DNA from: Bacteroidota bacterium
GTDB taxonomy: Bacteria; Bacteroidota; Bacteroidia; Palsa-948
Reading direction: 5' to 3'
Assembly (NCBI GenBank): GCA_023251675.1
Contig: JAHEYJ010000002.1
Coordinates: forward strand, 1-56,816
DNA: 56,816 bases
In this document: in pieces, positions 1 through 56,816 of the stretch
Position numbering within the stretch: position 1 is the stretch's first letter
Layout: each line of letters opens with the position of its first letter
Notes under the pieces: model-generated
Told to the model about the DNA's origin: nothing
What the model saw: the letters and a program-made list of their open reading frames with translations, nothing else
Databases searched by the model: none
Position numbers and translations under genes: made by a program

Positions 1-6
1 TGACTT

Positions 7-429
7 ATGGCGTCGAAAAAAAAACTCCTAATACAAAACGATTATGATTTTCTTCTTTTCGGGATCAGCTGCGGGGAAAAACTCTATCGTCTCTGCTGGG
101 CGCTGAACAACCAGCTGAACGTTTCTTTTTCGAAAGGAAAGGACATGGAGATTGCAGAAAAAAACCAGGAGGTTCAGACAAAATTTCCGGTGTTCTCTTT
201 CCGCGATGAAGAAACACTTACCGATTATAAAGTGATTTTAAATAAAACAGAAAATAAATTTCTTGTTCCTGAATACAAACAGGCGGATTACCTGCTGATG
301 ATCCAGGGCGGTATCCCGTATTCGGAAAGAAGTTCTATTCTGAAAAAAATAAAAGAAGTCGCATTTGTTCAAACTTCATTTGAGATCGATCCGCGAAAAA
401 TAAAATCAAAAGAAAGTTTCATTTTTTAA
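7..429 (+). CDS. IPExxxVDY family protein (function unknown)
   Basis: 140-aa ORF just upstream of pyk. It contains FLVPEYKQADYLL, which fits the IPExxxVDY signature of a small Bacteroidota family usually found next to pyruvate kinase. Confidence 0.6.
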   Translation: MASKKKLLIQNDYDFLLFGISCGEKLYRLCWALNNQLNVSFSKGKDMEIAEKNQEVQTKFPVFSFRDEETLTDYKVILNKTENKFLVPEYKQADYLLMIQGGIPYSERSSILKKIKEVAFVQTSFEIDPRKIKSKESFIF

Positions 430-439
430 AACGACACAT

Positions 440-1867
440 GTGATAAAGCATAATAAAACAAAGATCATTGCCACGGTAGGCCCTGCCTCTTCTTCAGAAA
501 AGGTACTGGAGAAAATGATAAACGGAGGAGTGGATATTTTCAGGATCAATTTTTCCCATGGTTCCTATGAAGAAGTGAAACAAATAATTACTTCCATACG
601 GAAGCTGAATAAAAAACTGAATACCAACATCGGAATCCTTGCGGACCTGCAGGGGCCAAAGATCCGGATAGGAAAAGTTAAAGACAATGCCATCCAGCTC
701 AAAGAAGGAAAAACAATATCATTTACCGGCAAAGAATGCCTGGGTGATGAATCACAGCTGTTCATTACGTACAGGCATTTTCCTTCCGATGTTTCACCCG
801 GAGAACGGATCCTGATCAACGACGGCAAATTCCTGCTGGAGGTCATCAGCACGAATAAAAAAGATCTGGTCAAAGCAAAAATTATACAGGGTGGAACACT
901 TTCATCAAATAAAGGAGTAAACCTTCCCAACACTAAAATTTCACTGCCATGCCTTACGGCTAAAGATTTAAAGGATCTTGATTTTGCCCTTGCAAATGAA
1001 GTAGAATGGATAGGGCTTTCTTTTGTCCGCTCAGTAACCGACATCGTGGACCTGAAAAATATCATCAAAAGAAAACATAAACATGCGCGGGTTATAGCCA
1101 AGATCGAAAAACCGGAAGCGCTGGGAGAAATTGATAATATCATAGACCTTGCTGACGGTATCATGGTGGCGAGGGGAGACCTGGGCGTTGAACTTCCGAT
1201 GGAACAAGTACCTATGATTCAGAAAATGTTGGTGGAAAAATGCATCCATGCATCCCGGCCGGTGATCATAGCTACGCAGATGATGGAAAGCATGATTGAA
1301 AATTTTTCACCCACACGGGCAGAAGTAAATGATGTAGCCAATGCGGTGATGGACGGAGCGGATGCAGTGATGCTGAGCGCTGAAACTTCGGTTGGAAAAT
1401 TTCCGATCCAGGTAATTGAAAACATGCAGAAGATCGTGGCCCGTGTTGAGCAGGAAGAAAGAATTTTTTACCGACAGCATCCGCCTGTTCTGAAAACACA
1501 GACTTTTATTTCAGATTCTATTTGTTACAATGCATGTGTAATGGCCCGCCAGGCAAATGTAGCAGCGATTGTAACGATGACCAATTCGGGATATACTGCT
1601 TTTCGGATTTCAAGTCATCGCCCAAAAGCAAATATTTTTGTTTTCACCGATAATCATGCGCTGCTTACCACTTTAAGCCTGGTTTGGGGCGTACGCGGTT
1701 TTTACTATGACAAATACGAGAGTACGGATAAAACGATGGAAGACTTGAAAAGATACTTGAAAAAGGCAGGGTATCTGAAAACGGACGACCTTGTCATTAA
1801 CACAGCCAGCATGCCGTTGATAGAAAAGGGCAGAACGAACATGCTGCGGCTCAGCCGGGTAGAATAA
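440..1867 (+). CDS. pyk: pyruvate kinase
   Basis: 475 aa. Motifs KTKIIATVGPAS and MVARGDLGVE are present and the architecture is full length. GTG start at 440, as in the ORF track. Confidence 0.95.
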   Translation: MIKHNKTKIIATVGPASSSEKVLEKMINGGVDIFRINFSHGSYEEVKQIITSIRKLNKKLNTNIGILADLQGPKIRIGKVKDNAIQLKEGKTISFTGKECLGDESQLFITYRHFPSDVSPGERILINDGKFLLEVISTNKKDLVKAKIIQGGTLSSNKGVNLPNTKISLPCLTAKDLKDLDFALANEVEWIGLSFVRSVTDIVDLKNIIKRKHKHARVIAKIEKPEALGEIDNIIDLADGIMVARGDLGVELPMEQVPMIQKMLVEKCIHASRPVIIATQMMESMIENFSPTRAEVNDVANAVMDGADAVMLSAETSVGKFPIQVIENMQKIVARVEQEERIFYRQHPPVLKTQTFISDSICYNACVMARQANVAAIVTMTNSGYTAFRISSHRPKANIFVFTDNHALLTTLSLVWGVRGFYYDKYESTDKTMEDLKRYLKKAGYLKTDDLVINTASMPLIEKGRTNMLRLSRVE

Positions 1868-1870
1868 AAA

Positions 1871-1896
1871 AAGTCATCCGGTCCCCCGGATGACTT
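1871..1896. terminator. hairpin between convergent pyk and the 1950-2261 gene
   Basis: aagtcatccgg-tccc-ccggatgactt gives an 11-bp perfect stem. The A-run on the + side reads as a T-run on the minus strand. Confidence 0.7.
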
Positions 1897-1949
1897 ATCC
1901 CCATGAAAAACCCCCGTTCCCGAATGATCGGGATAGGAATTTATTTTTA

Positions 1950-2261
1950 TCAGAGTTTTACCTCGTGAATTCGGTGTAATGGAATGATAATTCCTTGCTT
2001 GAGTATCACCCGTTTATCCGTTATTCCCCAGATGTTCGTTTCAATCTCGCGGATACCGGTCTCGTCTTCAAAAACTATTTTTGCTTTTCCCTTATATGAA
2101 TTTCCAAGAACTACGGCCCTTTCAAGGGCAAGGCGTCGTTGAATGATTTTTTCTACAGAGTCAAGTACTTCCTCCTCAGGAAAATGCAGAAGACCGATGT
2201 CTTTATTTTCAACTTGTAAATGAACTGCAGGAAAACCCGGTGGCATGTGATGCATTTTCAT
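1950..2261 (-). CDS. hypothetical protein
   Basis: 103-aa ORF with a terminator downstream. No family recognised from sequence. Confidence 0.5.
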   Translation of the reverse strand: MKMHHMPPGFPAVHLQVENKDIGLLHFPEEEVLDSVEKIIQRRLALERAVVLGNSYKGKAKIVFEDETGIREIETNIWGITDKRVILKQGIIIPLHRIHEVKL

Positions 2262-2351
2262 TCTCTAACGTAAGGAAATTGAAAATGTTTTTGCTATTTA
2301 GACGAGTGGAAATAAACCGAAGACGAACAGAAAGAAACGCTCGGTATAAAA

Positions 2352-3722
2352 TCATTCCAATAAGGCAACCTTCATTATTTTCTTTGTGGAGGAGAGGACT
2401 TTAAACCGGTTATCGATGCGATGACCGATCACCCATGCTATTTTATTATCTGATTCAAGGATCCATGTATTCTCTTTTTCGCCGATCGGAATTTTTTGAT
2501 CGATCAGGAAGTCACTCAGTTTCTTTTTTCCCTTCATGCCTAAGGGTGAAAAAAAATCACCCTGTTTCCACCTGCGGATCTTTAAAGGGAAATGAAGTTT
2601 AGAATAATCAAAGTAGGCGATGGAGCTGCTTTTATCTTTTACTTTAGTAAGGTTCCCCGTAAGACATTCCGTTTTCATGCGGAGGAATTCATTTTGAAAA
2701 TCAGTTTGATTTTCTTGCAGCAGAAATTCTTCGGATATTTCTTTAGTCCCTCCTTTATGGAATGGAGACAAGGGTGAAAGGATCAGGAAATCCCTGTCTT
2801 TTATCAAGCGATAAGTTGGGGAGAGAAATTTTTTACCGGCAGTAGTATACAAACGTTGCGCAATAAGTTCGGTGGTTTCAGGCGTGAAATCATAGCTGCG
2901 GAGAAGTTCATGGAGAATGGTTTCGGCATAGCCGCTTTCTTTCAGTTTCAGGATGTTGAGACGAATGTTTTTTCCTTCTTTGGAAACAATTTCTTTTCTC
3001 TTTTCAGCAATGAAGTTTTTGAAAATATCGGCCGCATCTTTGAAATAAGAAAATTCCTTCGAAATGGTTTTTTCAAAACCCAGGTTTAATTTTTTCAGAG
3101 AAGGAATGATATGATTACGGATGTTGTTTCGCAAGTATTTATCGGAGCGGTTGCTGCTGTCTTCTCTCCACTGCAGGTTATTTTCTTTTGCATAGGTCAG
3201 GATCATTTTTTTGTTAGCGAACAGCAAAGGCCGGAGTATGTTATCTTGTTTTGCAGGCACTCCATGAAGGCCAGCGATCCCGGTTCCGCGGAGTAGGTTG
3301 ATGAAAAAAGTCTCAATAGAATCATCCAAATGATGAGCCGTTACAATAAAATCATATTGATTATCCATGGCCAGCCGTTTCAGCCATTCGTACCGAAGTT
3401 CACGGGCGGCCATCTGTATGGAAATTTTTTTTCGCTTTGCAAACGCAGCGGTACGAAATGATTTCCTGTGAAAAGGAACATGGTATTTCTTTGCAAGAAG
3501 TTTTACAAATTGCTCATCCCCGTCCGATTCTTTTCCCCGGAGATTAAAATTACAATGTGCAATGCTGAAAGCCAATCCTGATTTATGGAACAAATCACTC
3601 ATCACCGTGGAGTCAATACCCCCGCTAACGGTCAGGAGAAATTTAACACTGGCCTTGTCGTGGCCGGATATGGAGAGAATTATTTTTTCTTTCCGGAAAA
3701 ATTCCTGAAACTGTTCTAACAT
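2352..3722 (-). CDS. tilS: tRNA(Ile)-lysidine synthetase
   Basis: 456 aa. N-terminal PP-loop SGGIDS and the HCNFNLRG motif are typical of TilS. Confidence 0.9.
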   Translation of the reverse strand: MLEQFQEFFRKEKIILSISGHDKASVKFLLTVSGGIDSTVMSDLFHKSGLAFSIAHCNFNLRGKESDGDEQFVKLLAKKYHVPFHRKSFRTAAFAKRKKISIQMAARELRYEWLKRLAMDNQYDFIVTAHHLDDSIETFFINLLRGTGIAGLHGVPAKQDNILRPLLFANKKMILTYAKENNLQWREDSSNRSDKYLRNNIRNHIIPSLKKLNLGFEKTISKEFSYFKDAADIFKNFIAEKRKEIVSKEGKNIRLNILKLKESGYAETILHELLRSYDFTPETTELIAQRLYTTAGKKFLSPTYRLIKDRDFLILSPLSPFHKGGTKEISEEFLLQENQTDFQNEFLRMKTECLTGNLTKVKDKSSSIAYFDYSKLHFPLKIRRWKQGDFFSPLGMKGKKKLSDFLIDQKIPIGEKENTWILESDNKIAWVIGHRIDNRFKVLSSTKKIMKVALLE

Positions 3723-3728
3723 ATTTAT

Positions 3729-5069
3729 TTATGAAAAAACATTGTTAAGTTTTTCTCTTGTTTTTCGTTCTCTTTGTTTTTGGAGGGAGCTGATGCCCAG
3801 GGCTTCCAGCATACCGTTTGCTTTCAGCAGGCATTCTTCGTATTCTTTTTCAGGAATTGAATTTGCCGTAATCGCGCTTCCTGCCTGAAAGGATAAGTAT
3901 TTTGAAGCAGCATTATAAAGAATGCTTCGTATGACCACATTAAAGTCAAAATCCCCGTCCGGAGTAATATAGCCGACTGCACCTGAATACATACCTCGTT
4001 TCGTTTTTTCGTAATGCTCGATCAATTCCATTGCTTTTATTTTTGGGGCGCCGGTCATCGAACCCATAGGAAATGAATTTTTCAAAACATCTGAAAAATG
4101 AAATCCGTCTTTTATCTCTCCGCTTACGGTAGAGATCATCTGGTGCCAATGCCGGAAGGTATAAACGCCAAACAATTCATCCACTTTCACGCGTTCACAG
4201 GTTCTGGACAGATCATTTCTGACCAGATCAACGATCATCACGTTTTCGCTTCGTTCTTTGTTGTTTTGAAGGAGACGATCCTTAAGCAACAGATCATCCG
4301 CAATTGTTTTTCCCCTTGGGGCGGTTCCTTTTATCGGCTGTGAGATTATCTTCTTTCCTGATTTTTTCAGAAACCGTTCAGGACTGGCGCAAAGTAAAAA
4401 CGTATCATTCAAACGGAAAAATGCGGAGAAAGGCGCCTGCGATGTTTCATTCAGTTTTATAAAAAGATCAGAGGGATTTATTTCTGCCTGTTCAGAATAA
4501 AACTCCATGCAGTAATTCATTTCATAAATATCCCCGTGTTGAATATGGTCTTTGATCCTGCGAACTGTGCGGATATATTCTTCCGATGAAATTCTTGTTT
4601 TAATTTTATTTTGATACCCGATACCCGATACCCGATACCGGATACCCGATATTTCATGAAATAGGTTTTCAATTTCTTTTTCAGATGAAATCTCCGGAAT
4701 AAAATAAATTTCTACAAGGCCTCCCTTTACAATAAAAACAAATTTCGGGCGAAAAAAATGCATGGATGGAAACCCAATGCCGTCATAATTGCCGGACGAT
4801 AGAACTTCAACTTCATTTTTCAGATCATAAGAAAGAAATCCGAACAGCCAGTCTTGCTTCTCTTCGTGAAACTGCTTAATTGCTTCAAAAGAATTATCCG
4901 TAGAATTTATCGTGCCTATTGTATCAATACCGGCAATCAGGCCCGCAGAACTTCCTTCCCAGCCATTACTTGTGAAGATCGCTGAGCAGGCAATACGGCT
5001 GGAATAAAAAAGAAGGTTTGTAATGAAAGAATCACAATCCGTTACCTTAAAGGAGAGCATTTTTCTCAT
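3729..5069 (-). CDS. pabB: chorismate-binding enzyme, probably aminodeoxychorismate synthase component I
   Basis: 446 aa. Motifs PKIKAMELIEHYE, RGMYSGAVGY and SIPEKEYEE belong to the TrpE/PabB family. PabB versus TrpE was not resolved by eye. Confidence 0.75.
   Translation of the reverse strand: MRKMLSFKVTDCDSFITNLLFYSSRIACSAIFTSNGWEGSSAGLIAGIDTIGTINSTDNSFEAIKQFHEEKQDWLFGFLSYDLKNEVEVLSSGNYDGIGFPSMHFFRPKFVFIVKGGLVEIYFIPEISSEKEIENLFHEISGIRYRVSGIGYQNKIKTRISSEEYIRTVRRIKDHIQHGDIYEMNYCMEFYSEQAEINPSDLFIKLNETSQAPFSAFFRLNDTFLLCASPERFLKKSGKKIISQPIKGTAPRGKTIADDLLLKDRLLQNNKERSENVMIVDLVRNDLSRTCERVKVDELFGVYTFRHWHQMISTVSGEIKDGFHFSDVLKNSFPMGSMTGAPKIKAMELIEHYEKTKRGMYSGAVGYITPDGDFDFNVVIRSILYNAASKYLSFQAGSAITANSIPEKEYEECLLKANGMLEALGISSLQKQRERKTREKLNNVFS
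4614..4648. repeat. heptamer array (atacccg)x5, in frame in the pabB-like gene
   Basis: atacccg atacccg atacccg ataccgg atacccg. On the minus strand it encodes SGIRYRVSGIGY. Confidence 0.9.
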
Positions 5070-5189
5070 GAGGCAAATGTATACTTATCCGTTTCTTTGA
5101 AATAATATTTTTTAGAATGATTTTTATCAGTTTAATGCACGACTTCGTCTAAGATTTTCTGCCGCTCGTCTAAATCTTTATTTTTTTAC

Positions 5190-5219
5190 TTGACAACCTA
5201 AAATACACGCATACATTTG
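5190..5219 (+). promoter_or_regulatory. Bacteroidota sigma-A type promoter (TTG-N19-TACATTTG)
   Basis: TTG at 5190-5192, TAcaTTTG at 5212-5219, 19-nt spacer. No + strand CDS lies downstream. Confidence 0.5.
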
Positions 5220-5225
5220 GCTCAC

Positions 5226-5335
5226 AAAACAGAAAGGAACTCACTACTAAAGATAATGCTCCCTTAAACGGAAGCAGTTTGTTTCATGGCGATGTTAGAA
5301 AGGCCTCCGACCGAGTCGGAGGTCTTCTAATTTTA
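5226..5335 (+). ncRNA. candidate small RNA (orphan promoter-to-terminator unit)
   Basis: About 110 nt lies between the 5190-5219 promoter and the 5302-5324 hairpin plus T-rich tail. It sits in a 310-bp gap between hemH and the pabB-like gene. The only ORF inside is 14 codons. Confidence 0.3.
5302..5324. terminator. hairpin downstream of hemH, also closing the candidate sRNA
   Basis: ggcctccgac-cga-gtcggaggtc, followed by ttctaatttta. Confidence 0.6.
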
Positions 5336-5379
5336 TAGAGGTGCAAAAGGACGCAGAAGGGGAGTACGGTTATCGCGCG

Positions 5380-6372
5380 CTATTTCAAGACTATATTTTT
5401 CAGAGCAGAGATCCATTTGGGATTTTCATTCAGGCTTTCCACCAATGTTATTTCCTCGCCTCCGTGGTGTTGGAAAAGGAGATGGTATTCTTTACCAATT
5501 TCATAAATAGTTTCAAGACAGTCGGCAACGAAGGCAGGTGAAAAAACAAGGATCTTTTTAATTCCCTGCTTTGCTTTCTCCACTACCACTTTATCGGAAT
5601 ACGGTTTCAGCCATTTGTCATCCAGCCGTGACTGGAAGGAAAGAGAATATTTTTCTTTGGGGATGTTCAATCGTTGCGCAAGTTGCCGGGTTGTTTCAAA
5701 ACATCCCGCACGGTAGCAGAATTTGTTCTTGTCATTGATGGAAGAGCAGCATTCGTCGCTCAGTTTACAAAAACCGGATTCTTTGGTGATCTGCCGTTCA
5801 GGCAATCCATGATAGCTGAAAATGAAGTGGTCGTATTTACCCAGATCGTATTTCCCGGCAACATCCACCAGCGCTTCAATATAATTCTCATCATCATAGA
5901 ATTTTTCAATGAATCGTACAGGAGGGTAATTACTTTTCCAAATGATCCGTTTTACCTTTTCAATTGATGATTTTGTGGATGAAGTAGCATACTGGGGATA
6001 AAGCGGTATGGCAACAATCTCAGAAACATTTTTCTTTTTCAGGCTTTGCAGGGCCGTTTCAATACCCGGGCTTTGGTAGCGCATCCCAAATTCAACCGCA
6101 TAATCACTTCCCAGCTCTTTCTGAAGGAGTTCTTTAACCTTCATGCCATGATTAATAAGAGGAGAACCCTCTTTTGTCCATATCTGTTCGTAAAGCTTTG
6201 CTGACTTCTTCGCACGGAAAGGGACAATAATGCAATTCACAAGAAAAAACCTTGCAACCGGGTTGATGGCAATTACATACGGATCATTCAGGAATTGGGA
6301 AAGATACTTTCTTACGTCTTTTACAGACGGAGAGTCAGGAGAACCGAGATTGATCAATAAAACACCTTTCAT
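5380..6372 (-). CDS. hemH: ferrochelatase
   Basis: 330 aa. N-terminus MKGVLLINLGSPDSPSVKDVRKYLSQFLNDPYVI and FSYHGLPE are typical of HemH. Confidence 0.9.
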   Translation of the reverse strand: MKGVLLINLGSPDSPSVKDVRKYLSQFLNDPYVIAINPVARFFLVNCIIVPFRAKKSAKLYEQIWTKEGSPLINHGMKVKELLQKELGSDYAVEFGMRYQSPGIETALQSLKKKNVSEIVAIPLYPQYATSSTKSSIEKVKRIIWKSNYPPVRFIEKFYDDENYIEALVDVAGKYDLGKYDHFIFSYHGLPERQITKESGFCKLSDECCSSINDKNKFCYRAGCFETTRQLAQRLNIPKEKYSLSFQSRLDDKWLKPYSDKVVVEKAKQGIKKILVFSPAFVADCLETIYEIGKEYHLLFQHHGGEEITLVESLNENPKWISALKNIVLK

Positions 6373-6378
6373 AGATCT

Positions 6379-6420
6379 GCGAATACGAATCCCGATAGGG
6401 ATCGGGACGAATATACGAAT
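6379..6420. promoter_or_regulatory. palindrome flanked by ACGAAT words in the divergent hemH / peptidase region
   Basis: tcccgat-aggg-atcggga at 6390-6407, flanked by cgaatacgaat and cgaatatacgaat. Confidence 0.3.
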
Positions 6421-6490
6421 TGCCTATTGCCGACTGTGTACTGCCAACTTGGTTTTTTTTGTACGTTTGTTTCCCTTAAAACAATTCATC

Positions 6491-7867
6491 ATGTCAACAC
6501 AACTCAACTCCTACATTGAAGCCAACAAAGATCGTTTCCTCAATGAACTTCTTGACCTGCTTCGCATCCCATCCGTCAGCGCCGATCCGAAATATAAAAA
6601 TGATGTGCTGCGCACGGCACAAGCGTTACAGCAAAAATTAATTGAAGCAGGTGCGAATAAAGTCGAAGTATGTCCAACCGCAGGGCATCCGATCGTATAT
6701 GGAGAAAAAATAATTGATGCGTCGTTACCAACGGTGCTGGTGTACGGGCATTACGATGTACAACCTGCTGATCCGCTCGATCTCTGGACCTCGCCGCCTT
6801 TTGAACCGGTCATCAAGAACGACCAGATCTATGCGCGCGGTTCCTGCGATGACAAAGGCCAGGTGTATATGCACTTGAAAGCATTTGAAGCGATGATGAA
6901 AACCAACACCCTTTCCTGCAATGTAAAATTTATGATCGAAGGGGAAGAAGAGGTCGGTTCATCGAACCTTGGAATTTTCATCAAGGCGAATAAAGAACGA
7001 CTGAAAGCGGATATGGTAATGGTTTCGGATACGAGCATTCTTGACAATAAGGTTCCTTCCATTACCGTTGGCCTTCGCGGGCTTGCCTACATGGAAGTAG
7101 AAGTGACCGGACCAAACCGCGATCTGCATTCGGGTGTTTACGGAGGGGCTGTTGCAAATCCCGTGAACGTTCTGTGCAACCTGATCGCATCGCTGCAGGA
7201 CAAGAACGGAAAGATCACCATTCCCGGATTTTATAAGGATGTTCAGATCGTCAACAAAAAGGAACGGGCAGAAATGGCAAAAGCGCCATTCAGCAGGAAA
7301 GCGTACATAAAAGAACTGAATGTTGCTGACCTGAAAGGTGAAAAAGGATATTCTCCTTTGGAGCAAACTTCCATTCGACCGACGCTGGATGTGAACGGAA
7401 TTTGGGGAGGTTATACCGGCGAAGGCGCTAAAACCGTTCTTCCGTCAAAAGCATTTGCGAAGATATCCATGCGCCTGGTGCCGCATCAGAACTCCGAGAA
7501 GATCTCAAAACTTTTCGAAAAACATTTTAAAAAGATCGCGCCTAAATATGTGAAAGTAAAAGTTACTGCGTTGCATGGCGGTGAAGCCGTTGTTACACCA
7601 ACCGATTCCATTGCTTACAAAGCAGCCAGCCAGGCGATGCAGGAAACATTTGGTAAAAAACCAATTCCGGTTCGCTCAGGGGGAAGCATTCCGATCGTAG
7701 CTCTTTTTGAAAAAGAACTCGGACTGAAAACCGTTCTCATGGGATTTGGTTTGGATACAGATGATATTCATTCGCCGAATGAACATTACGGATTGTTCAA
7801 TTATTATAAAGGCATTGAGACGATCCCGTTGTTCTTTAAGTATTATGCCGAAATGAGCAAAGGATGA
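6491..7867 (+). CDS. M20 family dipeptidase
   Basis: Start set at ATG 6491 (MSTQLNSYIEANKDRFLNELLDLLRIPSVSADP). GHYDVQPAD and MIEGEEEVGS are M20 motifs. The ORF-track extension from 6230 overlaps hemH in antisense. Confidence 0.85.
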   Translation: MSTQLNSYIEANKDRFLNELLDLLRIPSVSADPKYKNDVLRTAQALQQKLIEAGANKVEVCPTAGHPIVYGEKIIDASLPTVLVYGHYDVQPADPLDLWTSPPFEPVIKNDQIYARGSCDDKGQVYMHLKAFEAMMKTNTLSCNVKFMIEGEEEVGSSNLGIFIKANKERLKADMVMVSDTSILDNKVPSITVGLRGLAYMEVEVTGPNRDLHSGVYGGAVANPVNVLCNLIASLQDKNGKITIPGFYKDVQIVNKKERAEMAKAPFSRKAYIKELNVADLKGEKGYSPLEQTSIRPTLDVNGIWGGYTGEGAKTVLPSKAFAKISMRLVPHQNSEKISKLFEKHFKKIAPKYVKVKVTALHGGEAVVTPTDSIAYKAASQAMQETFGKKPIPVRSGGSIPIVALFEKELGLKTVLMGFGLDTDDIHSPNEHYGLFNYYKGIETIPLFFKYYAEMSKG

Positions 7868-8328
7868 GAAAAACCTTGTTAGCTATAAGCTGTTGGCTAT
7901 TGGCTATTGGCTTTTTTTCCTGTAAAGAAATTCAGCCGGTAACAGTTGGTGGAGTCAGCAATGTGAAGCTCATCAGCCTGACCAAAGAGGGAATTGAATT
8001 TGATTTTGATATGACGATCAACAATCCAAACCCGGTGGGAGTTACCGTTTTCCCTACAACCTTTGATGCGAACATCAATGATATAAATGCCGGCCACGTA
8101 AGACTGGCACAGAAAACAAAAATTAAAGCGAAAGGCGAACACACATCAACGTTTCATATAAAGACCGATTTCTCAAAACTTGAATTCAACGACCTTCCAA
8201 AAAGTTTATTGATGATCGCTTCGAAAAAAGGAAGCATCTACTTAAAAGGCGATATGAAGATCGGAAGATGGTTCTATAAAAAGAAATTCCCGATCGAGCT
8301 GAAGAAAACGATATCCCTATCGAAATAG
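7864..8328 (+). CDS. LEA14-like (LEA_2 / NDR1-HIN1-like) lipoprotein
   Basis: 154 aa with lipobox FFSC and an Ig-like LEA_2-type sequence. ATGA overlap with the upstream gene. Confidence 0.65.
   Translation: MRKTLLAISCWLLAIGFFSCKEIQPVTVGGVSNVKLISLTKEGIEFDFDMTINNPNPVGVTVFPTTFDANINDINAGHVRLAQKTKIKAKGEHTSTFHIKTDFSKLEFNDLPKSLLMIASKKGSIYLKGDMKIGRWFYKKKFPIELKKTISLSK
7882..7916. repeat. heptamer array (gctattg-like)x5 encoding a signal-peptide core
   Basis: gctataa gctgttg gctattg gctattg gcttttt. It encodes LAISCWLLAIGFF. Confidence 0.85.
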
Positions 8329-8463
8329 GAATATTCAAGTTACAAGCATCAAATCCCAAATAAATACCAACACCTAAATTCAAAGCACGAAACTGTTTGG
8401 GATTTTGATTTTTTGGATTCGATATTATTTGTAATTTGAGATTTGAACATTGAAATTTTCTCT

Positions 8464-10521
8464 ATGACAAATCGTCTTATTCACGAATCGAGTCCTTATT
8501 TGTTGCAGCACGCACATAATCCTGTGGATTGGTTCCCGTGGTGCGATGAAGCATTTACAAAAGCGCGAACGGAAAATAAATTAGTACTGGTGAGTATCGG
8601 CTATTCAGCCTGCCACTGGTGCCACGTGATGGAGCACGAGAGTTTTGAGGATGAAGAAGTGGCGCGCATGATGAATGAAAACTTTGTCTGTATTAAGGTG
8701 GATCGTGAAGAACGTCCTGACGTGGACAGTGTTTATATGACCGCCGTTCAGATCATGACCGTGAGCGGAGGCTGGCCGCTGAACTGTTTTACGCTGCCCG
8801 ATGGCAGGCCGATTTACGGAGGAACTTATTTCCAGCAGGAGCAATGGATGAAAACGCTGCAAACACTTTCAGACTATTTTAAAACTGAACCGGAAAAAGT
8901 TTTTCAATATGCAGACGAGTTGACTTCGGCTGTGAAACAGGCAGAGCTCGTTCCTGCTTTTAGCGACAAACCTGCGTTCACGAAAGAGATATTGGATTCC
9001 TGCTATGAAAACTGGAAAAAACGATTCGACAATAATGAAGGCGGCCCGAGCCGCGTTCCGAAATTTCCGCTTCCGAACAATTACTTGTTCCTGCTGAGAT
9101 ATTCGCAGACGCTCAGCCAGTGGGAGAGAACAAATCTTATCAGGCATATTGATCTGACGCTAACTAAAATGGCTTACGGCGGAATTTACGATCAGATCGG
9201 CGGCGGCTTTGCGCGTTACTCGACCGATGGTTATTGGAAAGTCCCGCATTTTGAAAAAATGCTTTATGATAATGCGCAACTGGTTTCACTCTATTCCGAA
9301 GCATATCAGCTCACAAAAAATAATTTGTACAAGCAAATTGTTTTCGAAACGCTTGAATTCATCTGCCGTGAGATGACTTCCCCGTCAGCTGACGGGGGAT
9401 TTTATTCAGCACTGGATGCGGATTCGGAAGGAGAGGAAGGAAAATATTATGTATGGACAAAAGAGAGCCTCACCCAAACCCTCTCCGAAGGAGAGGACTT
9501 AGAGCTTTTCTGCGATTATTTCAATGTGAACGAGATCGGATTTTGGGAAGATGAAAACCATATTCTTCTTAGAAAAAAATCAGATGAGGAAATAGCGAAA
9601 ATATTCGGGCTAAGTACCGAAGAATTGCAACGAAAGATCTCGGAAATGAAAAAGAAAGTCCTGGCAGTGCGTGAAAAAAGGATCAAACCCGGACTTGACA
9701 ATAAAATTCTCACTTCGTGGAACGCCATCATGATAAAAGGATATGCCGATGCGTATTCTGTGTTTCATGAAAAGGAATTTTTGGATGCTGCGTTGAACGG
9801 CGCGAGTTACATTATGAAATATTGTTCAAGTGAAGACAAGGGCTTATTACACCTCACCCCCAACCCCTCTCCCGGGGGAGAGGGGAGAAGGGGAGAGGTC
9901 AATGGATTTCTTGAGGACTACGCTTTCACCATTGAAGCGTTCATTTCGCTGTATGCAGTTACTTTTGATGCCGCGTGGCTGAAAAGGGCAAAATCGCTGG
10001 CGGAATATGCGCTTAAGCATTTTTACGATCCGGCTTCCTCTATGTTTTATTTCACGTCCGACCTGGATTCGGCGCTCATTGCCCGCAAAATGGAGATCCA
10101 GGACAATGTCATTCCTTCTTCAAATTCCGCTATGGCGAAGTCACTGTTTTATCTCGGAAAATATTTTGACAACAAACAATATGCTGAGATCTCTGAGAAG
10201 ATGCTGAAACAGGTTCAGCAGGAAATTTCTGCTTACGGTTCCGGCTATTCTAATTGGGCGATGCTGCTGCTGCACTTCACGCATCCCTTCTATGAAGTCG
10301 CCATTGTTGGAAACTCTGTTGATGAAAAAAGAAAAGCCCTGTCCGAACGTTACCTTCCTAACGCGATTTTTGTAGGTAGTAAATCATCAGGCGAACTTCC
10401 TCTTCTTGAAAACAAGTATGTGGAGGGCAAAACGCTGATCTACGTATGCGAAAACAAAACATGCAAAGCACCGACAGAACGTATAGAGGAAGTATGGGCC
10501 CAGCTGGATCTTTTACCGTAG
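8464..10521 (+). CDS. thioredoxin domain-containing protein (DUF255 / YyaL-like)
   Basis: Contains [17 protein letters not shown] and [19 protein letters not shown]. Start set at ATG 8464; the track start at 8443 is TTG. Confidence 0.85.
9480..9496. repeat. CCTCTCC/GGAGAGG hairpin inside a CDS
   Basis: cctctcc-gaa-ggagagg gives a perfect 7-bp stem. It encodes LSEGED. Confidence 0.6.
9864..9898. repeat. GC-rich REP-like hairpin inside a CDS
   Basis: cccctctccc-gg-gggagagggg, followed by the partial copy agaaggggagagg. It encodes [13 protein letters not shown]. Confidence 0.8.
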
Positions 10522-11558
10522 CCGCTTACCATTTGTTTCTCAGAAGAAGGTATAAGGAATTTGGTATAAGGAATAAGGCCGTTTTGTGTTTCCTTATTTC
10601 CCTATACCTTATACCCGTTACCTCTTCCGCCCAGATCATCGTTCCGAAGATCATCGGCATTTCCGTCAGCGATCCTCCTTTCAATCATGAGTTCATAAAG
10701 AAGAATAAGATCAAGACGATCACCGCAAGCGTGGTGGACAAACCCGACGGCGAGATCATCCGCGACAAAGGGTTGGCGCAGGTGTATGCGTTTGATACGA
10801 GCGGAAACCTCATGCATCATTACTATAATGAAATTACTGCGCTGGCGAAAACCGAAACAGAAATTCCGGCCGCGTACAATAAACACGGACGGGTGGTCAA
10901 GAAATCATTTACCAAAGTTGATTTCCAGTACCAGTACGATACGCTGGGTACGGAATATTCGTATACGTCCACCGGTTACGTGGTCATGAAACGCGTCTGC
11001 ATCGGCGATTTTTATAACACAACGTACTATGAATATTTCGGCGACGGGCTGGTGAGCCGCCAGGTGCTTTGCAAGGAAACCAACATCGCCAAACCGGGCG
11101 AGCCATTCAAGCTGGGCGTGCAGAAGATCCTGACGGAAGAAAAATTTCTGTATGAGAATTTAAGTCCTACGCAGGTGAAGAAACAATTTCTGAACGATGA
11201 AGGAAAATCCTACAAGCAGGGAATAATAAATTTCCAGAACGGGAAACCCGTTGACGAAGAATACCAGTTCGTGGTCGGGTTCATCCGCTCGGGCGTGACG
11301 TATAAATATGATGCAGGCAGCCGGTTGGTAGAACGGACAACAACAGACAACTCCAGCGGCATCACTACGGAGGAACAAACCTTTGATTACGATACGAACG
11401 GAAATGTAACTTCTGAAAAGAAGTTCAAGAACGGAACTCAGAGCGATGAAGTGGTTTACCTGTACGACGAATCAAAAAAATTACTCACCTCGCAGATCGA
11501 CAGGCAAACCTTAAAGGCAAGTATAAAGATCGTGAAGTACGAGTATACGTTCTATTAG
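10494..11558 (+). CDS. hypothetical secreted protein with YD-repeat-like motifs
   Basis: [15 protein letters not shown] and [14 protein letters not shown] resemble YD repeats. A hydrophobic segment ends in SSAQ. The start is uncertain: ATG 10494 overlaps the upstream gene, and TTG 10584 is an alternative. Confidence 0.5.
10547..10623. repeat. inverted pair of heptamer arrays
   Basis: aaggtat aaggaat ttggtat aaggaat aaggccg, then spacer ttttgtg, then tttcctt atttccc tatacct tataccc gttacct. The two arms are largely complementary. Confidence 0.8.
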
Positions 11559-11983
11559 CAAGAGATCTTTCTCACCCTTCCCTCATGCCTTCCGCCTTCA
11601 AATGCGGTTGAGAGAAAAACATCCACACATTTTTTAGCTTCCGCTTCTTCAATGAAACGTGCCGGTAACGTGAGAATGTTTGCATCGTTGTGCAGGCGGG
11701 CGAGTTTTGCAATCTCAGAATTCCAGCAGAGCGCTGCGCGAATTCCCGGGTGTTTATTGGCGGCCATGTTGATGCCGTTCCCGCTGCCGCACATGAGCAG
11801 TCCAAAATCAAATTCTTTTTTCTCCACAGCCACCGCAACCGGGTGCGCGAAGTCCGCATAGTCGGCGCTTTGTTCAGAATAGCAGCCGAAGTCTTTTACT
11901 TCGATGCCTTTGTCAATTAAATATTTTTTCAGTTTCTCTTTTAAAGAAAAACCTGCGTGATCGGATCCGATTGCAATCTTCAT
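11555..11983 (-). CDS. rpiB: ribose 5-phosphate isomerase B
   Basis: 142 aa. MKIAIGSDHAGFSLKEKL and MCGSGNG are RpiB/LacAB motifs. Confidence 0.9.
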   Translation of the reverse strand: MKIAIGSDHAGFSLKEKLKKYLIDKGIEVKDFGCYSEQSADYADFAHPVAVAVEKKEFDFGLLMCGSGNGINMAANKHPGIRAALCWNSEIAKLARLHNDANILTLPARFIEEAEAKKCVDVFLSTAFEGGRHEGRVRKISC

Positions 11984-11992
11984 TTCTGTTTA

Positions 11993-12057
11993 GTTAATTG
12001 GGTAATTAAGTTAATTGGGTAATTGGTCAACAGCCCTAATTACCCAATTACCTAATC
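11993..12057. repeat. AT-rich direct plus inverted repeat (taattgggtaatt words) forming a 13-bp hairpin
   Basis: taattgggtaatt at 12012-12024 pairs with aattacccaatta at 12038-12050. A direct copy lies at 11993-12010. The element sits between the hmgA stop and the rpiB start. Confidence 0.75.
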
Positions 12058-12059
12058 AA

Positions 12060-13217
12060 CTATTCTACCCATGATTTAAAATATTTCCCGTCATCAATTT
12101 TCATAGCCGCTTCGGTTACCATCAGCGGACGGAACGTATCGACCATCACAGCCAGTTCCTGCGTTTCTTTTTGCCCGATGCTGCGTTCCATGGAACCCGG
12201 CGCCGGCCCGTGCGGAATTCCTTTCGGATGTAGCGTGAGATCGCCTTCCGAAATATTGTTCCGGCTCATGAACTCGTTGTTCGCGTAATATAAAACCTCA
12301 TCTGAATCAATATTGCTGTGATTGTACGGAGATGGAATTGATCTCGGGTGATAATCATACAGGCGCGGCACGAACGAGCAAACTACATACATATTGGTTT
12401 CAAAAGTCTGATGCACCGGCGGCGGCTGATGCACTCTTCCGGTGATCGGTTCAAAGTTGTGGATCGAAAATCCATAGGGGAAATTGTATCCGTCCCATCC
12501 AACCACATCGAACGGATGCGACGCATAAACCACTTCGTGCATCATTCCTTCTTTTTTTATTTTCATTAGGAAACTTCCTTTGCGGTCATAGGTCTCAAGA
12601 TTTTTCGGGAGTTTGTAATCGCGTTCACAGAACGGGGAATGTTCCAGCAATTGCCCGAAAGGATTCCGGTAACGCTTCGGCGTATAGATCGGAGAGAAGG
12701 ATTCGAGATACAGCAAACGGTTTTCTTTTGTGTCGAAATCCACCTGGTAGATCATCCCGCGCGGGATGATGAGATAATCTCCGCCTTCAAATTTTATATT
12801 GCCAAGAAATGTGCGCAGCGTTCCGGTTCCTTTGTGAATGAAAAGTAGTTCATCCGCATCGGCATTCTTGTAAAAATAATTCCGGAACGATTTTTTGGGC
12901 GCAGCAAGTCCGAGATACACATCGCTGTTGACGAGCAGGGGCGTCCGGCTTTCGAGGAAATCATCCTTCGCTTCAATTTTAAATCCCGCCAGCTGCATCG
13001 CTTTGATATTTTTCTTGACGGCGATCTTCGGCTCGACGCTGTAGGATTTCACAATTTCCTTCACCATCGTCGGACGGTGAACATGATAGAGCAGGGAAGA
13101 CATTCCGGAGAATCCTTCCGTTCCGAAAAGTTGTTCGTACTGGTGTTTGCCTTTGCTGTTCTTAAAAACAACGTGGCGCTTTTGCGGGATCTTTCCGAGT
13201 TTGTGATAAATGGGCAT
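12060..13217 (-). CDS. hmgA: homogentisate 1,2-dioxygenase
   Basis: 385 aa. Full-length similarity to the HGD family is recognisable (MPIYHKLGKIPQKRHVVF, NFEPITGRVHQPPP). Confidence 0.88.
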   Translation of the reverse strand: MPIYHKLGKIPQKRHVVFKNSKGKHQYEQLFGTEGFSGMSSLLYHVHRPTMVKEIVKSYSVEPKIAVKKNIKAMQLAGFKIEAKDDFLESRTPLLVNSDVYLGLAAPKKSFRNYFYKNADADELLFIHKGTGTLRTFLGNIKFEGGDYLIIPRGMIYQVDFDTKENRLLYLESFSPIYTPKRYRNPFGQLLEHSPFCERDYKLPKNLETYDRKGSFLMKIKKEGMMHEVVYASHPFDVVGWDGYNFPYGFSIHNFEPITGRVHQPPPVHQTFETNMYVVCSFVPRLYDYHPRSIPSPYNHSNIDSDEVLYYANNEFMSRNNISEGDLTLHPKGIPHGPAPGSMERSIGQKETQELAVMVDTFRPLMVTEAAMKIDDGKYFKSWVE

Positions 13218-13245
13218 GGGGGTTATTTTAAGGGCCTCTCCTAAA

Positions 13246-13263
13246 TCCTCTCCTCAGAGAGGA
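13246..13263. repeat. CCTCTCC/GGAGAGG-family hairpin
   Basis: tcctctc-ctca-gagagga. A half copy, cctctcc, lies just upstream at 13235-13241. Confidence 0.6.
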
Positions 13264-13316
13264 CTTTGAGGAAAATTATTTTTAAAATCTATTTGCAAAT
13301 TTACATTATTTCTTTG

Positions 13317-13335
13317 CCCTCCCTAATGGGGAGGG
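13317..13335. repeat. GC-rich hairpin just downstream of the ispG stop
   Basis: ccctccc-taatg-gggaggg. It may act as the ispG terminator. Confidence 0.55.
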
Positions 13336-13348
13336 TTGGGTGGAGCGT

Positions 13349-15313
13349 TTATTTTTCTTCCACCCAATCTCCATTTTCTTTGATGAGGCTGATAAGTTCG
13401 TCCACTGCAGTTTCAGAAGAGATATTTCTTTTCACCACTTCTTTTCCTTTGTACAGCGTGATCTTTCCGACTCCTGTTCCCACGTAACCGTAATCCGCAT
13501 CCGCCATTTCGCCGGGGCCGTTCACGATGCAGCCCATGATCCCGATCTTAACTCCTTTAAGGTGCGAAGTGCGTGAGCGGATCTTTGCGGTGGTTTCCTG
13601 AAGATCAAAAAGTGTTCTGCCGCACGACGGACAGGAAATATATTCTGTTTTAGAAATGCGCGTTCGTGTTGCCTGGAGAATTCCGAAAGCGGTAGAATTG
13701 GTTAATTGCCGGTTTTCAGTTTCCTGTTTATGGTTAGAGATCCAAATCCCATCACCGAAACCATCGAGCAGCAATGCACCAAGATCGGTAGAGGAATACA
13801 GTTGGAGTTTTTCTTCTGATAAATCTTTATAGCTGCGCTTGATGATGACAGGAATTTTTGAATTCAGATGCAGTAGTTCGAAGAACATTTTTCGCTGCTC
13901 TGCCATGCCATGGTCGTTTGATGTTTCAACTATCAGTACAACCGTAGGATCCAAATTGAGAATTGAGAATTGAGAATTGAAAATTGAATCCAGCGTGACA
14001 GCAACAAAATTTAACTCTTTGGACCTTTCTTTCGCAGAAAAATATTCTTCACTATTAAAGAGCGGATAAGTTCGATTTTTATTTTTCAGTTTTGAAAATG
14101 TTTTTGCATTGTAGATCAAACCAAGCGTTCCAGGAATTTGGAAATCAATTTCATTATCACCCAAATAAATATAATCGCATGCCTGGTCGGAAAGATTCCA
14201 TTTGTCAAGCTTTTCGGAATAGTTATACCCGACGGAGAATAATTGAGAAGGTGCAATTTTAGAGGTGAGGCCCGAAAAATCCGCAACCACCCTCGGAACG
14301 TTGTGGCCTCCAATATTGGAAACGGATATAGTTTCTCTTCTCTTATATTCAAAAGGATAATAATGCGGATTTTGACTTTTGACTTTTGACTTTTGACTTT
14401 TGACTTCTGCCTTTTCTCTTTTAGAATATCTCTCCGCAAAATTCTTCGCCACCGGAATTTCAAACTCCGGTTCTTCGGTCAGCGAAACACGGATGGTGTC
14501 GCCTAATCCGTCTTCCAGCAATGTTCCGATCCCCACAGCAGATTTTATTCTTCCGTCTTCGCCATCGCCGGCTTCGGTAACGCCCAGATGCAATGGATAA
14601 TTCCTGTCAGTCTGCAGCATTTTATTCACCAGCAAACGATACGCCTGCACCATCACCTGCGTGTTGCTGGCTTTCATGGAAAGGACGATGTCGAAATATT
14701 TTTTTTCCTCGCAGATACGGAGAAATTCAAAAGCGCTTTCCACCATGCCGAGCGGTGTATCGCCGTAGCGGCTGAGGATCCGATCGGACAACGAACCGTG
14801 ATTCGTTCCGATGCGCATCGCGGTTCCGTTCTCTTTGCAGATCTTTATCAGCGGAAGGAACCGTTCGCGGATCCGTTCCAGTTCTTCATCGTAGGTTTTA
14901 TCGGTGTATTCAATGTGCTCGAATTTTTTCCGGTCGGCATAGTTGCCGGGATTCACCCGTACTTTTTCTACAATACGCGCGGCAAGCTCAGCGGCATTGG
15001 GAGTGAAATGAATATCGGCGCAGAGCGGAGTTTTGTATCCCCGCTTACGCAGTTCCTTTTTTATGTTCTCAAGATTTTTTGCTTCGTTGATGCTCGGCGC
15101 GGTGATACGCACCAATTCGCATCCGGCTTCGATCATGCGGATGCTTTGCTCAACGGTTTTTTTCGTATCCATCGTATCCGTCGTGGTCATGGACTGGATA
15201 CGGATCGGATTGTTGCCGCCAATGCCCAATTCGCCCACTTTAACTTCCCTGGTTTTTAAGCGGGAATAATGAAAAAGCGAATTGCAATAATTGATATTTG
15301 TTTTTATAGACAC
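13349..15313 (-). CDS. ispG: 4-hydroxy-3-methylbut-2-enyl diphosphate synthase, long Bacteroidota form
   Basis: Contains NPIRIQSMTTTDT and ISCPSCGRT...GCIVNGPGE. The start is uncertain: GTG 15313 is preferred over the track TTG at 15394. Confidence 0.9.
   Translation of the reverse strand: MSIKTNINYCNSLFHYSRLKTREVKVGELGIGGNNPIRIQSMTTTDTMDTKKTVEQSIRMIEAGCELVRITAPSINEAKNLENIKKELRKRGYKTPLCADIHFTPNAAELAARIVEKVRVNPGNYADRKKFEHIEYTDKTYDEELERIRERFLPLIKICKENGTAMRIGTNHGSLSDRILSRYGDTPLGMVESAFEFLRICEEKKYFDIVLSMKASNTQVMVQAYRLLVNKMLQTDRNYPLHLGVTEAGDGEDGRIKSAVGIGTLLEDGLGDTIRVSLTEEPEFEIPVAKNFAERYSKREKAEVKSQKSKVKSQNPHYYPFEYKRRETISVSNIGGHNVPRVVADFSGLTSKIAPSQLFSVGYNYSEKLDKWNLSDQACDYIYLGDNEIDFQIPGTLGLIYNAKTFSKLKNKNRTYPLFNSEEYFSAKERSKELNFVAVTLDSIFNSQFSILNLDPTVVLIVETSNDHGMAEQRKMFFELLHLNSKIPVIIKRSYKDLSEEKLQLYSSTDLGALLLDGFGDGIWISNHKQETENRQLTNSTAFGILQATRTRISKTEYISCPSCGRTLFDLQETTAKIRSRTSHLKGVKIGIMGCIVNGPGEMADADYGYVGTGVGKITLYKGKEVVKRNISSETAVDELISLIKENGDWVEEK
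13954..13988. repeat. heptamer array (aattgag)x5, in frame in ispG
   Basis: aattgag x3 followed by aattgaa x2. It encodes FNSQFSILNL on the minus strand. Confidence 0.9.
14370..14404. repeat. heptamer array (ttttgac)x5, in frame in ispG
   Basis: Five perfect ttttgac units. They encode KSQKSKVKSQ on the minus strand. Confidence 0.95.
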
Positions 15314-15434
15314 GCCAGACAAAAGTAATGTATATTTTTTTGAGCTAAATGAATGAAAAACAGACGGTTTTAAAATAAATCCGCAATGACCCAACCTTTT
15401 GCCTTTTCCATTCGTGTTAGTAGTTGAAAGGGCT

Positions 15435-15442
15435 TATTTTTG
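15435..15442 (+). promoter_or_regulatory. -7 box TATTTTTG upstream of the sigma gene
   Basis: Matches TAnnTTTG and lies 10 nt before ATG 15453. No clean -33 TTTG was found. Confidence 0.4.
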
Positions 15443-15452
15443 TATTTCTCAA

Positions 15453-16013
15453 ATGAATGTAGATCTTGATCTGATAACCGCCTGTATTAACCGTGAGCGA
15501 AAGGCGGAGTATGAGCTCTATAAGATGACCTATAGTTACCTGATGAGCATTTGTTTCAGATATACTAATTCGCGGGAAGAAGCCGAGGAAATGCTGAACA
15601 TAGGTTTTTTGAAAATACTAAAGAACCTCGAAAAATACCGTCCCGGGATCCCTTTCAAAACGTGGATACGGAAAGTGATGATCAATATTCTGATCGATGA
15701 ATACCGGAAAGAAAAAAAGCATCATGAGAACATTGAATATGTTGAAGAGTATGCTGAATCGAACAGCTATGCAGAACAGAATAATGTGATGGAAAAAATG
15801 AACGTGGAAGAGATACACGCGATGATCATGAAACTTCCGCCGATGAGCCAGAAGGTCTTTAATCTCTATGTGATCGACGGATTTAATCACAAGGAGATCG
15901 GTGGCATGCTGAATATGTCGGAAGGAACATCCAAATGGCATTTGAATTTTTCAAGGAATAAGCTGAAAGATATGATAGCGAAACTGGTTTCTCCTTTAAA
16001 AACTGCTGTATGA
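15453..16013 (+). CDS. ECF-type RNA polymerase sigma-70 family factor
   Basis: Start set at MNVDLDLITACINRERKAEYELY. Region 2 and region 4 (HKEIGGMLNMSEGTSKWHL) are recognisable. Paralogous to the sigma genes at 39013 and 40852. Confidence 0.85.
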   Translation: MNVDLDLITACINRERKAEYELYKMTYSYLMSICFRYTNSREEAEEMLNIGFLKILKNLEKYRPGIPFKTWIRKVMINILIDEYRKEKKHHENIEYVEEYAESNSYAEQNNVMEKMNVEEIHAMIMKLPPMSQKVFNLYVIDGFNHKEIGGMLNMSEGTSKWHLNFSRNKLKDMIAKLVSPLKTAV

Positions 16014-17542
16014 GCGACGACGAAAAATTTGACGATATCATCCGCGGGAAGTTCGCTGAGAAGGAGTTTGTCTTCAACGAAGAGAACTGGGAAAAGGCGG
16101 AACAAAAGATCGATTCTTCACGCCGGATCAGGAAATTCGGTAAGTGGGCGGTTGTCTTTACGATCGGGCTTTTCAGCGGGGTGGCGCTGATGTTTCCGTT
16201 TGTCGGCAATAAAAACGAGACTACGAAAAATGAAATTGCTGCAACAAGCGATAACAGGAAAACAGGAAATGAAATCGCTGAATTAAGAAGAACGGAGCAA
16301 GAAAAAAATGTTGCACCGCAGCCGGAATTTCCCGCGGATCAAAAAGAAGAAACCGCTTCGCCGGAAAACAAAAACACTCATGCAGAGCACAATTCAAGTT
16401 CGGATAAATCAAAAGATAATTCAATAATTGCTTCTGCTTCTTTTCCTGAGAAAGCGAATAAAAGAACAGCAGATCTTTCCGGCAAACCGAAACAGGAAAT
16501 AGCAGAAGTTGCTTCATCTCCGAAAACGCATCCGGACAAATCTTCTGAAGAAAATAATGCAACCGCATCCGGAAAGAAGAAAAATACTGAATCGAAGAAA
16601 GAAAATAAGAATTCATCGGGAGAAACAAAACCCGTTCCTGAAGAAAAAACAAAGTCAGAACAGTTGTTTGCTCAGAACATTCCTGATTCAGCTCAAAAAG
16701 AAACTGCGGAAGAGAAAAGTTCTGCAGTTACAGGTAAGAATACTGTAAATGAAAAACAGTCGTTGGCAGAACAAAAAAAGGCACTCAATGATTCGGCCTC
16801 TGAAAAAACAAAAGAGCCGGAAGTAAAAGGAGAATCTATTTCAAAAAGAACAACTCCGCTTGATTCTTCAGCGGCGATTTCACAAAGCAATGCCGCCGAG
16901 CAACCTGCAAAGCGTGGATTGGCGAGTGCAAATTTTGTTTCAATTGAAGGAGGAGCCGATTTTATTCTCGGCTGGAAATACCACGATACGCTTGAAGGAA
17001 GAGGGTTTAATCCCAGGTTTGGCTTTGGACTTATGCATTGTTTCAATCAAAAATGGGCGATTAGCTCCGGTTTGCTGTTCAGAAGTGTTTCTCATTTAAA
17101 TACAACCAAACAATATACAAGCACAACCTATGATTTCGGATCCATTACGATCGATACAGCGATTGAGACAAAATCACTTTATTATGTAATGCTTCCGCTT
17201 CAGCTGCATTATAGTTTTGATCAGAAAAATTCTATCAGCATTGGCGGATCGGCCTCCTGTCTTGTGAATTCAAGAAGCAATGTGGTAGTCACATCGAAAG
17301 ACAATTTTAATAAGACAGATGTTAACACCACAAAGCAATTCGGATTTATGAGCGGATACAGCCGGCTGGATGCAGCGATGTCAGTAGGATACAGAAGAAA
17401 GGTAACCGAAAAATTCAGCGTATCCGCGTCGGCGAGTTATGGATTGATCGATCTGCGGTCAAATTCATTTTTCGGGAAAAATACGTTTGAGCGAAACCTG
17501 GGACTGAACATTTCAGTCGTTTATGATCTATTTCAATTTTAA
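16010..17542 (+). CDS. sigma-linked membrane protein with C-terminal OM beta-barrel-like domain
   Basis: ATGA overlap with the sigma gene. It has a short N-terminus, one TM helix (WAVVFTIGLFSGVALMFPFVG), a roughly 250-aa K/E/S-rich linker, and about 200 aa of alternating beta pattern ending in VVYDLFQF. Confidence 0.65.
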   Translation: MSDDEKFDDIIRGKFAEKEFVFNEENWEKAEQKIDSSRRIRKFGKWAVVFTIGLFSGVALMFPFVGNKNETTKNEIAATSDNRKTGNEIAELRRTEQEKNVAPQPEFPADQKEETASPENKNTHAEHNSSSDKSKDNSIIASASFPEKANKRTADLSGKPKQEIAEVASSPKTHPDKSSEENNATASGKKKNTESKKENKNSSGETKPVPEEKTKSEQLFAQNIPDSAQKETAEEKSSAVTGKNTVNEKQSLAEQKKALNDSASEKTKEPEVKGESISKRTTPLDSSAAISQSNAAEQPAKRGLASANFVSIEGGADFILGWKYHDTLEGRGFNPRFGFGLMHCFNQKWAISSGLLFRSVSHLNTTKQYTSTTYDFGSITIDTAIETKSLYYVMLPLQLHYSFDQKNSISIGGSASCLVNSRSNVVVTSKDNFNKTDVNTTKQFGFMSGYSRLDAAMSVGYRRKVTEKFSVSASASYGLIDLRSNSFFGKNTFERNLGLNISVVYDLFQF

Positions 17543-17546
17543 AAAT

Positions 17547-18683
17547 ATGCGCAAGTCAACTATTTTATATCTCATTTTTTTTGCCATAATTTTGATCGCT
17601 GCATGCAAGAAAGAGACTCCGGTTGAAATAAAAGAAGATCCGGTATTTTATTTTTCCGGCGCTGTGGATGGAAGCCCGGTTAAACTAAATGCAGGAGAAA
17701 ATGATTATTACATGTACTCTTCTTATTTACTTGACACAAACTCAGTGTATAATTTCCTGGCCGATCTGAAACAGATCAACTGCACCAATTGTATCAATAG
17801 GATCCAGGTTCAGATCAATGATTTTAGAGTTTCATCTCCTGCGGCGGGTGCAGTAATAGACACATCGCTTTTGGCGGGATATTATCCATACCAGTTACCC
17901 GGAGGCGCACCTACATCCTATAACGCCTATTTTACTGCAACGCCTTCCAATGATTCATCTTCGGTGCCCTCATCTTATCTATGGGATTTTGGTGACGGAA
18001 CCACTTCTGCCATTGCCAATCCCGCGCATGTTTTTTCCCATAGCGGAATTTATACGGTTTGCCTTACGATCAGCTATCTTAATTCCTGCACCAGCACGAT
18101 CTGCAACCCGGTGAAAGTTGGAGTTGCCGGTGCGGATTTCAATGCGGCCATCAATGCGCAGTCTTCTCCTGCAGGAAATACAGTTTCGCTTACAAGTACA
18201 ATAACCGGAGGGACCGCTCCTTTTACTTATTCATGGGATATGGGGGATGGAAATACTTTTACCACACAGAATGTTACGCATACTTATCTAATTGCCAATA
18301 ACTATAAAGCCTGTCTGCAGGCGACGGATGCGAATGGATACATTGCCAACACTTGCAGCAATATTTCTACACAGAATTTTCCGGGCTGCAGCACCAATTA
18401 TAATTTTATGTCGGATACAACGGGAGGAATTCCAAATCCGAATGCGTTTTCCAATGTTATTATCAAATGGACCGATAATTCAGGGCTTACCTATTCTTCA
18501 AATAATTCTTCTCAGCCGGTTGACAGCTATTTCCAGATCGTCTCTTCAGACAGCTACCTAAATAATCAAAACAACGAAACCACAAAAAAACTGCACGTTA
18601 AATTCAAATGCAAAGTATTCAACGGAAGCAATTCTCATACTATTGATAACGGGGAGGCAGTCATCGCAGTGGCTTATAAATAA
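17547..18683 (+). CDS. PKD domain-containing lipoprotein
   Basis: MRKSTILYLIFFAIILIAAC lipobox, plus two PKD signatures (WDFGDGTTS, WDMGDGNTF). Confidence 0.75.
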   Translation: MRKSTILYLIFFAIILIAACKKETPVEIKEDPVFYFSGAVDGSPVKLNAGENDYYMYSSYLLDTNSVYNFLADLKQINCTNCINRIQVQINDFRVSSPAAGAVIDTSLLAGYYPYQLPGGAPTSYNAYFTATPSNDSSSVPSSYLWDFGDGTTSAIANPAHVFSHSGIYTVCLTISYLNSCTSTICNPVKVGVAGADFNAAINAQSSPAGNTVSLTSTITGGTAPFTYSWDMGDGNTFTTQNVTHTYLIANNYKACLQATDANGYIANTCSNISTQNFPGCSTNYNFMSDTTGGIPNPNAFSNVIIKWTDNSGLTYSSNNSSQPVDSYFQIVSSDSYLNNQNNETTKKLHVKFKCKVFNGSNSHTIDNGEAVIAVAYK

Positions 18684-18760
18684 CTTTATGCTCACCCAAC
18701 CCTTTATCTGTTTTCTGCGTGTTAGTCTTTAAAGGGCAGTTAAACATAAAAACAAAATCA

Positions 18761-20377
18761 ATGAAAACAAAAAATTTACTCAGTTCATTTGTGGTTGCAG
18801 GAATGATGATGATCGCAGCACAATTGCAGGCGCAGTGCCAGGCCGGATTCACCTTCAATATCAGCAGCGGCACGGTTGCATTTACCAATACCTCGACCGG
18901 AGGTACTCCCGGCACATCGTATTTTTGGGATTTCGGTGACGGCAATTCCTCCTCCGGATCTGCATTCGCAACCCATACCTATTTTAACGGTACGTACACC
19001 GCGTGTTTGTACATGTCAGATTCAAGCAATACAAGCGGCGGATGCTGGAGTACCTTTTGTGATACGATCGTCATTACAACCGGAACAAATCCTCCCTGCG
19101 TGAAACACTGGAACTATTACCAGGATTCATCAAATGCAAATTCGACCACAATCCAGTTTTATGATCAATCTGCAGCGGTAAGCTGGGCGTGGGATTTTGG
19201 CGATGGAAATACATCCACGCTGACAAGCCCGGTTCATCAATATGCACTGGCGGGCAATTACTATGTTTGTCTGACAACCATTTCTTCTGTTGGCGATACT
19301 TGCACTACGTGCGATTCAATTCATATATATCCTCCTTGTAATGCAATTGCCGGGTTTACTTTCAACAGCACCAATGATCCTGCAATATCCTTTACGAACA
19401 CATCAACAGGATTAATCGCTCCGGTTTACTCGTGGAGCTTTGGAGATGGCAGTTATGCATCTTCAGTTAACGCCACTCATACCTATCAATATAACGGAAC
19501 GTATAATGTTTGCTTGTCGGCATACGATAGCCTGAATGGGTGCAGCGCTAATTATTGCAGTGTGGTAACGATCACCAATGGCTCGCCTCAGCCTTGCAAT
19601 GCCGCTTTTTATACAGACTCCATGAATACTCCCGCAATGACCATCGGATTTTATGATGCATCAACAGGCGGGGCAACTTCCTGGTTCTGGGATTTCGGAG
19701 ATGGAAACACATCAACCCTGCAAAATCCTGTTCATCAGTATGCAGTGCCGGGCACCTATTCAGTTTGCCTGACCATCACCACCGCTTCCGGAACCTGTTC
19801 TTCTTGCAGCAGTCTGACCGTAGGAAATTATTGCGGTGCAACTTTATATTTAGTACCGGATAGCTCCAACACCAGCGCGTATTCATGGTTTGCATATCCG
19901 GTTGTATCGGGTACGGCACCGTTTGTTTACGCATGGGATTTTGGAGACGGAACCACGTCCACACAACCTTATCCTACACATACCTATGCGGTTGCCGGTC
20001 ATTACAATGTTTGTCTGACCATCACCGATGCTAACGGCTGTACCAGCGCTACCTGTGATTCTACTTACAAGATCGCATCAGCCGGAATTATCAAAAACCT
20101 GGTGGTGGTTAATCCGCTGGCAGGAATTGAAGAAAATTCTGTTTCCGTAAATTCTGTCTTCCCAAATCCAGCGAATGATAGGATAGAAGTTTCATTAAAT
20201 CAACCGGCAAAGGGAGTTATCCGGGTTATGGATCTCACCGGCAGAGAAGTTTATCAGGAAACAATTAACTCAAATAGTGTCAGGGTTAATGTTTCAAATT
20301 TACCGGTCGGATGTTATAACCTGTCGATCGTGACAGGGGACAAAACAATTCACAGCAAGATCATGATAGCAAGATAA
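18761..20377 (+). CDS. five-PKD-repeat protein with T9SS type-A C-terminal sorting domain
   Basis: Signal peptide ends in AQLQAQ. Five W(D/S)FGDG...H.Y...Y.VCL repeats. The C-terminus has FPNPANDRIEVSL and ends in KIMIAR. Confidence 0.8.
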   Translation: MKTKNLLSSFVVAGMMMIAAQLQAQCQAGFTFNISSGTVAFTNTSTGGTPGTSYFWDFGDGNSSSGSAFATHTYFNGTYTACLYMSDSSNTSGGCWSTFCDTIVITTGTNPPCVKHWNYYQDSSNANSTTIQFYDQSAAVSWAWDFGDGNTSTLTSPVHQYALAGNYYVCLTTISSVGDTCTTCDSIHIYPPCNAIAGFTFNSTNDPAISFTNTSTGLIAPVYSWSFGDGSYASSVNATHTYQYNGTYNVCLSAYDSLNGCSANYCSVVTITNGSPQPCNAAFYTDSMNTPAMTIGFYDASTGGATSWFWDFGDGNTSTLQNPVHQYAVPGTYSVCLTITTASGTCSSCSSLTVGNYCGATLYLVPDSSNTSAYSWFAYPVVSGTAPFVYAWDFGDGTTSTQPYPTHTYAVAGHYNVCLTITDANGCTSATCDSTYKIASAGIIKNLVVVNPLAGIEENSVSVNSVFPNPANDRIEVSLNQPAKGVIRVMDLTGREVYQETINSNSVRVNVSNLPVGCYNLSIVTGDKTIHSKIMIAR

Positions 20378-20406
20378 GTTCGGTTTGTCATAGTTTCTGG
20401 TTAAGT

Positions 20407-20448
20407 AAAAAGGCTGATGGATCCCGGTATCGGGACTTCAGCCTTTTT
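20407..20448. terminator. bidirectional hairpin between convergent genes
   Basis: aaaaaggctga ... tcagccttttt, with an inner tcccg/cggga stem. It overlaps the stop codon of the EamA gene. Confidence 0.65.
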
Positions 20449-21322
20449 CTGTTTTTTCCCTTTTCATATACGCATCGAGACAAACCACTCCGAGGATAAT
20501 AGCAGCGCCGATATAAAATGTAGAAGACATATGTTCGCTGGAATTGAAAATAAAAAAAGCAAACAGGATCCCGTAAATGGTTTCGAGATTCAACGTGAGC
20601 GACATGGTATACGGGCTGATGTGTTTTAATATTTCCACGCCGATGATGAATGGGATCATGGTGCAGAAAATCGAAAAAATTAACATGTACATCCAATCCA
20701 TTCCGCTGATCCCGTAAAAGGTTGCCGTCTGTGGTTCCAGTACGTATAAAAAAATGGAAATGCACGTAAGGCATCCGATCATTTCGTAAACAGAGATCAT
20801 CTCTGCCTTCAAGCCTTTCCTGCTCATGATGCTGTTCACTACTGCCATGAGCGAAGAGGTAAGTGCGGCGCCGAGGCCGAGCAGTATTCCCCAGAAATAC
20901 CGGATCTCCACATTGAAGATCATCAGCAGCGCTCCGATCACAATGATGCCGAAAAGAATTTCATAGAATAAAACTTTGCGCCGGTAAAATAAGGGTTCAA
21001 GGAGGGAGGTAAAAAGCGTTCCGGTTGCAAAACAGGCAAGTGTTATCGAAACGTTGCTGGCCTTCACGGCTCCGTAAAAACAGATCCAGTGTATTCCTAC
21101 CAGCAGACCGATCAGCAATAATTGCAGAATTATTTTTCCGGAAGGGAAGAGCGGAGTTTTTTTATAAAGCGCATAGCCGAGAATTCCTACAAAGGTTATG
21201 ATGACGCGGATCCATATCATCTGGAGCGCAGGAAGCGTAATGATCTTTCCCAGCACCGCGGTCCATCCCCATAAGAAAACGATCAGGTGGAGAAGAATAA
21301 AGCTTTTTGTCTTTTGGTTCAC
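20438..21322 (-). CDS. DMT superfamily (EamA-like) transporter
   Basis: 294 aa with about 10 hydrophobic helices arranged as a duplicated EamA-type module. Confidence 0.7.
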   Translation of the reverse strand: MNQKTKSFILLHLIVFLWGWTAVLGKIITLPALQMIWIRVIITFVGILGYALYKKTPLFPSGKIILQLLLIGLLVGIHWICFYGAVKASNVSITLACFATGTLFTSLLEPLFYRRKVLFYEILFGIIVIGALLMIFNVEIRYFWGILLGLGAALTSSLMAVVNSIMSRKGLKAEMISVYEMIGCLTCISIFLYVLEPQTATFYGISGMDWMYMLIFSIFCTMIPFIIGVEILKHISPYTMSLTLNLETIYGILFAFFIFNSSEHMSSTFYIGAAIILGVVCLDAYMKREKTEKG

Positions 21323-21536
21323 GAGGAAAATAAAGCTGCAAAGATATTCGTAATAGATCAGGGAACGTATATGAAATTACCAGAAGGTGATGAAATCACA
21401 ACAACGCCAATCGATCAGGAGTGGCAACGGGAACAAACCATTTAACATATCATTGTGTACCTGTTTGAACCGGTTTTATCATAAATTTCCTATTCATTAG
21501 TTTTTATATTTGCCATTCTAAAAACAGAAAATAAAA

Positions 21537-24446
21537 ATGTCATTTTCATCTGCCCCTTCGGGGTTCGCATCACGCCATCTGGGTCCAAGGGACAAAGATG
21601 TTCAAACCATGCTCGGAAAGATCGGGGCATCCTCGCTGGATGAACTGATTTCACAAACCATCCCTTCAAACATACGACTGAAAAAACCGCTGAACCTTCC
21701 GGATGGTTTAAGCGAGTTTGAATACCTCAAAGAACTCAAAGCGACAGCTTCGCGAAATAAATTATTCCGGACTTTTATCGGGCTCGGATATTACAATTGC
21801 ATCATTCCTCCGGTGATCCAGCGGAACATTCTTGAAAATCCAGGATGGTACACAGCCTATACTCCTTACCAGGCAGAGATTTCCCAGGGAAGGCTGGAAG
21901 CACTTTTGAATTTTCAAACGATGGTGATCGATCTCACCGGGCTTCCGATCGCAAACGCATCATTGCTGGATGAAGGGACCGCCGCTGCAGAGGCGATGAT
22001 CCTTTTTTATAACTCACGGCCGAAAACAAAAACGGCCGCAAAAACATTTTTTGTTTCTTCCACTTGTTTTCCGCAAACGATCGAAGTGGTAAAAACAAGA
22101 GCATTGCTTTTAGGGATTGAAATTCTGGTTGGCGATCATTTCAAATCCCAAGTCTCAGATCTCACTTCTTGCTTTGGCTCCCTGATCCAATACCCAGATA
22201 CCAATGGAAATATTTCCGATTACAAGGATTTTGTAACTAAAATTCACAGTGCAGGGGGATTTGTTGCAGTGGCTTCTGATCTTATGGCGCTTACTTTACT
22301 TACACCTCCGGGAGAATGGGGTGCCGATGTAGTTCTTGGAAATTCTCAGCGATTGGGGGTGCCTATGGGATACGGTGGCCCGCATGCAGCGTTCTTCGCT
22401 ACAAAAGAAGATTTCAAACGTTTGCTGCCGGGAAGAATTATCGGCGTATCGGTCGATTCATCAGGAAATACGGCCCTCCGCATGGCATTGCAAACCCGCG
22501 AACAACATATTCGCCGGGAAAAAGCAACTTCAAATATATGCACGGCGCAGGCGCTTCTCGCCATTATGGCCGGTATGTACGGCGTGTATCACGGGCCTGC
22601 GGGAATTAAATCCATAGCAGAAAAAATCCATCATCTTGCCTGCGGGATTTCCGAACAATTAGAAAAACTCGGACTTAAACCTGAGAATAAAATATTCTTT
22701 GACACGATTTCGGTTTCTCTTTCTGATAAAATCCTTATTCAAAAAATAAAATCCATTGCAGAAGGTAAAAAGATCAATTTTAATTATTCCGGAAGCAGGA
22801 TCTCGATCAGTGTTGACGAAACAACAACCGGAAAAGACGCAAAAGAAATTGTGGAAATTTTCGCAGAAGCGCTCGGCAAAAACAGTGCAGTGCCTGCTTT
22901 GAACGGTGAAACAAATAAAAGTATAATCAAAAATTCTTCTTTCAATCGCCAGTCACCGTACATGACGCATCCCGTTTTCAATTCGTTTCATTCGGAAACC
23001 GAAATGATGCGCTACATCAAACGGCTGGAGAATAAAGACCTCTCGCTAACACATTCAATGATCTCACTCGGCTCCTGTACGATGAAATTAAACGCAGCGG
23101 CAGAATTATTCCCGATTACATGGCCTGAGTTTGCAAATTTACATCCGTTCATTCCGGCTGAACAGGCAGAAGGATTTAAGATCGTGATTACCGAACTGGA
23201 AAAATTTCTCTGCGAGATTACCGGGTTCAATGCCGTTTCCTTTCAGCCTAACAGCGGCGCGTCAGGAGAATATGCCGGGCTGCTGGTGATCCAGGCGTAT
23301 CACAGAAGTAAAGGTGATACGCACCGGAAAGTTGTTTTGATTCCCTCTTCCGCCCACGGAACAAATCCGGCGAGCGCCGCCATGGCGGGAATGGAGATCG
23401 TGATCGTGAAATGCGATGAGAACGGAAATGTGGATGTGAATGACCTGAAGGAAAAAGCGGAAAAACATAAAGCAAATCTTTCCTGCCTCATGGTGACCTA
23501 TCCTTCCACTCACGGAGTTTTTGAGGAAGCCATTTCAGAAATTACATCAGTCATTCACCAGAATGGAGGACAGGTATACATGGATGGAGCAAATATGAAC
23601 GCACAGGTAGGATTAACAAGCCCCGCCACGATTGGCGCTGATGTTTGCCATTTGAACCTTCACAAAACCTTTGCAATTCCTCACGGTGGCGGCGGTCCCG
23701 GAGTGGGGCCGATCGGAGTGGCATCGCATCTTGCTCCTTTTCTTCCATCGCATCCTGTTGTTACCATTAACCAACAACCAACAACCATCAAACCTGTAAC
23801 TGCTGTTTCAGCAGCTCCGTTCGGCAGTGCGCTAATTCTTCTGATTTCTTACGGATACATTAAAATGCTTGGAAAACAAGGTGTAACGGATGCAACCCGG
23901 TATGCAATTCTGAATGCTAATTACATGAAGGATGTGCTGAAAAAGCACTATCCCATATTATATGTAGGAAAGAACGGCAGGGTAGCTCATGAAATGATCC
24001 TCGATTGCAAAGAGATCAAACGCGAATCAGGAATTGAAGTGGGCGATATTGCAAAGCGTTTAATGGACTATGGGTTTCATGCTCCCACGGTTTCTTTTCC
24101 TGTTCATGATACGTTAATGGTAGAACCAACCGAGAGCGAATCAAAAGAAGAACTGGACAAATTCTGCGAAGCCATGATTTCTATTCGAAAAGAGATAGAA
24201 GAAATAATCAATAAAAAAGCAGATGCGCTGGATAACGTTCTTAAAAATGCTCCGCATACGGCTAAAGTGCTGGTCGCGGATGACTGGAAACACTCCTATT
24301 CCAGGGAAAAAGCAGCCTATCCTTTAAAATGGGTCAGGGAAAATAAATTCTGGCCATCGGTGGGCAAAATAGACAATGCAAATGGTGACCGGAACCTGAT
24401 TTGCGCTTGCCCGCCTGTTGAAATGTATACAGTAGAAACCGTATAG
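21537..24446 (+). CDS. gcvP: glycine dehydrogenase (decarboxylating), single-chain P protein
   Basis: 969 aa. Contains [21 protein letters not shown] and [16 protein letters not shown] (PLP lysine region). Confidence 0.95.
23764..23798. repeat. heptamer array (ccaacaa-like)x5, in frame in gcvP
   Basis: ccattaa ccaacaa ccaacaa ccatcaa acctgta. It encodes [11 protein letters not shown] in a loop that varies between GcvP homologs. Confidence 0.75.
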
Positions 24447-24513
24447 TTTTTTATCGAATAATATTTACATTTACGCACTTAAAATTCCCAAACACCAATC
24501 AAAAAACAAAATC

Positions 24514-25506
24514 ATGAAAAAAATTTACACGCTTATTATGTTCTTTGCGCTTTTTTTGTTTCACACAGCAAATGCGCAATCAGCACTTTCATTGGGCGCA
24601 CTCACACCCGTTTCTGTCGAGGCGAAAAATAGTAATCCCGGTTTGCTGGCCCTTGATACCATGACGCCTCCCGTATTTACCATGGCTTGCTTCACCGGCG
24701 ATGCGGCCCCGCTCGTATACTATCAAATGGGCGCTGCAGGAATGTTGGTCGGAAATAATTCTTATGGAGAAACAGAAGCCGCGCAACGCTATGCTTTCAC
24801 CGGCAGCGGAACCATTGGTGAAGTGCTGGTTATGTACGGTCATGTAACCGGAACTACCGGAACTACCGCTGCGAAAGTTTATTCCATTACGGCGAAAAAA
24901 CCCGGAACAGTATTAGGCACAAGCGGCACCGTAACCCTTGCAAATATTACGACGACAGGGTATACCAGCTATACATTTTCTCCTACCGTTTCCGTAACTA
25001 CTAATTTTGCTGTTGCCTCTGTTTTTCCTACTACCGCGGCCGCAGGCGATACAGTAGCCGTGGTTTCTACTAAAGAAACCTGCCACTCCGTTGATTCATT
25101 GTCCTACATGAAAATTCCTAACTATGGCGGATGGCTTTTTGCGAATCAATTATTGAATGTTACGATCCCGCGCGACACAAGTCTTGACCTGGTGATTTTA
25201 CCGGTAGTGAATGTGACAACCGGGATTAATGAATATCCAAATAATAATGGATTGACATTGATGGGAACTTTTCCCAACCCTGCACGGGATTTTATTAATC
25301 TCCGCTACCGTTTGGAGGAGCAATCAGCCGTTTCAATAGAAATATTTGATTTAACCGGGCGCATCATTGAAAAGTCATCAGAAAATCTTTCTGCCGGAGA
25401 ACATAACATAAAAGTATCTCTCAAAGATCTTTCAGCCGGCAATTATTATTACACGATCAAAACAGGAAAAACGCAGCTTACCAGTAAATTTGCTGTTATA
25501 AAATAA
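24514..25506 (+). CDS. T9SS type-A CTD secreted protein (cargo 1)
   Basis: Signal peptide ends in ANAQ. The C-terminus has FPNPARDFINLRY...YYYTIKTG...KFAVIK. The N-domain shares KPGTVLGTS with cargo 4. Confidence 0.8.
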   Translation: MKKIYTLIMFFALFLFHTANAQSALSLGALTPVSVEAKNSNPGLLALDTMTPPVFTMACFTGDAAPLVYYQMGAAGMLVGNNSYGETEAAQRYAFTGSGTIGEVLVMYGHVTGTTGTTAAKVYSITAKKPGTVLGTSGTVTLANITTTGYTSYTFSPTVSVTTNFAVASVFPTTAAAGDTVAVVSTKETCHSVDSLSYMKIPNYGGWLFANQLLNVTIPRDTSLDLVILPVVNVTTGINEYPNNNGLTLMGTFPNPARDFINLRYRLEEQSAVSIEIFDLTGRIIEKSSENLSAGEHNIKVSLKDLSAGNYYYTIKTGKTQLTSKFAVIK

Positions 25507-25525
25507 TTTCTTTTTCATTTACATG

Positions 25526-25560
25526 AAAGCCCCTTCAGGAATTCCTCAAGGGGCTTTTTT
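25526..25560 (+). terminator. rho-independent terminator
   Basis: aaagcccctt ... aaggggcttt followed by a T-run. Confidence 0.8.
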
Positions 25561-25715
25561 AATCACTCCTCCTTAAAAAACAGATACGGTATGCAGTGTG
25601 CCGGAACGAATAAGCCTTTAATTATCATAGCGGACAGAAACCCAATTGGGGTTTGCCCTCTGGTTGAAACCATATAATGGAGAAAGTATAATTAAAAGCG
25701 TGCAGGGTTATGCCA

Positions 25716-25746
25716 TTTGCCACTATATAGAAAAATCATATATTTG
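25716..25746 (+). promoter_or_regulatory. consensus promoter TTTG-N19-TATATTTG
   Basis: TTTG at 25716-25719 and TAtaTTTG at 25739-25746. It lies 40 nt upstream of ATG 25786. Confidence 0.65.
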
Positions 25747-25785
25747 CCGACTTTTAAATACTAACATTAATTAAAAAAAACAATC

Positions 25786-26829
25786 ATGAAAAAACTTTAC
25801 ACATCAATTGCGGTTTTAATGCTTGGTGTTGTTGCGATTGCGCAAAACAATAGCAAGTCACTTAGTCCTCAGTTTTCAAATGCACATAGGGTTAGTTCAC
25901 AAACGCCAACCATTGTACATAAAGCTCCATTGAATACACATGCAGTGGGAGACACAGTATTCGTATTTGATGGCCACTACATTTATGATTGGAATAGTAC
26001 GCTTCCGGCAACTTTTAATGTTCAAACGGAAGATATAGATGGTTTAACTATTTATTCTGGACTTCAGGGTTCGTTTGGCGTTACCGGATCCTTTGTCTTT
26101 TTTTACGATACAGTTGCCAACAGTAATCTTACTTATGGTCATCCTGATACTTTATTTTATGGTGCCGCTACTTCATGGTTCACGCCTGCCGGCCAAGCAG
26201 ATAATTGGTTAGAACTTGGACCAATTCATGTTCCAACTGCCGGCGGTACTTTAAAATGGAGACATAGCATACCTGATCCAAGTTATAGAGATGGATATGA
26301 GATTCTTGTAAATACTGCAGGAATTGCCTCAACGAACTTCACTAATGCCGCTATTTTCTCAGTAACAGATAATGATCCTATCACTGCAGGTGATACAGTA
26401 ACTACTCCGCATTATGGATTTGTTCAATATTCTGCAGATGTAAATGCAAATGCCGGACAAGATATTTACGTCGCGGTTCATCACACTGGAAATGATCAGT
26501 TTGTTTTATTGATGACAGACTTTATTCTTCTTGAAGGTTCCGGATCAGGTGTTAACGAAAACAATACTGTTATCACATCTCTTCAAAACATGCCTAACCC
26601 TGCAATCAATAACACAATGATCAGTTATTCGCTGAAAGAAACAGCAAATGTTGACTTTTCATTGTTTGATGTTGCTGGTAAAAAATTATCATCACTTAAT
26701 CAGGGCATACAAACTGCAGGCACTCACCAGTTCAAGCTCGATGTTTCAAATCTTTCTTCTGGAATTTATTTTTATACAATCACCGCGGGTGAGTATAAGA
26801 TAACGAACAAAATGTCTGTTATGAAATAA
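25786..26829 (+). CDS. T9SS type-A CTD secreted protein (cargo 2), possibly a choice-of-anchor-J-like N-domain
   Basis: Signal peptide present. The C-terminus has MPNPAINNTMISY...IYFYTITAGEYKITNKMSVMK. Confidence 0.75.
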   Translation: MKKLYTSIAVLMLGVVAIAQNNSKSLSPQFSNAHRVSSQTPTIVHKAPLNTHAVGDTVFVFDGHYIYDWNSTLPATFNVQTEDIDGLTIYSGLQGSFGVTGSFVFFYDTVANSNLTYGHPDTLFYGAATSWFTPAGQADNWLELGPIHVPTAGGTLKWRHSIPDPSYRDGYEILVNTAGIASTNFTNAAIFSVTDNDPITAGDTVTTPHYGFVQYSADVNANAGQDIYVAVHHTGNDQFVLLMTDFILLEGSGSGVNENNTVITSLQNMPNPAINNTMISYSLKETANVDFSLFDVAGKKLSSLNQGIQTAGTHQFKLDVSNLSSGIYFYTITAGEYKITNKMSVMK

Positions 26830-26849
26830 TCTTATTTTCTTTTTTTCAA

Positions 26850-26886
26850 AAAGCCCTTTCGGAAAATTTCGGAAGGGCTTTTTTGT
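26850..26886 (+). terminator. rho-independent terminator
   Basis: aaagccctttc ... ggaagggcttt followed by a T-run. Confidence 0.8.
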
Positions 26887-26995
26887 TTTTACCCGCCTAA
26901 TTGCACGCAATGAATAGTTAATATTGAGTAATATCTCCGATTTTTCTATTCCTTAAAACATCATGTATGATGTCTTTTATTTCTGCCGCAATGTT

Positions 26996-27003
26996 TATGT
27001 TTG
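26996..27003 (+). promoter_or_regulatory. -7 box TATGTTTG
   Basis: Perfect TAnnTTTG. ATG 27008 lies 5 nt downstream, about where the transcription start is expected. Confidence 0.4.
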
Positions 27004-27007
27004 AAAA

Positions 27008-27049
27008 ATGAAGCAAAAAATTTGTCTCCCCCCCCCCAAAGACTTTTGA
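27008..27049 (+). other. candidate leaderless 13-codon uORF (MKQKICLPPPKDF)
   Basis: ATG AAG CAA AAA ATT TGT CTC CCC CCC CCC AAA GAC TTT TGA. The PPP codons are the C10 tract. Confidence 0.25.
27028..27037. repeat. homopolymeric C10 tract
   Basis: Ten consecutive C in an AT-rich intergenic region, 37 nt upstream of ATG 27074. Confidence 0.95.
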
Positions 27050-27073
27050 CGACACACTAATAGATTATTTACC

Positions 27074-27469
27074 ATGAAGAATATCGCAATCACTAGCGGA
27101 GGTAATAACCTTTTTAAAAAAAGAAAAAGGAAACTTCATTATAAGCCAATGCAAAATCCTGACAACCTGCTTTTAACTCTTGCTGAAAGAATCAGAAACT
27201 TGCGTGTTGGATTTAATTTGTCACAAGAAGAACTTGCAATTAAAATGTATAAAGACAAACAATTCATTCAGCGTATTGAATCGGGCAAGTATAATCCTCA
27301 TTTTATCACGATTGCTGCCATTGCTGATGCGTTGAATGTACCTCTTAGCATACTCGTTAATATAAAAACAACTAATCAAAAAACACTTTATTGCTCAAAT
27401 CACACCTGTAGAAAATTCAATCAGCATTCACATTATTTCAACAATGGTGGTGCAATTGTAAGTTGTTGA
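27074..27469 (+). CDS. XRE-family helix-turn-helix transcriptional regulator
   Basis: HTH_3-like LAERIRNLRVGFNLSQEELAIKMYKDKQFIQRIESGKYNP. Alternative start at ATG 27149. The C-terminal tail is Cys/His-rich (CSNHTCRKFNQHSHY). Confidence 0.75.
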   Translation: MKNIAITSGGNNLFKKRKRKLHYKPMQNPDNLLLTLAERIRNLRVGFNLSQEELAIKMYKDKQFIQRIESGKYNPHFITIAAIADALNVPLSILVNIKTTNQKTLYCSNHTCRKFNQHSHYFNNGGAIVSC

Positions 27470-27611
27470 AGAAAAACACATATCAAATAAATTCCATTTT
27501 CAAACTCAGTGATAGCGAAACTTTTTTTAATAACAAAACAAACAACCATAATCAGGACCGGTTATCCACATGCGCCCAAAAACAAAACATTAATTTCTAA
27601 AATTAATTATC

Positions 27612-28406
27612 ATGAAAAAATTATTTTTTACCCTGACACTGATGTTGGCAATAACATCATTGTCATTTGCATCATTTTCATTTACAATTTATAATAATAA
27701 TCAGGTTGCTTCTTGTACATATACTATTACTGCAATGACGGTTTCTGATAATAGCAGCCCTGTTCCGTGTGTTACTATGTGGGGAGGTCGTGGATGGAAA
27801 CAAGTATTAAATCCCGGTTCCACATATACTTTTACTGCGAACTGCAGCGGTTCTCCGGTTTGGAGTACCATTAGCGTAACTGTAATAGGGAGTTGCAACA
27901 CCTATTATTTTGGTAACTCGAATAATAATAGTGCAGGTATGTGCTGGAATTGTAATAATTCCGATTATTTTACTTGTTGGCAAGTCAATGGGAGTGGTGG
28001 GAGTTATGAAATCCGTCCAGATATTCTTGTAGGAGGCCGTCTTACAAGTGAGAATACAAAAAATAAAAAAGATAATGTAGTAAGTGAAATAGAGAGAACA
28101 ACTCATTTTGCAAGTAAAAATAATGCTGACGAAAATGCAAACAAAATAGTTTCATCTCTTGAAAACACACCAAACCCTACAGCTGATTTTGTTAACCTAA
28201 ACTATGAGCTAACAAACGATGCAGATATTTCGGTATCTATCTTTGATATTTCGGGCAAAGAGGTATTAACAATGAAACAAGGTATTCAGAAAGAAGGGCA
28301 ACACTCTTTGAAATTGGATGTTTCTTCTCTTGCAAGTGGTATGTACTCTTATTCATTTAAAGCAGGGGAAAGCATACTTACGAGAAAATTCATCATTGCA
28401 AAATAA
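27612..28406 (+). CDS. small Cys-rich T9SS type-A CTD secreted protein (cargo 3)
   Basis: Signal peptide present. The N-domain is about 120 aa with 8 Cys and no family was recognised. The C-terminus has TPNPTADFVNLNY...MYSYSFKAG...KFIIAK. Confidence 0.7.
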   Translation: MKKLFFTLTLMLAITSLSFASFSFTIYNNNQVASCTYTITAMTVSDNSSPVPCVTMWGGRGWKQVLNPGSTYTFTANCSGSPVWSTISVTVIGSCNTYYFGNSNNNSAGMCWNCNNSDYFTCWQVNGSGGSYEIRPDILVGGRLTSENTKNKKDNVVSEIERTTHFASKNNADENANKIVSSLENTPNPTADFVNLNYELTNDADISVSIFDISGKEVLTMKQGIQKEGQHSLKLDVSSLASGMYSYSFKAGESILTRKFIIAK

Positions 28407-28425
28407 GACTTTAAATTTCTTTTTA

Positions 28426-28457
28426 AAAACCCTCTCCGTTTTCGGAGGGGGTTTTTG
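28426..28457 (+). terminator. rho-independent terminator of the CCTCTCC/GGAGAGG family
   Basis: aaaaaccctctccg-tttt-cggagggggttttt. Confidence 0.8.
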
Positions 28458-28544
28458 TTTTTATTCTTCCCTTCTGCAAATAAAATAGTTTATATTTGCA
28501 CAACTTTTTAATAAACCAATCAACATTAATTTTTAATCAAAAAA

Positions 28545-29615
28545 ATGAAAAATTTTTACATTTTATTTGTAGGTATTAGTGTTCTTTTTTCTGCAAATGG
28601 TTTTGCCCAGAAAAGAATCGCTAAAGTCAGCGTAACGAAAGTTTCCTCTTTTCAATCCGCTGAAAGAAATCAATCGCCGGTACATCCGATGAACACTAAC
28701 GATACGATCACTGCCCATTGGGATGTGATCTATCCGATGCCATCTGTAGATACGGCAGTCACATACAGTGATTTAGGAGGAGGTTTTGTTGCGGGGCAAG
28801 ATTCCTATCTTGATAAAGCAAAGGCGCAAAAATTCGATGCAACATATGGTGTTACAAGTTCAAATGGTTCTATTACAAACTTACTTATGTGGGTCGGCGC
28901 AAAAATTCAGGCAACAACCCCGGGCAATGCATCATGGGTTCCTACAATTTGGGCGGATAACGCCGGCAAACCGGGAACAGTACTTGGAACTTCTACTGCA
29001 ATTACAGTTGCGCAGATGGATACATCTTCTGCCGCTCTTCAACTGATAGGACCTATCACTGCTTTGAAAGGAGCATATAATTTGAATGCCGCGTTCAGTC
29101 CTGCCGTTGCAATTCCCGTCAATCAAATATTCTGGGCAGGATATACAATTACGTATGACTCCGGAGATTCAGCCGGTTTGGTTTCATCCACCAATGGAAA
29201 CTTCCCTGATGCGGTCACACACACCTTTGAACAATGGAGCGATAATAGCTGGAACTCTTTTAATGATGGAACCACCAATAGCTGGCAATCAGATGTAGCA
29301 CTCGCCGTATATCCCGTAGTTAGTATTGCTACCCATATCGAGGAAAGCAATAGTTCTATTGCATCTGTTAAAAATGTACCCAATCCCGCAAACGATAATA
29401 CGATTATTTATTATTTGCTGAAAGAAAGCTCAAATGTTGAATTGTCATTGTTTGATGTAACAGGGAAAAAATTAATGTCCACCAATGAAGGGCTGCAAGC
29501 CTCAGGAAATCACAAAATCAAACTGGATGTTTCTTCTCTTTTATCCGGGGTTTATTTTTATACAATTTCTGCAGGGGATTTTAAAATGACAAGCAAAATG
29601 AGCGTAGTAAAGTAA
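28545..29615 (+). CDS. T9SS type-A CTD secreted protein (cargo 4)
   Basis: A TATATTTG box lies at 28491-28498. Signal peptide present. The CTD, VPNPANDNTIIYY...VYFYTISAGDFKMTSKMSVVK, is very close to that of cargo 2. Confidence 0.8.
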   Translation: MKNFYILFVGISVLFSANGFAQKRIAKVSVTKVSSFQSAERNQSPVHPMNTNDTITAHWDVIYPMPSVDTAVTYSDLGGGFVAGQDSYLDKAKAQKFDATYGVTSSNGSITNLLMWVGAKIQATTPGNASWVPTIWADNAGKPGTVLGTSTAITVAQMDTSSAALQLIGPITALKGAYNLNAAFSPAVAIPVNQIFWAGYTITYDSGDSAGLVSSTNGNFPDAVTHTFEQWSDNSWNSFNDGTTNSWQSDVALAVYPVVSIATHIEESNSSIASVKNVPNPANDNTIIYYLLKESSNVELSLFDVTGKKLMSTNEGLQASGNHKIKLDVSSLLSGVYFYTISAGDFKMTSKMSVVK

Positions 29616-29632
29616 GATTGCATTGTTTTAGC

Positions 29633-29664
29633 AAAAAGCCGAATTCAATTGAATTCGGCTTTTT
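29633..29664 (+). terminator. rho-independent terminator
   Basis: aaaaagccgaattc-aatt-gaattcggcttttt, a near-perfect palindrome. Confidence 0.85.
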
Positions 29665-30024
29665 CTTTTTTAAGAATCTGATTTTTTCAAATGCAAATTG
29701 TATTGAAGTAAATACGGCGGACGAAAGAATCTTTTAAAAGGTTGCATTGCTTTTAATTGCCATAAAGAGGTCTCTTAAAATATTCGCAGGCAATTTGCGT
29801 TAGAGTTGTATTCCCTTGATTTTTATTTAAACTTTGTTTTTTAAATGTATTTTAACCCAATAGTTAAAATTTCAATAAAAATCAATACTCAATAATTAAA
29901 TAGAAATAATTATTTGCCCAGAATTTGTAAAAGACTTACCTTAGCGTCCTGATTATTAGGGAAAGACTCTTTACAGATTATTTATTAACAAAAACTAATC
30001 GTAATTAACAATATTGTTTTAACT

Positions 30025-30972
30025 ATGAGAAAATATTTACTTTCAATTGTATTATCCCTTTCTGCACTATTTTCATTTGCTCAGCAGGACCCCCAATTCA
30101 GTCAAAACATGTTTGTTAAACTTCCGATCAATCCGGGTTATGCCGGAACCAGCGGAGCTATTTGTGCAACAGCGATTTATCGTAACCAATGGGTGAGTTT
30201 TCCCGGTTCTCCTAAAACTATATTATTTACAATCGATGCTCCTGTTCAGGCTTTACATGGCGGTGCCGGTCTTACGATTGTAAACGATAAGCTTGGGAAC
30301 TTTAATTTTATGCATGTGCGTGGTGCTTATTCATTTCATAAACCTCTTGGTCAAACCGGTTTGCTGGGTATTGGACTTGAGGCCGGAATACTTCAGGCAT
30401 CTGTTCAGGATAAGTGGTTAGCTCCGGACGGAACAGACGGCACAGCAGACCAGGCGATTCCAAATGAAGCCATAAGTAAATTAACGTATGATATTGGGCT
30501 GGGTGCTTACTACAGAACGCAACAGCTGTATGTTGGTCTTTCCGCTTCTCACTTACCCGGTAAGGCTGAAAAACTAACAGCTACCGAATTTAATTATCAG
30601 GCAGCGAGACATTATTATGTAATTGCTGGCTACGATTTTTTCTTAACAAGTACGTTAACACTTCGCCCATCTGTTCATGTGAAAAGCGATGCGGCTGTTA
30701 CAACATTTGATGGAAATATTAATCTCTTGTGGAACAACATGATCTGGGGCGGTGTTTCTTATCGTTTGCAGGATGCACTTGTTCCGCACATCGGATTTGC
30801 ATGGTCACCTAATCAGAAATCAACGTTGAAGATCGGATATGCATATGATCTTGGGCTGTCAGGATTAAAATCGTATCATAAGAATACGCATGAAATCATG
30901 GTAAATTATTGCATCAAGTTTGTACCTAAGGTAAAAGTCCAAAGCCACATAAACCCAAGATTTTTAAGATAA
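30025..30972 (+). CDS. porP: PorP/SprF family T9SS membrane protein
   Basis: The QQDPQFSQNMFVKLPINPGYAG N-terminal signature is present. Its position immediately upstream of gldK matches the porP-porKLMN arrangement. Confidence 0.85.
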   Translation: MRKYLLSIVLSLSALFSFAQQDPQFSQNMFVKLPINPGYAGTSGAICATAIYRNQWVSFPGSPKTILFTIDAPVQALHGGAGLTIVNDKLGNFNFMHVRGAYSFHKPLGQTGLLGIGLEAGILQASVQDKWLAPDGTDGTADQAIPNEAISKLTYDIGLGAYYRTQQLYVGLSASHLPGKAEKLTATEFNYQAARHYYVIAGYDFFLTSTLTLRPSVHVKSDAAVTTFDGNINLLWNNMIWGGVSYRLQDALVPHIGFAWSPNQKSTLKIGYAYDLGLSGLKSYHKNTHEIMVNYCIKFVPKVKVQSHINPRFLR

Positions 30973-31135
30973 TCTTTTTTATGGAATTTATTTCGGAATT
31001 GTTAATTTATAAACAGTTCATAAAGTAAGTGTCGGTTGTTTGTAACAAATCAAATAATAAAACTGATTAAAATAATGTTTCATCTGTTCCGTTTGTAAAT
31101 AAGAAAACGGCAAGATGATACAAAAATCAATATCT

Positions 31136-32614
31136 ATGAAAAAATTACTTTTCTTCGGATTGTTGGTGTTGCTTCTTAGCGCATGCAACGGGGGCGACCA
31201 CGGGGAACTGGTGGGCGTACAGGGCAGAGACCCATGGTTTCAACCGGATCCGTATGGAACACTTTATTGTCCTATGGGAAGTTTCAACCAGGGTCAAAGT
31301 GATCAGGATATCCCTTATAACTTTACGCAAAAGGCAAGAACGGTTTCTGTGCAAGCCTATTATATGGACCAAACAGAGATCTCAAACAATGAATACCGCC
31401 AGTTTGTTTATTGGGTTCGCGACTCCATTGCACGTGAGTTACTTGGAGCTGTTGATGAAGAAAAATGGAGAAATAAATTAGATCAATTCGGCGTTGAAAG
31501 AGAAGCCGCATATGAAGACAAAGGATATGATTTGATCTGGAATGAAAGACTTGAATATGACAACAAAGACGAAGAAGTACGCAATACATTAAATGATATG
31601 TATCTGCCGGTTAAAGAAAGATTTTATACCAAAAAGGAATTTGATACACGAAAATTTAACTTTCTATATTATCGTATAGATCTTAAAAAAGCGGCAAAGA
31701 AAACAAATCGTTTTCAACACAACTCTACTGCTGATGCCAATGATCCGACAAAAAGTTTTATTGACGGAGTGGGACACTCTGTTGGAGAAGTGGATACAAC
31801 AAAAGAAGGACTTGGTTATTATCTAATTGAAAACAAAGGGCCTAAAAAAGACCGCAGTGTATTTATTGTGAAGGATGTGATCAATGTATATCCTGATACA
31901 CTTGCCTGGGTACACGACTTTACGTATTCATTCAATGAACCAATGACCAATAATTATTTTTGGCATCCTGCATATGATGATTATCCTGTTGTGGGTGTGA
32001 ACTGGAAACAATGCCGCGCATTCTGCGTTTGGCGCACACAATATCTTAACAGTTATTTTACAGGCATCGGGCATTCCATTGTGAATGATTTTCGTTTACC
32101 TACTGAAACAGAATGGGAGTATTCTGCACGTGGCGGACTGGATCTGAGCCCATACCCTTGGGGCGGACCTTACATCAGAAACGCCCGCGGATGTTTCCTT
32201 GGCAATTTCAAACCAATGAGAGGGAACTATCTTCCCGACGGAGGATTTCATACTGTACATATATTTTCCTATTCTCCTAATGAATGGGGATTTTACAACA
32301 TGGCAGGAAATGCTGCGGAGTGGACCAGCAATGCATTTGAAGAGGCAGGGTACGATTTTGAACACGATCTCAACCCCGATTATACATACGAGCCTACAGA
32401 TGATGAAAAATACCAGTCTGTACGTCAGAGAAAAGTAATTCGTGGCGGTTCATGGAAAGATGTGGGGTTTTATCTTCAGAACAGCACAAGATCTTATGAG
32501 TACCAGGATACAGCAAAATGTTATATCGGTTTCCGTTGCGTGATGACGTATCTTGGAAGAGCAAGAGGAGATGATCCTACAGGACAGGAAGGTTCAAGGT
32601 TAGGTGTTAAATAA
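31136..32614 (+). CDS. gldK: gliding motility / T9SS lipoprotein GldK (PorK)
   Basis: Lipobox LLSAC plus an FGE-sulfatase/SUMF1-like domain (RLPTETEWEYSARGG, RGGSWKD). Alternative start at 31115. Confidence 0.9.
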   Translation: MKKLLFFGLLVLLLSACNGGDHGELVGVQGRDPWFQPDPYGTLYCPMGSFNQGQSDQDIPYNFTQKARTVSVQAYYMDQTEISNNEYRQFVYWVRDSIARELLGAVDEEKWRNKLDQFGVEREAAYEDKGYDLIWNERLEYDNKDEEVRNTLNDMYLPVKERFYTKKEFDTRKFNFLYYRIDLKKAAKKTNRFQHNSTADANDPTKSFIDGVGHSVGEVDTTKEGLGYYLIENKGPKKDRSVFIVKDVINVYPDTLAWVHDFTYSFNEPMTNNYFWHPAYDDYPVVGVNWKQCRAFCVWRTQYLNSYFTGIGHSIVNDFRLPTETEWEYSARGGLDLSPYPWGGPYIRNARGCFLGNFKPMRGNYLPDGGFHTVHIFSYSPNEWGFYNMAGNAAEWTSNAFEEAGYDFEHDLNPDYTYEPTDDEKYQSVRQRKVIRGGSWKDVGFYLQNSTRSYEYQDTAKCYIGFRCVMTYLGRARGDDPTGQEGSRLGVK

Positions 32615-32666
32615 AGAATAAGAATAGAACAATTCAATAATAAACAACAATCTAAATCACAATCTT

Positions 32667-33701
32667 ATGAGCAAGTTCGGTGAATTCATGGAATCCAAAT
32701 TTGGAAAAACAATTATGAACTACGTTTATAGCTGGGGAGCTTCTGTCGTTATTGCGGGCGCTCTTTTTAAGATTCTACACTGGCCAGGCGCAAACATCAT
32801 GCTTATCGTAGGAATGGGAACTGAAGCACTGGTGTTTTTTGTTTTTGGTATCGACCCTACCCAGGTACATATGGATCTTGATTGGTCGTTGGTTTACCCT
32901 GAATTAAAATTCGGAGCCGAAGAAGAAAAAGAAAAGAAAGGAGATAAGAAATCGCTTACCGAACAATTGGATAATTTGCTTGAGGAAGCAAAGATCGGCC
33001 CTGAACTTATGGAAAGTTTGGGTTCCGGATTGAAAAACTTAAGCGACAACACTGCAAAAATGAATACCCTTGCCGATGCAAGTGTTGCAACCAATGAGTT
33101 CACTGACAATATGAAAAATGCATCTAAAAAAATCACTACTCTTTCAGATGCATACGATAAAGCATCGGGCTCCATCAGCGGGTCCATCAGTGATCTTGAA
33201 AAGGCATCCAGCAAAACTTCGCAGGCGCTTGAGCTTATTACCAACTCAACGCAGCAGCAGGCCGGTTCTTACAGTGAGCAGCTTCAGAAGGTATCAAAGA
33301 ACCTGGGTTCACTGAACAGCGCATATGAACTTCAGCTTCAGAATTCAAAAGAGAACATCAGTTCTGCTCAAAAAGCAAACGAAGGAATAAACAAACTTGT
33401 TTCTACGCTTGAAGCCTCTATGCAATCTTCTCAGAAAGATGCAGTAGCTTATGGAGAACATCTCAAGAAAACTTCAGGCAATATCCAGTCTTTAAATTCA
33501 GCTTACGAATTGCAGATACAGAATATCAGCAGTGCGAACAAATCGTATCAGAATTTCGAAAAAGCAATGGCAAGCCTTGGAGAAACAGTAGGAGATGCTC
33601 AGAAATTTAAAACACAAATAGCAGCGTTGTCGGAAAACCTGGCATCATTGAACACGGTTTATGGAAACATGTTAACTGCAATGAGCATCACCAGAAAATA
33701 A
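32667..33701 (+). CDS. gldL: gliding motility / T9SS protein GldL (PorL)
   Basis: Two N-terminal TM helices (WGASVVIAGALFKILHWPGANIMLIVGMGTEALVFFVFG) followed by a coiled-coil tail. Confidence 0.9.
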   Translation: MSKFGEFMESKFGKTIMNYVYSWGASVVIAGALFKILHWPGANIMLIVGMGTEALVFFVFGIDPTQVHMDLDWSLVYPELKFGAEEEKEKKGDKKSLTEQLDNLLEEAKIGPELMESLGSGLKNLSDNTAKMNTLADASVATNEFTDNMKNASKKITTLSDAYDKASGSISGSISDLEKASSKTSQALELITNSTQQQAGSYSEQLQKVSKNLGSLNSAYELQLQNSKENISSAQKANEGINKLVSTLEASMQSSQKDAVAYGEHLKKTSGNIQSLNSAYELQIQNISSANKSYQNFEKAMASLGETVGDAQKFKTQIAALSENLASLNTVYGNMLTAMSITRK

Positions 33702-33744
33702 AGAATTATAACCAGATACTTTAACTCTCTAATCTTTATACTAT

Positions 33745-35394
33745 ATGGCAGGAGGAGGCACACCCAGACAGAAAATGATCAACCTGATGTACCTTGTACT
33801 TCTGGCTCTGCTGGCGATGAACGTATCCAAAGAGATTCTTAATTCCTTTGCAATCATCAACAACGGTTTAGTGAAAACCAATGAAAGTTTTGCTGCCAAA
33901 AACGAAATCACCTATAATGCTTTCGACCTGGCTTTGTTGAATGACCCTGTAAAAGTAAGACCTTACTATGACAGGGCGCAAGCGGTTAAAAAACGCTCTC
34001 AGGAAATGTTCGACTACATTGAAAAAGTAAAAGGGGACCTTATTCTCGAGGTTGAAAAAAAAGAAAGTGTTGAAATAGAAGGCCGAAACGGACAGGATAG
34101 CACGGTTAAACTGATATCCAATGTAATGTTCATGGAAGCTAAAGATGATGCCAACACGCCTACGTTGTTTTTTATGGGAGATGCAGACCTGGAAGCAAAA
34201 CCCGGAACAAAAGCATTCGAATTCAAAGAAAAGATAAAAAAATTGAAAGAAGACCTCATGACGTATGTTGATCCAAAGGACAGGGAAAATATCCGTTTGG
34301 GACTCGATATCGGTAATATGTATTCACCGCACGAGGGCAGAGAAATCACATGGGAAACAAATACTTTTTACCATAACCCGGCAATCGCGGTTATTGCTCT
34401 TCTTACCAAAATGCAGAATGACTGCAAGAATTCAGAAGCGGATATCATTAATTCTCTTTACAAAAGAATTGACGTCGCCTCTTTTAAATTTGATACACTT
34501 TCTGCTCGTGTTGTTGCGAATACCAATTACGTCCTGTTAGGAGAAGAATACAGAGCGGAGATATTTATGGCTGCTTTCAGCACCACCTCCAATCCGTCAG
34601 TTTGGCTTGGAAATGTTGACAGCGTGAACAATAAAATTATTGGCGCTATAGATTCTACTTCTATTAAAGTATCAAAAGGAATTGGCGTATATACCATTTC
34701 TCCTTCTGCTGAAGGAACTGTTCAGTACGGAGGTTTAATTCGCATGAAAGATCCTGCTGATCCTACAGTGATTCACTCGTATCCTTTTAAATCAGAATTT
34801 AAAGCAGCGCGGCCCGCCATTGTAGTTTCTCCTGATAAAATGAATGTATTCTATATTGGCCTTGATAATCCCGTTTCCATTTCTGTTCCCGGTATTGCTG
34901 CTGAAGACCTGCAGCCATCCGTTGGCGGTGGAAGCATCAGCGGGTCTCGCGGTAAATATAATGTTCGTGTAAGTAATACAGCAAAAGAAGCGGTTGTAAA
35001 CGTTTCTGCAAGAACAAGAAATGGCACTAAATCCATGGGTCCCGGTGTAAAATTCCGTATTAAACCAGTACCCAATCCTATTGCTACAGTTTATGGAAAA
35101 CGCGGAACAGATGTTATTAAACAGGGAGAGTTACAATTTATTAAAGGAGTTGTACCTATGCTTGACAATTTCGAGTTTGATCTTAAATTTCCTGTAGTTT
35201 CTTTTGACGTTTCGATGAACGTAAACGGTCTGGAAGTCACTGAATCAACAAACGGTCCTTCACTAAGTGAAAAACAACAAGCATTAATTAAAAGGGCAAA
35301 AAGAGGAAACAAAGTTTATATTGAAAAAGTTAGAGTAACTAAGCCCGGAGGTACTATTGTCGATATTGGTAGTGTCAACTTGAAAGTCATATAA
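33745..35394 (+). CDS. gldM: gliding motility / T9SS protein GldM (PorM)
   Basis: PRQKMINLMYLVLLALLAMNVSKEILNSF is the typical GldM N-terminus. Confidence 0.9.
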   Translation: MAGGGTPRQKMINLMYLVLLALLAMNVSKEILNSFAIINNGLVKTNESFAAKNEITYNAFDLALLNDPVKVRPYYDRAQAVKKRSQEMFDYIEKVKGDLILEVEKKESVEIEGRNGQDSTVKLISNVMFMEAKDDANTPTLFFMGDADLEAKPGTKAFEFKEKIKKLKEDLMTYVDPKDRENIRLGLDIGNMYSPHEGREITWETNTFYHNPAIAVIALLTKMQNDCKNSEADIINSLYKRIDVASFKFDTLSARVVANTNYVLLGEEYRAEIFMAAFSTTSNPSVWLGNVDSVNNKIIGAIDSTSIKVSKGIGVYTISPSAEGTVQYGGLIRMKDPADPTVIHSYPFKSEFKAARPAIVVSPDKMNVFYIGLDNPVSISVPGIAAEDLQPSVGGGSISGSRGKYNVRVSNTAKEAVVNVSARTRNGTKSMGPGVKFRIKPVPNPIATVYGKRGTDVIKQGELQFIKGVVPMLDNFEFDLKFPVVSFDVSMNVNGLEVTESTNGPSLSEKQQALIKRAKRGNKVYIEKVRVTKPGGTIVDIGSVNLKVI

Positions 35395-35420
35395 TTAAGA
35401 TATCTATAAAACAAAATACT

Positions 35421-36398
35421 ATGAAAAGATTATCAAAATCAGCATTTCTGTTTAATGCAGTCTTGTTTTTTGTAATCGCGTTCACAGCTGTGTCCATCGC
35501 GCAGGGGCCTCCCAACCAAGGGGGAAACCCTCCTCCCGCTCCTACAAGTTCGGTTACTTCTACTTCACCTTTTGGCGCGCATGGAGGTATTCTTGAACCT
35601 CCGGGAGGTGGAGTTCTTGATGGTGTTTATATTCCCGAACATTTGACGTACAGAAAGCCCCTTCCTTACGTTTATGAACGCGAGGCAGACATCATGTGGT
35701 CAAAGAGAGTGTGGCGGGTAATCGACCTTCGTGAGAAAATGAATCACCCGTTGTATTATCCAACGGATGATTTAGCAAAAAGACCATCCTTATTCAAAGT
35801 ACTTCAGGATGGCATTTATTCTGGTAAAATAAATACTGTATTTACATTCGATCCGTTTACAATGGAGTTTGGGCCCGCATTGACGCTTCCGGAAATTGTT
35901 AAAACGATGACTGAACAGCTGGCGTTGAAAGATTCTATCGGTAATCCTCTAATGGATTCAGTTGGAAATCAGATCATGAAACCGGATACGCTTAGAGCGG
36001 ATAGGATTTCTCAGTATTATGTTAAGGAAGACTGGTTTTTTGAAAAACAGAGGTCTGTGATGGATGTCAGAATTATTTCCATTGCACCGGTCGTGGAGGT
36101 AAATGATCCTGTAAATGGAAAATATACTTACCATCCTCTTTTTTGGCTTTACTATCCTGCAATAAGAGATTATCTTTCACGATTTTACTGTTATAATCCA
36201 TATAACGATGCAGAATGGCGAACCTATGATGAAATATTTCATAAACGCATGTTCAGCAGTTATACTATGATGGAATCAAATGTATACAACAGGACAATTT
36301 CTGCTTACCTGCCGGGGCAAGGAATGGATCAAATGCTCGAATCAGAAAGAATTAAAGATGATATTTTCAAGTTCGAACATGACATGTGGCATTTCTAG
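35421..36398 (+). CDS. gldN: gliding motility / T9SS protein GldN (PorN)
   Basis: It is the fourth gene of the gldKLMN string. Signal peptide present, and WSKRVWRVIDLREKMN and EDWFFEKQRS are GldN-like. Confidence 0.85.
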   Translation: MKRLSKSAFLFNAVLFFVIAFTAVSIAQGPPNQGGNPPPAPTSSVTSTSPFGAHGGILEPPGGGVLDGVYIPEHLTYRKPLPYVYEREADIMWSKRVWRVIDLREKMNHPLYYPTDDLAKRPSLFKVLQDGIYSGKINTVFTFDPFTMEFGPALTLPEIVKTMTEQLALKDSIGNPLMDSVGNQIMKPDTLRADRISQYYVKEDWFFEKQRSVMDVRIISIAPVVEVNDPVNGKYTYHPLFWLYYPAIRDYLSRFYCYNPYNDAEWRTYDEIFHKRMFSSYTMMESNVYNRTISAYLPGQGMDQMLESERIKDDIFKFEHDMWHF

Positions 36399-36414
36399 TA
36401 AAAGAAATTATTTT

Positions 36415-36448
36415 AAAAAAGTCCAGGCAAAAATGTCTGGACTTTTTT
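36415..36448. terminator. bidirectional terminator between gldN and uvrC
   Basis: aaaaaagtccag-gcaaaaatgt-ctggactttttt. Confidence 0.75.
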
Positions 36449-38267
36449 ATTTTACTGAAGCTGAAAAATAATCTGTAATTATTTTTGCTTTTGCTTTTCC
36501 GACTGTCTTTATTATTTTTTCCACCGGCGTTTTTTTTATTTCTTCTACGGATTTGAATTTAGAAAGAAGTTTTTTTGCAGTTTTTTCACTGACGCCTTTT
36601 ATTTCAGTGAGTTCAGAATAAATGCTTTCCCGTATCCTTCTGCCCCTGTGATGTTTTAACCCAAACCGGTGGGCTTCATCCCGCATGCGCTGAATTAATT
36701 TAAGTGTTTCCGATTTTTTATTCAGGTACAGCGGAAGTGAATCCCCCGGATAGTAAATTTCTTCTAGTTTTTTTGCAATTCCGATTACTGGAATTTTTCC
36801 ATTAAGGTTCAGTGTTTCGAGGCTTTTAAGAGCCGCGCTCACCTGCCCTTTTCCCCCATCAATAATGATAAGCTGGGGAAGAGGTTTTTTCTCCCCCATC
36901 ATTCTTTTATAACGCCTGTATATAACCTCTTCCATAGAAGCAAAGTCATTCGGGCCTTCCACTGTTTTTATGTTGAAGATGCGGTAATCGTTTTTACTGG
37001 GCTTTGCATTTCTGAAAACAACACATGCAGATACAGGGTGTGCGCCTTGAATATTGGAATTATCAAAGCATTCGATCAGAACAGGCAATTCTTTCAGGCG
37101 CAGATCATTCATGGCAGTGGTAAGTATTCTATCTGAGGATTTTTCTTTTGAAGTCAGCGAGAGCCTGCTGATTTTATCCTTGCGGTAGTATTCTGCGTTT
37201 CGCTCAGAAAGTTCCAGCAATTTTTTCTTGTCTCCGATCTTAGGAACAATGAATTTAACATCGGGATAATTTACTTCCTGTAAAAAAGGAACAATGATCT
37301 CTTTCGCCTCACTTTGAAACCGCTGGCGCAATTCAGCAATAGCAAGCATTAATAACTCCTCCTTTGATTCATCCAGTTTCTTTTTCATCTCAACGGTATG
37401 CGCCTGAACAATAGCGCCATTCACCACTTTCAAAAAATTCACATATCCAAAGGTTTCATCGGTAAGAATTGAAAATACATCGGCATCTTCAATGGAGGGG
37501 CTGACAATAACGGAACGACTCTGATATTTTTCAAGAGAATTAATTTTCTCTTTCAATATCTGTGCGTTTTCAAAATCATAGTTCTCAGCAAAATTCCACA
37601 TCAGCTCTTTCAGTTGTTTTATTACAGAGGAAATATTGCCTTTCAGTATTTGTATTATCTGGTTTATGCTTTCGTTATAATTTTCTTCAGATTGAAAATT
37701 TTCGCATGGCCCCTTGCAGTTTTTCATATGGTATTCAAGGCATACCCTGAATTTTTTCTTTTCTATATTTTCTGCAGAAAGATTCAGGGAACAATTTCTC
37801 AGTGAAAACAGTTTTCTGATCAGATCAAGAAGGGTATGCATGGTCCGCAAAGAAGTATAAGGGCCGAAGTAATGAGAGCCATCCCGGATTAAATTCCGGG
37901 TTTGAAAAACCCGGGGAAACCGTTCGTGCTTAATGCAAATCCATGGATACGTTTTGTCATCTTTCAGGGCAACATTATACCGGGGCTGGTATTTCTTAAT
38001 AAGATTGTTTTCCAGCAGCAGGGCATCAAGTTCTGTACTTACAACAATGAACTTTATGTCTGTAATGCTGGTAACGAGATAGAGAAGTTTGCCATACTCG
38101 TGTTTTTTAGTGAAGTAGGAGGAAACCCTTTTTTTAAGATTTTTGGCTTTTCCGATATAAATTATTTTCCCGTGTTTGTCAAAATACTGATAAACACCGG
38201 GATGCTCAGGAAGTGAACTGACAATTTTTAACAACGACTCAGAGAATTTCTTTTTCTCATTTGTCAT
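36447..38267 (-). CDS. uvrC: excinuclease ABC subunit C
   Basis: 606 aa. GIY-YIG N-terminus (GVYQYFDKHGKIIYIGKAKNLKKR), the UvrC endonuclease core and a C-terminal HhH domain are present. Confidence 0.93.
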   Translation of the reverse strand: MTNEKKKFSESLLKIVSSLPEHPGVYQYFDKHGKIIYIGKAKNLKKRVSSYFTKKHEYGKLLYLVTSITDIKFIVVSTELDALLLENNLIKKYQPRYNVALKDDKTYPWICIKHERFPRVFQTRNLIRDGSHYFGPYTSLRTMHTLLDLIRKLFSLRNCSLNLSAENIEKKKFRVCLEYHMKNCKGPCENFQSEENYNESINQIIQILKGNISSVIKQLKELMWNFAENYDFENAQILKEKINSLEKYQSRSVIVSPSIEDADVFSILTDETFGYVNFLKVVNGAIVQAHTVEMKKKLDESKEELLMLAIAELRQRFQSEAKEIIVPFLQEVNYPDVKFIVPKIGDKKKLLELSERNAEYYRKDKISRLSLTSKEKSSDRILTTAMNDLRLKELPVLIECFDNSNIQGAHPVSACVVFRNAKPSKNDYRIFNIKTVEGPNDFASMEEVIYRRYKRMMGEKKPLPQLIIIDGGKGQVSAALKSLETLNLNGKIPVIGIAKKLEEIYYPGDSLPLYLNKKSETLKLIQRMRDEAHRFGLKHHRGRRIRESIYSELTEIKGVSEKTAKKLLSKFKSVEEIKKTPVEKIIKTVGKAKAKIITDYFSASVK

Positions 38268-39001
38268 TTAACAGAATCTGATTTTGCGGGAAGTGGCACT
38301 GTATGAACAGGGGCTGTATCTGTTTCCGGCGCTTCTTTTTTATTTTTCCCCTTTTTTGTTTTTTTTCTATGCGATGAAATGTTTGCAGAATCGGAGGCAG
38401 CAATTTTTATTTCAGCAGGTATATGCCGGCTGGTTGTATCCGGAGGAGGGATCACTTCTACAGGCGTAGTGACAGCGGAAGAATCTATAGGAACAATGCC
38501 GGCTTTGGTTTTACTTAATTTCTGTTTTTTATCCGGTTTCAGTATTGTTTTCTCGGCAATACTTGTTTGTTGAGTATTTATTTTATTAGATAATGCGTCG
38601 GCCTCTTTCAAAATAGAATCGGTATTCTTCTCGGTGAGGGCGAAAGAATCAATTTCAACAGTATCGAGTTTTACGATTGAAGTAGCTGCCTGAATCTGCT
38701 TTGAAGTATCGATAACGTTGAAAGCATGTTGAGTGGAATCAGCAGATGGAATATTTTCGGTTGGCAGTGATCGGTAATACTGAACCGTTTTAAAAATTCC
38801 CCATAAGCCAAGTAAAGCAAGCAGTGCAATTGCAGAAATAAGAATTTGTTTTTTGTTGACCGAAATAGACAGGGGTTGTCTTTTTGCAACAAGCAGCACT
38901 TCAATCTCGCTCCAGTCTACGCCAGGCAAATTACCTTCTGTAGATTTTAATTTTTCTTTAATAAAATTGTCGAGCTGATTATTGCCTGAAGGTTGCTTCA
39001 T
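38264..39001 (-). CDS. sigma-linked single-pass membrane protein (anti-sigma-like, low-complexity C-terminus)
   Basis: The N-terminus (NLPGVDWSEIEVLL) is followed by the TM helix ILISAIALLALLGLWGIF. It starts 11 nt after the sigma gene and its stop overlaps the uvrC ATG. Confidence 0.55.
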   Translation of the reverse strand: MKQPSGNNQLDNFIKEKLKSTEGNLPGVDWSEIEVLLVAKRQPLSISVNKKQILISAIALLALLGLWGIFKTVQYYRSLPTENIPSADSTQHAFNVIDTSKQIQAATSIVKLDTVEIDSFALTEKNTDSILKEADALSNKINTQQTSIAEKTILKPDKKQKLSKTKAGIVPIDSSAVTTPVEVIPPPDTTSRHIPAEIKIAASDSANISSHRKKTKKGKNKKEAPETDTAPVHTVPLPAKSDSVK

Positions 39002-39012
39002 TAATTCAAAAA

Positions 39013-39597
39013 TTATTTTGCAATCAATTTTGCGAGGTTCTTTCTCAAGTTAAATTTGGCTTTTGAAAAAGAATCTTTGGATGCATATTCGCTGATGTCA
39101 AGTAATTTAGAGATCTCAGAATGAGAATAGCCTTCCAGTTCGTGCAAATTATACACCGCGCGGTAGGAGGGGGTTAATTGCTGGAGGGCTTTAATAATCA
39201 TCTGTTTGTTTGCTGACTGAATTATTTTTTCGTCCGTAACCTCTTCTGAAGAAGGTCTTTCTGCGTCCCGTATACTTACCGTACTGCTCACAAAAAATTC
39301 CCGCTTATTATTGTTGTGCATGTAATGAATAGCGGAAAGGATCATTTCCTTTTTTATCCATTCTTCAAATGAAATAATTCCGGATCTTTGATCCTTTTTT
39401 GAATTCAGCCCGGGATAGTTCCGTATTTCGTTAAAAATATTTTTAAATCCGTTCAGTAATATTTCTTTTGCTTCCTGAGAATTCTTTGCATATCGAATAC
39501 ACAAATCCATCATGTTGGCCGCGTACCTTTCAAAAAAAGCACGCTGACAATTATTGTCATGTTTACTGCACCCTTGTATGAGCTCGTCCTCCGTCAT
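39013..39597 (-). CDS. ECF-type sigma-70 family factor
   Basis: Start set at MTEDELIQGCSKHDNNCQRAFFERY. Region 4 is YSHSEISKLLDISEYASKDSFSKAK. Paralog of the 40852-41406 gene. Confidence 0.8.
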   Translation of the reverse strand: MTEDELIQGCSKHDNNCQRAFFERYAANMMDLCIRYAKNSQEAKEILLNGFKNIFNEIRNYPGLNSKKDQRSGIISFEEWIKKEMILSAIHYMHNNNKREFFVSSTVSIRDAERPSSEEVTDEKIIQSANKQMIIKALQQLTPSYRAVYNLHELEGYSHSEISKLLDISEYASKDSFSKAKFNLRKNLAKLIAK

Positions 39598-39709
39598 GTT
39601 GTATGAAGCAAACTTAAAGAAATTCTTTTCTACTCCGGTTGAACGAAAAGGATAATAAATCAAACCCCTTTGTGTAAAAGAAAAGGATTTAATGAAAATT
39701 TATAGAGAA

Positions 39710-40846
39710 TTAATGCCTTTTTAGGGTAACCGTTCCCTTTTGAGAATGAGAAATGCCATCCGATCCGTTTGCCTGAATGGTGTAAAAGTAGATTCCGTCC
39801 GGGGCATCGTCTCCGTTTTGCAGCTTTCCGCTCCAGTTCCCTTCGAGGGAGTTCCACTCACAAACAATTCCGCTTTTGGGGCTGAATATCACGACTCCTA
39901 CAGAAGCAATATTTTTCATTTTGAAGAAGAAAAGATCATTTTCACCGTCCCCGTTAGGTGTAAAAATATTAGGAATATCATAAATGTCTGAGCTGGGTTT
40001 CACTTCAATGTTTATTTTATCGGAGGCTGCACCTGATGCATTTTTCGCATTGAGAATTACAATGTAATTACCCGCCTTTTCAAATGTATGAACGGGAGCA
40101 TTATCTCTTGAGCCCGATCCATCGCCAAAATCCCAGCTTAAAGAAGAGGCGACACCCTGGTTAATGAACTCAACTGTGAGCGGAGCTTCACCTGAAGTTG
40201 AGTTCACAAAAATATTTACAGTAGGAAGCGATATGTTTTCTTCCAACGCATCGGAATTATTGGATGTATTTGTATTGGAAGAGTTGTTTTGATTTTTATT
40301 CCACCGTATCATCCCCCCATCGCCCTTCGGTGCATTGCCATATTTATGTGCGGGCTGTGAGGAAGTAGAATTCTCTGTATTTGAATTCTCAGAAAAATTT
40401 TCATTTGCAGAAGAGGCGCCTGCGCTTTTTGGATTGTCAGAAAAATCTATTTCTGCACTCTTGTTTGATGAATGAAAAGTGGAAGCAGTTTGTGTGGCGG
40501 GTTGCGAGTTAGAAAGGCTGGTTGACGGTTGAAGTTCCTGAACATTATTTTCCTTTGTTTCTTTTGGATTGGTTTGGATTTGTGAATGATGAATATTTGA
40601 AGAACCTGATGTTTTTTTATCCCCATGTCCGGATGAAAAATACAATACACTTGCTGTTATAATAGCGAGGGCCGCAGCTCCTGCAACAAATTTCCCAACG
40701 ACAAATTTTGCGGCAGTTCCTGAAGCACTTCCCGCAGAAGCACTCATTCCACTCTGCACATTAGCCCATGCGTTGGCATTTACATCAGACTCAAAGTGCT
40801 CAAAAGTTTCTTTAAAAAGCTTTTCTATATTTTCTGCGTTCTTCAT
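39710..40846 (-). CDS. sigma-linked membrane protein with PKD domain and T9SS type-B (CHU_C) sorting domain
   Basis: The domain order is: N-terminus MKNAENIEKLFKETFEHFESDVNANAWANVQ, then TM helix FVAGAAALAIITASVLYF, then an S/N-rich linker, then PKD (WDFGDGSGS), then IFTPNGDGENDLFFF...GIYFYTIQA...VTLKRH. Confidence 0.7.
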   Translation of the reverse strand: MKNAENIEKLFKETFEHFESDVNANAWANVQSGMSASAGSASGTAAKFVVGKFVAGAAALAIITASVLYFSSGHGDKKTSGSSNIHHSQIQTNPKETKENNVQELQPSTSLSNSQPATQTASTFHSSNKSAEIDFSDNPKSAGASSANENFSENSNTENSTSSQPAHKYGNAPKGDGGMIRWNKNQNNSSNTNTSNNSDALEENISLPTVNIFVNSTSGEAPLTVEFINQGVASSLSWDFGDGSGSRDNAPVHTFEKAGNYIVILNAKNASGAASDKINIEVKPSSDIYDIPNIFTPNGDGENDLFFFKMKNIASVGVVIFSPKSGIVCEWNSLEGNWSGKLQNGDDAPDGIYFYTIQANGSDGISHSQKGTVTLKRH

Positions 40847-40851
40847 TCTTT

Positions 40852-41406
40852 TTAATTGCCGGTAATTTTTTCCTGAGAAGCGGTTTCCTCCTGTATCTTA
40901 TTCTGTAAATGTGTTTTTGCCCTTGAGTATTGTGATTTTGAAGTTCCTTCAGTTATACCAAGCCGATCTGCAATTTCTTTGTGAGAATAACCTTCTATGG
41001 CATACAAATTAAAAACGGTTCTGAAACCTGTAGGCAACTGCTGAATCATTTTCAAAAGATCTTTTTCATTTATATGTTCTCCTACGTGGTTATTTCCAGG
41101 TACCAGGTATCTCGCATCTTCAATATCAATATTCATTTTCATTGCTTTGTTTTTTCTCAGATAGGTAAGTGCTTCATTAACCATTATTTTTCTTATCCAT
41201 CCTTCCAGTGAACCCGAACCCCTGAATGTTTCAATCTTTTCATACACCCGGATAAACCCGTTTTGCAGCATATCATCGGCCTCTTCTCTTCTTTCTGCAT
41301 ATCGGATACATACACCCATCATTTTCCTGCTAAACCGTTCAAAGAGCAATTTCTGAGCCTTGGGGTTCTTTTCTATACATCCTCTGACAAGTTCTTCATC
41401 TGTCAT
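40852..41406 (-). CDS. ECF-type sigma-70 family factor
   Basis: MTDEELVRGCIEKNPKAQKLLFERFSRKMMGVCIRYA. Region 4 is YSHKEIADRLGITEGTSKSQYSRAK. Confidence 0.85.
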   Translation of the reverse strand: MTDEELVRGCIEKNPKAQKLLFERFSRKMMGVCIRYAERREEADDMLQNGFIRVYEKIETFRGSGSLEGWIRKIMVNEALTYLRKNKAMKMNIDIEDARYLVPGNNHVGEHINEKDLLKMIQQLPTGFRTVFNLYAIEGYSHKEIADRLGITEGTSKSQYSRAKTHLQNKIQEETASQEKITGN

Positions 41407-41539
41407 GTGAATCTTTTATTAGGATGCTTTTTGTCAAGATTTAGTTGCATAGAAATCAGCTAAAATTACCTGTTTTTATGGGCTATTTGTTAAAGTAAGT
41501 TAATATAAGAAGATTATACAAATATATTTCCCTAAGTAC

Positions 41540-41569
41540 TTGACAATATGTATTCTGCGTATAACTTTG
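41540..41569 (+). promoter_or_regulatory. consensus promoter TTG-N19-TAACTTTG for asd
   Basis: TTG at 41540-41542 and TAacTTTG at 41562-41569. The leader to ATG 41612 is 43 nt. Confidence 0.6.
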
Positions 41570-41611
41570 CACCCCGAATTAGAAAAAACTCAAAATTTAC
41601 ACCAAAAATCA

Positions 41612-42601
41612 ATGAAAGTAGCAATTGTAGGAGCAACAGGCCTGGTAGGCAACGTAATGGTAAAGGTTCTTGAAGAAAGAACATTTCGCGTAACTGAATT
41701 TCTGCCTGTGGCATCTAAACGCTCCGTTGGAAGAGACGTTAGTTTCCGGGGAAGAACATATAAAGTATTGGGAATGGACGAGGCTATTGCCCAAAAACCT
41801 CAGATTGTTTTGTTTTCTGCAGGCTCTTCAACATCCATGGAATGGGCACATAAATTTGCAAGTACAGGAGCTGTTGTAATCGATAACTCATCAGCATGGA
41901 GAATGCACCCGGATATCAAACTGGTAATCCCGGAAATCAATGCGAATGTGATCCGTAAAAAAGACCGCATCATCGCCAATCCGAACTGTTCAACCATTCA
42001 GATGCTGATGCCGCTTTACCCTATTTATAAAAAATATGGGATATCCAGAATAGTTGTTTCTACTTACCAGGCGGTGACAGGCACCGGAATGAAAGCTGTT
42101 GAGCAACTGATGAACGAACGTAAAAACATTCCTTCTGAGAAAGTATATCCGTATCCGATCGACCTGAATGTGATTCCTCACATTGCGGATTTTAATGAAG
42201 AAGGCTATACGAAAGAAGAAGTTAAAATGTCGGAAGAGACGCAAAAAATATTTGACGATAAAAAAGTGAAGGTGACTGCTACCTGTGTGCGTATTCCTGT
42301 AGTGGGCGGACATAGCGAATCCGTGAATGTGGAGCTGAAGAAAGACTATAAGATTGAAGATATCCGCAAACTTCTCTCAGAGACGAAAGGAGTAAAACTG
42401 CAGGATGATTTCCGAAACAATAAATATCCGATGCCCATCTATGTTCAGGGCAAGGACGATGTTTTTGTTGGAAGGATCCGAAGGGATAATACCATGACCA
42501 AAGGGCTGAACATGTGGATCGTTGCCGATAATCTTCGCAAAGGCGCTGCCACCAACGCAGTACAGATCGCAGAATATATGGTTGCAAAAAAACTTGTTTA
42601 A
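41612..42601 (+). CDS. asd: aspartate-semialdehyde dehydrogenase
   Basis: Start at MKVAIVGATGLVG (Rossmann fold). IANPNCSTI contains the active-site Cys. Confidence 0.92.
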   Translation: MKVAIVGATGLVGNVMVKVLEERTFRVTEFLPVASKRSVGRDVSFRGRTYKVLGMDEAIAQKPQIVLFSAGSSTSMEWAHKFASTGAVVIDNSSAWRMHPDIKLVIPEINANVIRKKDRIIANPNCSTIQMLMPLYPIYKKYGISRIVVSTYQAVTGTGMKAVEQLMNERKNIPSEKVYPYPIDLNVIPHIADFNEEGYTKEEVKMSEETQKIFDDKKVKVTATCVRIPVVGGHSESVNVELKKDYKIEDIRKLLSETKGVKLQDDFRNNKYPMPIYVQGKDDVFVGRIRRDNTMTKGLNMWIVADNLRKGAATNAVQIAEYMVAKKLV

Positions 42602-42620
42602 TAATAATCAATCGAAAAAC

Positions 42621-42658
42621 AAAAAGCCGATAGTTAAAAAGGACTACCGGCTTTTTTT
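42621..42658 (+). terminator. rho-independent terminator
   Basis: aaaaagccgatagt ... actaccggcttttttt. Confidence 0.75.
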
Positions 42659-42668
42659 ATAAATTAAC

Positions 42669-43058
42669 ATGAGTATTATTTCTGAATTTAAACAGTTTGC
42701 CATGCGTGGCAATGTGATCGATCTTGCTGTGGGTGTTGTTATTGGTTCTGCATTTGGTAAAATAGTTTCTTCATTAGTAGATGATCTGATTACCCCTGCC
42801 ATTTTAACCCCGGCTCTTAAAGCAGCTAAACTGGCCGACTTAAGTGATCTTGTTATTCCGGGAACTGCAATTAAATATGGAAATTTTCTTTCTCAGATCA
42901 TCTCTTTCGTTATGGTTGCTTTTGCATTATTTCTTATCATCAAAGCGATCAATGCGGCAAAGAAAAAAGAAGATGCCCGGCCGGCTCCTGCTCCCGAATC
43001 TACCAAAAGCGAGGTGTTGCTTACGGAAATACGGGATTCCTTGAAAGCCAATAAATAA
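42669..43058 (+). CDS. mscL: large-conductance mechanosensitive channel
   Basis: 129 aa. FKQFAMRGNVIDLAVGVVIGSAFGKIVSSLVDD is the MscL signature. Confidence 0.93.
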   Translation: MSIISEFKQFAMRGNVIDLAVGVVIGSAFGKIVSSLVDDLITPAILTPALKAAKLADLSDLVIPGTAIKYGNFLSQIISFVMVAFALFLIIKAINAAKKKEDARPAPAPESTKSEVLLTEIRDSLKANK

Positions 43059-43063
43059 TCTGT

Positions 43064-43993
43064 ATGAGAAAATTTCTATTGCTTATTCCTGTTTTTATTT
43101 ATTCAAACAGCTTTTCAAGGGGATCTGTCGATTCTCTGAAGACCTGGAAAAAAGGCGGAACCGGCGCTTTGAATTTTTCTCAGGCATCTTTTTCTAATTG
43201 GGCAGCCGGAGGAGAAAATGCTATATCGGGAGCAGCGCTTTTTAATGTATTTGCGATTTATAAAAAGAACAACATCAGCTGGGAAAATACGCTCGATATG
43301 GCGTATAGTTTTCTTCAGACCGATAAAACCGCATTGCATAAGAATGACGATAAAATAGATTTCACTTCCAAGTGCGGATATAAAGCCAATAAAGTTTTTA
43401 ATTATGCGGGTTTAATGAACTTTAAATCTCAGTTTTCTCCCGGATATAATTATCCGAATGATTCCGTAATGATATCGGATTTTCTTGCTCCTGCCCATAT
43501 CCTTCTTTCTACAGGTATTGATTACAAACCAAATGAAAATCTTTCATGCTTTGTTTCGCCGGTTACGGGGAAAATAACGATCGTAAACAATCAAACGCTT
43601 GCAGATGCAGGTTCGTATGGCGTGTCCGAAGCGTTGTTTGATACAGCAGGAGTGATGACGGCCCGAGGTAAAAAGATACGCTATGAGTTCGGCGCTCTTA
43701 TCTCTGTAAAATTCAAGACGGAAATCGCAAAGAACATCACCCTCGAAACCAAAGCGGATTTCTTCAGCAATTACCTGCATAACCCTCAAAATATTGATGT
43801 GAACTGGGATTTGCTTCTTAATTTGAAAGTGAACAAATTTATTTCTGCAAGTATTACTACCACCTTCATTTATGATGATGATACACCTGTTCCTGTTTTC
43901 AAGGAGGTGGCAGGCGTGAGAACACAGGCAGGAACCGGCCCCAGAACCCAGTTTAAGGAGGTGTTTGCCGTTGGATTTTCGTATAAATTCTAG
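43064..43993 (+). CDS. DUF3078 domain-containing outer-membrane protein
   Basis: Signal peptide present. GGTGALNFSQASFSNWAAGGENAIS is typical of DUF3078. Confidence 0.7.
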   Translation: MRKFLLLIPVFIYSNSFSRGSVDSLKTWKKGGTGALNFSQASFSNWAAGGENAISGAALFNVFAIYKKNNISWENTLDMAYSFLQTDKTALHKNDDKIDFTSKCGYKANKVFNYAGLMNFKSQFSPGYNYPNDSVMISDFLAPAHILLSTGIDYKPNENLSCFVSPVTGKITIVNNQTLADAGSYGVSEALFDTAGVMTARGKKIRYEFGALISVKFKTEIAKNITLETKADFFSNYLHNPQNIDVNWDLLLNLKVNKFISASITTTFIYDDDTPVPVFKEVAGVRTQAGTGPRTQFKEVFAVGFSYKF

Positions 43994-44033
43994 GTTTTTA
44001 GGCTATTATTAACACTTTTTAAGTCAGTGACAC

Positions 44034-44065
44034 TTTGTCACACGATTCTGTTTTGATTATCTTTG
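44034..44065 (+). promoter_or_regulatory. promoter TTTG-N20-TATCTTTG for miaB
   Basis: TTTG at 44034-44037 and TAtcTTTG at 44058-44065. ATG 44074 follows 8 nt later. Confidence 0.55.
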
Positions 44066-44073
44066 CTTCCCCA

Positions 44074-45507
44074 ATGGATATTTTCGAAAACAAAGTACTT
44101 GATGAATCCCGACAAGGAGAAGCACTAGTTCTTGACGCAACTTTAGGTGTCGGGAATAAAAAACTTTTCCTTGAAAGCTACGGATGCGCCATGAACTTCT
44201 CAGACAGCGAGATTGTTGCAAGCATCCTGGCAGGAAAAGGATATTCTTCTACATCCGATTATAATGAAGCTGACCTGATCCTTATAAACACTTGTTCCGT
44301 GCGTGAAGGAGCGGAGCAGCGTGTACGCGGACGACTGAAAACATTCAATGCGCTGAAAAGGAAGAATCCGAAACTGATGATCGGCGTGCTGGGATGCATG
44401 GCGGAGCGGTTAAAATCCCAGTTCCTGGAACAGGAAAAAATAGTTGACCTGGTGGTTGGCCCGGATGCCTACCGTGATCTTCCCAGCCTGATCGAATCGG
44501 TGGAAGGCGGGCTGAAATCCGTAAATGTTTTGCTTTCTCTCGAAGAAACCTATGCCGACATCAGCCCCGTTCGTTTGGACAGCAACGGGGTCACTGCTTT
44601 CATCAGCATCACCCGTGGATGCGATAATATGTGTTCGTTCTGCGTGGTGCCGTTTACACGCGGAAGAGAACGCAGCCGGAACCCGGAAAGTATTATTGCT
44701 GAAGCAAAAGATTTATTCGAACGCGGGTATAGAGAGGTGACCTTGCTCGGACAGAATGTAGATTCTTATTTATGGGCGGAGGGGAAACCTAAAAAAGAAT
44801 TGAGCGGGGAAGAATTAAGATCCGCTTTTACATTCGCCAATCTATTGGAAGCAACGGCAAAAATTTCTTCCGACCTGAGAGTTCGTTTCTCCACTTCCAA
44901 TCCGCAGGATATGACCGATGATGTTCTGCACGCCATAGCGAAATATGAAAATATCTGCAACTACATTCACCTTCCTGTGCAGAGCGGAAGTTCCTCCATG
45001 CTTGAACGTATGAACCGCGGCTATTCGCGTGAGAAATATTTAGAGCGAATTGCAGCCATCCGGAGAATAATTCCTGATGCTGGCATTTCTACCGATATCA
45101 TCACCGGATTTTGCGGTGAAACAGAAGAAGAGCACCGGGACACTATTTCATTATTAAAACAAGTACAGTTTGACTTTGCCTATATGTTTGCCTACAGCGA
45201 ACGCCCCGGAACGCTGGCGCATAAAAAATACAAAGACGATGTTCCGGAAGCGGTAAAGAAAAATCGTTTGCAGGAAGTGATCGCATTACAGCAAGAACAT
45301 TCCGCTGAAAGAACAAAAAAGGGATTGGGAAAAGTCCACCGCGTTTTGATCGAGGGTGTTTCAAAAAAATCAAACGACCGGTTGTATGGACGAAATTCTC
45401 AAAATACTGTCGTGGTTTTTCCAAAAGGAAATCATATAAAGGGAGAATACGTAAATGTATTGGTCAATGAAGTAACACCGGCAACTTTGCTGGGAGATGT
45501 CGTATAA
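44074..45507 (+). CDS. miaB: tRNA (N6-isopentenyl adenosine(37)-C2)-methylthiotransferase
   Basis: Contains [13 protein letters not shown] and the radical-SAM motif [11 protein letters not shown], plus a TRAM C-terminus. Confidence 0.92.
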
Positions 45508-45509
45508 AT

Positions 45510-46712
45510 ATGAATACTCAGGATATAAAAAATCGTTTCGGGATCATCGGCAACTCGCCATTGCTTGAAAGAGCAATTGACATTGCCATGCAGGTAGCGC
45601 CCACAGATCTCAGTGTGCTCATCACCGGCGAAAGCGGAACAGGTAAAGAAGTTTTTCCGCAGATCATCCACCACCTGAGCGTCCGCAAGCACGGACAATA
45701 CATTGCCGTTAACTGCGGAGCAATCCCTGCGGGCACCATAGATTCAGAATTGTTCGGGCATGAGAAAGGTTCGTTCACCGGTGCGCACGAGGCGCGTAAA
45801 GGATATTTTGAAGTGGCTAACGGAGGAACTATTTTTCTGGATGAAATAGCTGAACTCCCTATAGAAACGCAAGCGCGTTTATTGCGTGTTCTGGAATCCG
45901 GAGAATACATTCGCGTAGGCTCTTCCAAAGTGCAGAAAACCAACGTGCGCATTGTGGCGGCAACCAACATTAATATTTCGGATGCCATAGCGAAAGGAAA
46001 ATTCCGCGAAGATCTTTATTATCGTTTGAACACAGTTCCCATCCGTATCCCTTCCCTGCGGGAAAGAAAAGAAGATATCACTATGTTATTTCGGAAATTC
46101 GCTGCGGACTTTGCTTCAAAATACAGAATGCCTTCTGTAAAACTGAATGAAGAAGCGGAAAAACTTTTGATCGATTATTACTGGCAGGGAAACGTACGCC
46201 AGCTTAAAAATACTACCGAACAGGTTTCCATCATTGAGAGGAACCGCGAAATCACGGGTGAGGTTCTTCAGAAATATCTCCCTGAAGCAACAACTTCAAA
46301 AGGAATAACTCTTTTTAAAGGAGAAGGCGGTGAATATTCAGAACGTGAACTCCTTTACAAAGTCTTGTTTGATATGCGTAAGGATGTTTCCGATCTGAAG
46401 CGGATCGTTTTCGGAATGCTGCAGGGCAATTCAAGCCTGAATCCGGAATCGCTGGATAATGTTCCGCAGGAAAATACTATTGTCAATGAAAAGCCCATTG
46501 TAAAGATTCATCGTAGTACGGAGCCGGTGGACGGACATATTCAGGAACATGAAGAAGTGCAGGAAAATCTTTCGCTGGAAGAAAATGAAATAGAAATGAT
46601 TAAAAAGGCACTGGAGAAATACAAAGGAAGGCGAAACAAAGCCGCAAAAGAACTTGGAATTTCTGAACGCACTCTTTACAGAAAGATCACTCGGTACGGA
46701 ATTGAAGAGTAA
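45510..46712 (+). CDS. sigma-54-dependent Fis-family transcriptional activator (no receiver domain)
   Basis: Contains GESGTGKE, GSFTGA and a C-terminal HTH (ELGISERTLYRKITRYGI). Confidence 0.88.
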   Translation: MNTQDIKNRFGIIGNSPLLERAIDIAMQVAPTDLSVLITGESGTGKEVFPQIIHHLSVRKHGQYIAVNCGAIPAGTIDSELFGHEKGSFTGAHEARKGYFEVANGGTIFLDEIAELPIETQARLLRVLESGEYIRVGSSKVQKTNVRIVAATNINISDAIAKGKFREDLYYRLNTVPIRIPSLRERKEDITMLFRKFAADFASKYRMPSVKLNEEAEKLLIDYYWQGNVRQLKNTTEQVSIIERNREITGEVLQKYLPEATTSKGITLFKGEGGEYSERELLYKVLFDMRKDVSDLKRIVFGMLQGNSSLNPESLDNVPQENTIVNEKPIVKIHRSTEPVDGHIQEHEEVQENLSLEENEIEMIKKALEKYKGRRNKAAKELGISERTLYRKITRYGIEE

Positions 46713-46726
46713 GTACCACCTAAATC

Positions 46727-46790
46727 CCTGCCTGCCGCTCTGAAGGAGTCCTTCGGACAGGCAGGCTCTCCGCCAGCTGGCGGAAGGACT
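46727..46790. repeat. composite GC-rich nested hairpins between convergent genes
   Basis: cctgcctg...caggcagg encloses gaagga-g-tccttc. The palindrome ccgccagctggcgg lies at 46770-46783. agtccttc/gaaggact is an alternative pairing. Confidence 0.75.
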
Positions 46791-46797
46791 TACAGCA

Positions 46798-47520
46798 CTA
46801 CAACCCTTCTCCTTTGGGGGAGATAGAGGGGGTGAAAAAGTCTTTCAGGTAGAACGGCTCGAAGTAGGCCAGGTTCTCAAATTTTTTCTCATCAAAATAT
46901 TTTTCTGCCAATGGAATCATGAACCGGGCCGAAGGATTTATGCCGTCGATAAAAATTGCATTCGTACTTTTTATTTGTGATTTGCATTTTTCAGCACCAT
47001 CTCCGAAGAAATAGAGTGGAGATGTGAAATGTGAGATGTGAGATTTATTTGAAAGAACTTTTGAAATAAAATTTTCATCCACGATCTCTGCTGAAGCAGG
47101 ACAAATCTCTTTTATATTCTCATCGTACAAAGCACAGTAGACTTCCATTCTTCTGGCATCGATCATCGGACAAAACAGACTTGAGACTTGAGACTTGAGG
47201 CTTGAGACTTGCCCTGCCGCCATTGCTTCCAAAGAACTAATTCCGATCAATGGTTTATCCAATGCATAACACAATCCTTTTGCCGTTGAAACGCCGATCC
47301 GTAATCCCGTAAATGAGCCGGGACCTTTGCTGACAGCAACCGCATCAATATCTTTTAAATGAATTCTTGCCTGACGGCATACTTCTTCAATATACCGCGT
47401 GAGATTTTCAGCGTGGGAGTGTTTTGCGTCGATGGATTCTTTTAATGCGATCAACTTTCCATTCTGCCCGAGTGCAACAGAGCACGATTTTGTGGAGGTT
47501 TCTAAACAGAGAATTGTCAT
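46798..47520 (-). CDS. tsaB: tRNA threonylcarbamoyladenosine biosynthesis protein TsaB
   Basis: MTILCLETSTKSCSVALGQNG and GPGSFTGLRIGVSTAKGL are present. The C-terminal tail SPKGEGL is encoded by a CCTTCTCC/GGGGAGA-type element. Confidence 0.88.
   Translation of the reverse strand: MTILCLETSTKSCSVALGQNGKLIALKESIDAKHSHAENLTRYIEEVCRQARIHLKDIDAVAVSKGPGSFTGLRIGVSTAKGLCYALDKPLIGISSLEAMAAGQVSSLKSQVSSLFCPMIDARRMEVYCALYDENIKEICPASAEIVDENFISKVLSNKSHISHFTSPLYFFGDGAEKCKSQIKSTNAIFIDGINPSARFMIPLAEKYFDEKKFENLAYFEPFYLKDFFTPSISPKGEGL
47015..47042. repeat. heptamer array (atgtgag-like), in frame in tsaB
   Basis: agtggag atgtgaa atgtgag atgtgag. It encodes SHISHFTSP on the minus strand. Confidence 0.7.
47179..47213. 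repeat. heptamer array (acttgag)x5, in frame in tsaB
   Basis: acttgag x3, then gcttgag and acttgcc. It encodes SSLKSQVSSL on the minus strand. Confidence 0.85.
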
Positions 47521-47532
47521 TGACTGGTTACT

Positions 47533-47605
47533 AATAACGAATGGTTACGAATATTACTAATTCGTTCTAACCAATATTCGTAACATTCGTAATGGATTCG
47601 TTATT
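47533..47605. repeat. nested inverted repeats built from ACGAAT/ATTCGT words
   Basis: The inner 12-bp stem is gttacgaatatt (47544-47555) paired with aatattcgtaac (47573-47584). The outer stem is aataacgaat (47533-47542) paired with attcgttatt (47596-47605). Confidence 0.85.
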
Positions 47606-47611
47606 GGTATT

Positions 47612-48988
47612 CTATTCTTTCTTCCAGCTGCCGGCAATATCTGACTTTTCAGACTTTTTTACTTCCATGCCATTCTTAAGAAGTTTTGCGACGGCGTTGT
47701 AAGGGCCATTCACCACTTCATCGCCTTCTTTCAGCCCTTCGATTATTTCAATAGCAAGATTATCCTGGATCCCTGTTCTTACTTTCTGCAAGGTTACTTT
47801 CCCGTCTTTGAAAACAAAAACACATTCCTGGGGTTTTAAATCTTTTGAAGTTTTGGCGGCTTCTATCTTTTCTTTTTTCTCATCCACCACTTTTGCGCCG
47901 TAATCATCCCGGTTCTCTTTCTTTTCATCTTTTGCATTGACGGTGGAATCACTTCTTGTCGTAACGGCCTGAATAGGCAACGAAAGAACATTCGGTGCGC
48001 TCTTCGTATGGATATCAACGGTTGCAGACATGCCCGGGCGGAAAGGAGACATATTCGGATCTTTTGGATCCATCAGATCTTTGTACGATTCCTGAAGGAT
48101 GCGGATCTTCACAGTGAAGTTGGTCACCTGGTCCGCCATTACTCCTGAAGTGTTTGCCGAATTGGCAATTTCAGTTACGATCCCTTTGAACTTTCTGTCA
48201 AGGTAAGCATCCACTTCAATATCGGCAGTGTCATTCATGTGCACGCGTACGATATCGTTTTCATTTACATCCACACTCACTTCCATTTCGTTAAGATTGG
48301 CAAGGGTCATTATTTCAGAACCTTCCATCATGTTGGTTCCCACCACGCGTTCCCCTTTTTCCTTGCTGAGTTTAGAAACCGTTCCGCCCACAGGAGCAAA
48401 AATGGAGGTCTTGTTCAGGTTTTCTACAGCTTCTTTTTGCGATGCCTGCGCGCTGGTCACATTGAACATGGAGGCCTTGATTCCTTCTTCAGCTGATTCC
48501 ACCTGTGCTTTTGCGGATTCATAAGATGCTTTTGCATTATCAAAATCAGCCTGCGAAACAGCGCCCTGGTCAAAAAGTTTTTTGCTTCGGTTGAATGAAG
48601 CCTCTGCGTTTGCGAACTGGGCCTTTACCTGTGAAAGCTGGGCCTTTGCGGTTTCAATGTTCGACTGGGAGGAACTGACAGCCGCACTGGCGCGGTCAAC
48701 CGCCGACTGGTAAATATCCGGTTTGATCTTTACGAGCAGATCTCCTTTGTTGACATGGTCTCCTTCTTTCACCATCATTTCCACGACTTCGCCCGACACA
48801 TCCGAACTGATCTTCAGCTGTACTTCAGGCTGAATTTTTCCGTTTGCGGAAACGGTTTCAATAATTGTTCTGCGCTGAACCTTTTCTACGGTCACTTCGA
48901 CGGCCCCGCTATTGGTACAGCTTTTTATTGCAATAATGGTGAAGAGAATGATTATTCCGCTTCCGATCAATATGAGTGGCTTCTTCAT
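47612..48988 (-). CDS. efflux transporter periplasmic adaptor subunit (HlyD/MFP family)
   Basis: N-terminal TM helix, lipoyl/barrel motifs, and a long coiled-coil rich in A/Q/S/E. Confidence 0.85.
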   Translation of the reverse strand: MKKPLILIGSGIIILFTIIAIKSCTNSGAVEVTVEKVQRRTIIETVSANGKIQPEVQLKISSDVSGEVVEMMVKEGDHVNKGDLLVKIKPDIYQSAVDRASAAVSSSQSNIETAKAQLSQVKAQFANAEASFNRSKKLFDQGAVSQADFDNAKASYESAKAQVESAEEGIKASMFNVTSAQASQKEAVENLNKTSIFAPVGGTVSKLSKEKGERVVGTNMMEGSEIMTLANLNEMEVSVDVNENDIVRVHMNDTADIEVDAYLDRKFKGIVTEIANSANTSGVMADQVTNFTVKIRILQESYKDLMDPKDPNMSPFRPGMSATVDIHTKSAPNVLSLPIQAVTTRSDSTVNAKDEKKENRDDYGAKVVDEKKEKIEAAKTSKDLKPQECVFVFKDGKVTLQKVRTGIQDNLAIEIIEGLKEGDEVVNGPYNAVAKLLKNGMEVKKSEKSDIAGSWKKE

Positions 48989-48990
48989 GT

Positions 48991-49025
48991 ATTTACTTTT
49001 GACTTTTTAATTTTGCCTTTTACCT
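48991..49025. repeat. heptamer array (tttNNct)x5 filling the TolC-adaptor spacer
   Basis: atttact tttgact ttttaat tttgcct tttacct. Confidence 0.7.
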
Positions 49026-50453
49026 TTACAACGTTATTGGTTTTCCCTGGTAAAAATCCAAGACCTTTAGTTTAAAAACATAATCGTATTTCGCCTGGAG
49101 CAGGTCCGATCTTGCTTTTGTGAGTTTATTTTTTGCGTCGTTGTATTCAGTAGTTGTAACTGCTCCCACATTGTATTTTTGCTCCATGTATTTAAAAGAT
49201 TCTTCCATTGCATCAACCGCTTTTCTGGATGCCTGGTATTTTTTCAGAGATGAGCTGGCATCGTTAAATGCCTGCTGAATGGTTTTCCGGAGGTTGTCTT
49301 TCTGCATTTGTAAAGTAAGCGCAGAATTTTCATGATTAATCTTTGCGCGGGTAATGGCCGTGTACGTTTGCAGATTGCTGAACAAAGGAACGGTCAAGTA
49401 AAATCCTACGCTTCGGTTCAGGTTATTATCCGTCTGGGTTTTGAATGGAGTTGTTTCGTAGTTTGTATTATAGGCAGGTTCGTAAACCGTATCACCGGCG
49501 GAAGTGATGCTGCCGTTTGGGATAAACCCGGAAAAGGCCGGTAATCCGACAAGCTGTTTGCTTGCGCCGGAATATCCCGATCCGTAAGAAGCGCTCAGCG
49601 AAAGCCTTGGATAGATTCCTGCTTTTGCAATGGCAATTCCTTTTTCGGAACTTCTGAGTTTGAATTCTGCACTTTTTATTTCAGGCTGATGCGTCACCGC
49701 AGTTTCATAGATCTGCGAGGAAGTTGTATTTAATATGACTTCGGTAGGCATGCTGATCTCCGGGCGCACAATAGAAAATCCCTGAACGGTATCGAGGTTG
49801 AGCATCTGAACCAGGTTCAGTGAAGCGAGGGAAAGATTGTTCTCTGCGTTTACCACACTGAGATCTTCACTTGCCAGTTGCGCCTGGATGTCAAATAGAT
49901 TTCCTTTGGGAAGATTTCCTACGTCCACCAGTTTTTGGGTGCGTTCAACCTGGAGCTTTGTGATCTCAGACTGATTTTGTGCGGAGGCAAGCAGTTCCTG
50001 TGCAAACAGGATCTGGAGATAGGCCGAAGCAATGTTAAGGGATATATCATTCTGCATTTTCAATACATCTTCCCGGCTCGCCAGCAGATCATATTTGCTT
50101 TGTTTGATCGTATTCAGCGTTTGAAATCCTCCAAACAACGTTACGCTGGTACTGAGTGAAAAGTTTGCAGACTGGGTCCAGTCGCCGGTTACAAACTGAT
50201 TGGTGAAAGGATCCACTTTTCTTCCGTTGTTGTACGAATTGGAAATGCTTCCACTGAGACTGGGAAGCATCTGCGCTTTGTTTTGCAAGAGCGTGGCTTC
50301 AGAAAGTTTTTGGTTGAGCAGGTTTTGTTTCACCTGAATATTGTGCTGAAGCGCGTATTCAATGCATTGCTGTAATGACCAGGGTTTGTCTTTCTCCTGG
50401 GAAAACAGGGCGACGGAGGTCAGAAACCAGATTAAAAAAATAAAAATCCTCAT
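49026..50453 (-). CDS. TolC family outer-membrane efflux protein
   Basis: 475 aa. Signal peptide present, then WSLQQCIEYALQHNIQVKQ, followed by a duplicated OEP repeat structure. Confidence 0.88.
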   Translation of the reverse strand: MRIFIFLIWFLTSVALFSQEKDKPWSLQQCIEYALQHNIQVKQNLLNQKLSEATLLQNKAQMLPSLSGSISNSYNNGRKVDPFTNQFVTGDWTQSANFSLSTSVTLFGGFQTLNTIKQSKYDLLASREDVLKMQNDISLNIASAYLQILFAQELLASAQNQSEITKLQVERTQKLVDVGNLPKGNLFDIQAQLASEDLSVVNAENNLSLASLNLVQMLNLDTVQGFSIVRPEISMPTEVILNTTSSQIYETAVTHQPEIKSAEFKLRSSEKGIAIAKAGIYPRLSLSASYGSGYSGASKQLVGLPAFSGFIPNGSITSAGDTVYEPAYNTNYETTPFKTQTDNNLNRSVGFYLTVPLFSNLQTYTAITRAKINHENSALTLQMQKDNLRKTIQQAFNDASSSLKKYQASRKAVDAMEESFKYMEQKYNVGAVTTTEYNDAKNKLTKARSDLLQAKYDYVFKLKVLDFYQGKPITL

Positions 50454-50647
50454 AGCGGTTTTTTACCTGTCTGCCGCAGGCAGGCGGGCGGTAAATATAC
50501 AAAACTTGTTACCTCTTTTTGTGGTGATACTGATCCCGTGGAATTGTCAGTAGATACGTTAAAATATGTTAAAGTGAGAAATATTCCGAGCTTTGGTTCC
50601 GTTATCACCCCGAAATTTTAATTTTTAAACCATTAATACCAAACAAA

Positions 50648-52015
50648 ATGGAAACAACTCCGGAAAAAAACACGCCTTCAGGCCAGGCAGGAAAATCAGG
50701 CGAACGGCTTGCGCTAAAGTCAATTGTCATAGTAGTTTTAATTCTTGTTCTCTGGGGCGCCGTCATGCTGATCCAGGGCCTCATTGATGAACGGCAAAGC
50801 CGCCAGCAGGAAGCCATCAATGAAGTAAGTTCAAAATGGGGCCAGCAGCAAACGCTTTCGGGTCCTGTGCTTACCATTCCTTATATTGAGTATGAAAAAA
50901 ATCCTGACGCTTACAAAGAGCCGAACACGCCGTATCTGAAAACGATCAAGTATGCCCATTTTCTTCCCGAGGCATTGAACATAGACGGAAAACTATTTCC
51001 TGAAAAACGGTACCGCGGTATTTACGAAGTGGTAGTTTATAATTCCGCGCTGAACTTCAGCGGAAAATTTTCTTCTCCCGACTTTGCTTCGCTGAATGTT
51101 CCGAAGGAAAATATCCTTTACGATGATGCATTTGTGTCAGTCGGGATCAATGATCTTCGGGGAATTGAGGAAGAAATTTCTTTGAAATGGAATACGGATA
51201 AAAAATCGATGAATCCCGGAATTGCCTCCAACGACGTTCTTGCCAGCGGGATCAGCACTCCGGTGTCTATTCTGAAAAGTGATACGACAAAGTTATCGTA
51301 TGATTTTTCTTTTAACCTGAAACTGAAAGGTTCCCAGCTATTGTATTTTACCCCGCTGGGGAAAGAAACCAACATTCAGCTTTCTGCAGGATGGAATACA
51401 CCCAGTTTTGACGGCGCGTTTCTTCCCGATAAACGATCGGTATCCGACAGCAGTTTCACTGCCAGCTGGAAAGTGCTGCACCTGAACAGAAATTACCCGC
51501 AGTCGTGGAAGGGCAGTGCGTACGACATCGGCACTTCTGCTTTTGGCGTGAACCTGATCACCCCGGTTGACAATTACCAGAAAAGCACACGCACCGTAAA
51601 ATACGCCATCATGATCATCATGCTTACGTTCGTTGTGATCTTCTTCATTGAGATCCTGAACCAGCGGATGATACACCCGTTCCAATATATTCTGATCGGG
51701 CTTGGGCTTTGTATCTTTTATTCGCTGCTCATCGCTATTTCAGAACATACCAGTTTCAATTTCTCTTACCTTATTTCATGCATGGCAACCATCATTCTGA
51801 TTTCAGCTTATGCGAAAAGTGTATTCAAAGACAATAAACTGGTGGGCCTCGTGGCAGGAGTCCTATCCATATTGCATGGATATATTTTTTCGTTAATACA
51901 GCTGGAAGATTATGCCCTTCTGATGGGAAGCATTGGTTTGTTTATCGTTCTTGCACTGATGATGTATTACTCCCGTAAAATTGATTGGTACAACCTGAAC
52001 CGGCCAAGGAGTTAA
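50648..52015 (+). CDS. creD: cell envelope integrity protein CreD
   Basis: 455 aa. Contains LIDERQSRQQEA..EVSSKWGQQQ and a C-terminal cluster of TM helices. Confidence 0.85.
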   Translation: METTPEKNTPSGQAGKSGERLALKSIVIVVLILVLWGAVMLIQGLIDERQSRQQEAINEVSSKWGQQQTLSGPVLTIPYIEYEKNPDAYKEPNTPYLKTIKYAHFLPEALNIDGKLFPEKRYRGIYEVVVYNSALNFSGKFSSPDFASLNVPKENILYDDAFVSVGINDLRGIEEEISLKWNTDKKSMNPGIASNDVLASGISTPVSILKSDTTKLSYDFSFNLKLKGSQLLYFTPLGKETNIQLSAGWNTPSFDGAFLPDKRSVSDSSFTASWKVLHLNRNYPQSWKGSAYDIGTSAFGVNLITPVDNYQKSTRTVKYAIMIIMLTFVVIFFIEILNQRMIHPFQYILIGLGLCIFYSLLIAISEHTSFNFSYLISCMATIILISAYAKSVFKDNKLVGLVAGVLSILHGYIFSLIQLEDYALLMGSIGLFIVLALMMYYSRKIDWYNLNRPRS

Positions 52016-52040
52016 GAATGTTTTCACACTCAGCTCAAAA

Positions 52041-52075
52041 AAAATCCCCCGACAATAAAATTGAAGGGGGATTTT
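52041..52075. terminator. bidirectional terminator
   Basis: aaaatccccc ... gggggatttt, with A-runs and T-runs on both sides. Confidence 0.8.
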
Positions 52076-52091
52076 AATTTTTTATGAATTA

Positions 52092-55055
52092 TTATTTGGA
52101 GCTCCTGAGCAAGGCGACATTGCCTTTGATGATCAGGTCTTTGAACTTAGCAATGTAGAAATAGGTTCCCTCTTTAGCAGGGGTTCCGCCTTTTGTTGTT
52201 CCATCCCAGCACTTCTCCGTATCAGAACTTTCAAACATTTTTACACCCCAGCGGTCCCACACTTCCATATCAACACATTGCGCAAGAACCTTTTTTAAAG
52301 AGTCAGGTGATGTAATGTTTGGAACATTCTGAATGTCCATAGCAGGGTGAAAGCAATCATTTATGCCGTCACTATTAGGTGTAAACACATTTGCAGGAAG
52401 TATGTTCAGGTACCGGCCAATATCATTTATAGAAAAAGTGGTATCAATGGTATCTCTGCAAATAGAATTAATGGCAACTACAGAAACATTGTAAACGCCA
52501 TTAAAATCGTAAATGTGAGCGGGCGGAGCAGAGGTCCAGATTATTCCTCCTGGAGAGGGCTGATATTGAGTAAGGTTTGAGTTGTCACCAAAAGTCCAAT
52601 AAACGGAAGAGCCGTTATCGCTAACGTTCGCCATTAAAGGCACAACATATCCGTCACAGGTTATATAAGGAGTCCATTGAGTCCAGGAAACAGAAGGAAT
52701 GGTTACTACATAGACCGTAGCGTATGCCGTGTCTTTACATCCATAGGCATCAGTAACTACAACGGAAAGATTAGTAGTCGTATTCGGCGTAATGGTAGGA
52801 TTCTGTGCAGTATCGCTGCTTAGTGGAGGCGAATTTGGCGGATACCAATTCCAGTGAACGGGCAATTGAGATGCAGGCACGTTGCTTACATTGGCATTCA
52901 ATAATGCGGTACTTCCGGTACAAACAGAAGGACTTGCAATAGCTGAGATCTGTGGGATCGCGCCAACTACAACCGGTACTGAAGCGGTATTGGTACATCC
53001 ATTTCCGTCCGTTACTAATACAGTATAGGTATTGGTTGAGGCCGGATTAGCTATAGGATTCGGGCAAGTAGTACAGCTTAGTCCTGTGGATGGAGACCAT
53101 AAATAAGTAACTATCGAGGATGTAACTGCACTGATGTTAGCTGTGGTTTGTCCAAAGCAAATGGTGCTTGGCGGCAATGCAGAAACATTAGGTTTAGGAG
53201 TAATTCCAACCGAAGCAATGCCCGTATTCGAACAACCACTTCCATCCGTTCCATATACAGTATAAGTTGTTGCAGAGGTTGCACAAGAAAGAACGGCATT
53301 ACCAAAGGCACTGCTCAAATAAGTAGTCGGGCTCCAGGTATAAGTAGCCGCACCTGATGCAGTAAGCGTAGCGCAAACTCCGTTGTTAGGAGTAGCACAA
53401 ACGGTTCCTGAAACTGCAGTAATAACCGGAAGCGGAGCAGGGTAAACATGTGCAGTTGCAATGGATACACATCCGCCGGCATCTGTTCCGGTAATAGTAT
53501 AGTTAGATGCAGACGCGGTAGTGACAGTAATACAAGTAGTTGTTTGTCCTGTAGGGTTCCATACATAAGTTAAGCCTGTACCTGCGGCGCACAATACTCC
53601 GGAATTACTCTGGCAGATCGTTGCGTTTGTAGCAGCAAATGTGGGCGGTGGCAATATCGTTATGGGTACATACACGGTCGTATCTGTACATCCTGCCTGC
53701 GACGAGACAGTAAGTGAGGCCGTATAGGTTCCCCCAGTGGTTGGATAAGTAATTATTCCTGGGTTCTGAGTGCCTGCCGAGACAGGTGACCCTCCCGGGA
53801 ATGACCATGCCCAACCGGAAATTGTTCCGCCAGAAATTGTTGTATTATCCGTGAAAGTAACCTTGTTGCAGTTTACCGTATAGGTCATTGCCGTGTTGAT
53901 AATGGTCGGTTGAAGCGTATATACTTCATAATACCCGCAGCCTGAACCCGGAACAATATATAATATAACCGTATCGGTTAACTGCGGATTAACAATGATG
54001 CTGCTGGTTGACCCTCCGGTTGACCAGCTGTAAGAATAGGTAGGATCCAATGGAGCTGTCAGCAGAACAGAATCTTCGCCCACACAATATTGTGAAGCGG
54101 TGGATAATGTGCCGCAAGAAAAATCCCAGTAAGATTGTGCAAAGTGGCCGCTTAAAGCGCAGTCAGCATTAATAATTTCAATCGTTAACGTTTGACCGAT
54201 ATAGGGATTTAAATTAATTCCAACCAATGTCCATGGCTTGTAGTAAGAAACAGAATTCACGTTACAGGCAGAAGTATAAAAACCCGGTAAGTTGGCAGCA
54301 GCAACGTAGGTAAAACTTCCGCAGGGTATTGGAGTGCCGTTTGAATCATAAATGTTCAAGCTCACAAATGGTTGTTCCGCAGCCGTGTGTCCCGGAGGAT
54401 TTTCCAATACCACTGCATAGGTGAAAGTAAAGTTTGTATCCTGGGCGGTAACAAAAAGCGGATAGGTTAATTGTTCTGCGCAGCCGTCCAAACATCCTCC
54501 GTTAAGTCCGTTGGTTTGTATCTCTCCGATCTGAAGAGAAGCGTTTCCAAAGCCGGGAGCGACAACCGGAATGGGGGGAGCGCCTGCAGCCGGCCCGGGA
54601 GTACAGGCATCAACACCTGCTCCGCTTGTGAGATTAAAGCGAGGTGAAGTTGGAGCAAGAGCGCCAGACCATCCAATAGGTAATGAACCGGCAAAATCTC
54701 CGGTTCTGGCAACCCAAGATCCCCATCCGTTCTCACCGCCCATATCTGAACAGGTAGCAAGTGGAGCTGGATTTTGTTTTTCTCTTATATCGACAGAATG
54801 GTGAATCGCATTTACCTTTCTTCCAGAGAACATCAGTTCTTTTCTTTTCTCAATAATTTTTTCAATCGTAGCAGCAGGGATCCCATCATTTTTTAATTCC
54901 TTACGGTAAAGACCTTCATCTTTCCAAACCCATTCTTTATACGTTTTTGCATTATCTGCATTCGTTTTATCCTGAGCAATGGCGCTAATTCCTGTAAAAA
55001 GAAATGAGGCAGACAAAATGATTCCGCCGGTAAGAGTAAGTATGTTTTTCATCAA
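52092..55055 (-). CDS. large cell-surface protein with T9SS type-B (CHU_C) sorting domain
   Basis: 987 aa. Signal peptide ends in AIAQ. Contains Ig/PKD-like repeats. The C-terminus has NVFTPNSDGINDCFHP...GTYFYIAKF...ALLRSSK. Confidence 0.8.
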   Translation of the reverse strand: MMKNILTLTGGIILSASFLFTGISAIAQDKTNADNAKTYKEWVWKDEGLYRKELKNDGIPAATIEKIIEKRKELMFSGRKVNAIHHSVDIREKQNPAPLATCSDMGGENGWGSWVARTGDFAGSLPIGWSGALAPTSPRFNLTSGAGVDACTPGPAAGAPPIPVVAPGFGNASLQIGEIQTNGLNGGCLDGCAEQLTYPLFVTAQDTNFTFTYAVVLENPPGHTAAEQPFVSLNIYDSNGTPIPCGSFTYVAAANLPGFYTSACNVNSVSYYKPWTLVGINLNPYIGQTLTIEIINADCALSGHFAQSYWDFSCGTLSTASQYCVGEDSVLLTAPLDPTYSYSWSTGGSTSSIIVNPQLTDTVILYIVPGSGCGYYEVYTLQPTIINTAMTYTVNCNKVTFTDNTTISGGTISGWAWSFPGGSPVSAGTQNPGIITYPTTGGTYTASLTVSSQAGCTDTTVYVPITILPPPTFAATNATICQSNSGVLCAAGTGLTYVWNPTGQTTTCITVTTASASNYTITGTDAGGCVSIATAHVYPAPLPVITAVSGTVCATPNNGVCATLTASGAATYTWSPTTYLSSAFGNAVLSCATSATTYTVYGTDGSGCSNTGIASVGITPKPNVSALPPSTICFGQTTANISAVTSSIVTYLWSPSTGLSCTTCPNPIANPASTNTYTVLVTDGNGCTNTASVPVVVGAIPQISAIASPSVCTGSTALLNANVSNVPASQLPVHWNWYPPNSPPLSSDTAQNPTITPNTTTNLSVVVTDAYGCKDTAYATVYVVTIPSVSWTQWTPYITCDGYVVPLMANVSDNGSSVYWTFGDNSNLTQYQPSPGGIIWTSAPPAHIYDFNGVYNVSVVAINSICRDTIDTTFSINDIGRYLNILPANVFTPNSDGINDCFHPAMDIQNVPNITSPDSLKKVLAQCVDMEVWDRWGVKMFESSDTEKCWDGTTKGGTPAKEGTYFYIAKFKDLIIKGNVALLRSSK

Positions 55056-55236
55056 TGGGTTGTTAAAGTTTGGTAGCTATTCCTTTGAGATGAAATGCCA
55101 GCCAAAATGGTTGCATGGCATATCTATCTTATTAGGGATAGCGAAGATAATTGAAAAATCGTAATCTACAAGTCAATAGAATTACATTTTAAAGGAAAAA
55201 TTAAGATTCTAAATCTTGCAGGAAGAGTGGGAGAAA

Positions 55237-56816
55237 CTATCTTAGAACAGTGATAAACCCTTTAAACTGAATCCCGTTCATATCAAAAATATAGAAGTAG
55301 GTTCCCTCGGGTACAATTGAACCGGTTGAGGTACGGCCATCCCAACAGGATCCTGAATAGGCAGAGTAATAAACCGGAATTCCCCAGCGGTTGTAAATAG
55401 TCAGATCTGCGCAGCCGGCAAATTTGCCGTCATCTGCTCCAGAAATGGCAGGAATCAAATGAAAGCAGTCGTTTGTTCCGTCTCCGTTTGGCGTGAAAAC
55501 ATTGGATGTTTTAAATGTCACATAATTCGAAATATCAGAGATCGAAATTGTTTTCATTAACGTGTCAGCACAGGGAGGATTGGTTGCGATCAGCGTTATC
55601 AGGTTTCCTGAATTGTACGGAAATGAATGAACCGGGTTCTGCTGATCGGAAGAAATGCCATCTCCAAAATTCCAACCCAGCGCCGTTGCATTCAAACTCG
55701 AATCAAGAAACTGCGCTTCAATTCCTTCGCAGGCTAATGACAAGGTGTACCCGAAATTTGCTGTGGGATTTATTCCGATGGATACCAAAACAGAATCCAT
55801 GTTGGAACATCCGTTTGCATCGGTCCCCACCACAGAATACGTGGTGGCGCTGGAAGGATTCGCATGCGGATTGGAAAGGGTGGTGCTGCTTAATCCCCAA
55901 GTGGGTGACCATATATAATTTATTCCTCCGGTTGCAGTGAGGGAAACAGAATCTCCCGGACATAAAACAGAATTTGATCCTGCATCAACAGATGGCAACG
56001 CATTCACATTTACTTTTACTGAATCGGAATTATTACAACTGTTCGTACCCACCAACGTTACAGTATAGTTTGTCGTCGTTGTTGGCGTAGCGATCGGATT
56101 TGAAACGGTAGAATTATTCAGCGTTGCGGAAGGACTCCATAAATAACTGATTCCCCCTGATGCAAAAAGGAAAGCAGTATCTCTTGCACATATGGAAGTG
56201 TCGTTAGATGTTATCACTACCGGAAGTGAAAGCACCGTAACATTAACCGTATCGGTGTTTGAACAAAGATTCGTATCCGTGGCTACAACCGTGTACGTAG
56301 TGGTGAGTGTCGGGCTTGCAACCGGGTTTGAAATGTTCGGATTGTTCAATGTTGCCGCCGGACTCCAGATAAATACCTGGCCGCCGTTGCCCGCAAGAGT
56401 GGTTGCATTTCCTATACAAACAGAAACATCAGCTCCTGCATTCACCACGGGTAATGGGTTTATAAATACTCTTGCAGAATCGATATTAGAGCAACTGTTC
56501 GCATCGGTTCCGGTTACGGTGTAGGTTGAAGAAGAAGTGGGCGCGACAAAAATACTGGTTGTTGTCGCCGTGGTGCTCCATAAATAAGTAGTGGCACCGC
56601 TGGCCGTAAGTGTCGCGGAATTTCCGATACAAACAGAAATATCCGCGCCGGCACTCACAACAGGCAGCGAATTAATAAACACGGTTGCTGAATCCGTTTT
56701 CGAACAACCGTTCACATCGGTTCCGGTTACAGAATAAGTTGAAGAGGAAGTGGGAGCGACAGAAATACTGGTTGTTGTCGCCGTGGTGCTCCATAAATAA
56801 GTTATTGCTCCGCTTG
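55237..56816 (-). CDS. repeat-rich surface protein with T9SS type-B sorting domain (5' end outside window)
   Basis: The frame stays open to the window edge; the track M at 56715 is an internal GTG. There are 71-aa tandem repeats (LPVV.AGAD.SVCIGN..TL). The C-terminus has NVFTPNGDGTNDCFH...GTYFYIFDM...ITVLR. Confidence 0.8.
   Translation of the reverse strand, partial: SGAITYLWSTTATTTSISVAPTSSSTYSVTGTDVNGCSKTDSATVFINSLPVVSAGADISVCIGNSATLTASGATTYLWSTTATTTSIFVAPTSSSTYTVTGTDANSCSNIDSARVFINPLPVVNAGADVSVCIGNATTLAGNGGQVFIWSPAATLNNPNISNPVASPTLTTTYTVVATDTNLCSNTDTVNVTVLSLPVVITSNDTSICARDTAFLFASGGISYLWSPSATLNNSTVSNPIATPTTTTNYTVTLVGTNSCNNSDSVKVNVNALPSVDAGSNSVLCPGDSVSLTATGGINYIWSPTWGLSSTTLSNPHANPSSATTYSVVGTDANGCSNMDSVLVSIGINPTANFGYTLSLACEGIEAQFLDSSLNATALGWNFGDGISSDQQNPVHSFPYNSGNLITLIATNPPCADTLMKTISISDISNYVTFKTSNVFTPNGDGTNDCFHLIPAISGADDGKFAGCADLTIYNRWGIPVYYSAYSGSCWDGRTSTGSIVPEGTYFYIFDMNGIQFKGFITVLR

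Follow-up and report, generated by a model that had tools for sequence, protein, structure and literature searches.

Results

Heptamer arrays at the locus

The window, a stretch of 56,816 nt analysed as a whole, derives from an uncultured groundwater Bacteroidota and carries type IX secretion and gliding apparatus genes. Short arrays of head-to-tail heptamers lie within its pabB-like (chorismate-binding), ispG, gcvP and tsaB genes, within a gene for a putative LEA_2-family lipoprotein, and in spacers (Table 1). Array detection combined TRF with a separate lag-7 scan, and the coordinates match those of an earlier note on this DNA. That note had listed ten heptamer loci, of which seven are solid and two (10543–10578 and 48991–49027) are weak but plausible; the loose TTGANAT run is indistinguishable from chance, missed by both TRF (score 30) and the lag-7 scan. 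The repeat unit differs at every array, as the note had stated and the lag-7 scan confirms. The six in-frame arrays that it counted are likewise borne out and lie in pabB-like, ispG (two), gcvP and tsaB (two), and the peptides it quoted are correct on translation (VKSQKSKVKSQ and SSLKSQVSSL).

Table 1. Positions, repeat units and products of the arrays in the window
Feature	Coordinates	Strand	Unit and copies	Detection	Encoded residues
pabB-like array	4613–4651	-	+ strand GATACCC, sense TATCGGG/GGGTATC; 5.6 copies	TRF score 71, 93% matches	ISGIRYRVSGIGYQ, aa 140–153
Lipoprotein-gene array	7882–7916	+	Degenerate GCTATTG; perfect core 7889–7912	TRF and lag-7 scan	AISCWLLAIGFF, aa 7–18
Loose run, spacer upstream of DUF255/thioredoxin-domain gene	8429–8456	.	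TTGANAT		
Weak array with inverted partner	10543–10623	+	AAGGTAT/AAGGAAT at 10543–10578, 5.1 copies; inverted complement to 10623	TRF, 68% matches	
IspG site 2	13954–13988	-	+ strand AATTGAG, sense CTCAATT/TTCAATT; 5 copies	TRF score 61	SIFNSQFSILNL, aa 469–481
IspG site 1	14370–14413	-	+ strand TTTTGAC, sense GTCAAAA; 6.3 copies, 37 nt perfect	TRF score 78	KAEVKSQKSKVKSQN, aa 328–342
GcvP array	23764–23798	+	Degenerate AACCAAC/CCATTAA; core 23769–23791	TRF and lag-7 scan	12 residues, aa 743–754
TsaB second array	47015–47044	-	+ strand ATGTGAG, sense ACATCTC; about 4 copies	TRF	KSHISHFTSPL, aa 159–169
TsaB site 1	47177–47213	-	+ strand AGACTTG, sense CAAGTCT; 5 copies	TRF score 63	QVSSLKSQVSSL, aa 103–115
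Spacer array	48991–49027	.	Degenerate TTTNNCT; 5.3 copies	TRF, 73% matches, plus period-14 row	

Genic arrays are located in variable loops, linkers and one signal peptide, and all three frames are read. The pabB-like array falls in the linker that joins the N-terminal region to the catalytic domain, with Pfam domains on both sides, and the gcvP array falls in a variable loop. TsaB site 1 occupies the end of a helix (96–107) and the adjoining loop (108–114) of the structure model, with the conserved FCPM codons immediately downstream. The second TsaB array is an 8-residue loop insertion relative to all aligned homologues and maps to a predicted loop (158–168) of lower confidence. The lipoprotein-gene array probably forms the hydrophobic core of the signal peptide, followed by a putative lipobox read from ...LLAIGFFSC.

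Together with its inverted complement, the weak array at 10543–10578 forms an imperfect hairpin (RNA fold −27.9 kcal/mol, z = −2.0) that begins 26 nt past the DUF255 gene stop and extends over codons of the next ORF that probably encode its signal peptide. The spacer array is the entire 37-nt interval from the stop of the tolC-like gene (ORF 49026–50453, − strand) to the hlyD-like start codon (48988); across syntenic loci, the length of this spacer ranges from 3 to 43 nt. Across the whole window, there are zero matches to Rfam families. The earlier note saw no arrays in the low-GC block at 24.5–46 kb, and the sole exception is a 2.5-copy TRF row at 31933. An origin of this block as foreign DNA is rejected, as it holds core gldKLMN, porP and uvrC and T9SS cargo genes.

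Enrichment of period 7 and array size

At a single score threshold, the lag-7 scan finds 7 period-7 arrays in the window against 0.07 expected from 30 dinucleotide-preserving shuffles, so that the excess the note had proposed to check against shuffled sequence holds. The same threshold yields zero arrays of periods 4–6, 8 and 10–13 in the window, one each of periods 9 and 15, and five of period 14, a multiple of 7; period 7 is thus the sole enriched tandem period there. The over-representation is reproduced in the window and its relatives (1.55 Mb; 32 period-7 arrays with at least 4 copies, at most 4 arrays for periods 5, 6, 8 and 9) and in metagenome loci (774 kb; 287 arrays versus 2–31 for comparison periods). 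Among these metagenome loci are HIP1-rich (cyanobacterium-like) contigs and contigs that bear T9SS genes, and their GC spans 0.3 to 0.7.

The note had described copy number as constant. It does cluster near five, although it ranges from 3.3 to 6.3 in the window. In the window and relatives (1.55 Mb), array length has a bimodal distribution with its mode at 31–35 nt, found for ORF and non-ORF arrays alike, and a ceiling near 44 nt. The same size mode also appears among 119 metagenome arrays of the single unit GTCAAAA, ascertained at three or more copies, 79 of which fall in 28–41 nt. Longer arrays, from 50 to 262 nt, also exist. About 45% of arrays of at least 28 nt lie outside long ORFs. Long open frames hold 56 of 128 GTCAAAA arrays, with the sense on the stop-free strand in all 56, and the phases at which GTCAAAA arrays start and end are non-uniform. 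Since relatives (1.5 Mb) and the 119 single-unit arrays both show the clustering, the tests by which the note could have been refuted do not refute it. These observations support an effect at the level of DNA, with period 7, many different units and clustered copy number.

An assembly artefact is ruled out, because the copies of the window in two independent assemblies (L081 and L082) match exactly and other MAGs have arrays in the same places. In two pairs of near-identical strains, copy number is unchanged at all 8 arrays compared, a small sample of assembled consensus sequences.

Arrays at orthologous sites

At the orthologous sites in tsaB, pabB-like and ispG, arrays of the same length occur in many lineages, with units alike within a genome and different between genomes. 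TsaB site 1 has exactly five units at the DNA level in each of seven lineages, at the same place and with a lineage-specific unit; unit distance is 0.4–2.2 within an array versus 4.5 between lineages, and a lag-7 residue signal is detected in 44 of 106 homologues. One lineage (L083) has the unit CAAGACT here, a rotation of AAGACTC. Homologues of the pabB-like linker have equal-length peptides of 7-aa periodicity at the same site, and the alignment is gap-free in 55 of 60. Units of the same locus are barely closer to each other than units of different loci.

At ispG site 1, other lineages carry AGATGGC, AACTTCA, TCAACTA, AACGTCC and further units. The window and L002 segments are each 90 nt long there, and each array resembles a 7-mer in the flank of the other (GGCAGA; AGT(AT)CAAAA). 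The unit at ispG site 2 is identical in L001 and related in L002 and L003. This segment measures 87 nt both with and without an array; a SLTEDFIQRISKEKN-type segment that is conserved elsewhere became an array at least twice, in the window clade and in L048, with its length kept. Deeply diverged lineages also have arrays directly 3′ of the ispG stop codon. The array is absent from the gcvP loop of L001, L002 and L003, and the window loop equals that of L002 in length and exceeds those of L001 and L003 by 2–3 residues.

The view that arrays add peptides therefore needs revision: the ispG site 2 and gcvP loops are as long as those of array-free orthologues, and at tsaB, pabB-like and ispG, the orthologues have their own arrays in the corresponding position. 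Orthologue alignment, which the note had suggested as a check, places separate heptamer arrays at the same site in many lineages, but these are not simple insertions.

Discussion

Relation to known heptamer repeats

Earlier reports describe runs of four to five heptamers inside genes and between them in other bacteria (PMC2700814, PMC4692102, PMC6344855). The class is therefore a known one, and it spans phyla (PMC6344855, PMC4692102, PMC2700814, PMC4679880). The comparison with STRR heptamers drawn by the earlier note is right in kind: like the window, heterocystous cyanobacteria have short tandem 7-nt arrays with several units per genome, and one metagenome locus combines a GTCAAAA array with STRR1-like GGGACTG arrays. 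The window host, however, is a Bacteroidota and not a cyanobacterium, and its arrays sit in protein-coding loops translated in three frames. The classical STRR units are CCCCAGT, TTGGTCA and CAACAGT, none of which occurs in tandem in the window.

Surveys of long prokaryotic SSRs (Mrazek, Guo and Shah 2007, as cited in PMC4692102 and PMC4679880; Mori et al. 2019, SPADE) found period 7 to be the most over-represented in many genomes, with function unknown. Their emphasis is on intergenic repeats, coding SSRs being mostly multiples of three, as relayed in PMC4679880. In the accessible portions of these surveys, we found no account of in-frame arrays in essential genes, of arrays that stay at orthologous sites while their units turn over, or of a unit-independent 31–35-nt mode. 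Geobacter metallireducens has similar four- and five-heptanucleotide elements, read as regulator-binding or RNA elements, but there a single consensus unit recurs across the many sites of a family, whereas nearly every window site has its own (PMC2700814). The GGGNATC repeats of Xanthomonas and Nostoc are G-rich and quadruplex-forming, a property invoked to explain their preference for four units (PMC4692102); quadruplexes cannot account for the similar size preference in the window, because its units are A/T-rich and diverse. Comparable TAACTGA direct repeats are found in Beggiatoaceae, cyanobacteria and some Bacteroidetes, and Gramella, Aequorivita and Elizabethkingia have heptamer repeats of other kinds between their genes (PMC4679880). 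Unlike the window arrays, TAACTGA is a single favoured unit, lies mostly just upstream of start codons and supplies forward stop codons (PMC4679880); it has no tandem occurrence in the window. The 7-nt AAGACTC repeat of E. coli K1 neuO resembles the window arrays in lying within coding sequence and being read in three frames, yet its 3–53 copies vary between strains and within cultures as an on/off switch, as opposed to about five copies in housekeeping genes (PMC13001214).

The window arrays also invite comparison with a different kind of in-frame repeat. Rickettsia palindromic elements and Nostoc small dispersed repeats are short repeats found in frame at tolerant sites of conserved genes; they are dispersed copies of one sequence, have hairpin potential and are seen as insertions. 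The window arrays differ as locally unique tandem repeats without net insertion. A 21-nt palindrome that recurs in three genomes is a closer analogue of these elements than the heptamer arrays are.

Origin of the arrays

We propose, with a probability of about 60%, that the arrays are non-functional heptanucleotide microsatellites of the STRR and long-SSR class, homogenised by misalignment and conversion and confined by selection to tolerant sites. A variant is shared between units in 84 of the 116 arrays with at least two variants, against 28.9 expected, and therefore units copy onto one another. An array would start from a local 7-mer. Two strands, or sister copies, could then misalign by one unit, and copying or mismatch correction would let a neighbour overwrite a unit with length unchanged, giving concerted evolution. 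In essential genes, gain or loss of one or two units would shift the frame and be removed, freezing copy number, and selection would purge arrays wherever sequence is constrained, so that they persist in loops, at gene ends and in spacers. The roughly 45% of arrays of at least 28 nt outside long ORFs and the stop-free sense strand of the 56 GTCAAAA arrays in long open frames speak for such a filter.

Some observations sit uneasily with this proposal. Generic slippage predicts falling lengths and differences between close strains, and neither is seen: lengths peak at 31–35 nt and the strain pairs are unchanged. The earlier note had argued that simple slippage does not predict such arrays; slippage-type copying nonetheless remains plausible, as the shared variants reveal unit-to-unit copying. 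Single-unit gain and loss cannot homogenise arrays in essential genes, because each step shifts the frame; the microsatellite reading thus requires length-neutral conversion, which we assume. The replacement at ispG site 2 without length change is not readily explained by one or a few ordinary slippage steps. Arrays kept at the same sites across lineages with 57–74% protein identity could also reflect selection for the repeat.

A specific repair or replication activity that writes and rewrites patches of about 30–35 nt, reiterating a local 7-mer, is an unlikely alternative. A gap-filling polymerase stuttering on a 7-nt template with both gap ends anchored, for example, would be length-neutral and leave a characteristic size. 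Such an activity would accommodate a 31–35-nt mode independent of unit, coding status and phylum, the replacement of conserved sequence at ispG site 2 and gcvP with length unchanged, the reciprocal flank resemblance of the two 90-nt ispG site 1 segments, the constancy of near-identical strains and the non-uniform phases of GTCAAAA. However, AABB, ABBA and ABAB variant patterns better fit stepwise unit-to-unit copying than regeneration from one unit, arrays of 50 to 262 nt exist, and selection on loop length could equally produce length neutrality in genes; we also know of no candidate enzyme.

We consider it rather improbable that selection keeps the arrays as functional elements of DNA or RNA. 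They would then be tandem sites for a protein with a 7-nt step, such as a cold-shock-domain protein that binds mRNA, or would control translation or the stability of transcripts. Such roles would suit the recurrence of arrays at shared sites in tsaB, pabB-like, ispG and past the ispG stop in deeply diverged lineages, and the array that fills a whole intergenic spacer. They have been proposed for TAACTGA upstream of start codons; CspB binds in heptamer steps (PMC4679880). But unit sequence is unconserved between loci and lineages, and this variation excludes a sequence-specific reader. Arrays are found wherever sequence tolerates change (protein loops, signal peptide, spacers), periodicity is lost in many lineages at these sites while the loop is unchanged, and Rfam returned nothing for the window.

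Phase-variable contingency loci, toggled by one-unit slippage as is AAGACTC in neuO, seem very unlikely. A unit that is not a multiple of three within coding sequence is how neuO works (PMC13001214), and the tsaB unit of L083 is a rotation of the neuO unit, but the hosts here are single-copy housekeeping genes whose off state would be harmful, about five copies in every lineage contrast with the neuO range (PMC13001214), and near-identical strains show no copy-number difference. Tiny mobile insertions landing in frame, in the manner of the Rickettsia and Nostoc elements, fare marginally worse. They would fit the few arrays that belong to larger dispersed repeats (L010 has two copies of an element of about 110 nt lying 10 kb apart with the same degenerate array in each), the in-frame recurrence of the 21-nt palindrome, and AATTGAG-like arrays with unrelated flanks on many other contigs of the source metagenome. 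Against this, units differ from locus to locus, the arrays have neither terminal inverted repeats nor common flanks, comparison with orthologues reveals no net insertion at several sites, and by a rough estimate the count of AATTGAG-like contigs is about that expected for random units in a 4-Gb metagenome. Protein-level selection for heptads of a coiled coil or amphipathic helix, suggested by the 7-residue period and by the overlap of tsaB site 1 with a modelled helix end, is barely tenable: it is already contradicted by near-identical nucleotide units with a DNA period of 7 rather than 21 nt read in three frames and by the same arrays in non-coding DNA, and the peptides are wholly different between lineages, often with proline (QIQNPKFKIQNL, LIHQPLTINHQPSL).

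As to why the unit should be seven nucleotides, the sole published idea that we found, Mrazek 2007 as cited in PMC4679880 and PMC4692102, is that 7 nt corresponds to the stretch of DNA within the grip of the replicative polymerase. Under the microsatellite reading, the arrays are most likely by-products of DNA metabolism, without a function of their own.

Heptamer arrays in the window and its relatives

We find tandem heptamers in the window beyond what shuffled sequence yields, in line with the earlier note. A lag-7 self-match scan returned seven period-7 arrays over a fixed score against 0.07 expected, the mean of 30 dinucleotide-preserving shuffles of the window, none of which held more than one array. 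At the same score, periods 4–6, 8 and 10–13 gave no arrays in the window, periods 9 and 15 gave one each, and period 14, a multiple of 7, gave five. Tandem Repeats Finder reported period-7 rows at nine of the ten places named in that note; of its ten loci seven are solid and two degenerate, and the last cannot be told from chance (table). The unit sequence differs at every window locus, as had been claimed, and six arrays do preserve the frame within housekeeping genes (one in the pabB-like gene, two in ispG, one in gcvP and two in tsaB). In a putative lipoprotein signal peptide, a seventh array codes for the hydrophobic core, and one array occupies the whole 37-nt tolC-like/hlyD-like spacer. 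Because two independent assemblies, identical to the window, carry its tsaB arrays unchanged, the arrays are no assembly artefact.

Heptamer arrays of the window, and protein positions of the in-frame arrays
Feature	Position	Remark
Array GATACCC	4613–4651	solid
Array GCTATTG	7882–7916	solid
Run	8429–8456	indistinguishable from chance
Array and inverted partner	10543–10578 (pair to 10623)	degenerate, 68% matches
Array AATTGAG (IspG site 2, minus strand)	13954–13988	solid
Array TTTTGAC (IspG site 1, minus strand)	14370–14413	solid
Array AACCAAC	23764–23798	solid
Array ATGTGAG (TsaB site 2, minus strand)	47015–47044	solid
Array AGACTTG (TsaB site 1, minus strand)	47177–47213	solid
Array	48991–49027	degenerate, 73% matches
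In-frame array, pabB-like chorismate-binding enzyme	aa 140–153	linker
In-frame arrays, IspG	aa 328–342 and aa 469–481	
In-frame array, GcvP	aa 743–754	loop
In-frame arrays, TsaB	aa 103–115 and aa 159–169	

The host is a gliding Bacteroidota and no cyanobacterium. The window encodes gldK-like, gldL, gldM, gldN, porP and many T9SS cargo proteins, the nearest relatives of its IspG belong to uncultured Bacteroidota/Bacteroidia MAGs from palsa and groundwater (83%, 78% and 76% identity), and the source runs are groundwater metagenomes. The low-GC, array-free block at 24514–29615 holds four consecutive small-protein genes, each with a C-terminal T9SS sorting domain (Por_Secre_tail), followed by porP/sprF and then gldK-like, gldL, gldM and gldN. 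We considered this block as a foreign island or recent import from an array-free lineage and rejected the idea, since it is core gliding/T9SS DNA; the absence of arrays from it is a weak statistical observation. At 56407–56802, within a CHU_C/Ig-like T9SS cargo gene, a 213-nt sequence is repeated in tandem (1.9 copies, 82% identity), which looks like an ordinary domain duplication.

Across 1.55 Mb of window and relatives, 32 arrays of at least four copies have period 7, against no more than four at periods 5, 6, 8 and 9. Lengths are bimodal, with chance-like doublets of 16–20 nt, a mode at 31–35 nt and few arrays above 44 nt. This mode is equal inside and outside long ORFs, so the size cluster is no reading-frame effect. 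Copy number near five, another claim of the earlier note, is borne out by this mode and by metagenome arrays of the unit GTCAAAA. Scanning public metagenome contigs for three copies of that unit gave 119 internal arrays: 24 of 21–27 nt, 52 of 28–34 nt, 27 of 35–41 nt, 4 of 42–48 nt, 10 of 49–69 nt and 2 of 70 nt or more. Among these loci, the first 80 (506 kb) contain another 132 heptamer arrays built from different units, roughly one every 3.8 kb, with a mode of 31–33 nt, and all 119 (774 kb) hold 287 period-7 arrays, the GTCAAAA ones included, versus 2–31 for other periods. GC content of the metagenome loci spans 0.3–0.7; by crude markers (HIP1 density and our own HMM of the T9SS C-terminal domain), 19 lie on HIP1-rich, cyanobacterium-like contigs, one with STRR1-like units, and at least two on T9SS-bearing contigs. 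Open frames of at least 150 residues contain 56 of 128 GTCAAAA arrays, the sense strand being the stop-free one every time. Perfect GTCAAAA runs in the metagenome loci have preferred starts, 46 and 26 at the two A's before GTC, and preferred ends, 48 and 37 after ...AAAA or ...AAAAGT.

Other repeats accompany the arrays. The window's inverted pair at 10543–10623 has a fold that is only moderately more stable than those of shuffled sequences (z = −2.0), and no Rfam family or tRNA was found in the window. An AGTATTG array with its inverted complement about 100 nt away, comparable to that pair, lies at 19753–19927 of comparison locus L011, and at 9520–9642 of L060 a tandem repeat with a longer unit, about 85 nt, encloses two heptamer arrays. 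Locus L010 has two copies of a dispersed element of about 110 nt, 10 kb apart (10804–10922 and 20513–20624), both ending in one degenerate array (GCTTTTG GCTCTTG GCTTTTA ACTT...); some arrays thus move as part of larger repeats. In a window spacer between two minus-strand genes (11992–12056), a perfect 17-nt direct repeat, AGTTAATTGGGTAATTA (1.9 copies), is followed by repeats of AATTACCC, the reverse complement of part of AGTTAATTGGGTAATTA; these could form an operator-like or hairpin element.

Orthologous arrays in essential genes

In TsaB, nearly all clade homologues (57–74% identity) carry at site 1 a peptide of 12–14 residues with a 7-residue period, in the same position and of differing sequence (QVSSLKSQVSSL, QISNLKSQISNL, QVKSQKSKVKNL, QIRNPKSEIRNL, LIHQPLTINHQPSL and others). 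In a structural model (pLDDT 83) this site takes up a predicted helix end with the loop after it; site 2 is predicted to lie in a loop. In the DNA of seven lineages the heptamers of site 1 number five, never more or fewer, and immediately precede the conserved FCPM codons; the units are CAAGTCT, CAAGACT, AAAGTCA, AAAATYC, CATYARC, CCAGAAG and CAAACYT. Units differ by 0.4–2.2 positions within an array versus 4.5 between lineages; five of the seven are visibly related, and in-register similarity exceeds that of random unit sets (124/5000 resamples). At least three of nine lag-7 residue matches occur in 44 of 106 homologues, among which none has four matches at lag 6 or lag 8. The pabB-like linker gives the same picture (ISGIRYRVSGIGYQ, INQLPITDYQLPIT, SNIQYPISNIQYPL, LNCPLPLVPCPLSL), in a stretch that is gap-free in 55 of 60 aligned homologues. 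Judged from these sequences, the orthologous arrays appear to change in concert.

About ten TsaB homologues (P0045, P0047, P0055, P0063, P0069, P0072, P0074, P0076, P0078 and P0096) are about 380 aa long against the usual 230 or so and carry DUF559 (PF04480, a Vsr-like endonuclease), in some cases together with PF18741. No more than 40–49% of the query is covered in the best local alignment of these proteins; tsaB therefore carries an endonuclease domain as an insertion or a fusion.

In an alignment of 81 ispG genes (the window and 80 genome loci), arrays with different units recur in many lineages at the same two variable sites, among them GTCAAAA, AGATGGC, AACTTCA, TCAACTA and AACGTCC at site 1 and CTCAATT, AAAATCT, CCAATTG and GTACAAA at site 2. 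The gene holds 15 of the 40 arrays of these loci, yet makes up 11% of their DNA; several further arrays lie directly 3' of its stop codon. Array-free ispG genes have 87 nt between conserved residues at site 2, with a conserved motif of the SLTEDFIQRISKEKN type, and the array-bearing genes of the window, L001, L002, L003 and L048 also have 87 nt. Conserved sequence was thus swapped without length change, at least two independent times, and the arrays are not the simple insertions implied by the claim that they add peptides. The CTCAATT unit is common to the window and L001, and the units of L002 and L003 are one or two steps from it. The GcvP loop with its array equals the array-free loop of L002 in length and exceeds those of L001 and L003 by 2–3 residues; TsaB site 2, with 8 residues, is the sole insertion among the sites. 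IspG site 1 measures 90 nt in both the window and L002, and the window array resembles a 7-mer in the L002 flank, and vice versa, an anecdotal resemblance which suggests that the unit may have arisen locally.

A 21-nt palindrome, ATGCTGAAACAAGTTCAGCAT (in frame MLKQVQH), also occurs at ispG site 2, in two copies of opposite orientation in L004 (11370–11434) and in L009 (11255–11275), genomes otherwise about 70% alike, and a 19/21 copy lies within the DUF255/thioredoxin-domain gene of the window (10201–10221). We read it tentatively as a very small dispersed hairpin element with in-frame insertion.

Copying within arrays

Sixty-three of 225 arrays of 28–60 nt are perfect. Among the 116 arrays with at least two variants, 84 have a variant shared by at least two units, against 28.9 expected under random substitution, and the shared variants form AABB, ABBA and ABAB patterns, in genic arrays too. 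Shared variants are the signature of copying within the array. An essential gene would go out of frame on gaining or losing one or two units, and array length is constant between lineages; copying in these genes must therefore be effectively length-neutral, a step that we infer. Divergence of terminal units does not exceed that of inner units (0.062 vs 0.077, 225 arrays), by a measure biased by how array ends are defined. Copying between loci, or a preferred motif, would make units within a genome related; we dropped this candidate, as the excess of one-mismatch unit pairs is small (0.121 vs 0.087) and comes partly from compound arrays.

At the AATTGAG array (13950–13999), summed contig depth in the source runs X1 and X2 rises from about 12 to about 1500, roughly 125-fold. 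The spike comes from dozens of contigs with unrelated flanks and similar arrays and is uninformative on the window locus. Logan contigs of the window genome stop inside this array; with similar arrays elsewhere, heptamer arrays thus fragment community k-mer assemblies.

Discussion

The window holds a genuine, well-located case of a known class of heptanucleotide repeats in a new lineage. Like the heptanucleotide long simple sequence repeats of prokaryotes (LSSR), its arrays are head-to-tail 7-nt repeats longer than chance (7 versus 0.07), with an excess of period 7 over neighbouring periods at lineage scale (1.55 Mb of window and relatives). The STRR units of heterocyst-forming cyanobacteria are CCCCAGT (STRR1), TTGGTCA (STRR2) and CAACAGT (STRR3); no tandem doublet of them occurs in the window, only 2–8 singletons, and the present host is instead a Bacteroidota with gldKLMN, porP and T9SS cargo. 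The likeness lies in short tandem heptamer arrays that also enter conserved genes, the rnpB parallel being drawn from the title of a report that the RNase P RNA gene of heterocystous cyanobacteria contains STRR heptamers (Vioque 1997). Elsewhere, tandem heptamers ranked first in abundance among intergenic repeats in a 2019 survey of 7006 genomes, which had 'no clear clue' to what they do (PMC6344855); in Geobacter metallireducens, tandem heptanucleotides come in families of four and of five, genic and intergenic (PMC2700814); the GGGNATC repeats of Xanthomonas and Nostoc prefer four units (PMC4692102); and TAACTGA sets run to two to six copies, with other heptamer repeats in some Bacteroidetes spacers (PMC4679880). 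The limited collection of literature searched describes no in-frame arrays kept at orthologous essential-gene loops with lineage-specific units, and no unit-independent size mode.

We propose, with a probability of about 0.6, that the arrays are non-functional microsatellites. An array would be seeded from local sequence and homogenised by one-unit misalignment and conversion, the reading frame would freeze its length, and selection would confine arrays to tolerant sequence. Outside this reading lie the preference for 7 nt, a size near 33 nt and the exchange of conserved loop sequence at unchanged length; they leave room for a specific, widely distributed DNA-repair or replication activity that fills a fixed-size gap by reiterating a local 7-nt template. 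The 31–35-nt size, independent of unit sequence, coding status and phylum, and the swapping of essential-gene loop sequence at constant length speak for such an activity, which we nonetheless consider improbable. A cause proposed for the heptamer excess (Mrazek et al. 2007, as relayed by PMC4679880 and PMC4692102) is that 7 nt matches the stretch of DNA that the polymerase holds.

The other readings (function, phase variation, mobile elements, protein heptads) each conflict with one test or more. Phase-variable repeats of the neuO or HMW type differ in copy number between close strains and within populations and sit at promoters or in 5' coding sequence of surface or accessory genes that tolerate an off state. 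The AAGACTC repeat of E. coli K1 neuO is translated and phase-variable, with 3–53 copies (PMC13001214). Here eight arrays do not differ within the near-identical strain pairs L083/L084 (3 SNPs over 18.5 kb) and L087/L205 (11 SNPs over 5.8 kb), a small set of consensus assemblies, and arrays sit in the interior of ispG, gcvP, tsaB and the pabB-like gene. The tsaB array of L083 (10329–10359) has the unit CAAGACT, a rotation of the neuO heptamer, probably a coincidence among stop-free heptamers that encode hydrophilic residues. Mobile insertions of the RPE, SDR or MITE kind would place one sequence at many loci and make the gene longer than its orthologues; units differ per window locus, and net length is unchanged at ispG site 2, in gcvP (against L002) and in the pabB-like linker. 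Unit similarity within a locus barely exceeds that between loci. Protein heptads would show an amino-acid-level period, a 21-nt DNA period and synonymous variation; the arrays have a 7-nt period with near-identical units, and their peptides are not conserved between lineages.

In practice, the arrays create low-complexity peptides in housekeeping proteins, break short-read assembly graphs where contigs end in an array, and can mislead alignments and phylogenies at array sites. Heptamers are reported to outnumber all other short tandem repeats in many kinds of prokaryotes, and 'no clear clue' points to why (PMC6344855). The window and its relatives help to approach this question, since in single-copy essential genes the same three or four loop positions bear five-unit arrays across a deep clade. 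With units uniform within a genome, different between genomes and fixed in length by the frame, homogenisation can be separated from length change, which is impossible in intergenic arrays. Were a gap-filling activity to write the arrays, it would explain the long-noted prokaryotic excess of heptamer repeats, and the orthologous arrays of tsaB, ispG and the pabB-like gene would be natural recorders of it. On this orthologous set one can measure how fast arrays turn over, which way changes spread and whether repair genes are linked to them.

Follow-up and report, generated by a model that had tools for sequence, protein, structure and literature searches.

A C10 tract ahead of an XRE regulator and a T9SS cargo gene as a candidate contingency locus in an uncultured groundwater Bacteroidota

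The question raised by this locus is whether a run of ten C residues in the spacer in front of an XRE-family regulator gene acts as a length-variable switch for the genes that follow it, or is an accident of sequence. Contingency loci built on homopolymers are a textbook trait of host-adapted pathogens, and to our knowledge phase variation in the Bacteroidota has been described almost entirely as DNA inversion. In our reading the C10 run most probably serves as a contingency tract prone to slippage, since a poly-G tract of variable length occurs in the ortholog of the cargo gene in a related species.

The tract, its mini-ORF and the regulator-cargo unit

The window, by which we mean the whole analyzed stretch of 56,816 bp, contained a single C or G run of at least 7 nt, namely the C10 homopolymer at 27028-27037; the next longest run was 6, and only 0.006 C runs of at least 10 are expected per window. 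At ten residues the run has the length at which G/C homopolymers become prone to slippage (about 7-9 or more). It lies 37 nt upstream of the XRE ATG, with 27038-27073 in between, and the spacer without the tract has a G+C content of 30%, which agrees with the earlier note's placement of C10 in an AT-rich spacer.

The tract sits inside a 13-codon mini-ORF (MKQKICLPPPKDF; 27008-27049, plus strand), whose codons are ATG AAG CAA AAA ATT TGT CTC CCC CCC CCC AAA GAC TTT TGA, with the ATG at 27008-27010, PPP at codons 8-10 and the TGA at 27047-27049. The coordinates and translation previously given for this ORF were correct, as were the consequences predicted for neighboring tract lengths: a C9 allele yields a 22-codon mini-ORF whose TGA overlaps the XRE ATG (ATGA at 27074-27077), and a C11 allele places the stop at the TAA of 27058-27060. 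The mini-ORF stop was found to fall 24 nt before the XRE AUG at C10 and C13, 13 nt before it at C11 and C8, and on the AUG itself at C9 and C12. Fusion of the mini-ORF to the XRE N-terminus was rejected, since the stop comes before or at the XRE ATG whatever the tract length. It was also noted that at C10 the mini-ORF and the XRE ORF share a frame and are separated solely by the TGA at 27047-27049. Two minus-strand ORFs that cross the tract antisense to the XRE start (32 and 45 aa) were judged spurious.

We found a Bacteroidota -7 promoter box, TATGTTTG, at 26996-27003 on the plus strand, where the earlier note had placed it just before the mini-ORF, with a gap of 4 nt to the A of the ATG. It is the sole perfect TAnnTTTG between the upstream terminator and the XRE start. 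The published rule of 4-5 nt between box and transcription start (PMC6847099), applied from the G-5 at 27003, predicts a start at 27008/27009. ORFs of at least 80 aa that begin 4-5 nt past such a box are enriched in related loci (9 and 10, vs 4 and 2 at 6-7 nt), and the leaderless geometry also occurs at the window gene at 3729-5069 on the minus strand. It is therefore plausible that the mini-ORF mRNA is leaderless and starts at the A of the ATG, because the spacing rule puts the predicted start there and related genomes show such ORFs in excess. Perfect TAnnTTTG boxes are not rare in themselves, since the 31 on the plus strand and 19 on the minus strand of the window are near the chance expectation of about 25 per strand. 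The box also carries a G at -9, a base found at "virtually zero" frequency at that position in promoters of Flavobacterium johnsoniae (PMC6847099).

The leader at 27008-27160 folds no better than shuffled sequences (MFE z = -0.16), with the C tract unpaired, and an attenuator or RNA switch in the leader was rejected for this lack of significant structure. Farther upstream, a perfect 16-bp palindrome (ACATCATGTATGATGT; 26958-26973) spans positions of approximately -50 to -35 relative to the predicted transcription start, and we infer that it is a candidate operator for the XRE protein. By our own estimate, a 16-bp palindrome somewhere in the 190-nt spacer is statistically unremarkable, and no second copy was found near the cargo gene, the palindrome being unique in the window.

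The regulator (131 aa; 27074-27469, plus strand) comprises a basic N-terminal arm (KKRKRKL), an HTH_3 domain at residues 40-93 (PF01381; E 1.5e-11, 44.6 bits vs the Pfam gathering cut-off of 23) and a conserved C-terminal YCxNHxCxKFNQH motif. A word-indexed search for XRE homologs returned only the protein itself, and tblastn against 80 related loci gave no match. An exhaustive HMMER search found one true homolog, P0007 (132 aa; 54% identity by BLASTP and 56% by phmmer, aligned over residues 1-130), encoded on contigs of at most 900 nt with a different downstream gene. Because P0007 aligns from residue 1, the alignment confirmed 27074 as the predicted XRE start, rather than the 27149 chosen by gene callers. 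No homology was detectable between the window XRE protein and an HTH-like ORF in locus L090 or a 245-aa gene in locus L083. The XRE start has an A at -3, its context (ATTATTTACCATGAAGAA) resembles that of the cargo gene (ATTAATTATCATGAAAAA), and the start region is unstructured. An unstructured start with A-3 could initiate alone, in which case coupling to an upstream ORF would be marginal.

The second gene encodes a T9SS cargo protein (264 aa; 27612-28406, plus strand) with a signal peptide, an all-beta domain of approximately 150 aa containing 7 Cys, and a C-terminal Por_Secre_tail sorting domain at residues 187-262 (PF18962; E 5.1e-14). The T9SS core is present 1.6 kb downstream as porP/sprF and gldK-L-M-N, and the product thus combines the signal peptide, sorting domain and genomic T9SS core that define such cargo. 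Its protein family is tiny, and an AlphaFold model built from a 4-sequence alignment was a low-confidence beta model (mean pLDDT 50). The T9SS cargo gene upstream (25786-26829) is followed by its intrinsic terminator at 26848-26883 on the plus strand (16-pair stem, then a T run), which forms the 5' boundary of the XRE-cargo unit, and a second terminator at 28424-28457 on the same strand (15-pair stem, then a T run) closes the unit. No terminator was found between the two genes, and the cargo gene, unlike its two neighbors, is not preceded by a perfect -7 box. XRE and cargo are thus probably co-transcribed, and the arrangement of terminators supports the XRE-cargo link behind the earlier suggestion that the reach of the tract may extend to the Cys-rich cargo.

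RNA contigs cover the upstream cargo gene, the last of them ending at 26722. None covered the XRE-cargo unit in the metatranscriptome in which the neighboring cargo gene and porP-gldKLMN were seen, and no RNA words for the operon were recovered from three metatranscriptome runs. This silence fits a low or OFF state at C10; it does not discriminate, because two neighboring tract-free cargo genes were equally missing from the RNA contigs.

Tract length in the window organism and in a related species

Only two public DNA runs, both from groundwater and one of them SRR14366756, contain the window organism, and its tract was read there from Logan contigs. The length heterogeneity anticipated by the earlier note was not seen at the window locus in a test that has low power on contigs: C10 was identical in all 4 of the 4 assemblies (the window, L001, L002 and the X2 contig), which come from 2 samples with contig depths of 12.6 and 3.8. 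A contig from run X1 (record 1; 7,830 nt, depth 12.6) spans the tract with 0 mismatches and 0 gaps, and the assembly graph at the tract was unbranched at this depth; in a related-species run of similar depth the graph did branch. JGI metagenome contigs were also searched for exact matches to the window flanks around tracts of C6 to C20, with 0 matches.

The related species, represented by L003 and L095, is 80% identical to the window organism in PorP and 83% in GcvP. Its ortholog of the cargo gene contains an intragenic G tract after codon 59, which was 8, 9, 10 or 11 residues long across 14 assemblies. G11 was found in the L003 MAG and in runs X4, X5, X7 and X8, G10 in run X13, G9 in run X14, and G8 in L095 and in runs X9, X10, X15, X22 and X23. 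Run X6 contained coexisting G8, G9 and G11 alleles at depths of 11.9, 3.8 and 3.7. Over the 451 nt around the tract there were no differences besides tract length, and the ortholog is thus a clear case of length polymorphism with identical flanks. Only G9 and G12 give the full-length protein of 269/270 aa; among public gene calls, the G9 full-length form was present on 3 contigs and truncated forms on 63 and 33 contigs.

Throughout 1.29 Mb of related loci, G/C runs of at least 10 were found only in the window type, L003 and L060, and we estimate the probability that two independent tracts fall on one small gene family by chance at approximately 0.002. Because the G tract of the cargo ortholog varies and only G9/G12 is full-length, we conclude from these alleles that the lineage does use G/C homopolymers as putative contingency loci on this cargo gene family. 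The slipped-strand switch claimed earlier for the window thus gains strong if indirect support from the variable G8 to G11 tract of the related ortholog, whereas the window tract itself was C10 throughout.

A proposed mechanism and its alternatives

In the mechanism that we propose, the C10 run would be a hypermutable simple-sequence tract heading a unit of two genes, XRE and the T9SS cargo with its 7 Cys. Replication slippage would alter the tract in 1-base steps, and tract length would set the output of the unit. The likeliest route would be translational: transcription would start at A27008, the mRNA would open with the AUG of the tract-bearing mini-ORF, and tract length would set the mini-ORF frame and through it the site of ribosome termination relative to the XRE AUG. 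Termination-reinitiation coupling would then grade XRE translation in a phylum without Shine-Dalgarno sequences, and cargo output would be graded as well, via the XRE protein or polarity. This uORF/ATGA route is geometrically sound; variation of the window tract, the transcription start, translation of the mini-ORF and any effect on expression are parts of it that we infer. We consider the odds about even that tract length functions as a switch in one way or another, and roughly half of that probability is carried by the uORF/coupling route. The complete chain, in which the tract within a leaderless 5'-terminal mini-ORF would be a translational phase switch and every third length would give an AUGA overlap that toggles coupling to XRE and thence the T9SS protein, is offered tentatively and is unlikely to hold in full.

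A length switch could instead act on transcription, through a second and weaker promoter at 27021-27048 on the plus strand. There, a -33-like TTTG (27021-27024) and a -7-like GACTTTTG (27041-27048) flank 16 nt that include C10, transcription would start near 27053, and tract length would set the spacing or phasing of the elements. The resulting leader of approximately 20 nt would be typical for the phylum, in which leaders are mostly 23 nt in B. thetaiotaomicron and have a mean of 33 nt in F. johnsoniae. Upstream of the XRE homolog in L096 the sole box is likewise imperfect (TAACTTTT, 15 nt from the ATG), and the comparative G/C-tract evidence from the lineage applies equally to this reading. 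Promoter-spacer tracts are also the commonest known non-coding SSR mechanism. The candidate promoter itself speaks against it, since GACTTTTG is without T-12, one of six nearly invariant positions of the -7 box (PMC6847099), and C10 gives a spacer of 16 nt, shorter than the approximately 20 nt implied by -33/-7 numbering. Moreover, the -33 element is barely detectable in Flavobacteria, in which AT-rich motifs are expected at about -18, where the C run falls (PMC6847099). The flank score of GACTTTTG was also below that of the upstream box, although this scoring is uninformative for choosing between the two boxes because the PWM holds almost no information outside the core. On balance, we regard a transcriptional switch of this type as distinctly improbable.

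It is somewhat unlikely, in our view, that C10 is static or neutral in the population, that is, a mutational accident or relic that neither regulates anything nor switches appreciably. The constant C10 in all four assemblies from both samples and the unbranched graph at depth 12.6 are what such a relic would give, and the region upstream of the sole XRE homolog (L096/L097) was devoid of a uORF, PPP and a C tract. The mini-ORF is of trivial length, and by our estimate a perfect -7 box would turn up by chance in 190 nt of AT-rich spacer with a probability of approximately 0.2. These points are opposed by the scarcity of such runs in DNA of 30% G+C, where C10 is expected at the rate given above and no runs of 7 to 9 occur elsewhere in the window, and by the position of the tract at the head of an operon whose cargo ortholog is phase-variable via a G tract in the related species. 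Slipped-strand mispairing makes G/C runs of at least 9 mutate at high rates in the bacteria studied, irrespective of function, which argues against a static tract.

The tract might also act at fixed length, as a polyproline sensor or stalling leader peptide in which PPP stalls mini-ORF ribosomes at low EF-P and thereby modulates XRE translation. PPP is encoded, and the mini-ORF would plausibly be translated if the mRNA is leaderless. However, PPP is not an independent observation, because a C run of at least 9 encodes it in every frame. A stalled ribosome would by our estimate cover the mRNA to approximately 27046, well short of the XRE AUG at 27074, and the stall site is approximately 40 nt from that AUG. 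The leader, with its C tract unpaired, shows no significant alternative structure able to relay a stall, the peptide lacks conservation, and no uORF precedes the L096 homolog. The EF-P sensor put forward earlier was therefore left unsupported, with PPP a by-product of the tract, a motif that is not conserved and no coupling structure, and we consider it very improbable. Two-colour Illumina chemistry is known to produce artefactual poly-G read tails, and an assembly or sequencing artefact of this kind could in principle produce a poly-G/C run. The tract is internal to unique sequence, the same assembly was obtained with three assemblers/pipelines from two samples, and the X1 contig spans it cleanly; the chance of an artefact is accordingly negligible.

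Comparison with known systems and biological meaning

Intragenic homopolymer contingency genes are known from Neisseria, Haemophilus and Campylobacter, such as the poly-G/C tracts of meningococcal hmbR and nalP/mspA (PMC3786947, PMC3723659, PMC3025981). The cargo ortholog of the related species resembles this type in having an 8-12 nt G/C tract near the 5' end of a gene for a surface or secreted protein, with 1-nt steps, mixed alleles, one full-length frame and two truncating frames. By contrast, the window tract lies upstream of, and not inside, the regulated protein genes; the hosts are free-living uncultured Bacteroidota of groundwater and activated sludge rather than host-adapted pathogens, and the target is a T9SS substrate. 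The G(n) tract of Moraxella catarrhalis uspA1 lies upstream of the ORF (PMC7302503). Like the tract of uspA1 (approximately 9-12 nt), that of the window is a G/C homopolymer between the promoter region and the start codon, and the graded change in uspA1 expression without a frameshift of the protein is a further likeness to our proposal. The uspA1 tract is reportedly downstream of the transcription start (Lafontaine et al. 2001), and the window tract would be as well if the -7 box at 26996 is used. Unlike our proposal, uspA1 is read out at the mRNA level and without a mini-ORF, and its length dependence was measured, whereas the window case is argued from sequence.

Promoter-spacer tracts include Bordetella fim poly-C, Neisseria porA/opc and Treponema pallidum tpr poly-G. 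The T-tract of H. pylori sabA acts as a rheostat (PMC4081817), and nadA has distal repeats (PMC2791445). In this group of systems, length alters promoter geometry, with ON/OFF or rheostat output, and this matches the transcriptional alternative weighed above; their promoters are sigma-70 promoters with -35/-10 elements, whereas that of the window would be a sigma-ABfr -33/-7 promoter with a defective -7 box. We know of no promoter-spacer tract in the phylum Bacteroidota. Phase-variable regulators include the phasevarions governed by mod genes, Bordetella bvgS with its poly-C tract, and the tracts of Campylobacter flgR/flgS. As in these systems, an SSR would control a regulator in our proposal, so that one tract can switch more than one gene; unlike them, where the tract is in the regulator CDS, the window tract lies upstream, and the regulon would probably be limited to the neighboring cargo gene.

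Within the same phylum, invertible promoters and shufflons of Bacteroides (PMC10939037, PMC12068327) likewise give stochastic ON/OFF expression of surface or secreted molecules, there by site-specific DNA inversion and here, as proposed, by slippage. In the literature that was searched, we found no description of phase variation through homopolymers in Bacteroidota, nor of such variation in T9SS cargo. The mini-ORF shares with ErmCL, SecM and CadC the form of a short upstream ORF with a potential stall motif, here PPP; unlike those systems, it is without a conserved peptide, an alternative RNA structure or a geometric link from stall to start.

Taken together, the alleles of the related species show, at the level of sequence, that an uncultured activated-sludge Bacteroidota appears to switch a T9SS-secreted protein through a poly-G tract, and they suggest that its groundwater relative may have placed a poly-C tract before a regulator-cargo operon of the same protein family. 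If the translational phase switch is true, free-living environmental Bacteroidota would use contingency loci to vary T9SS cargo in at least two different ways. The two tracts point to strong fluctuating selection on a small secreted family beside the T9SS core genes, the source of which might, as speculation, be phage, predators or surface attachment. The window locus would also provide a concrete case for translation coupling as a possible switch in a phylum without Shine-Dalgarno sequences.

The C10 tract and its probable transcription unit

This sequence comes from the genome of an uncultured member of the Bacteroidota, recovered by assembly of a groundwater metagenome, and its genes run in the order gcvP, cargo330, cargo347, XRE, cargo264, cargo356, porP/sprF, gldK, gldL, gldM and gldN (the T9SS cargo genes being named by their length in amino acids). 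Strong intrinsic terminators were located at 26848-26883 and 28424-28457, and none was found between the HTH regulator gene XRE (27074-27469, +) and cargo264 (27612-28406, +). Cargo347 and cargo356 each have a perfect -7 box of their own, located 39 and 46 nt, respectively, upstream of the start codon, and a perfect box specific to cargo264 was absent. Given the flanking terminators, the lack of a terminator between the two genes and the missing cargo264 box, the simplest reading is that XRE and cargo264 form a single transcription unit, headed at the 5' end by the C tract.

We found the sequence features described by the earlier note to be present, namely a run of ten C (27028-27037) within a 13-codon mini-ORF (27008-27049) encoding MKQKICLPPPKDF, and a perfect -7 box, TATGTTTG (26996-27003), separated by four bases from the A of the mini-ORF ATG. 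The run is the sole C or G run of at least 7 in 56,816 bp (the next longest being 6), the spacer around it has a G+C content of 30%, and the number of runs of at least 10 expected by chance in the window is 0.006. The C10 tract is not a chance feature. When alleles were rebuilt by script, C9 and C12 gave ORFs of 22 and 23 codons with a TGA overlapping the downstream ATG (ATGA), the former as had been predicted for the loss of one C. The frame consequence predicted for C11 was likewise reproduced, with C11 or C8 placing the mini-ORF stop 13 nt upstream of the XRE ATG, and with C10, C7 or C13 the stop falls 24 nt upstream. With ten C, the mini-ORF is in frame with the XRE ORF and the TGA at 27047-27049 is the sole barrier between them (MKQKICLPPPKDF*RHTNRLFTMKN...), and across 27008-27076 none of the tract lengths gives a mini-ORF-XRE fusion.

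The perfect -7 box and the PPP motif weigh less than they appear. Perfect TAnnTTTG boxes occur at approximately the chance rate in the window (31 and 19 per strand), and position -9 of the box at 26996-27003 is a G, a base that F. johnsoniae promoters hardly ever have there (PMC6847099). PPP follows automatically from any C run of at least 9, whatever the frame. It was also noted that a perfect 16-bp palindrome, ACATCATGTATGATGT, unique in the window, lies at 26958-26973, approximately 35-50 nt 5' of where transcription is predicted to start; the palindrome is a candidate operator for XRE and, by our own estimate, statistically unremarkable alone.

Gene callers place the XRE start at 27149 (106 aa, P0001). 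An exhaustive HMMER search returned a single real homolog, the 132-aa protein P0007 (56% identity by phmmer, 54% by BLASTP). Because its alignment extends from residue 1 to residue 130 and takes in the basic KRKRKL arm at the N-terminus, upstream of Met26, and because the homolog lacks a Met corresponding to position 26, we place the start at 27074, as had been assumed previously. This start has an A at -3 and a context similar to that of the cargo264 start. The C-terminus of XRE carries a conserved YCxNHxCxKFNQH motif, which suggests a metal- or ligand-binding tail. At the homolog's locus (L096), a 42-bp (2 x 21) tandem array (L096:87-245) ends 53 bp before the ATG of the P0007/P0155 gene, whose coding sequence starts ATG-A9 (L096:299-310); the gene 3' of it encodes a small membrane protein and is not a cargo264 relative.

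Tract-length variation in the cargo264 family

The cargo264 family is very small and adjoins porP-gldKLMN on every contig long enough to show it. In a related species, represented by the GTDB MAG contig CAZCJN010000013 (L003) and the JGI contig L095 (PorP 80% and GcvP 83% identical to those of the window), we found a homopolymer within the coding sequence of the cargo264 ortholog, G11 in L003 and G8 in L095, directly after codon K59, where the window has TGGGGAGGTCGTGGATGG. Across 9 studies, the Logan contigs of 12 runs gave the following alleles: G11 in X4, X5, X7 and X8 as in the L003 MAG, G10 in X13, G9 in X14, and G8 in X9, X10, X15, X22 and X23 as in L095. The assembly graph of run X6 splits three ways at the tract (G8 at depth 11.9, G9 at 3.8, G11 at 3.7), and the allele differs within one study (X4 G11 versus X10 G8; X14 G9 versus X15 G8). 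In every case, zero differences other than tract length were recorded in the 451 nt around the tract.

A full-length protein of 269/270 aa is given by G9 and G12 only, G8 and G11 leading to a stop after 66/67 aa and G10 to a stop after 84 aa. Public gene calls contained a truncated C-terminal fragment on 63 contigs, the N-terminal fragment of G8 on 33 and of G11 on 1, and the intact G9 form on 3. Judged from these alleles, the ortholog is a textbook example of a slipped-strand contingency gene, predominantly OFF in nature and with its downstream frame intact. The commonest alleles, G8 and G11, share one OFF frame (L003:8985-9796; P0156-P0162, public assemblies), and G9, the full-length frame, and G10 are rare across public assemblies; two clonal lineages, or selection acting on the frame, could account for the predominance of G8 and G11. 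G or C runs of at least 10 are otherwise nearly absent from 1.29 Mb of fetched related loci, and by our own estimate the probability of two independent tracts on one small gene family by chance is approximately 0.002.

Tract-length heterogeneity, which the earlier note had raised for the window's own tract, was not seen: C10 was recorded in the window, in the Logan contig L001, in the ENA contig L002 and in the contig of run X2, and a pattern scan of JGI metagenomes gave no other window-tract alleles. The X1 graph is unbranched at this tract at depth 12.6, whereas that of the related species in X6 branched at similar depth. This evidence against variation is negative but weak, because the organism is represented by two public DNA runs from one study, at the level of contigs, which drop rare variants.

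No RNA contigs were found over XRE or cargo264 in the study's three metatranscriptomes. In X3, the sole metatranscriptome detecting the organism, cargo347, porP and gldK/L/M/N were covered; within 24514-29615 and 30025-36398, cargo347 (25786-26829) is the only T9SS cargo gene of the cluster's four with RNA coverage, and no RNA contigs lay over cargo330, XRE, cargo264 or cargo356. The silence of XRE-cargo264 is consistent with C10 being a low or OFF state, but it is not discriminating, because the tract-less cargo330 and cargo356 are equally silent.

How the tract may act

Under the published promoter geometry (T-12, A-11, T-8, T-7, T-6, G-5, with the start 4-5 nt on; PMC6847099), the box at 26996 acting as promoter would start transcription on the A of the mini-ORF ATG, and the tract would be transcribed and translated as part of the mini-ORF. 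Leaderless initiation is credible in this clade because long, genuine ORFs start with the same geometry. The window's chorismate-binding enzyme gene has it (TACATTTG-CCTC-ATG), and among ORFs of at least 80 aa in the related loci, 9 and 10 start 4 and 5 nt downstream of a box, with 4 and 2 at 6 and 7 nt. Tract length would then set how far from the XRE AUG mini-ORF ribosomes terminate, and in an SD-less phylum the best coupling is expected from the AUGA overlap that C9 and C12 create. We infer that such coupling, by mini-ORF termination near the XRE AUG, would most likely be how the tract works. Against it, the XRE start is unstructured, has A-3 and may initiate independently. No significant RNA structure was found in the leader (z = -0.16), and the mini-ORF is absent at the XRE homolog locus.

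The main mechanistic rival would make the tract the spacer of a weaker promoter composed of TTTG at 27021-24 and GACTTTTG at 27041-48. A promoter-spacer tract is the classic arrangement, but the GACTTTTG box is without T-12, a nearly invariant position, and the AT-rich -18 region would be displaced by the C run. The EF-P/polyproline sensor also offered by the earlier note finds neither structural nor comparative support, and it explains nothing beyond the tract itself.

Other repeats and relation to known contingency loci

Elsewhere in the cargo264 family, the corresponding position carries repeats or regulatory elements of other kinds. An uncalled 124-aa ORF (L090:847-1221) directly upstream of one family gene matches HTH_3 marginally (E 1e-4, 22.7 bits versus a cut-off of 23), and no similarity between it and the window XRE could be detected; genes of the cargo264 family may recurrently be preceded by a small HTH gene. 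In a species whose cargo homolog is 56% identical, a tandem array of 42-bp (2 x 21) units (L083:4946-5099, also L084-L088) stands 55 bp 5' of a 245-aa gene that matches no Pfam family and itself precedes the cargo gene, and the copy number of the array varies, since gene coordinates move by multiples of 42 bp between samples. The more distant Bacteroidota MAG JADKFV01 (L060) carries a G16 at 250-265, encoding GGGGG just before a hydrophobic, signal-peptide-like stretch of an ORF, and a G9 at 11103-11111, immediately 3' of the gldK lipobox Cys; these may be further contingency tracts touching T9SS itself.

Within the window, five heptanucleotide tandem arrays lie in housekeeping coding regions, in frame as assembled: GATACCC x5.6 (4613-4651) in the chorismate-binding enzyme gene (3729-5069, -), AATTGAG x4.9 (13954-13987) and TTTTGAC x6.6 (14370-14422) in an ispG-like ORF (13349-15190, -), and GAGATGT x3.7 (47019-47044) and AGACTTG x5 (47177-47211) in a tsaB-like ORF (46798-47520, -). 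One unit gained or lost would cause a frameshift.

The related species' gene belongs to the ordinary intragenic homopolymer class of the Neisseria, Haemophilus and Campylobacter type, whereas the window tract resembles the non-coding SSR class. Near examples for the latter are the G(n) tract upstream of the M. catarrhalis uspA1 ORF, which grades mRNA level (PMC7302503), and promoter-spacer tracts (PMC4081817, PMC2791445), from which the window tract differs in its sigma-ABfr promoter context, its predicted leaderless mini-ORF and its target, an XRE regulator and a T9SS substrate. In the part of the literature searched, phase variation by homopolymer was described neither for Bacteroidota nor for T9SS cargo, and the Bacteroides papers found concerned DNA inversions. 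Overall, the earlier observation is confirmed and its interpretation partly supported. The demonstrated polymorphism is that of the related species' tract, not the window's, and the window-specific mechanism is what we infer. The kind of locus, an SSR contingency locus, is already known; its placement and its ecological and phylogenetic setting are unusual.

Follow-up and report, generated by a model that had tools for sequence, protein, structure and literature searches.

A putative ECF anti-sigma factor of Bacteroidota that ends in a T9SS type-B sorting domain

Contig JAHEYJ010000002.1 of the Bacteroidota assembly GCA_023251675.1 harbors, immediately behind the gene of a stress-type (ECF) sigma factor, an ORF whose 378-aa product ends in a T9SS type-B sorting domain (CTD). 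An earlier note, made from the sequence of this DNA, had read the protein as an anti-sigma-like anchor joined to a secretion signal and had suggested secretion-coupled signalling. Does the gene encode an anti-sigma factor, and what would a secretion signal do on such a protein? Throughout, the window denotes the entire stretch of 56,816 nucleotides that was analysed.

Domain layout and predicted membrane topology

The gene arrangement described earlier was reproduced, with an ORF of 378 aa on the minus strand separated by a gap of 5 nt from the ECF sigma gene. The 378-aa protein has five parts: it begins with an N-terminal motif (N-motif) and one transmembrane (TM) helix, continues with ~140 aa of disordered linker, and ends in a PKD domain followed by a terminal CHU_C domain. 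The features of the two genes are as follows.

40852..41406, minus strand: ECF sigma factor sigma1, 184 aa (Sigma70_r2, Sigma70_r4_2, TIGR02937)
39710..40846, minus strand: gene for the putative single-pass anti-sigma factor, 378 aa, ending in the T9SS type-B sorting module
40745..40846, minus strand: N-motif, residues 1-34, presumed sigma-binding element, predicted cytoplasmic (conservation across the family)
40637..40705, minus strand: putative TM signal-anchor helix, residues 48-70, N-in/C-out orientation suggested by hydrophobicity and flanking charge
40208..40636, minus strand: S/N/T/E-rich disordered linker, predicted periplasmic, residues 71-213 (pLDDT ~30)
40001..40207, minus strand: PKD domain, residues 214-282 (PF00801, pLDDT >90)
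39716..39979, minus strand: T9SS type-B sorting domain (CHU_C), residues 290-377 (PF13585, TIGR04131)

Only sigma-70 regions 2 and 4, as in an ECF sigma factor, were recognised in sigma1 (Sigma70_r2, PF04542, 6.7e-16; Sigma70_r4_2, PF08281, 1.9e-16), which scored 99.7 bits against TIGR02937 (cutoff 42.9). In the 378-aa protein, the PKD domain matched PF00801 (E 7e-14), and the CHU_C domain matched PF13585 over profile positions 2-85 of 86 (E 3.8e-13, 49.8 bits, cutoff 27) as well as TIGR04131, the T9SS type B sorting domain model (36.5 bits, cutoff 35). The helix, the S/N/T-rich linker, the PKD domain and the terminal type-B domain of the earlier note were all recovered. The CTD keeps the type-B blocks PNxFTPNGDGxND, WxG and GxYxY and the terminal L-x-R strand, and the PKD+CTD module can be aligned from end to end with the C-terminal part of each of the two neighbouring type-B cargo proteins. 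The AlphaFold2 model showed pLDDT >90 over residues 211-378 and ~30 over the linker (residues 72-205). Foldseek matched the PKD domain of this model to that of ColG (TM 0.77); against the PDB, it returned only generic PKD/Ig neighbours along with fragments of PorU and GhpA, with no informative match for the N-terminus.

The N-motif, with the family consensus NIEKLFKExFxxFEADVNPxVWxNVQxGI, is the best conserved part of the anti-sigma candidate outside the CTD; its residues F11, V22 and W27 were invariant in 25 sequences with overall identity down to 25%. AlphaFold2 predicted, with low confidence, two helices in it (residues 6-15 and 28-31). It is followed by a hydrophobic segment at residues ~48-70 whose 19-residue Kyte-Doolittle average reaches 1.97. 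Across the family, this helix starts at residues 40-95 (median 56), and the mean net charge flanking it in 122 family members is +1.0 before and -1.1 after. A heuristic based on the position of the helix and the acidic motif ahead of it did not class the protein as carrying a cleavable Sec signal peptide. The late start of the helix, the conserved stretch ahead of it and the flanking charges fit an N-in signal anchor rather than a cleaved leader, the latter being an outcome that the earlier note had named as refuting its reading.

For the putative sigma-binding element, no zf-HC2/RsrA-like class I, RskA, FecR or other anti-sigma domain was found in Pfam or NCBIfam at E <= 1, and a sequence search of the PDB with the N-terminal profile revealed no relative, as was also the case in Pfam. 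The earlier note had also seen a likeness between this N-terminus and those of the proteins encoded at 16010 and 38264, the other two sigma-adjacent proteins in the window. The family N-motif HMM did not recognise either (scores of ~-1), and what stands of this likeness is a weak profile-profile match to the 38264 protein and its orthologues (P = 7.7e-4, probability 25%), in which the conserved W is aligned.

Family distribution and pairing with sigma genes

The 378-aa protein belongs to a large, undescribed family. A full HMMER scan with the profile of the N-terminus and TM helix matched 1723 clusters at 50% identity, 383 of them at E <= 1e-10, and among the best 134 of the 1723 clusters CHU_C was present in 120 and PKD in 78. 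About 70 full-length homologues at 25-66% identity were found; a word-indexed protein search with the N-terminal alignment yielded only 9 short fragments. The family is widespread in environmental Bacteroidota. Its members are currently named only as 'T9SS type B sorting domain-containing', 'PKD domain-containing' or 'gliding motility-associated C-terminal domain-containing' proteins, and database annotation of the family would need correcting. No precedent for such an anti-sigma/type-B CTD protein was found in the searched literature.

Within the C-terminal module, columns P297, N298, D300, D304, W338, G340 and Y353 are conserved in >=90% of 134 sequences, and by inference they correspond to motifs A-E of PMC12618676, where the motifs are not spelt out. 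In 122 family representatives, the CTD lies 0-5 residues from the C-terminus (it ends at residue 377 of 378 in the window protein). The distance from TM helix to CTD in these representatives is 129-173 aa where PKD is absent and 193-232 aa where it is present, with two outliers of 100 and 184; the linker is conserved in length and not in sequence. One member, P0148, joins the N-motif to a different C-terminal module. A swap to a type-A CTD was also considered; the two Por_Secre_tail matches among 134 members (best E 4.4e-4) were too weak to claim it.

The earlier note had made its reading depend on whether the adjacency of sigma and type-B-CTD genes extends to related genomes, and this was indeed observed. 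An ECF sigma gene lies directly upstream of the family member in 10/10 other distinct loci examined (L081, L083, L098, L001, L019, L085, L086, L087, L032 and L099, the last from Crocinitomix catalasitica), the flanking genes being otherwise unrelated; at the junctions, the two genes overlap by up to 17 nt or are separated by up to 9 nt. L032 is a Bacteroidales locus in which the N-motif is divergent. A genome contig scan with the full-length alignment retrieved mostly generic PKD-CHU_C proteins, with sigma coupling only in L001, L019 and L032. As 77/80 genome loci retrieved through PKD+CHU_C alone had neither the N-motif nor an adjacent sigma gene, these generic loci were used as a negative control.

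Promoter motif and candidate cargo gene

Upstream sequences were analysed for ECF-type promoters, and the following features were recognised in the window.

41419..41451, minus strand: ECF-type promoter of the sigma/anti-sigma operon (-35 ATGCAAC, 17-nt spacer, -10 CATCC)
55085..55117, minus strand: second sigma1-type promoter, cATGCAACC-N-CATCT, upstream of cargo (PWM 28.9 bits)
52092..55052, minus strand: candidate regulon member, a 986-aa exported type-B cargo (CHU_C 3.4e-15, PKD 2.9e-08)
29716..29748, minus strand: third sigma1-type promoter-like site of uncertain membership (PWM 26.9 bits, outside the training set)

The -10 element of the operon promoter ends 15 nt ahead of the sigma ATG, and the site scored 21.7 bits in the PWM against a null maximum of 17.2; transcription from it would begin at ~41412. 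GCAAC-N17-[CT][AG]TC[TC] was found 13-32 nt before the ATG of orthologous sigma genes in nine loci, with the consensus GCAAC-N17-CATCT; in C. catalasitica, the -10 box was not recognisable. Within the window, GCAAC-N17-CATCY occurs twice against 0.26 matches expected.

The second site lies 35 nt upstream of the ATG of the cargo gene, which encodes a protein with a signal-peptide-like N-terminus (MKNILTLTGGIILSASFLFTGISAIAQD); the transcript of this gene would begin at ~55078. The motif was present 31-34 nt before 3/4 of the cargo orthologues examined (L095, L096 and L097). In L098, the cargo orthologue is placed directly downstream of the sigma1/anti-sigma pair, between that pair and a second sigma pair. 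Independent high-scoring sigma1-type sites were also seen ahead of type-B cargo genes at two further loci, L023 and L013, evidence that is biased because the loci yielding extra sites had been chosen for containing CHU_C genes. A metagenome contig scan with the 986-aa cargo was uninformative, as its matches were remote (<=37% identity, the only long one being L088 with 32%) and the motif was absent upstream of the matching gene. Taken from sequence, sigma1 appears to switch on the 986-aa type-B cargo.

The third site also scored above the null maximum of 17.2 bits. It is directed away from porP towards a terminator hairpin, and no ORF follows it, so that its candidate product is a small RNA with a start at ~29710; the 88 nt downstream fold with z = -4.9, the site is not conserved in L083, and an Rfam search around it gave only sub-threshold matches driven by the terminator hairpin.

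An adjacent PorP/SprF-like shuttle gene is common for type-B substrates, though not universal. No such gene adjoins the anti-sigma candidate, either in the window or in the related loci; the sole PorP-family gene of the window, porP (30025-30972), heads the T9SS core operon gldKLMN 8.7 kb away. Proximity to this operon was considered as a part of the system and rejected: the operon is near the locus in the window and in L083 and absent from L081 and all remote loci, and its absence near L081 shows that proximity is not a conserved feature.

Proposed mechanism and its relation to known systems

On balance, we consider it probable that 40852-41406 and 39710-40846 constitute an autoregulated ECF sigma/anti-sigma module in which the periplasmic end of the anti-sigma factor mimics the cargo induced by the sigma factor, tying the synthesis of cargo to the T9SS type-B branch. 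The 378-aa protein would be a single-pass inner-membrane protein whose acidic cytoplasmic N-motif holds sigma1, and its predicted periplasmic part would consist of a disordered spacer of ~140 residues followed by a PKD + type-B CTD module as in T9SS cargo. Besides its own operon, sigma1 would activate one or more large type-B cargo genes, including that at 52092-55052, so that the anti-sigma factor would act as a membrane-tethered surrogate of the cargo. Type-B CTDs bind PorP/SprF-type shuttles (PMC9143113, PMC12618676). A free type-B branch, i.e., a PorP/SprF-type shuttle and the translocon, would engage the tethered CTD, and this engagement, by pulling or by exposure to proteolysis, would inactivate the anti-sigma factor, freeing sigma1 for cargo production. 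Conversely, cargo occupying the machinery would leave newly made anti-sigma factor intact, and sigma1 would be shut off. Since sigma1 appears to induce a type-B-tagged protein, the pair probably matches the production of surface proteins to their secretion. The idea of secretion-coupled signalling in the earlier note thus gains from the sigma1 promoter motif at type-B cargo genes, while the N-terminal likeness to anti-sigma-like neighbours, on which it also drew, turned out to be weak.

Tentatively, and with a probability that we place short of even, the module could be a T9SS checkpoint, where the anti-sigma factor is a tethered decoy whose CTD is captured across the 140-residue spacer by the PMF-driven T9SS or a PorP/SprF shuttle; capture would inactivate the decoy, and adhesin-like type-B cargo would be licensed for synthesis only while the type-B export branch has capacity to spare. 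If the checkpoint is true, the family and the neighbouring anti-sigma-like protein with an outer-membrane beta-barrel-like end would represent a class of envelope-spanning anti-sigma factors.

Alternatively, the protein could be a genuine anti-sigma factor whose PKD+CHU_C part only senses or binds something in the periplasm, without ever meeting the translocon, and signals through conventional regulated proteolysis; what it binds may, for instance, be type-B cargo that has not been secreted, a chaperone in the periplasm or some ligand of the cell envelope. The CHU_C fold could serve as a binding domain only. Ig-like domains are common as sensor modules, and the generic PKD/Ig neighbours in Foldseek and the lack of an adjacent shuttle gene agree with such a role. 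In P. gingivalis, moreover, a CTD serves PorY as a ligand in the periplasm with no requirement for export (PMC12152298), and engineered inner-membrane-tethered PorA is not exported. We nevertheless regard this explanation as unlikely: the CTD exceeds the curated type-B cutoffs with its conserved blocks kept, it always lies at the extreme C-terminus as a secretion signal must, the linker keeps its length of ~140 aa without keeping its sequence, as expected of a spacer that must reach the outer membrane, and the predicted regulon includes type-B cargo.

The position of the gene bears on a further explanation, which we hold to be distinctly improbable, that the 378-aa protein is not an anti-sigma factor but a co-transcribed sigma target, namely a surface or membrane protein with a conserved N-terminus that serves some other purpose, for example localisation, while control of the sigma factor lies elsewhere. 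In 10/10 other contexts a sigma gene overlaps or abuts this gene, the standard arrangement for a cognate anti-sigma factor, and anti-sigma factors canonically combine a cytoplasmic motif, a single TM helix and a variable extracytoplasmic domain. The different C-terminal module in P0148 and the weak profile similarity to the N-terminus of the sigma2-adjacent neighbour point the same way, against which stand the absence of a known anti-sigma domain and the failure of the family HMM on the proteins encoded at 16010 and 38264.

It is very improbable that the protein is ordinary T9SS cargo, its first ~70 residues being an unusually long cleaved signal peptide and its sigma adjacency meaningless; although the CTD proteins characterised so far are all exported cargo (PMC9143113, PMC12618676) and the family consensus AGS/VWYF near the helix end offers in its small-residue triplet AGS a possible cleavage point, conservation is highest in the 34 residues ahead of the helix, a stretch with a net charge of ~-3.5, family members begin the helix between residues 40 and 95, and the pairing is kept in unrelated neighbourhoods while 77/80 ordinary PKD-CHU_C loci are without it.

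To our knowledge, the matching of T9SS cargo output to secretion capacity in Bacteroidota has been described mainly for the PorXY-SigP-PorA circuit of P. gingivalis, and no such circuit is known to us for the type-B branch. The compact two-gene module is present in the cultured gliding bacterium Crocinitomix catalasitica (WP_027419717.1). Both a promoter motif and a candidate target gene have been defined for the module. If the CTD is engaged while anchored in the inner membrane, the protein would also be a natural probe of T9SS substrate recognition and of pulling across the periplasm.

In the flagellar FlgM/sigma-28 checkpoint, the secretion machine exports the anti-sigma factor itself as well as the later substrates that sigma-28 induces, and gene expression thereby follows secretion competence. 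The likeness to the proposed mechanism is one of principle only, without homology; FlgM is soluble and fully exported via the flagellar type III apparatus, whereas the 378-aa protein would be membrane-anchored and at most engaged, pulled or clipped. FecR-type proteins are single-pass anti-sigma factors encoded adjoining an ECF sigma gene, and their periplasmic part contacts an outer-membrane protein. These proteins, including those of SusC-coupled Bacteroidota systems (PMC9249621), resemble the present candidate in single-pass layout, ECF sigma adjacency and presumed outer-membrane contact, but no FecR domain was detected here and the presumed partner is a PorP/SprF shuttle or the translocon, not a TonB-dependent transducer.

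Among T9SS cargo, SprB and PG1035 (PMC9143113, PMC12618676) have the CTD family in common with the 378-aa protein, often after PKD/Ig domains and at the extreme C-terminus. Cargo of this type has a cleavable Sec signal peptide and is released to the surface, whereas the 378-aa protein has a conserved, predicted cytoplasmic segment of 47 residues, a putative signal-anchor helix and a paired sigma gene. The PorA-PorY/PorX-SigP system of P. gingivalis (PMC7712824, PMC12152298) is alike in that a T9SS CTD doubles as a signalling element. Sigma1 scored 81.7 bits against the SigP model NF058625 (PG0214/GFO_1088), below its cutoff of 130. PorA is free cargo with a type-A CTD and a normal signal peptide and signals via a two-component system, not via sigma sequestration, whereas in the family described here a type-B CTD is natively joined, by way of a TM helix, to a putative sigma-binding motif.

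Domain organization and family of the 378-aa protein

The analysis centers on two adjacent genes:

40852-41406 (-): ECF sigma gene (sigma1), 184 aa, supported by its ORF and domain matches
39710-40846 (-): ORF of 378 aa, putative anti-sigma factor

The ATG of the 378-aa gene lies 5 nt past the sigma1 stop codon. The encoded protein contains a PKD domain at residues 214-282 (PF00801, E 7e-14) and a CHU_C domain at residues 290-374 (PF13585, 49.8 bits, cutoff 27), and the NCBIfam type-B sorting model TIGR04131 scored 36.5 bits (cutoff 35). Residues ~48-70 were hydrophobic (Kyte-Doolittle mean up to 1.97). The AlphaFold2 model, computed from an input alignment of 25 sequences, showed pLDDT >90 at residues 211-378; residues 72-205 are predicted to be a disordered linker because pLDDT was ~30 there, and short N-terminal helices (6-15 and 28-31) were modeled with low confidence. 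The ORF, Pfam, NCBIfam, hydrophobicity, and AlphaFold2 analyses agree with the earlier description of this gene as a sigma-adjacent ORF encoding a helix, a linker, a PKD domain, and a type-B sorting domain (CTD). The linker also carries a motif, HKYG(N/K)A..G......R, at residues ~159-176 (window 40319-40372), which is kept in relatives of at least 43% identity (only partly in the homologue P0043) and lost in more distant ones; it might serve for cleavage or docking.

A full-length search returned ~50 homologues sharing 40-66% identity with the protein and a further ~20 sharing 25-32%; almost all measure 310-393 aa and belong to uncultured Bacteroidota. In the family alignment the linker sequence drifts and the CTD blocks are conserved, and the N-terminus reads NIEKLFKExFxxFEADVNPxVWxNVQxGI, with F11, V22, and W27 invariant. 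A HMMER scan of 1.84 billion 50%-identity representatives with a profile of the N-terminus and helix matched 1723 clusters at E <= 1e-3, of which 383 reached E <= 1e-10. Among the best 134 of the 1723 matches, which were aligned, CHU_C was present in 120 and PKD in 78, and the members lacking CHU_C were mostly truncated gene fragments. One member belongs to a cultured bacterium, Crocinitomix catalasitica (WP_027419717.1); its sole annotation is "T9SS type B sorting domain-containing protein." By these profile matches, the 378-aa protein belongs to a family that is of interest as being large, unannotated as regulatory, and directly testable.

Helix position, charge, and spacing were analyzed in 122 representatives having both the conserved N-terminal 34 residues (N-motif) and the CTD. 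The helix started at a median residue of 56 (range 40-95), and the best-conserved stretch of the protein was the part ahead of it. Mean net charge was -3.5 over the first 35 residues, +1.0 in the 12 residues before the helix, and -1.1 in the 12 after. The flanking charges and the helix start position fit an N-in/C-out signal anchor. The helix-to-CTD distance was bimodal, at 129-173 aa in members lacking PKD and 193-232 aa in those having it, with single outliers at 100 and 184; therefore, a low-complexity spacer of ~130-160 residues is kept while its sequence drifts. Spacer length thus seems to matter, as would fit a spacer that has to span the periplasm.

Pairing with ECF sigma genes and the genomic neighborhood

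The sigma/type-B-CTD adjacency, for which the earlier note had suggested a survey, is conserved: in each of the other loci examined, the gene directly ahead of the family gene encodes an ECF sigma factor, with junctions ranging from a 17-nt overlap to a 9-nt gap. The overlap is 4 nt in loci L081, L083, L098, L001, and L087, 8 nt in L085, 11 nt in L099 (C. catalasitica), 14 nt in L019, and 17 nt in L032, a Bacteroidales MAG with a CHU_C score of 64.5 bits and an N-motif too divergent for the family HMM; the gap is found in L086. In remote loci the genes flanking the pair are entirely different, and the synteny of asd, a second sigma pair, and uvrC is confined to close relatives. As a control, 77 of 80 genome loci found by PKD+CHU_C similarity alone lacked both the N-motif and an adjacent sigma gene. 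Therefore, the sigma gene and the 378-aa-type gene are a specific, conserved two-gene module.

The following genes accompany the module in the window, which is rich in T9SS substrates:

15399-16013 (+): third ECF sigma gene, overlapping the next gene by 4 nt
16010-17542 (+): 510-aa protein with a short N-terminal segment, one TM helix, a ~225-aa K/E/S-rich linker, and a C-terminal outer-membrane beta-barrel-like domain
17523-18683 (+): PKD protein, no CTD detected
18719-20377 (+): type-A-CTD protein, also PKD-rich
28545-29615 (+): type-A-CTD protein
30025-36398 (+): complete T9SS core operon porP/sprF-gldK-gldL-gldM-gldN, 3.3 kb from the 378-aa gene
38264-39001 (-): 245-aa single-pass protein with a lysine-rich tail, after the second sigma gene
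39013-39597 (-): second sigma gene, divergent, no region-2 Pfam match

Only uvrC and the second sigma pair separate the core operon from the 378-aa gene; this nearness is common to L083 and not to L081. The second sigma pair directly follows the 378-aa gene, with synteny preserved in L081, L083, and L098. It is probably separate from the sigma1 operon, since a housekeeping-type -7 box of its own (TAAGTTTG) precedes it and is kept in the same three loci. The 510-aa protein, whose barrel-like domain scored just below cutoff (PF13568, 26.2 bits against 27), may represent a further anti-sigma design that spans the envelope. In the homologue P0148, four tandem N-motif copies are combined with a comparable beta-barrel-like C-terminus. 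The N-terminal likeness seen earlier among the three sigma-adjacent proteins proved marginal: family HMM scores were negative, and what stood was a weak hhalign match between the family N-terminus and the 38264 protein with its orthologues (P = 7.7e-4, probability 25%).

Sigma1-type promoter motif and cargo genes

A two-block motif, (A)TGCAAC(C) ... [CT][AG]TC[TC], is common to the regions upstream of the sigma genes of eight loci and L098, with a 17-nt spacer counted after GCAAC and a -10 block ending 13-32 nt before the ATG; the -10 box is unrecognizable in C. catalasitica. ECF promoters reportedly carry "AAC" in the -35 element and a -10 of CGT/CAT-C type, and the motif resembles them in both blocks. 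The Bacteroidota housekeeping -7 box is TAnnTTTG, from which the motif differs. GCAAC-N17-CATCY has two matches in the window against 0.26 expected, the second ahead of a candidate regulon member:

41422-41448: motif ahead of the sigma1 gene
55088-55114: motif 35 nt before the ATG of the cargo gene
52092-55052 (-): cargo gene, 986-aa protein with a signal-peptide-like N-terminus, a PKD domain, and a type-B CTD
55237-56715 (-): 492-aa Ig_7/PKD/CHU_C protein, encoded immediately ahead of the cargo gene

The motif is also present in three cargo orthologues, L095 (53% identity, 34 nt upstream), L096 (43%, from the same sample as L081, 31 nt upstream), and L097 (62%, overlapping the called start and 34 nt ahead of the ATG that is probably the true one), and is absent ahead of the L098 orthologue. 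In L098 (GCA_016213435.1, JACRAL010000099.1), the cargo orthologue (3001-5451) directly follows the sigma1/anti-sigma pair and precedes the second sigma pair, an arrangement that is a gene-neighborhood link from regulator to target. Two loci have sites outside the matrix set ahead of type-B cargo genes, L023 (732-aa protein, 27 nt away) and L013, this evidence being biased as the loci had been chosen for CHU_C genes. Tandem 21-bp repeats with GAAT..ATTC palindromes occur upstream of the cargo gene in L095 (~2800-2890) and L098 (~2800-2860), with no clear equivalent in the window; an additional regulator may bind to them.

A third match lies near porP:

29716-29748 (-): sigma1-type promoter match, 26.9 bits, outside the training set (shuffle maximum 17.2)
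29634-29665: strong terminator hairpin with a T-run, ~80 nt downstream

The site falls in the spacer that separates a type-A-CTD gene from porP and is directed away from porP, with no ORF after it; site and hairpin could specify a sigma-dependent small RNA beside the T9SS operon. The equivalent L083 spacer has no such site.

Proposed feedback and comparison with known systems

The best-supported reading is that 40852-41406 and 39710-40846 encode an autoregulated ECF sigma factor and its single-pass anti-sigma factor, the extracytoplasmic end of which would be the secretion/targeting module of the sigma-induced cargo. A periplasmic sensor role for PKD+CHU_C without T9SS contact is possible but improbable: in its favor, no shuttle gene adjoins the 378-aa gene; against it, the CTD always lies 0-5 residues from the C-terminus in the 122 representatives. 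Over its full length, the PKD+CTD module can be aligned with the C-terminal ends of the two neighboring type-B cargo proteins (26-29% identity). It is less likely still that the protein is not an anti-sigma factor at all; in favor of this, no known anti-sigma domain was detectable in Pfam, NCBIfam, or an N-terminal profile comparison with PDB sequences, and against it, the pairing with a sigma gene is conserved. Ordinary T9SS cargo with a long leader is very improbable, as helix position, charges, and the conserved pre-helix stretch favor an anchor over the cleaved signal peptide named in the earlier note, cleavage being left as a lesser possibility.

For the sigma/anti-sigma pair, a feedback loop is proposed because PorP/SprF-type shuttles recognize type-B CTDs, the core-operon PorP doing so in P. 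gingivalis (PMC9143113, PMC12618676), and the P. gingivalis PorA CTD doubles as a periplasmic signaling ligand, engineered inner-membrane-tethered PorA keeping signaling and losing export (PMC12152298). A free type-B export branch would engage the tethered CTD and inactivate the anti-sigma factor, and the freed sigma factor would induce cargo. The cargo would then compete for the export machinery, so that new anti-sigma factor survives and the system turns off. Sensing of free capacity would be a more sensible sign than sensing of a jam because the putative regulon contains cargo.

Full-text literature searches found no description of an anti-sigma factor carrying a T9SS sorting domain, and the paper that re-classified ECF sigma factors (PMC7826278) names no PKD or gliding-associated partners in its main text. 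What would be new here is an ECF anti-sigma factor whose sensing end is a secretion signal. PorA-PorXY-SigP likewise uses a CTD as a signal but differs in its wiring, its type-A CTD, and its sigma family. FlgM/sigma-28 has a similar checkpoint logic, although there is no homology and FlgM is soluble. FecR-type trans-envelope anti-sigma factors share the layout and differ in domain and partner.
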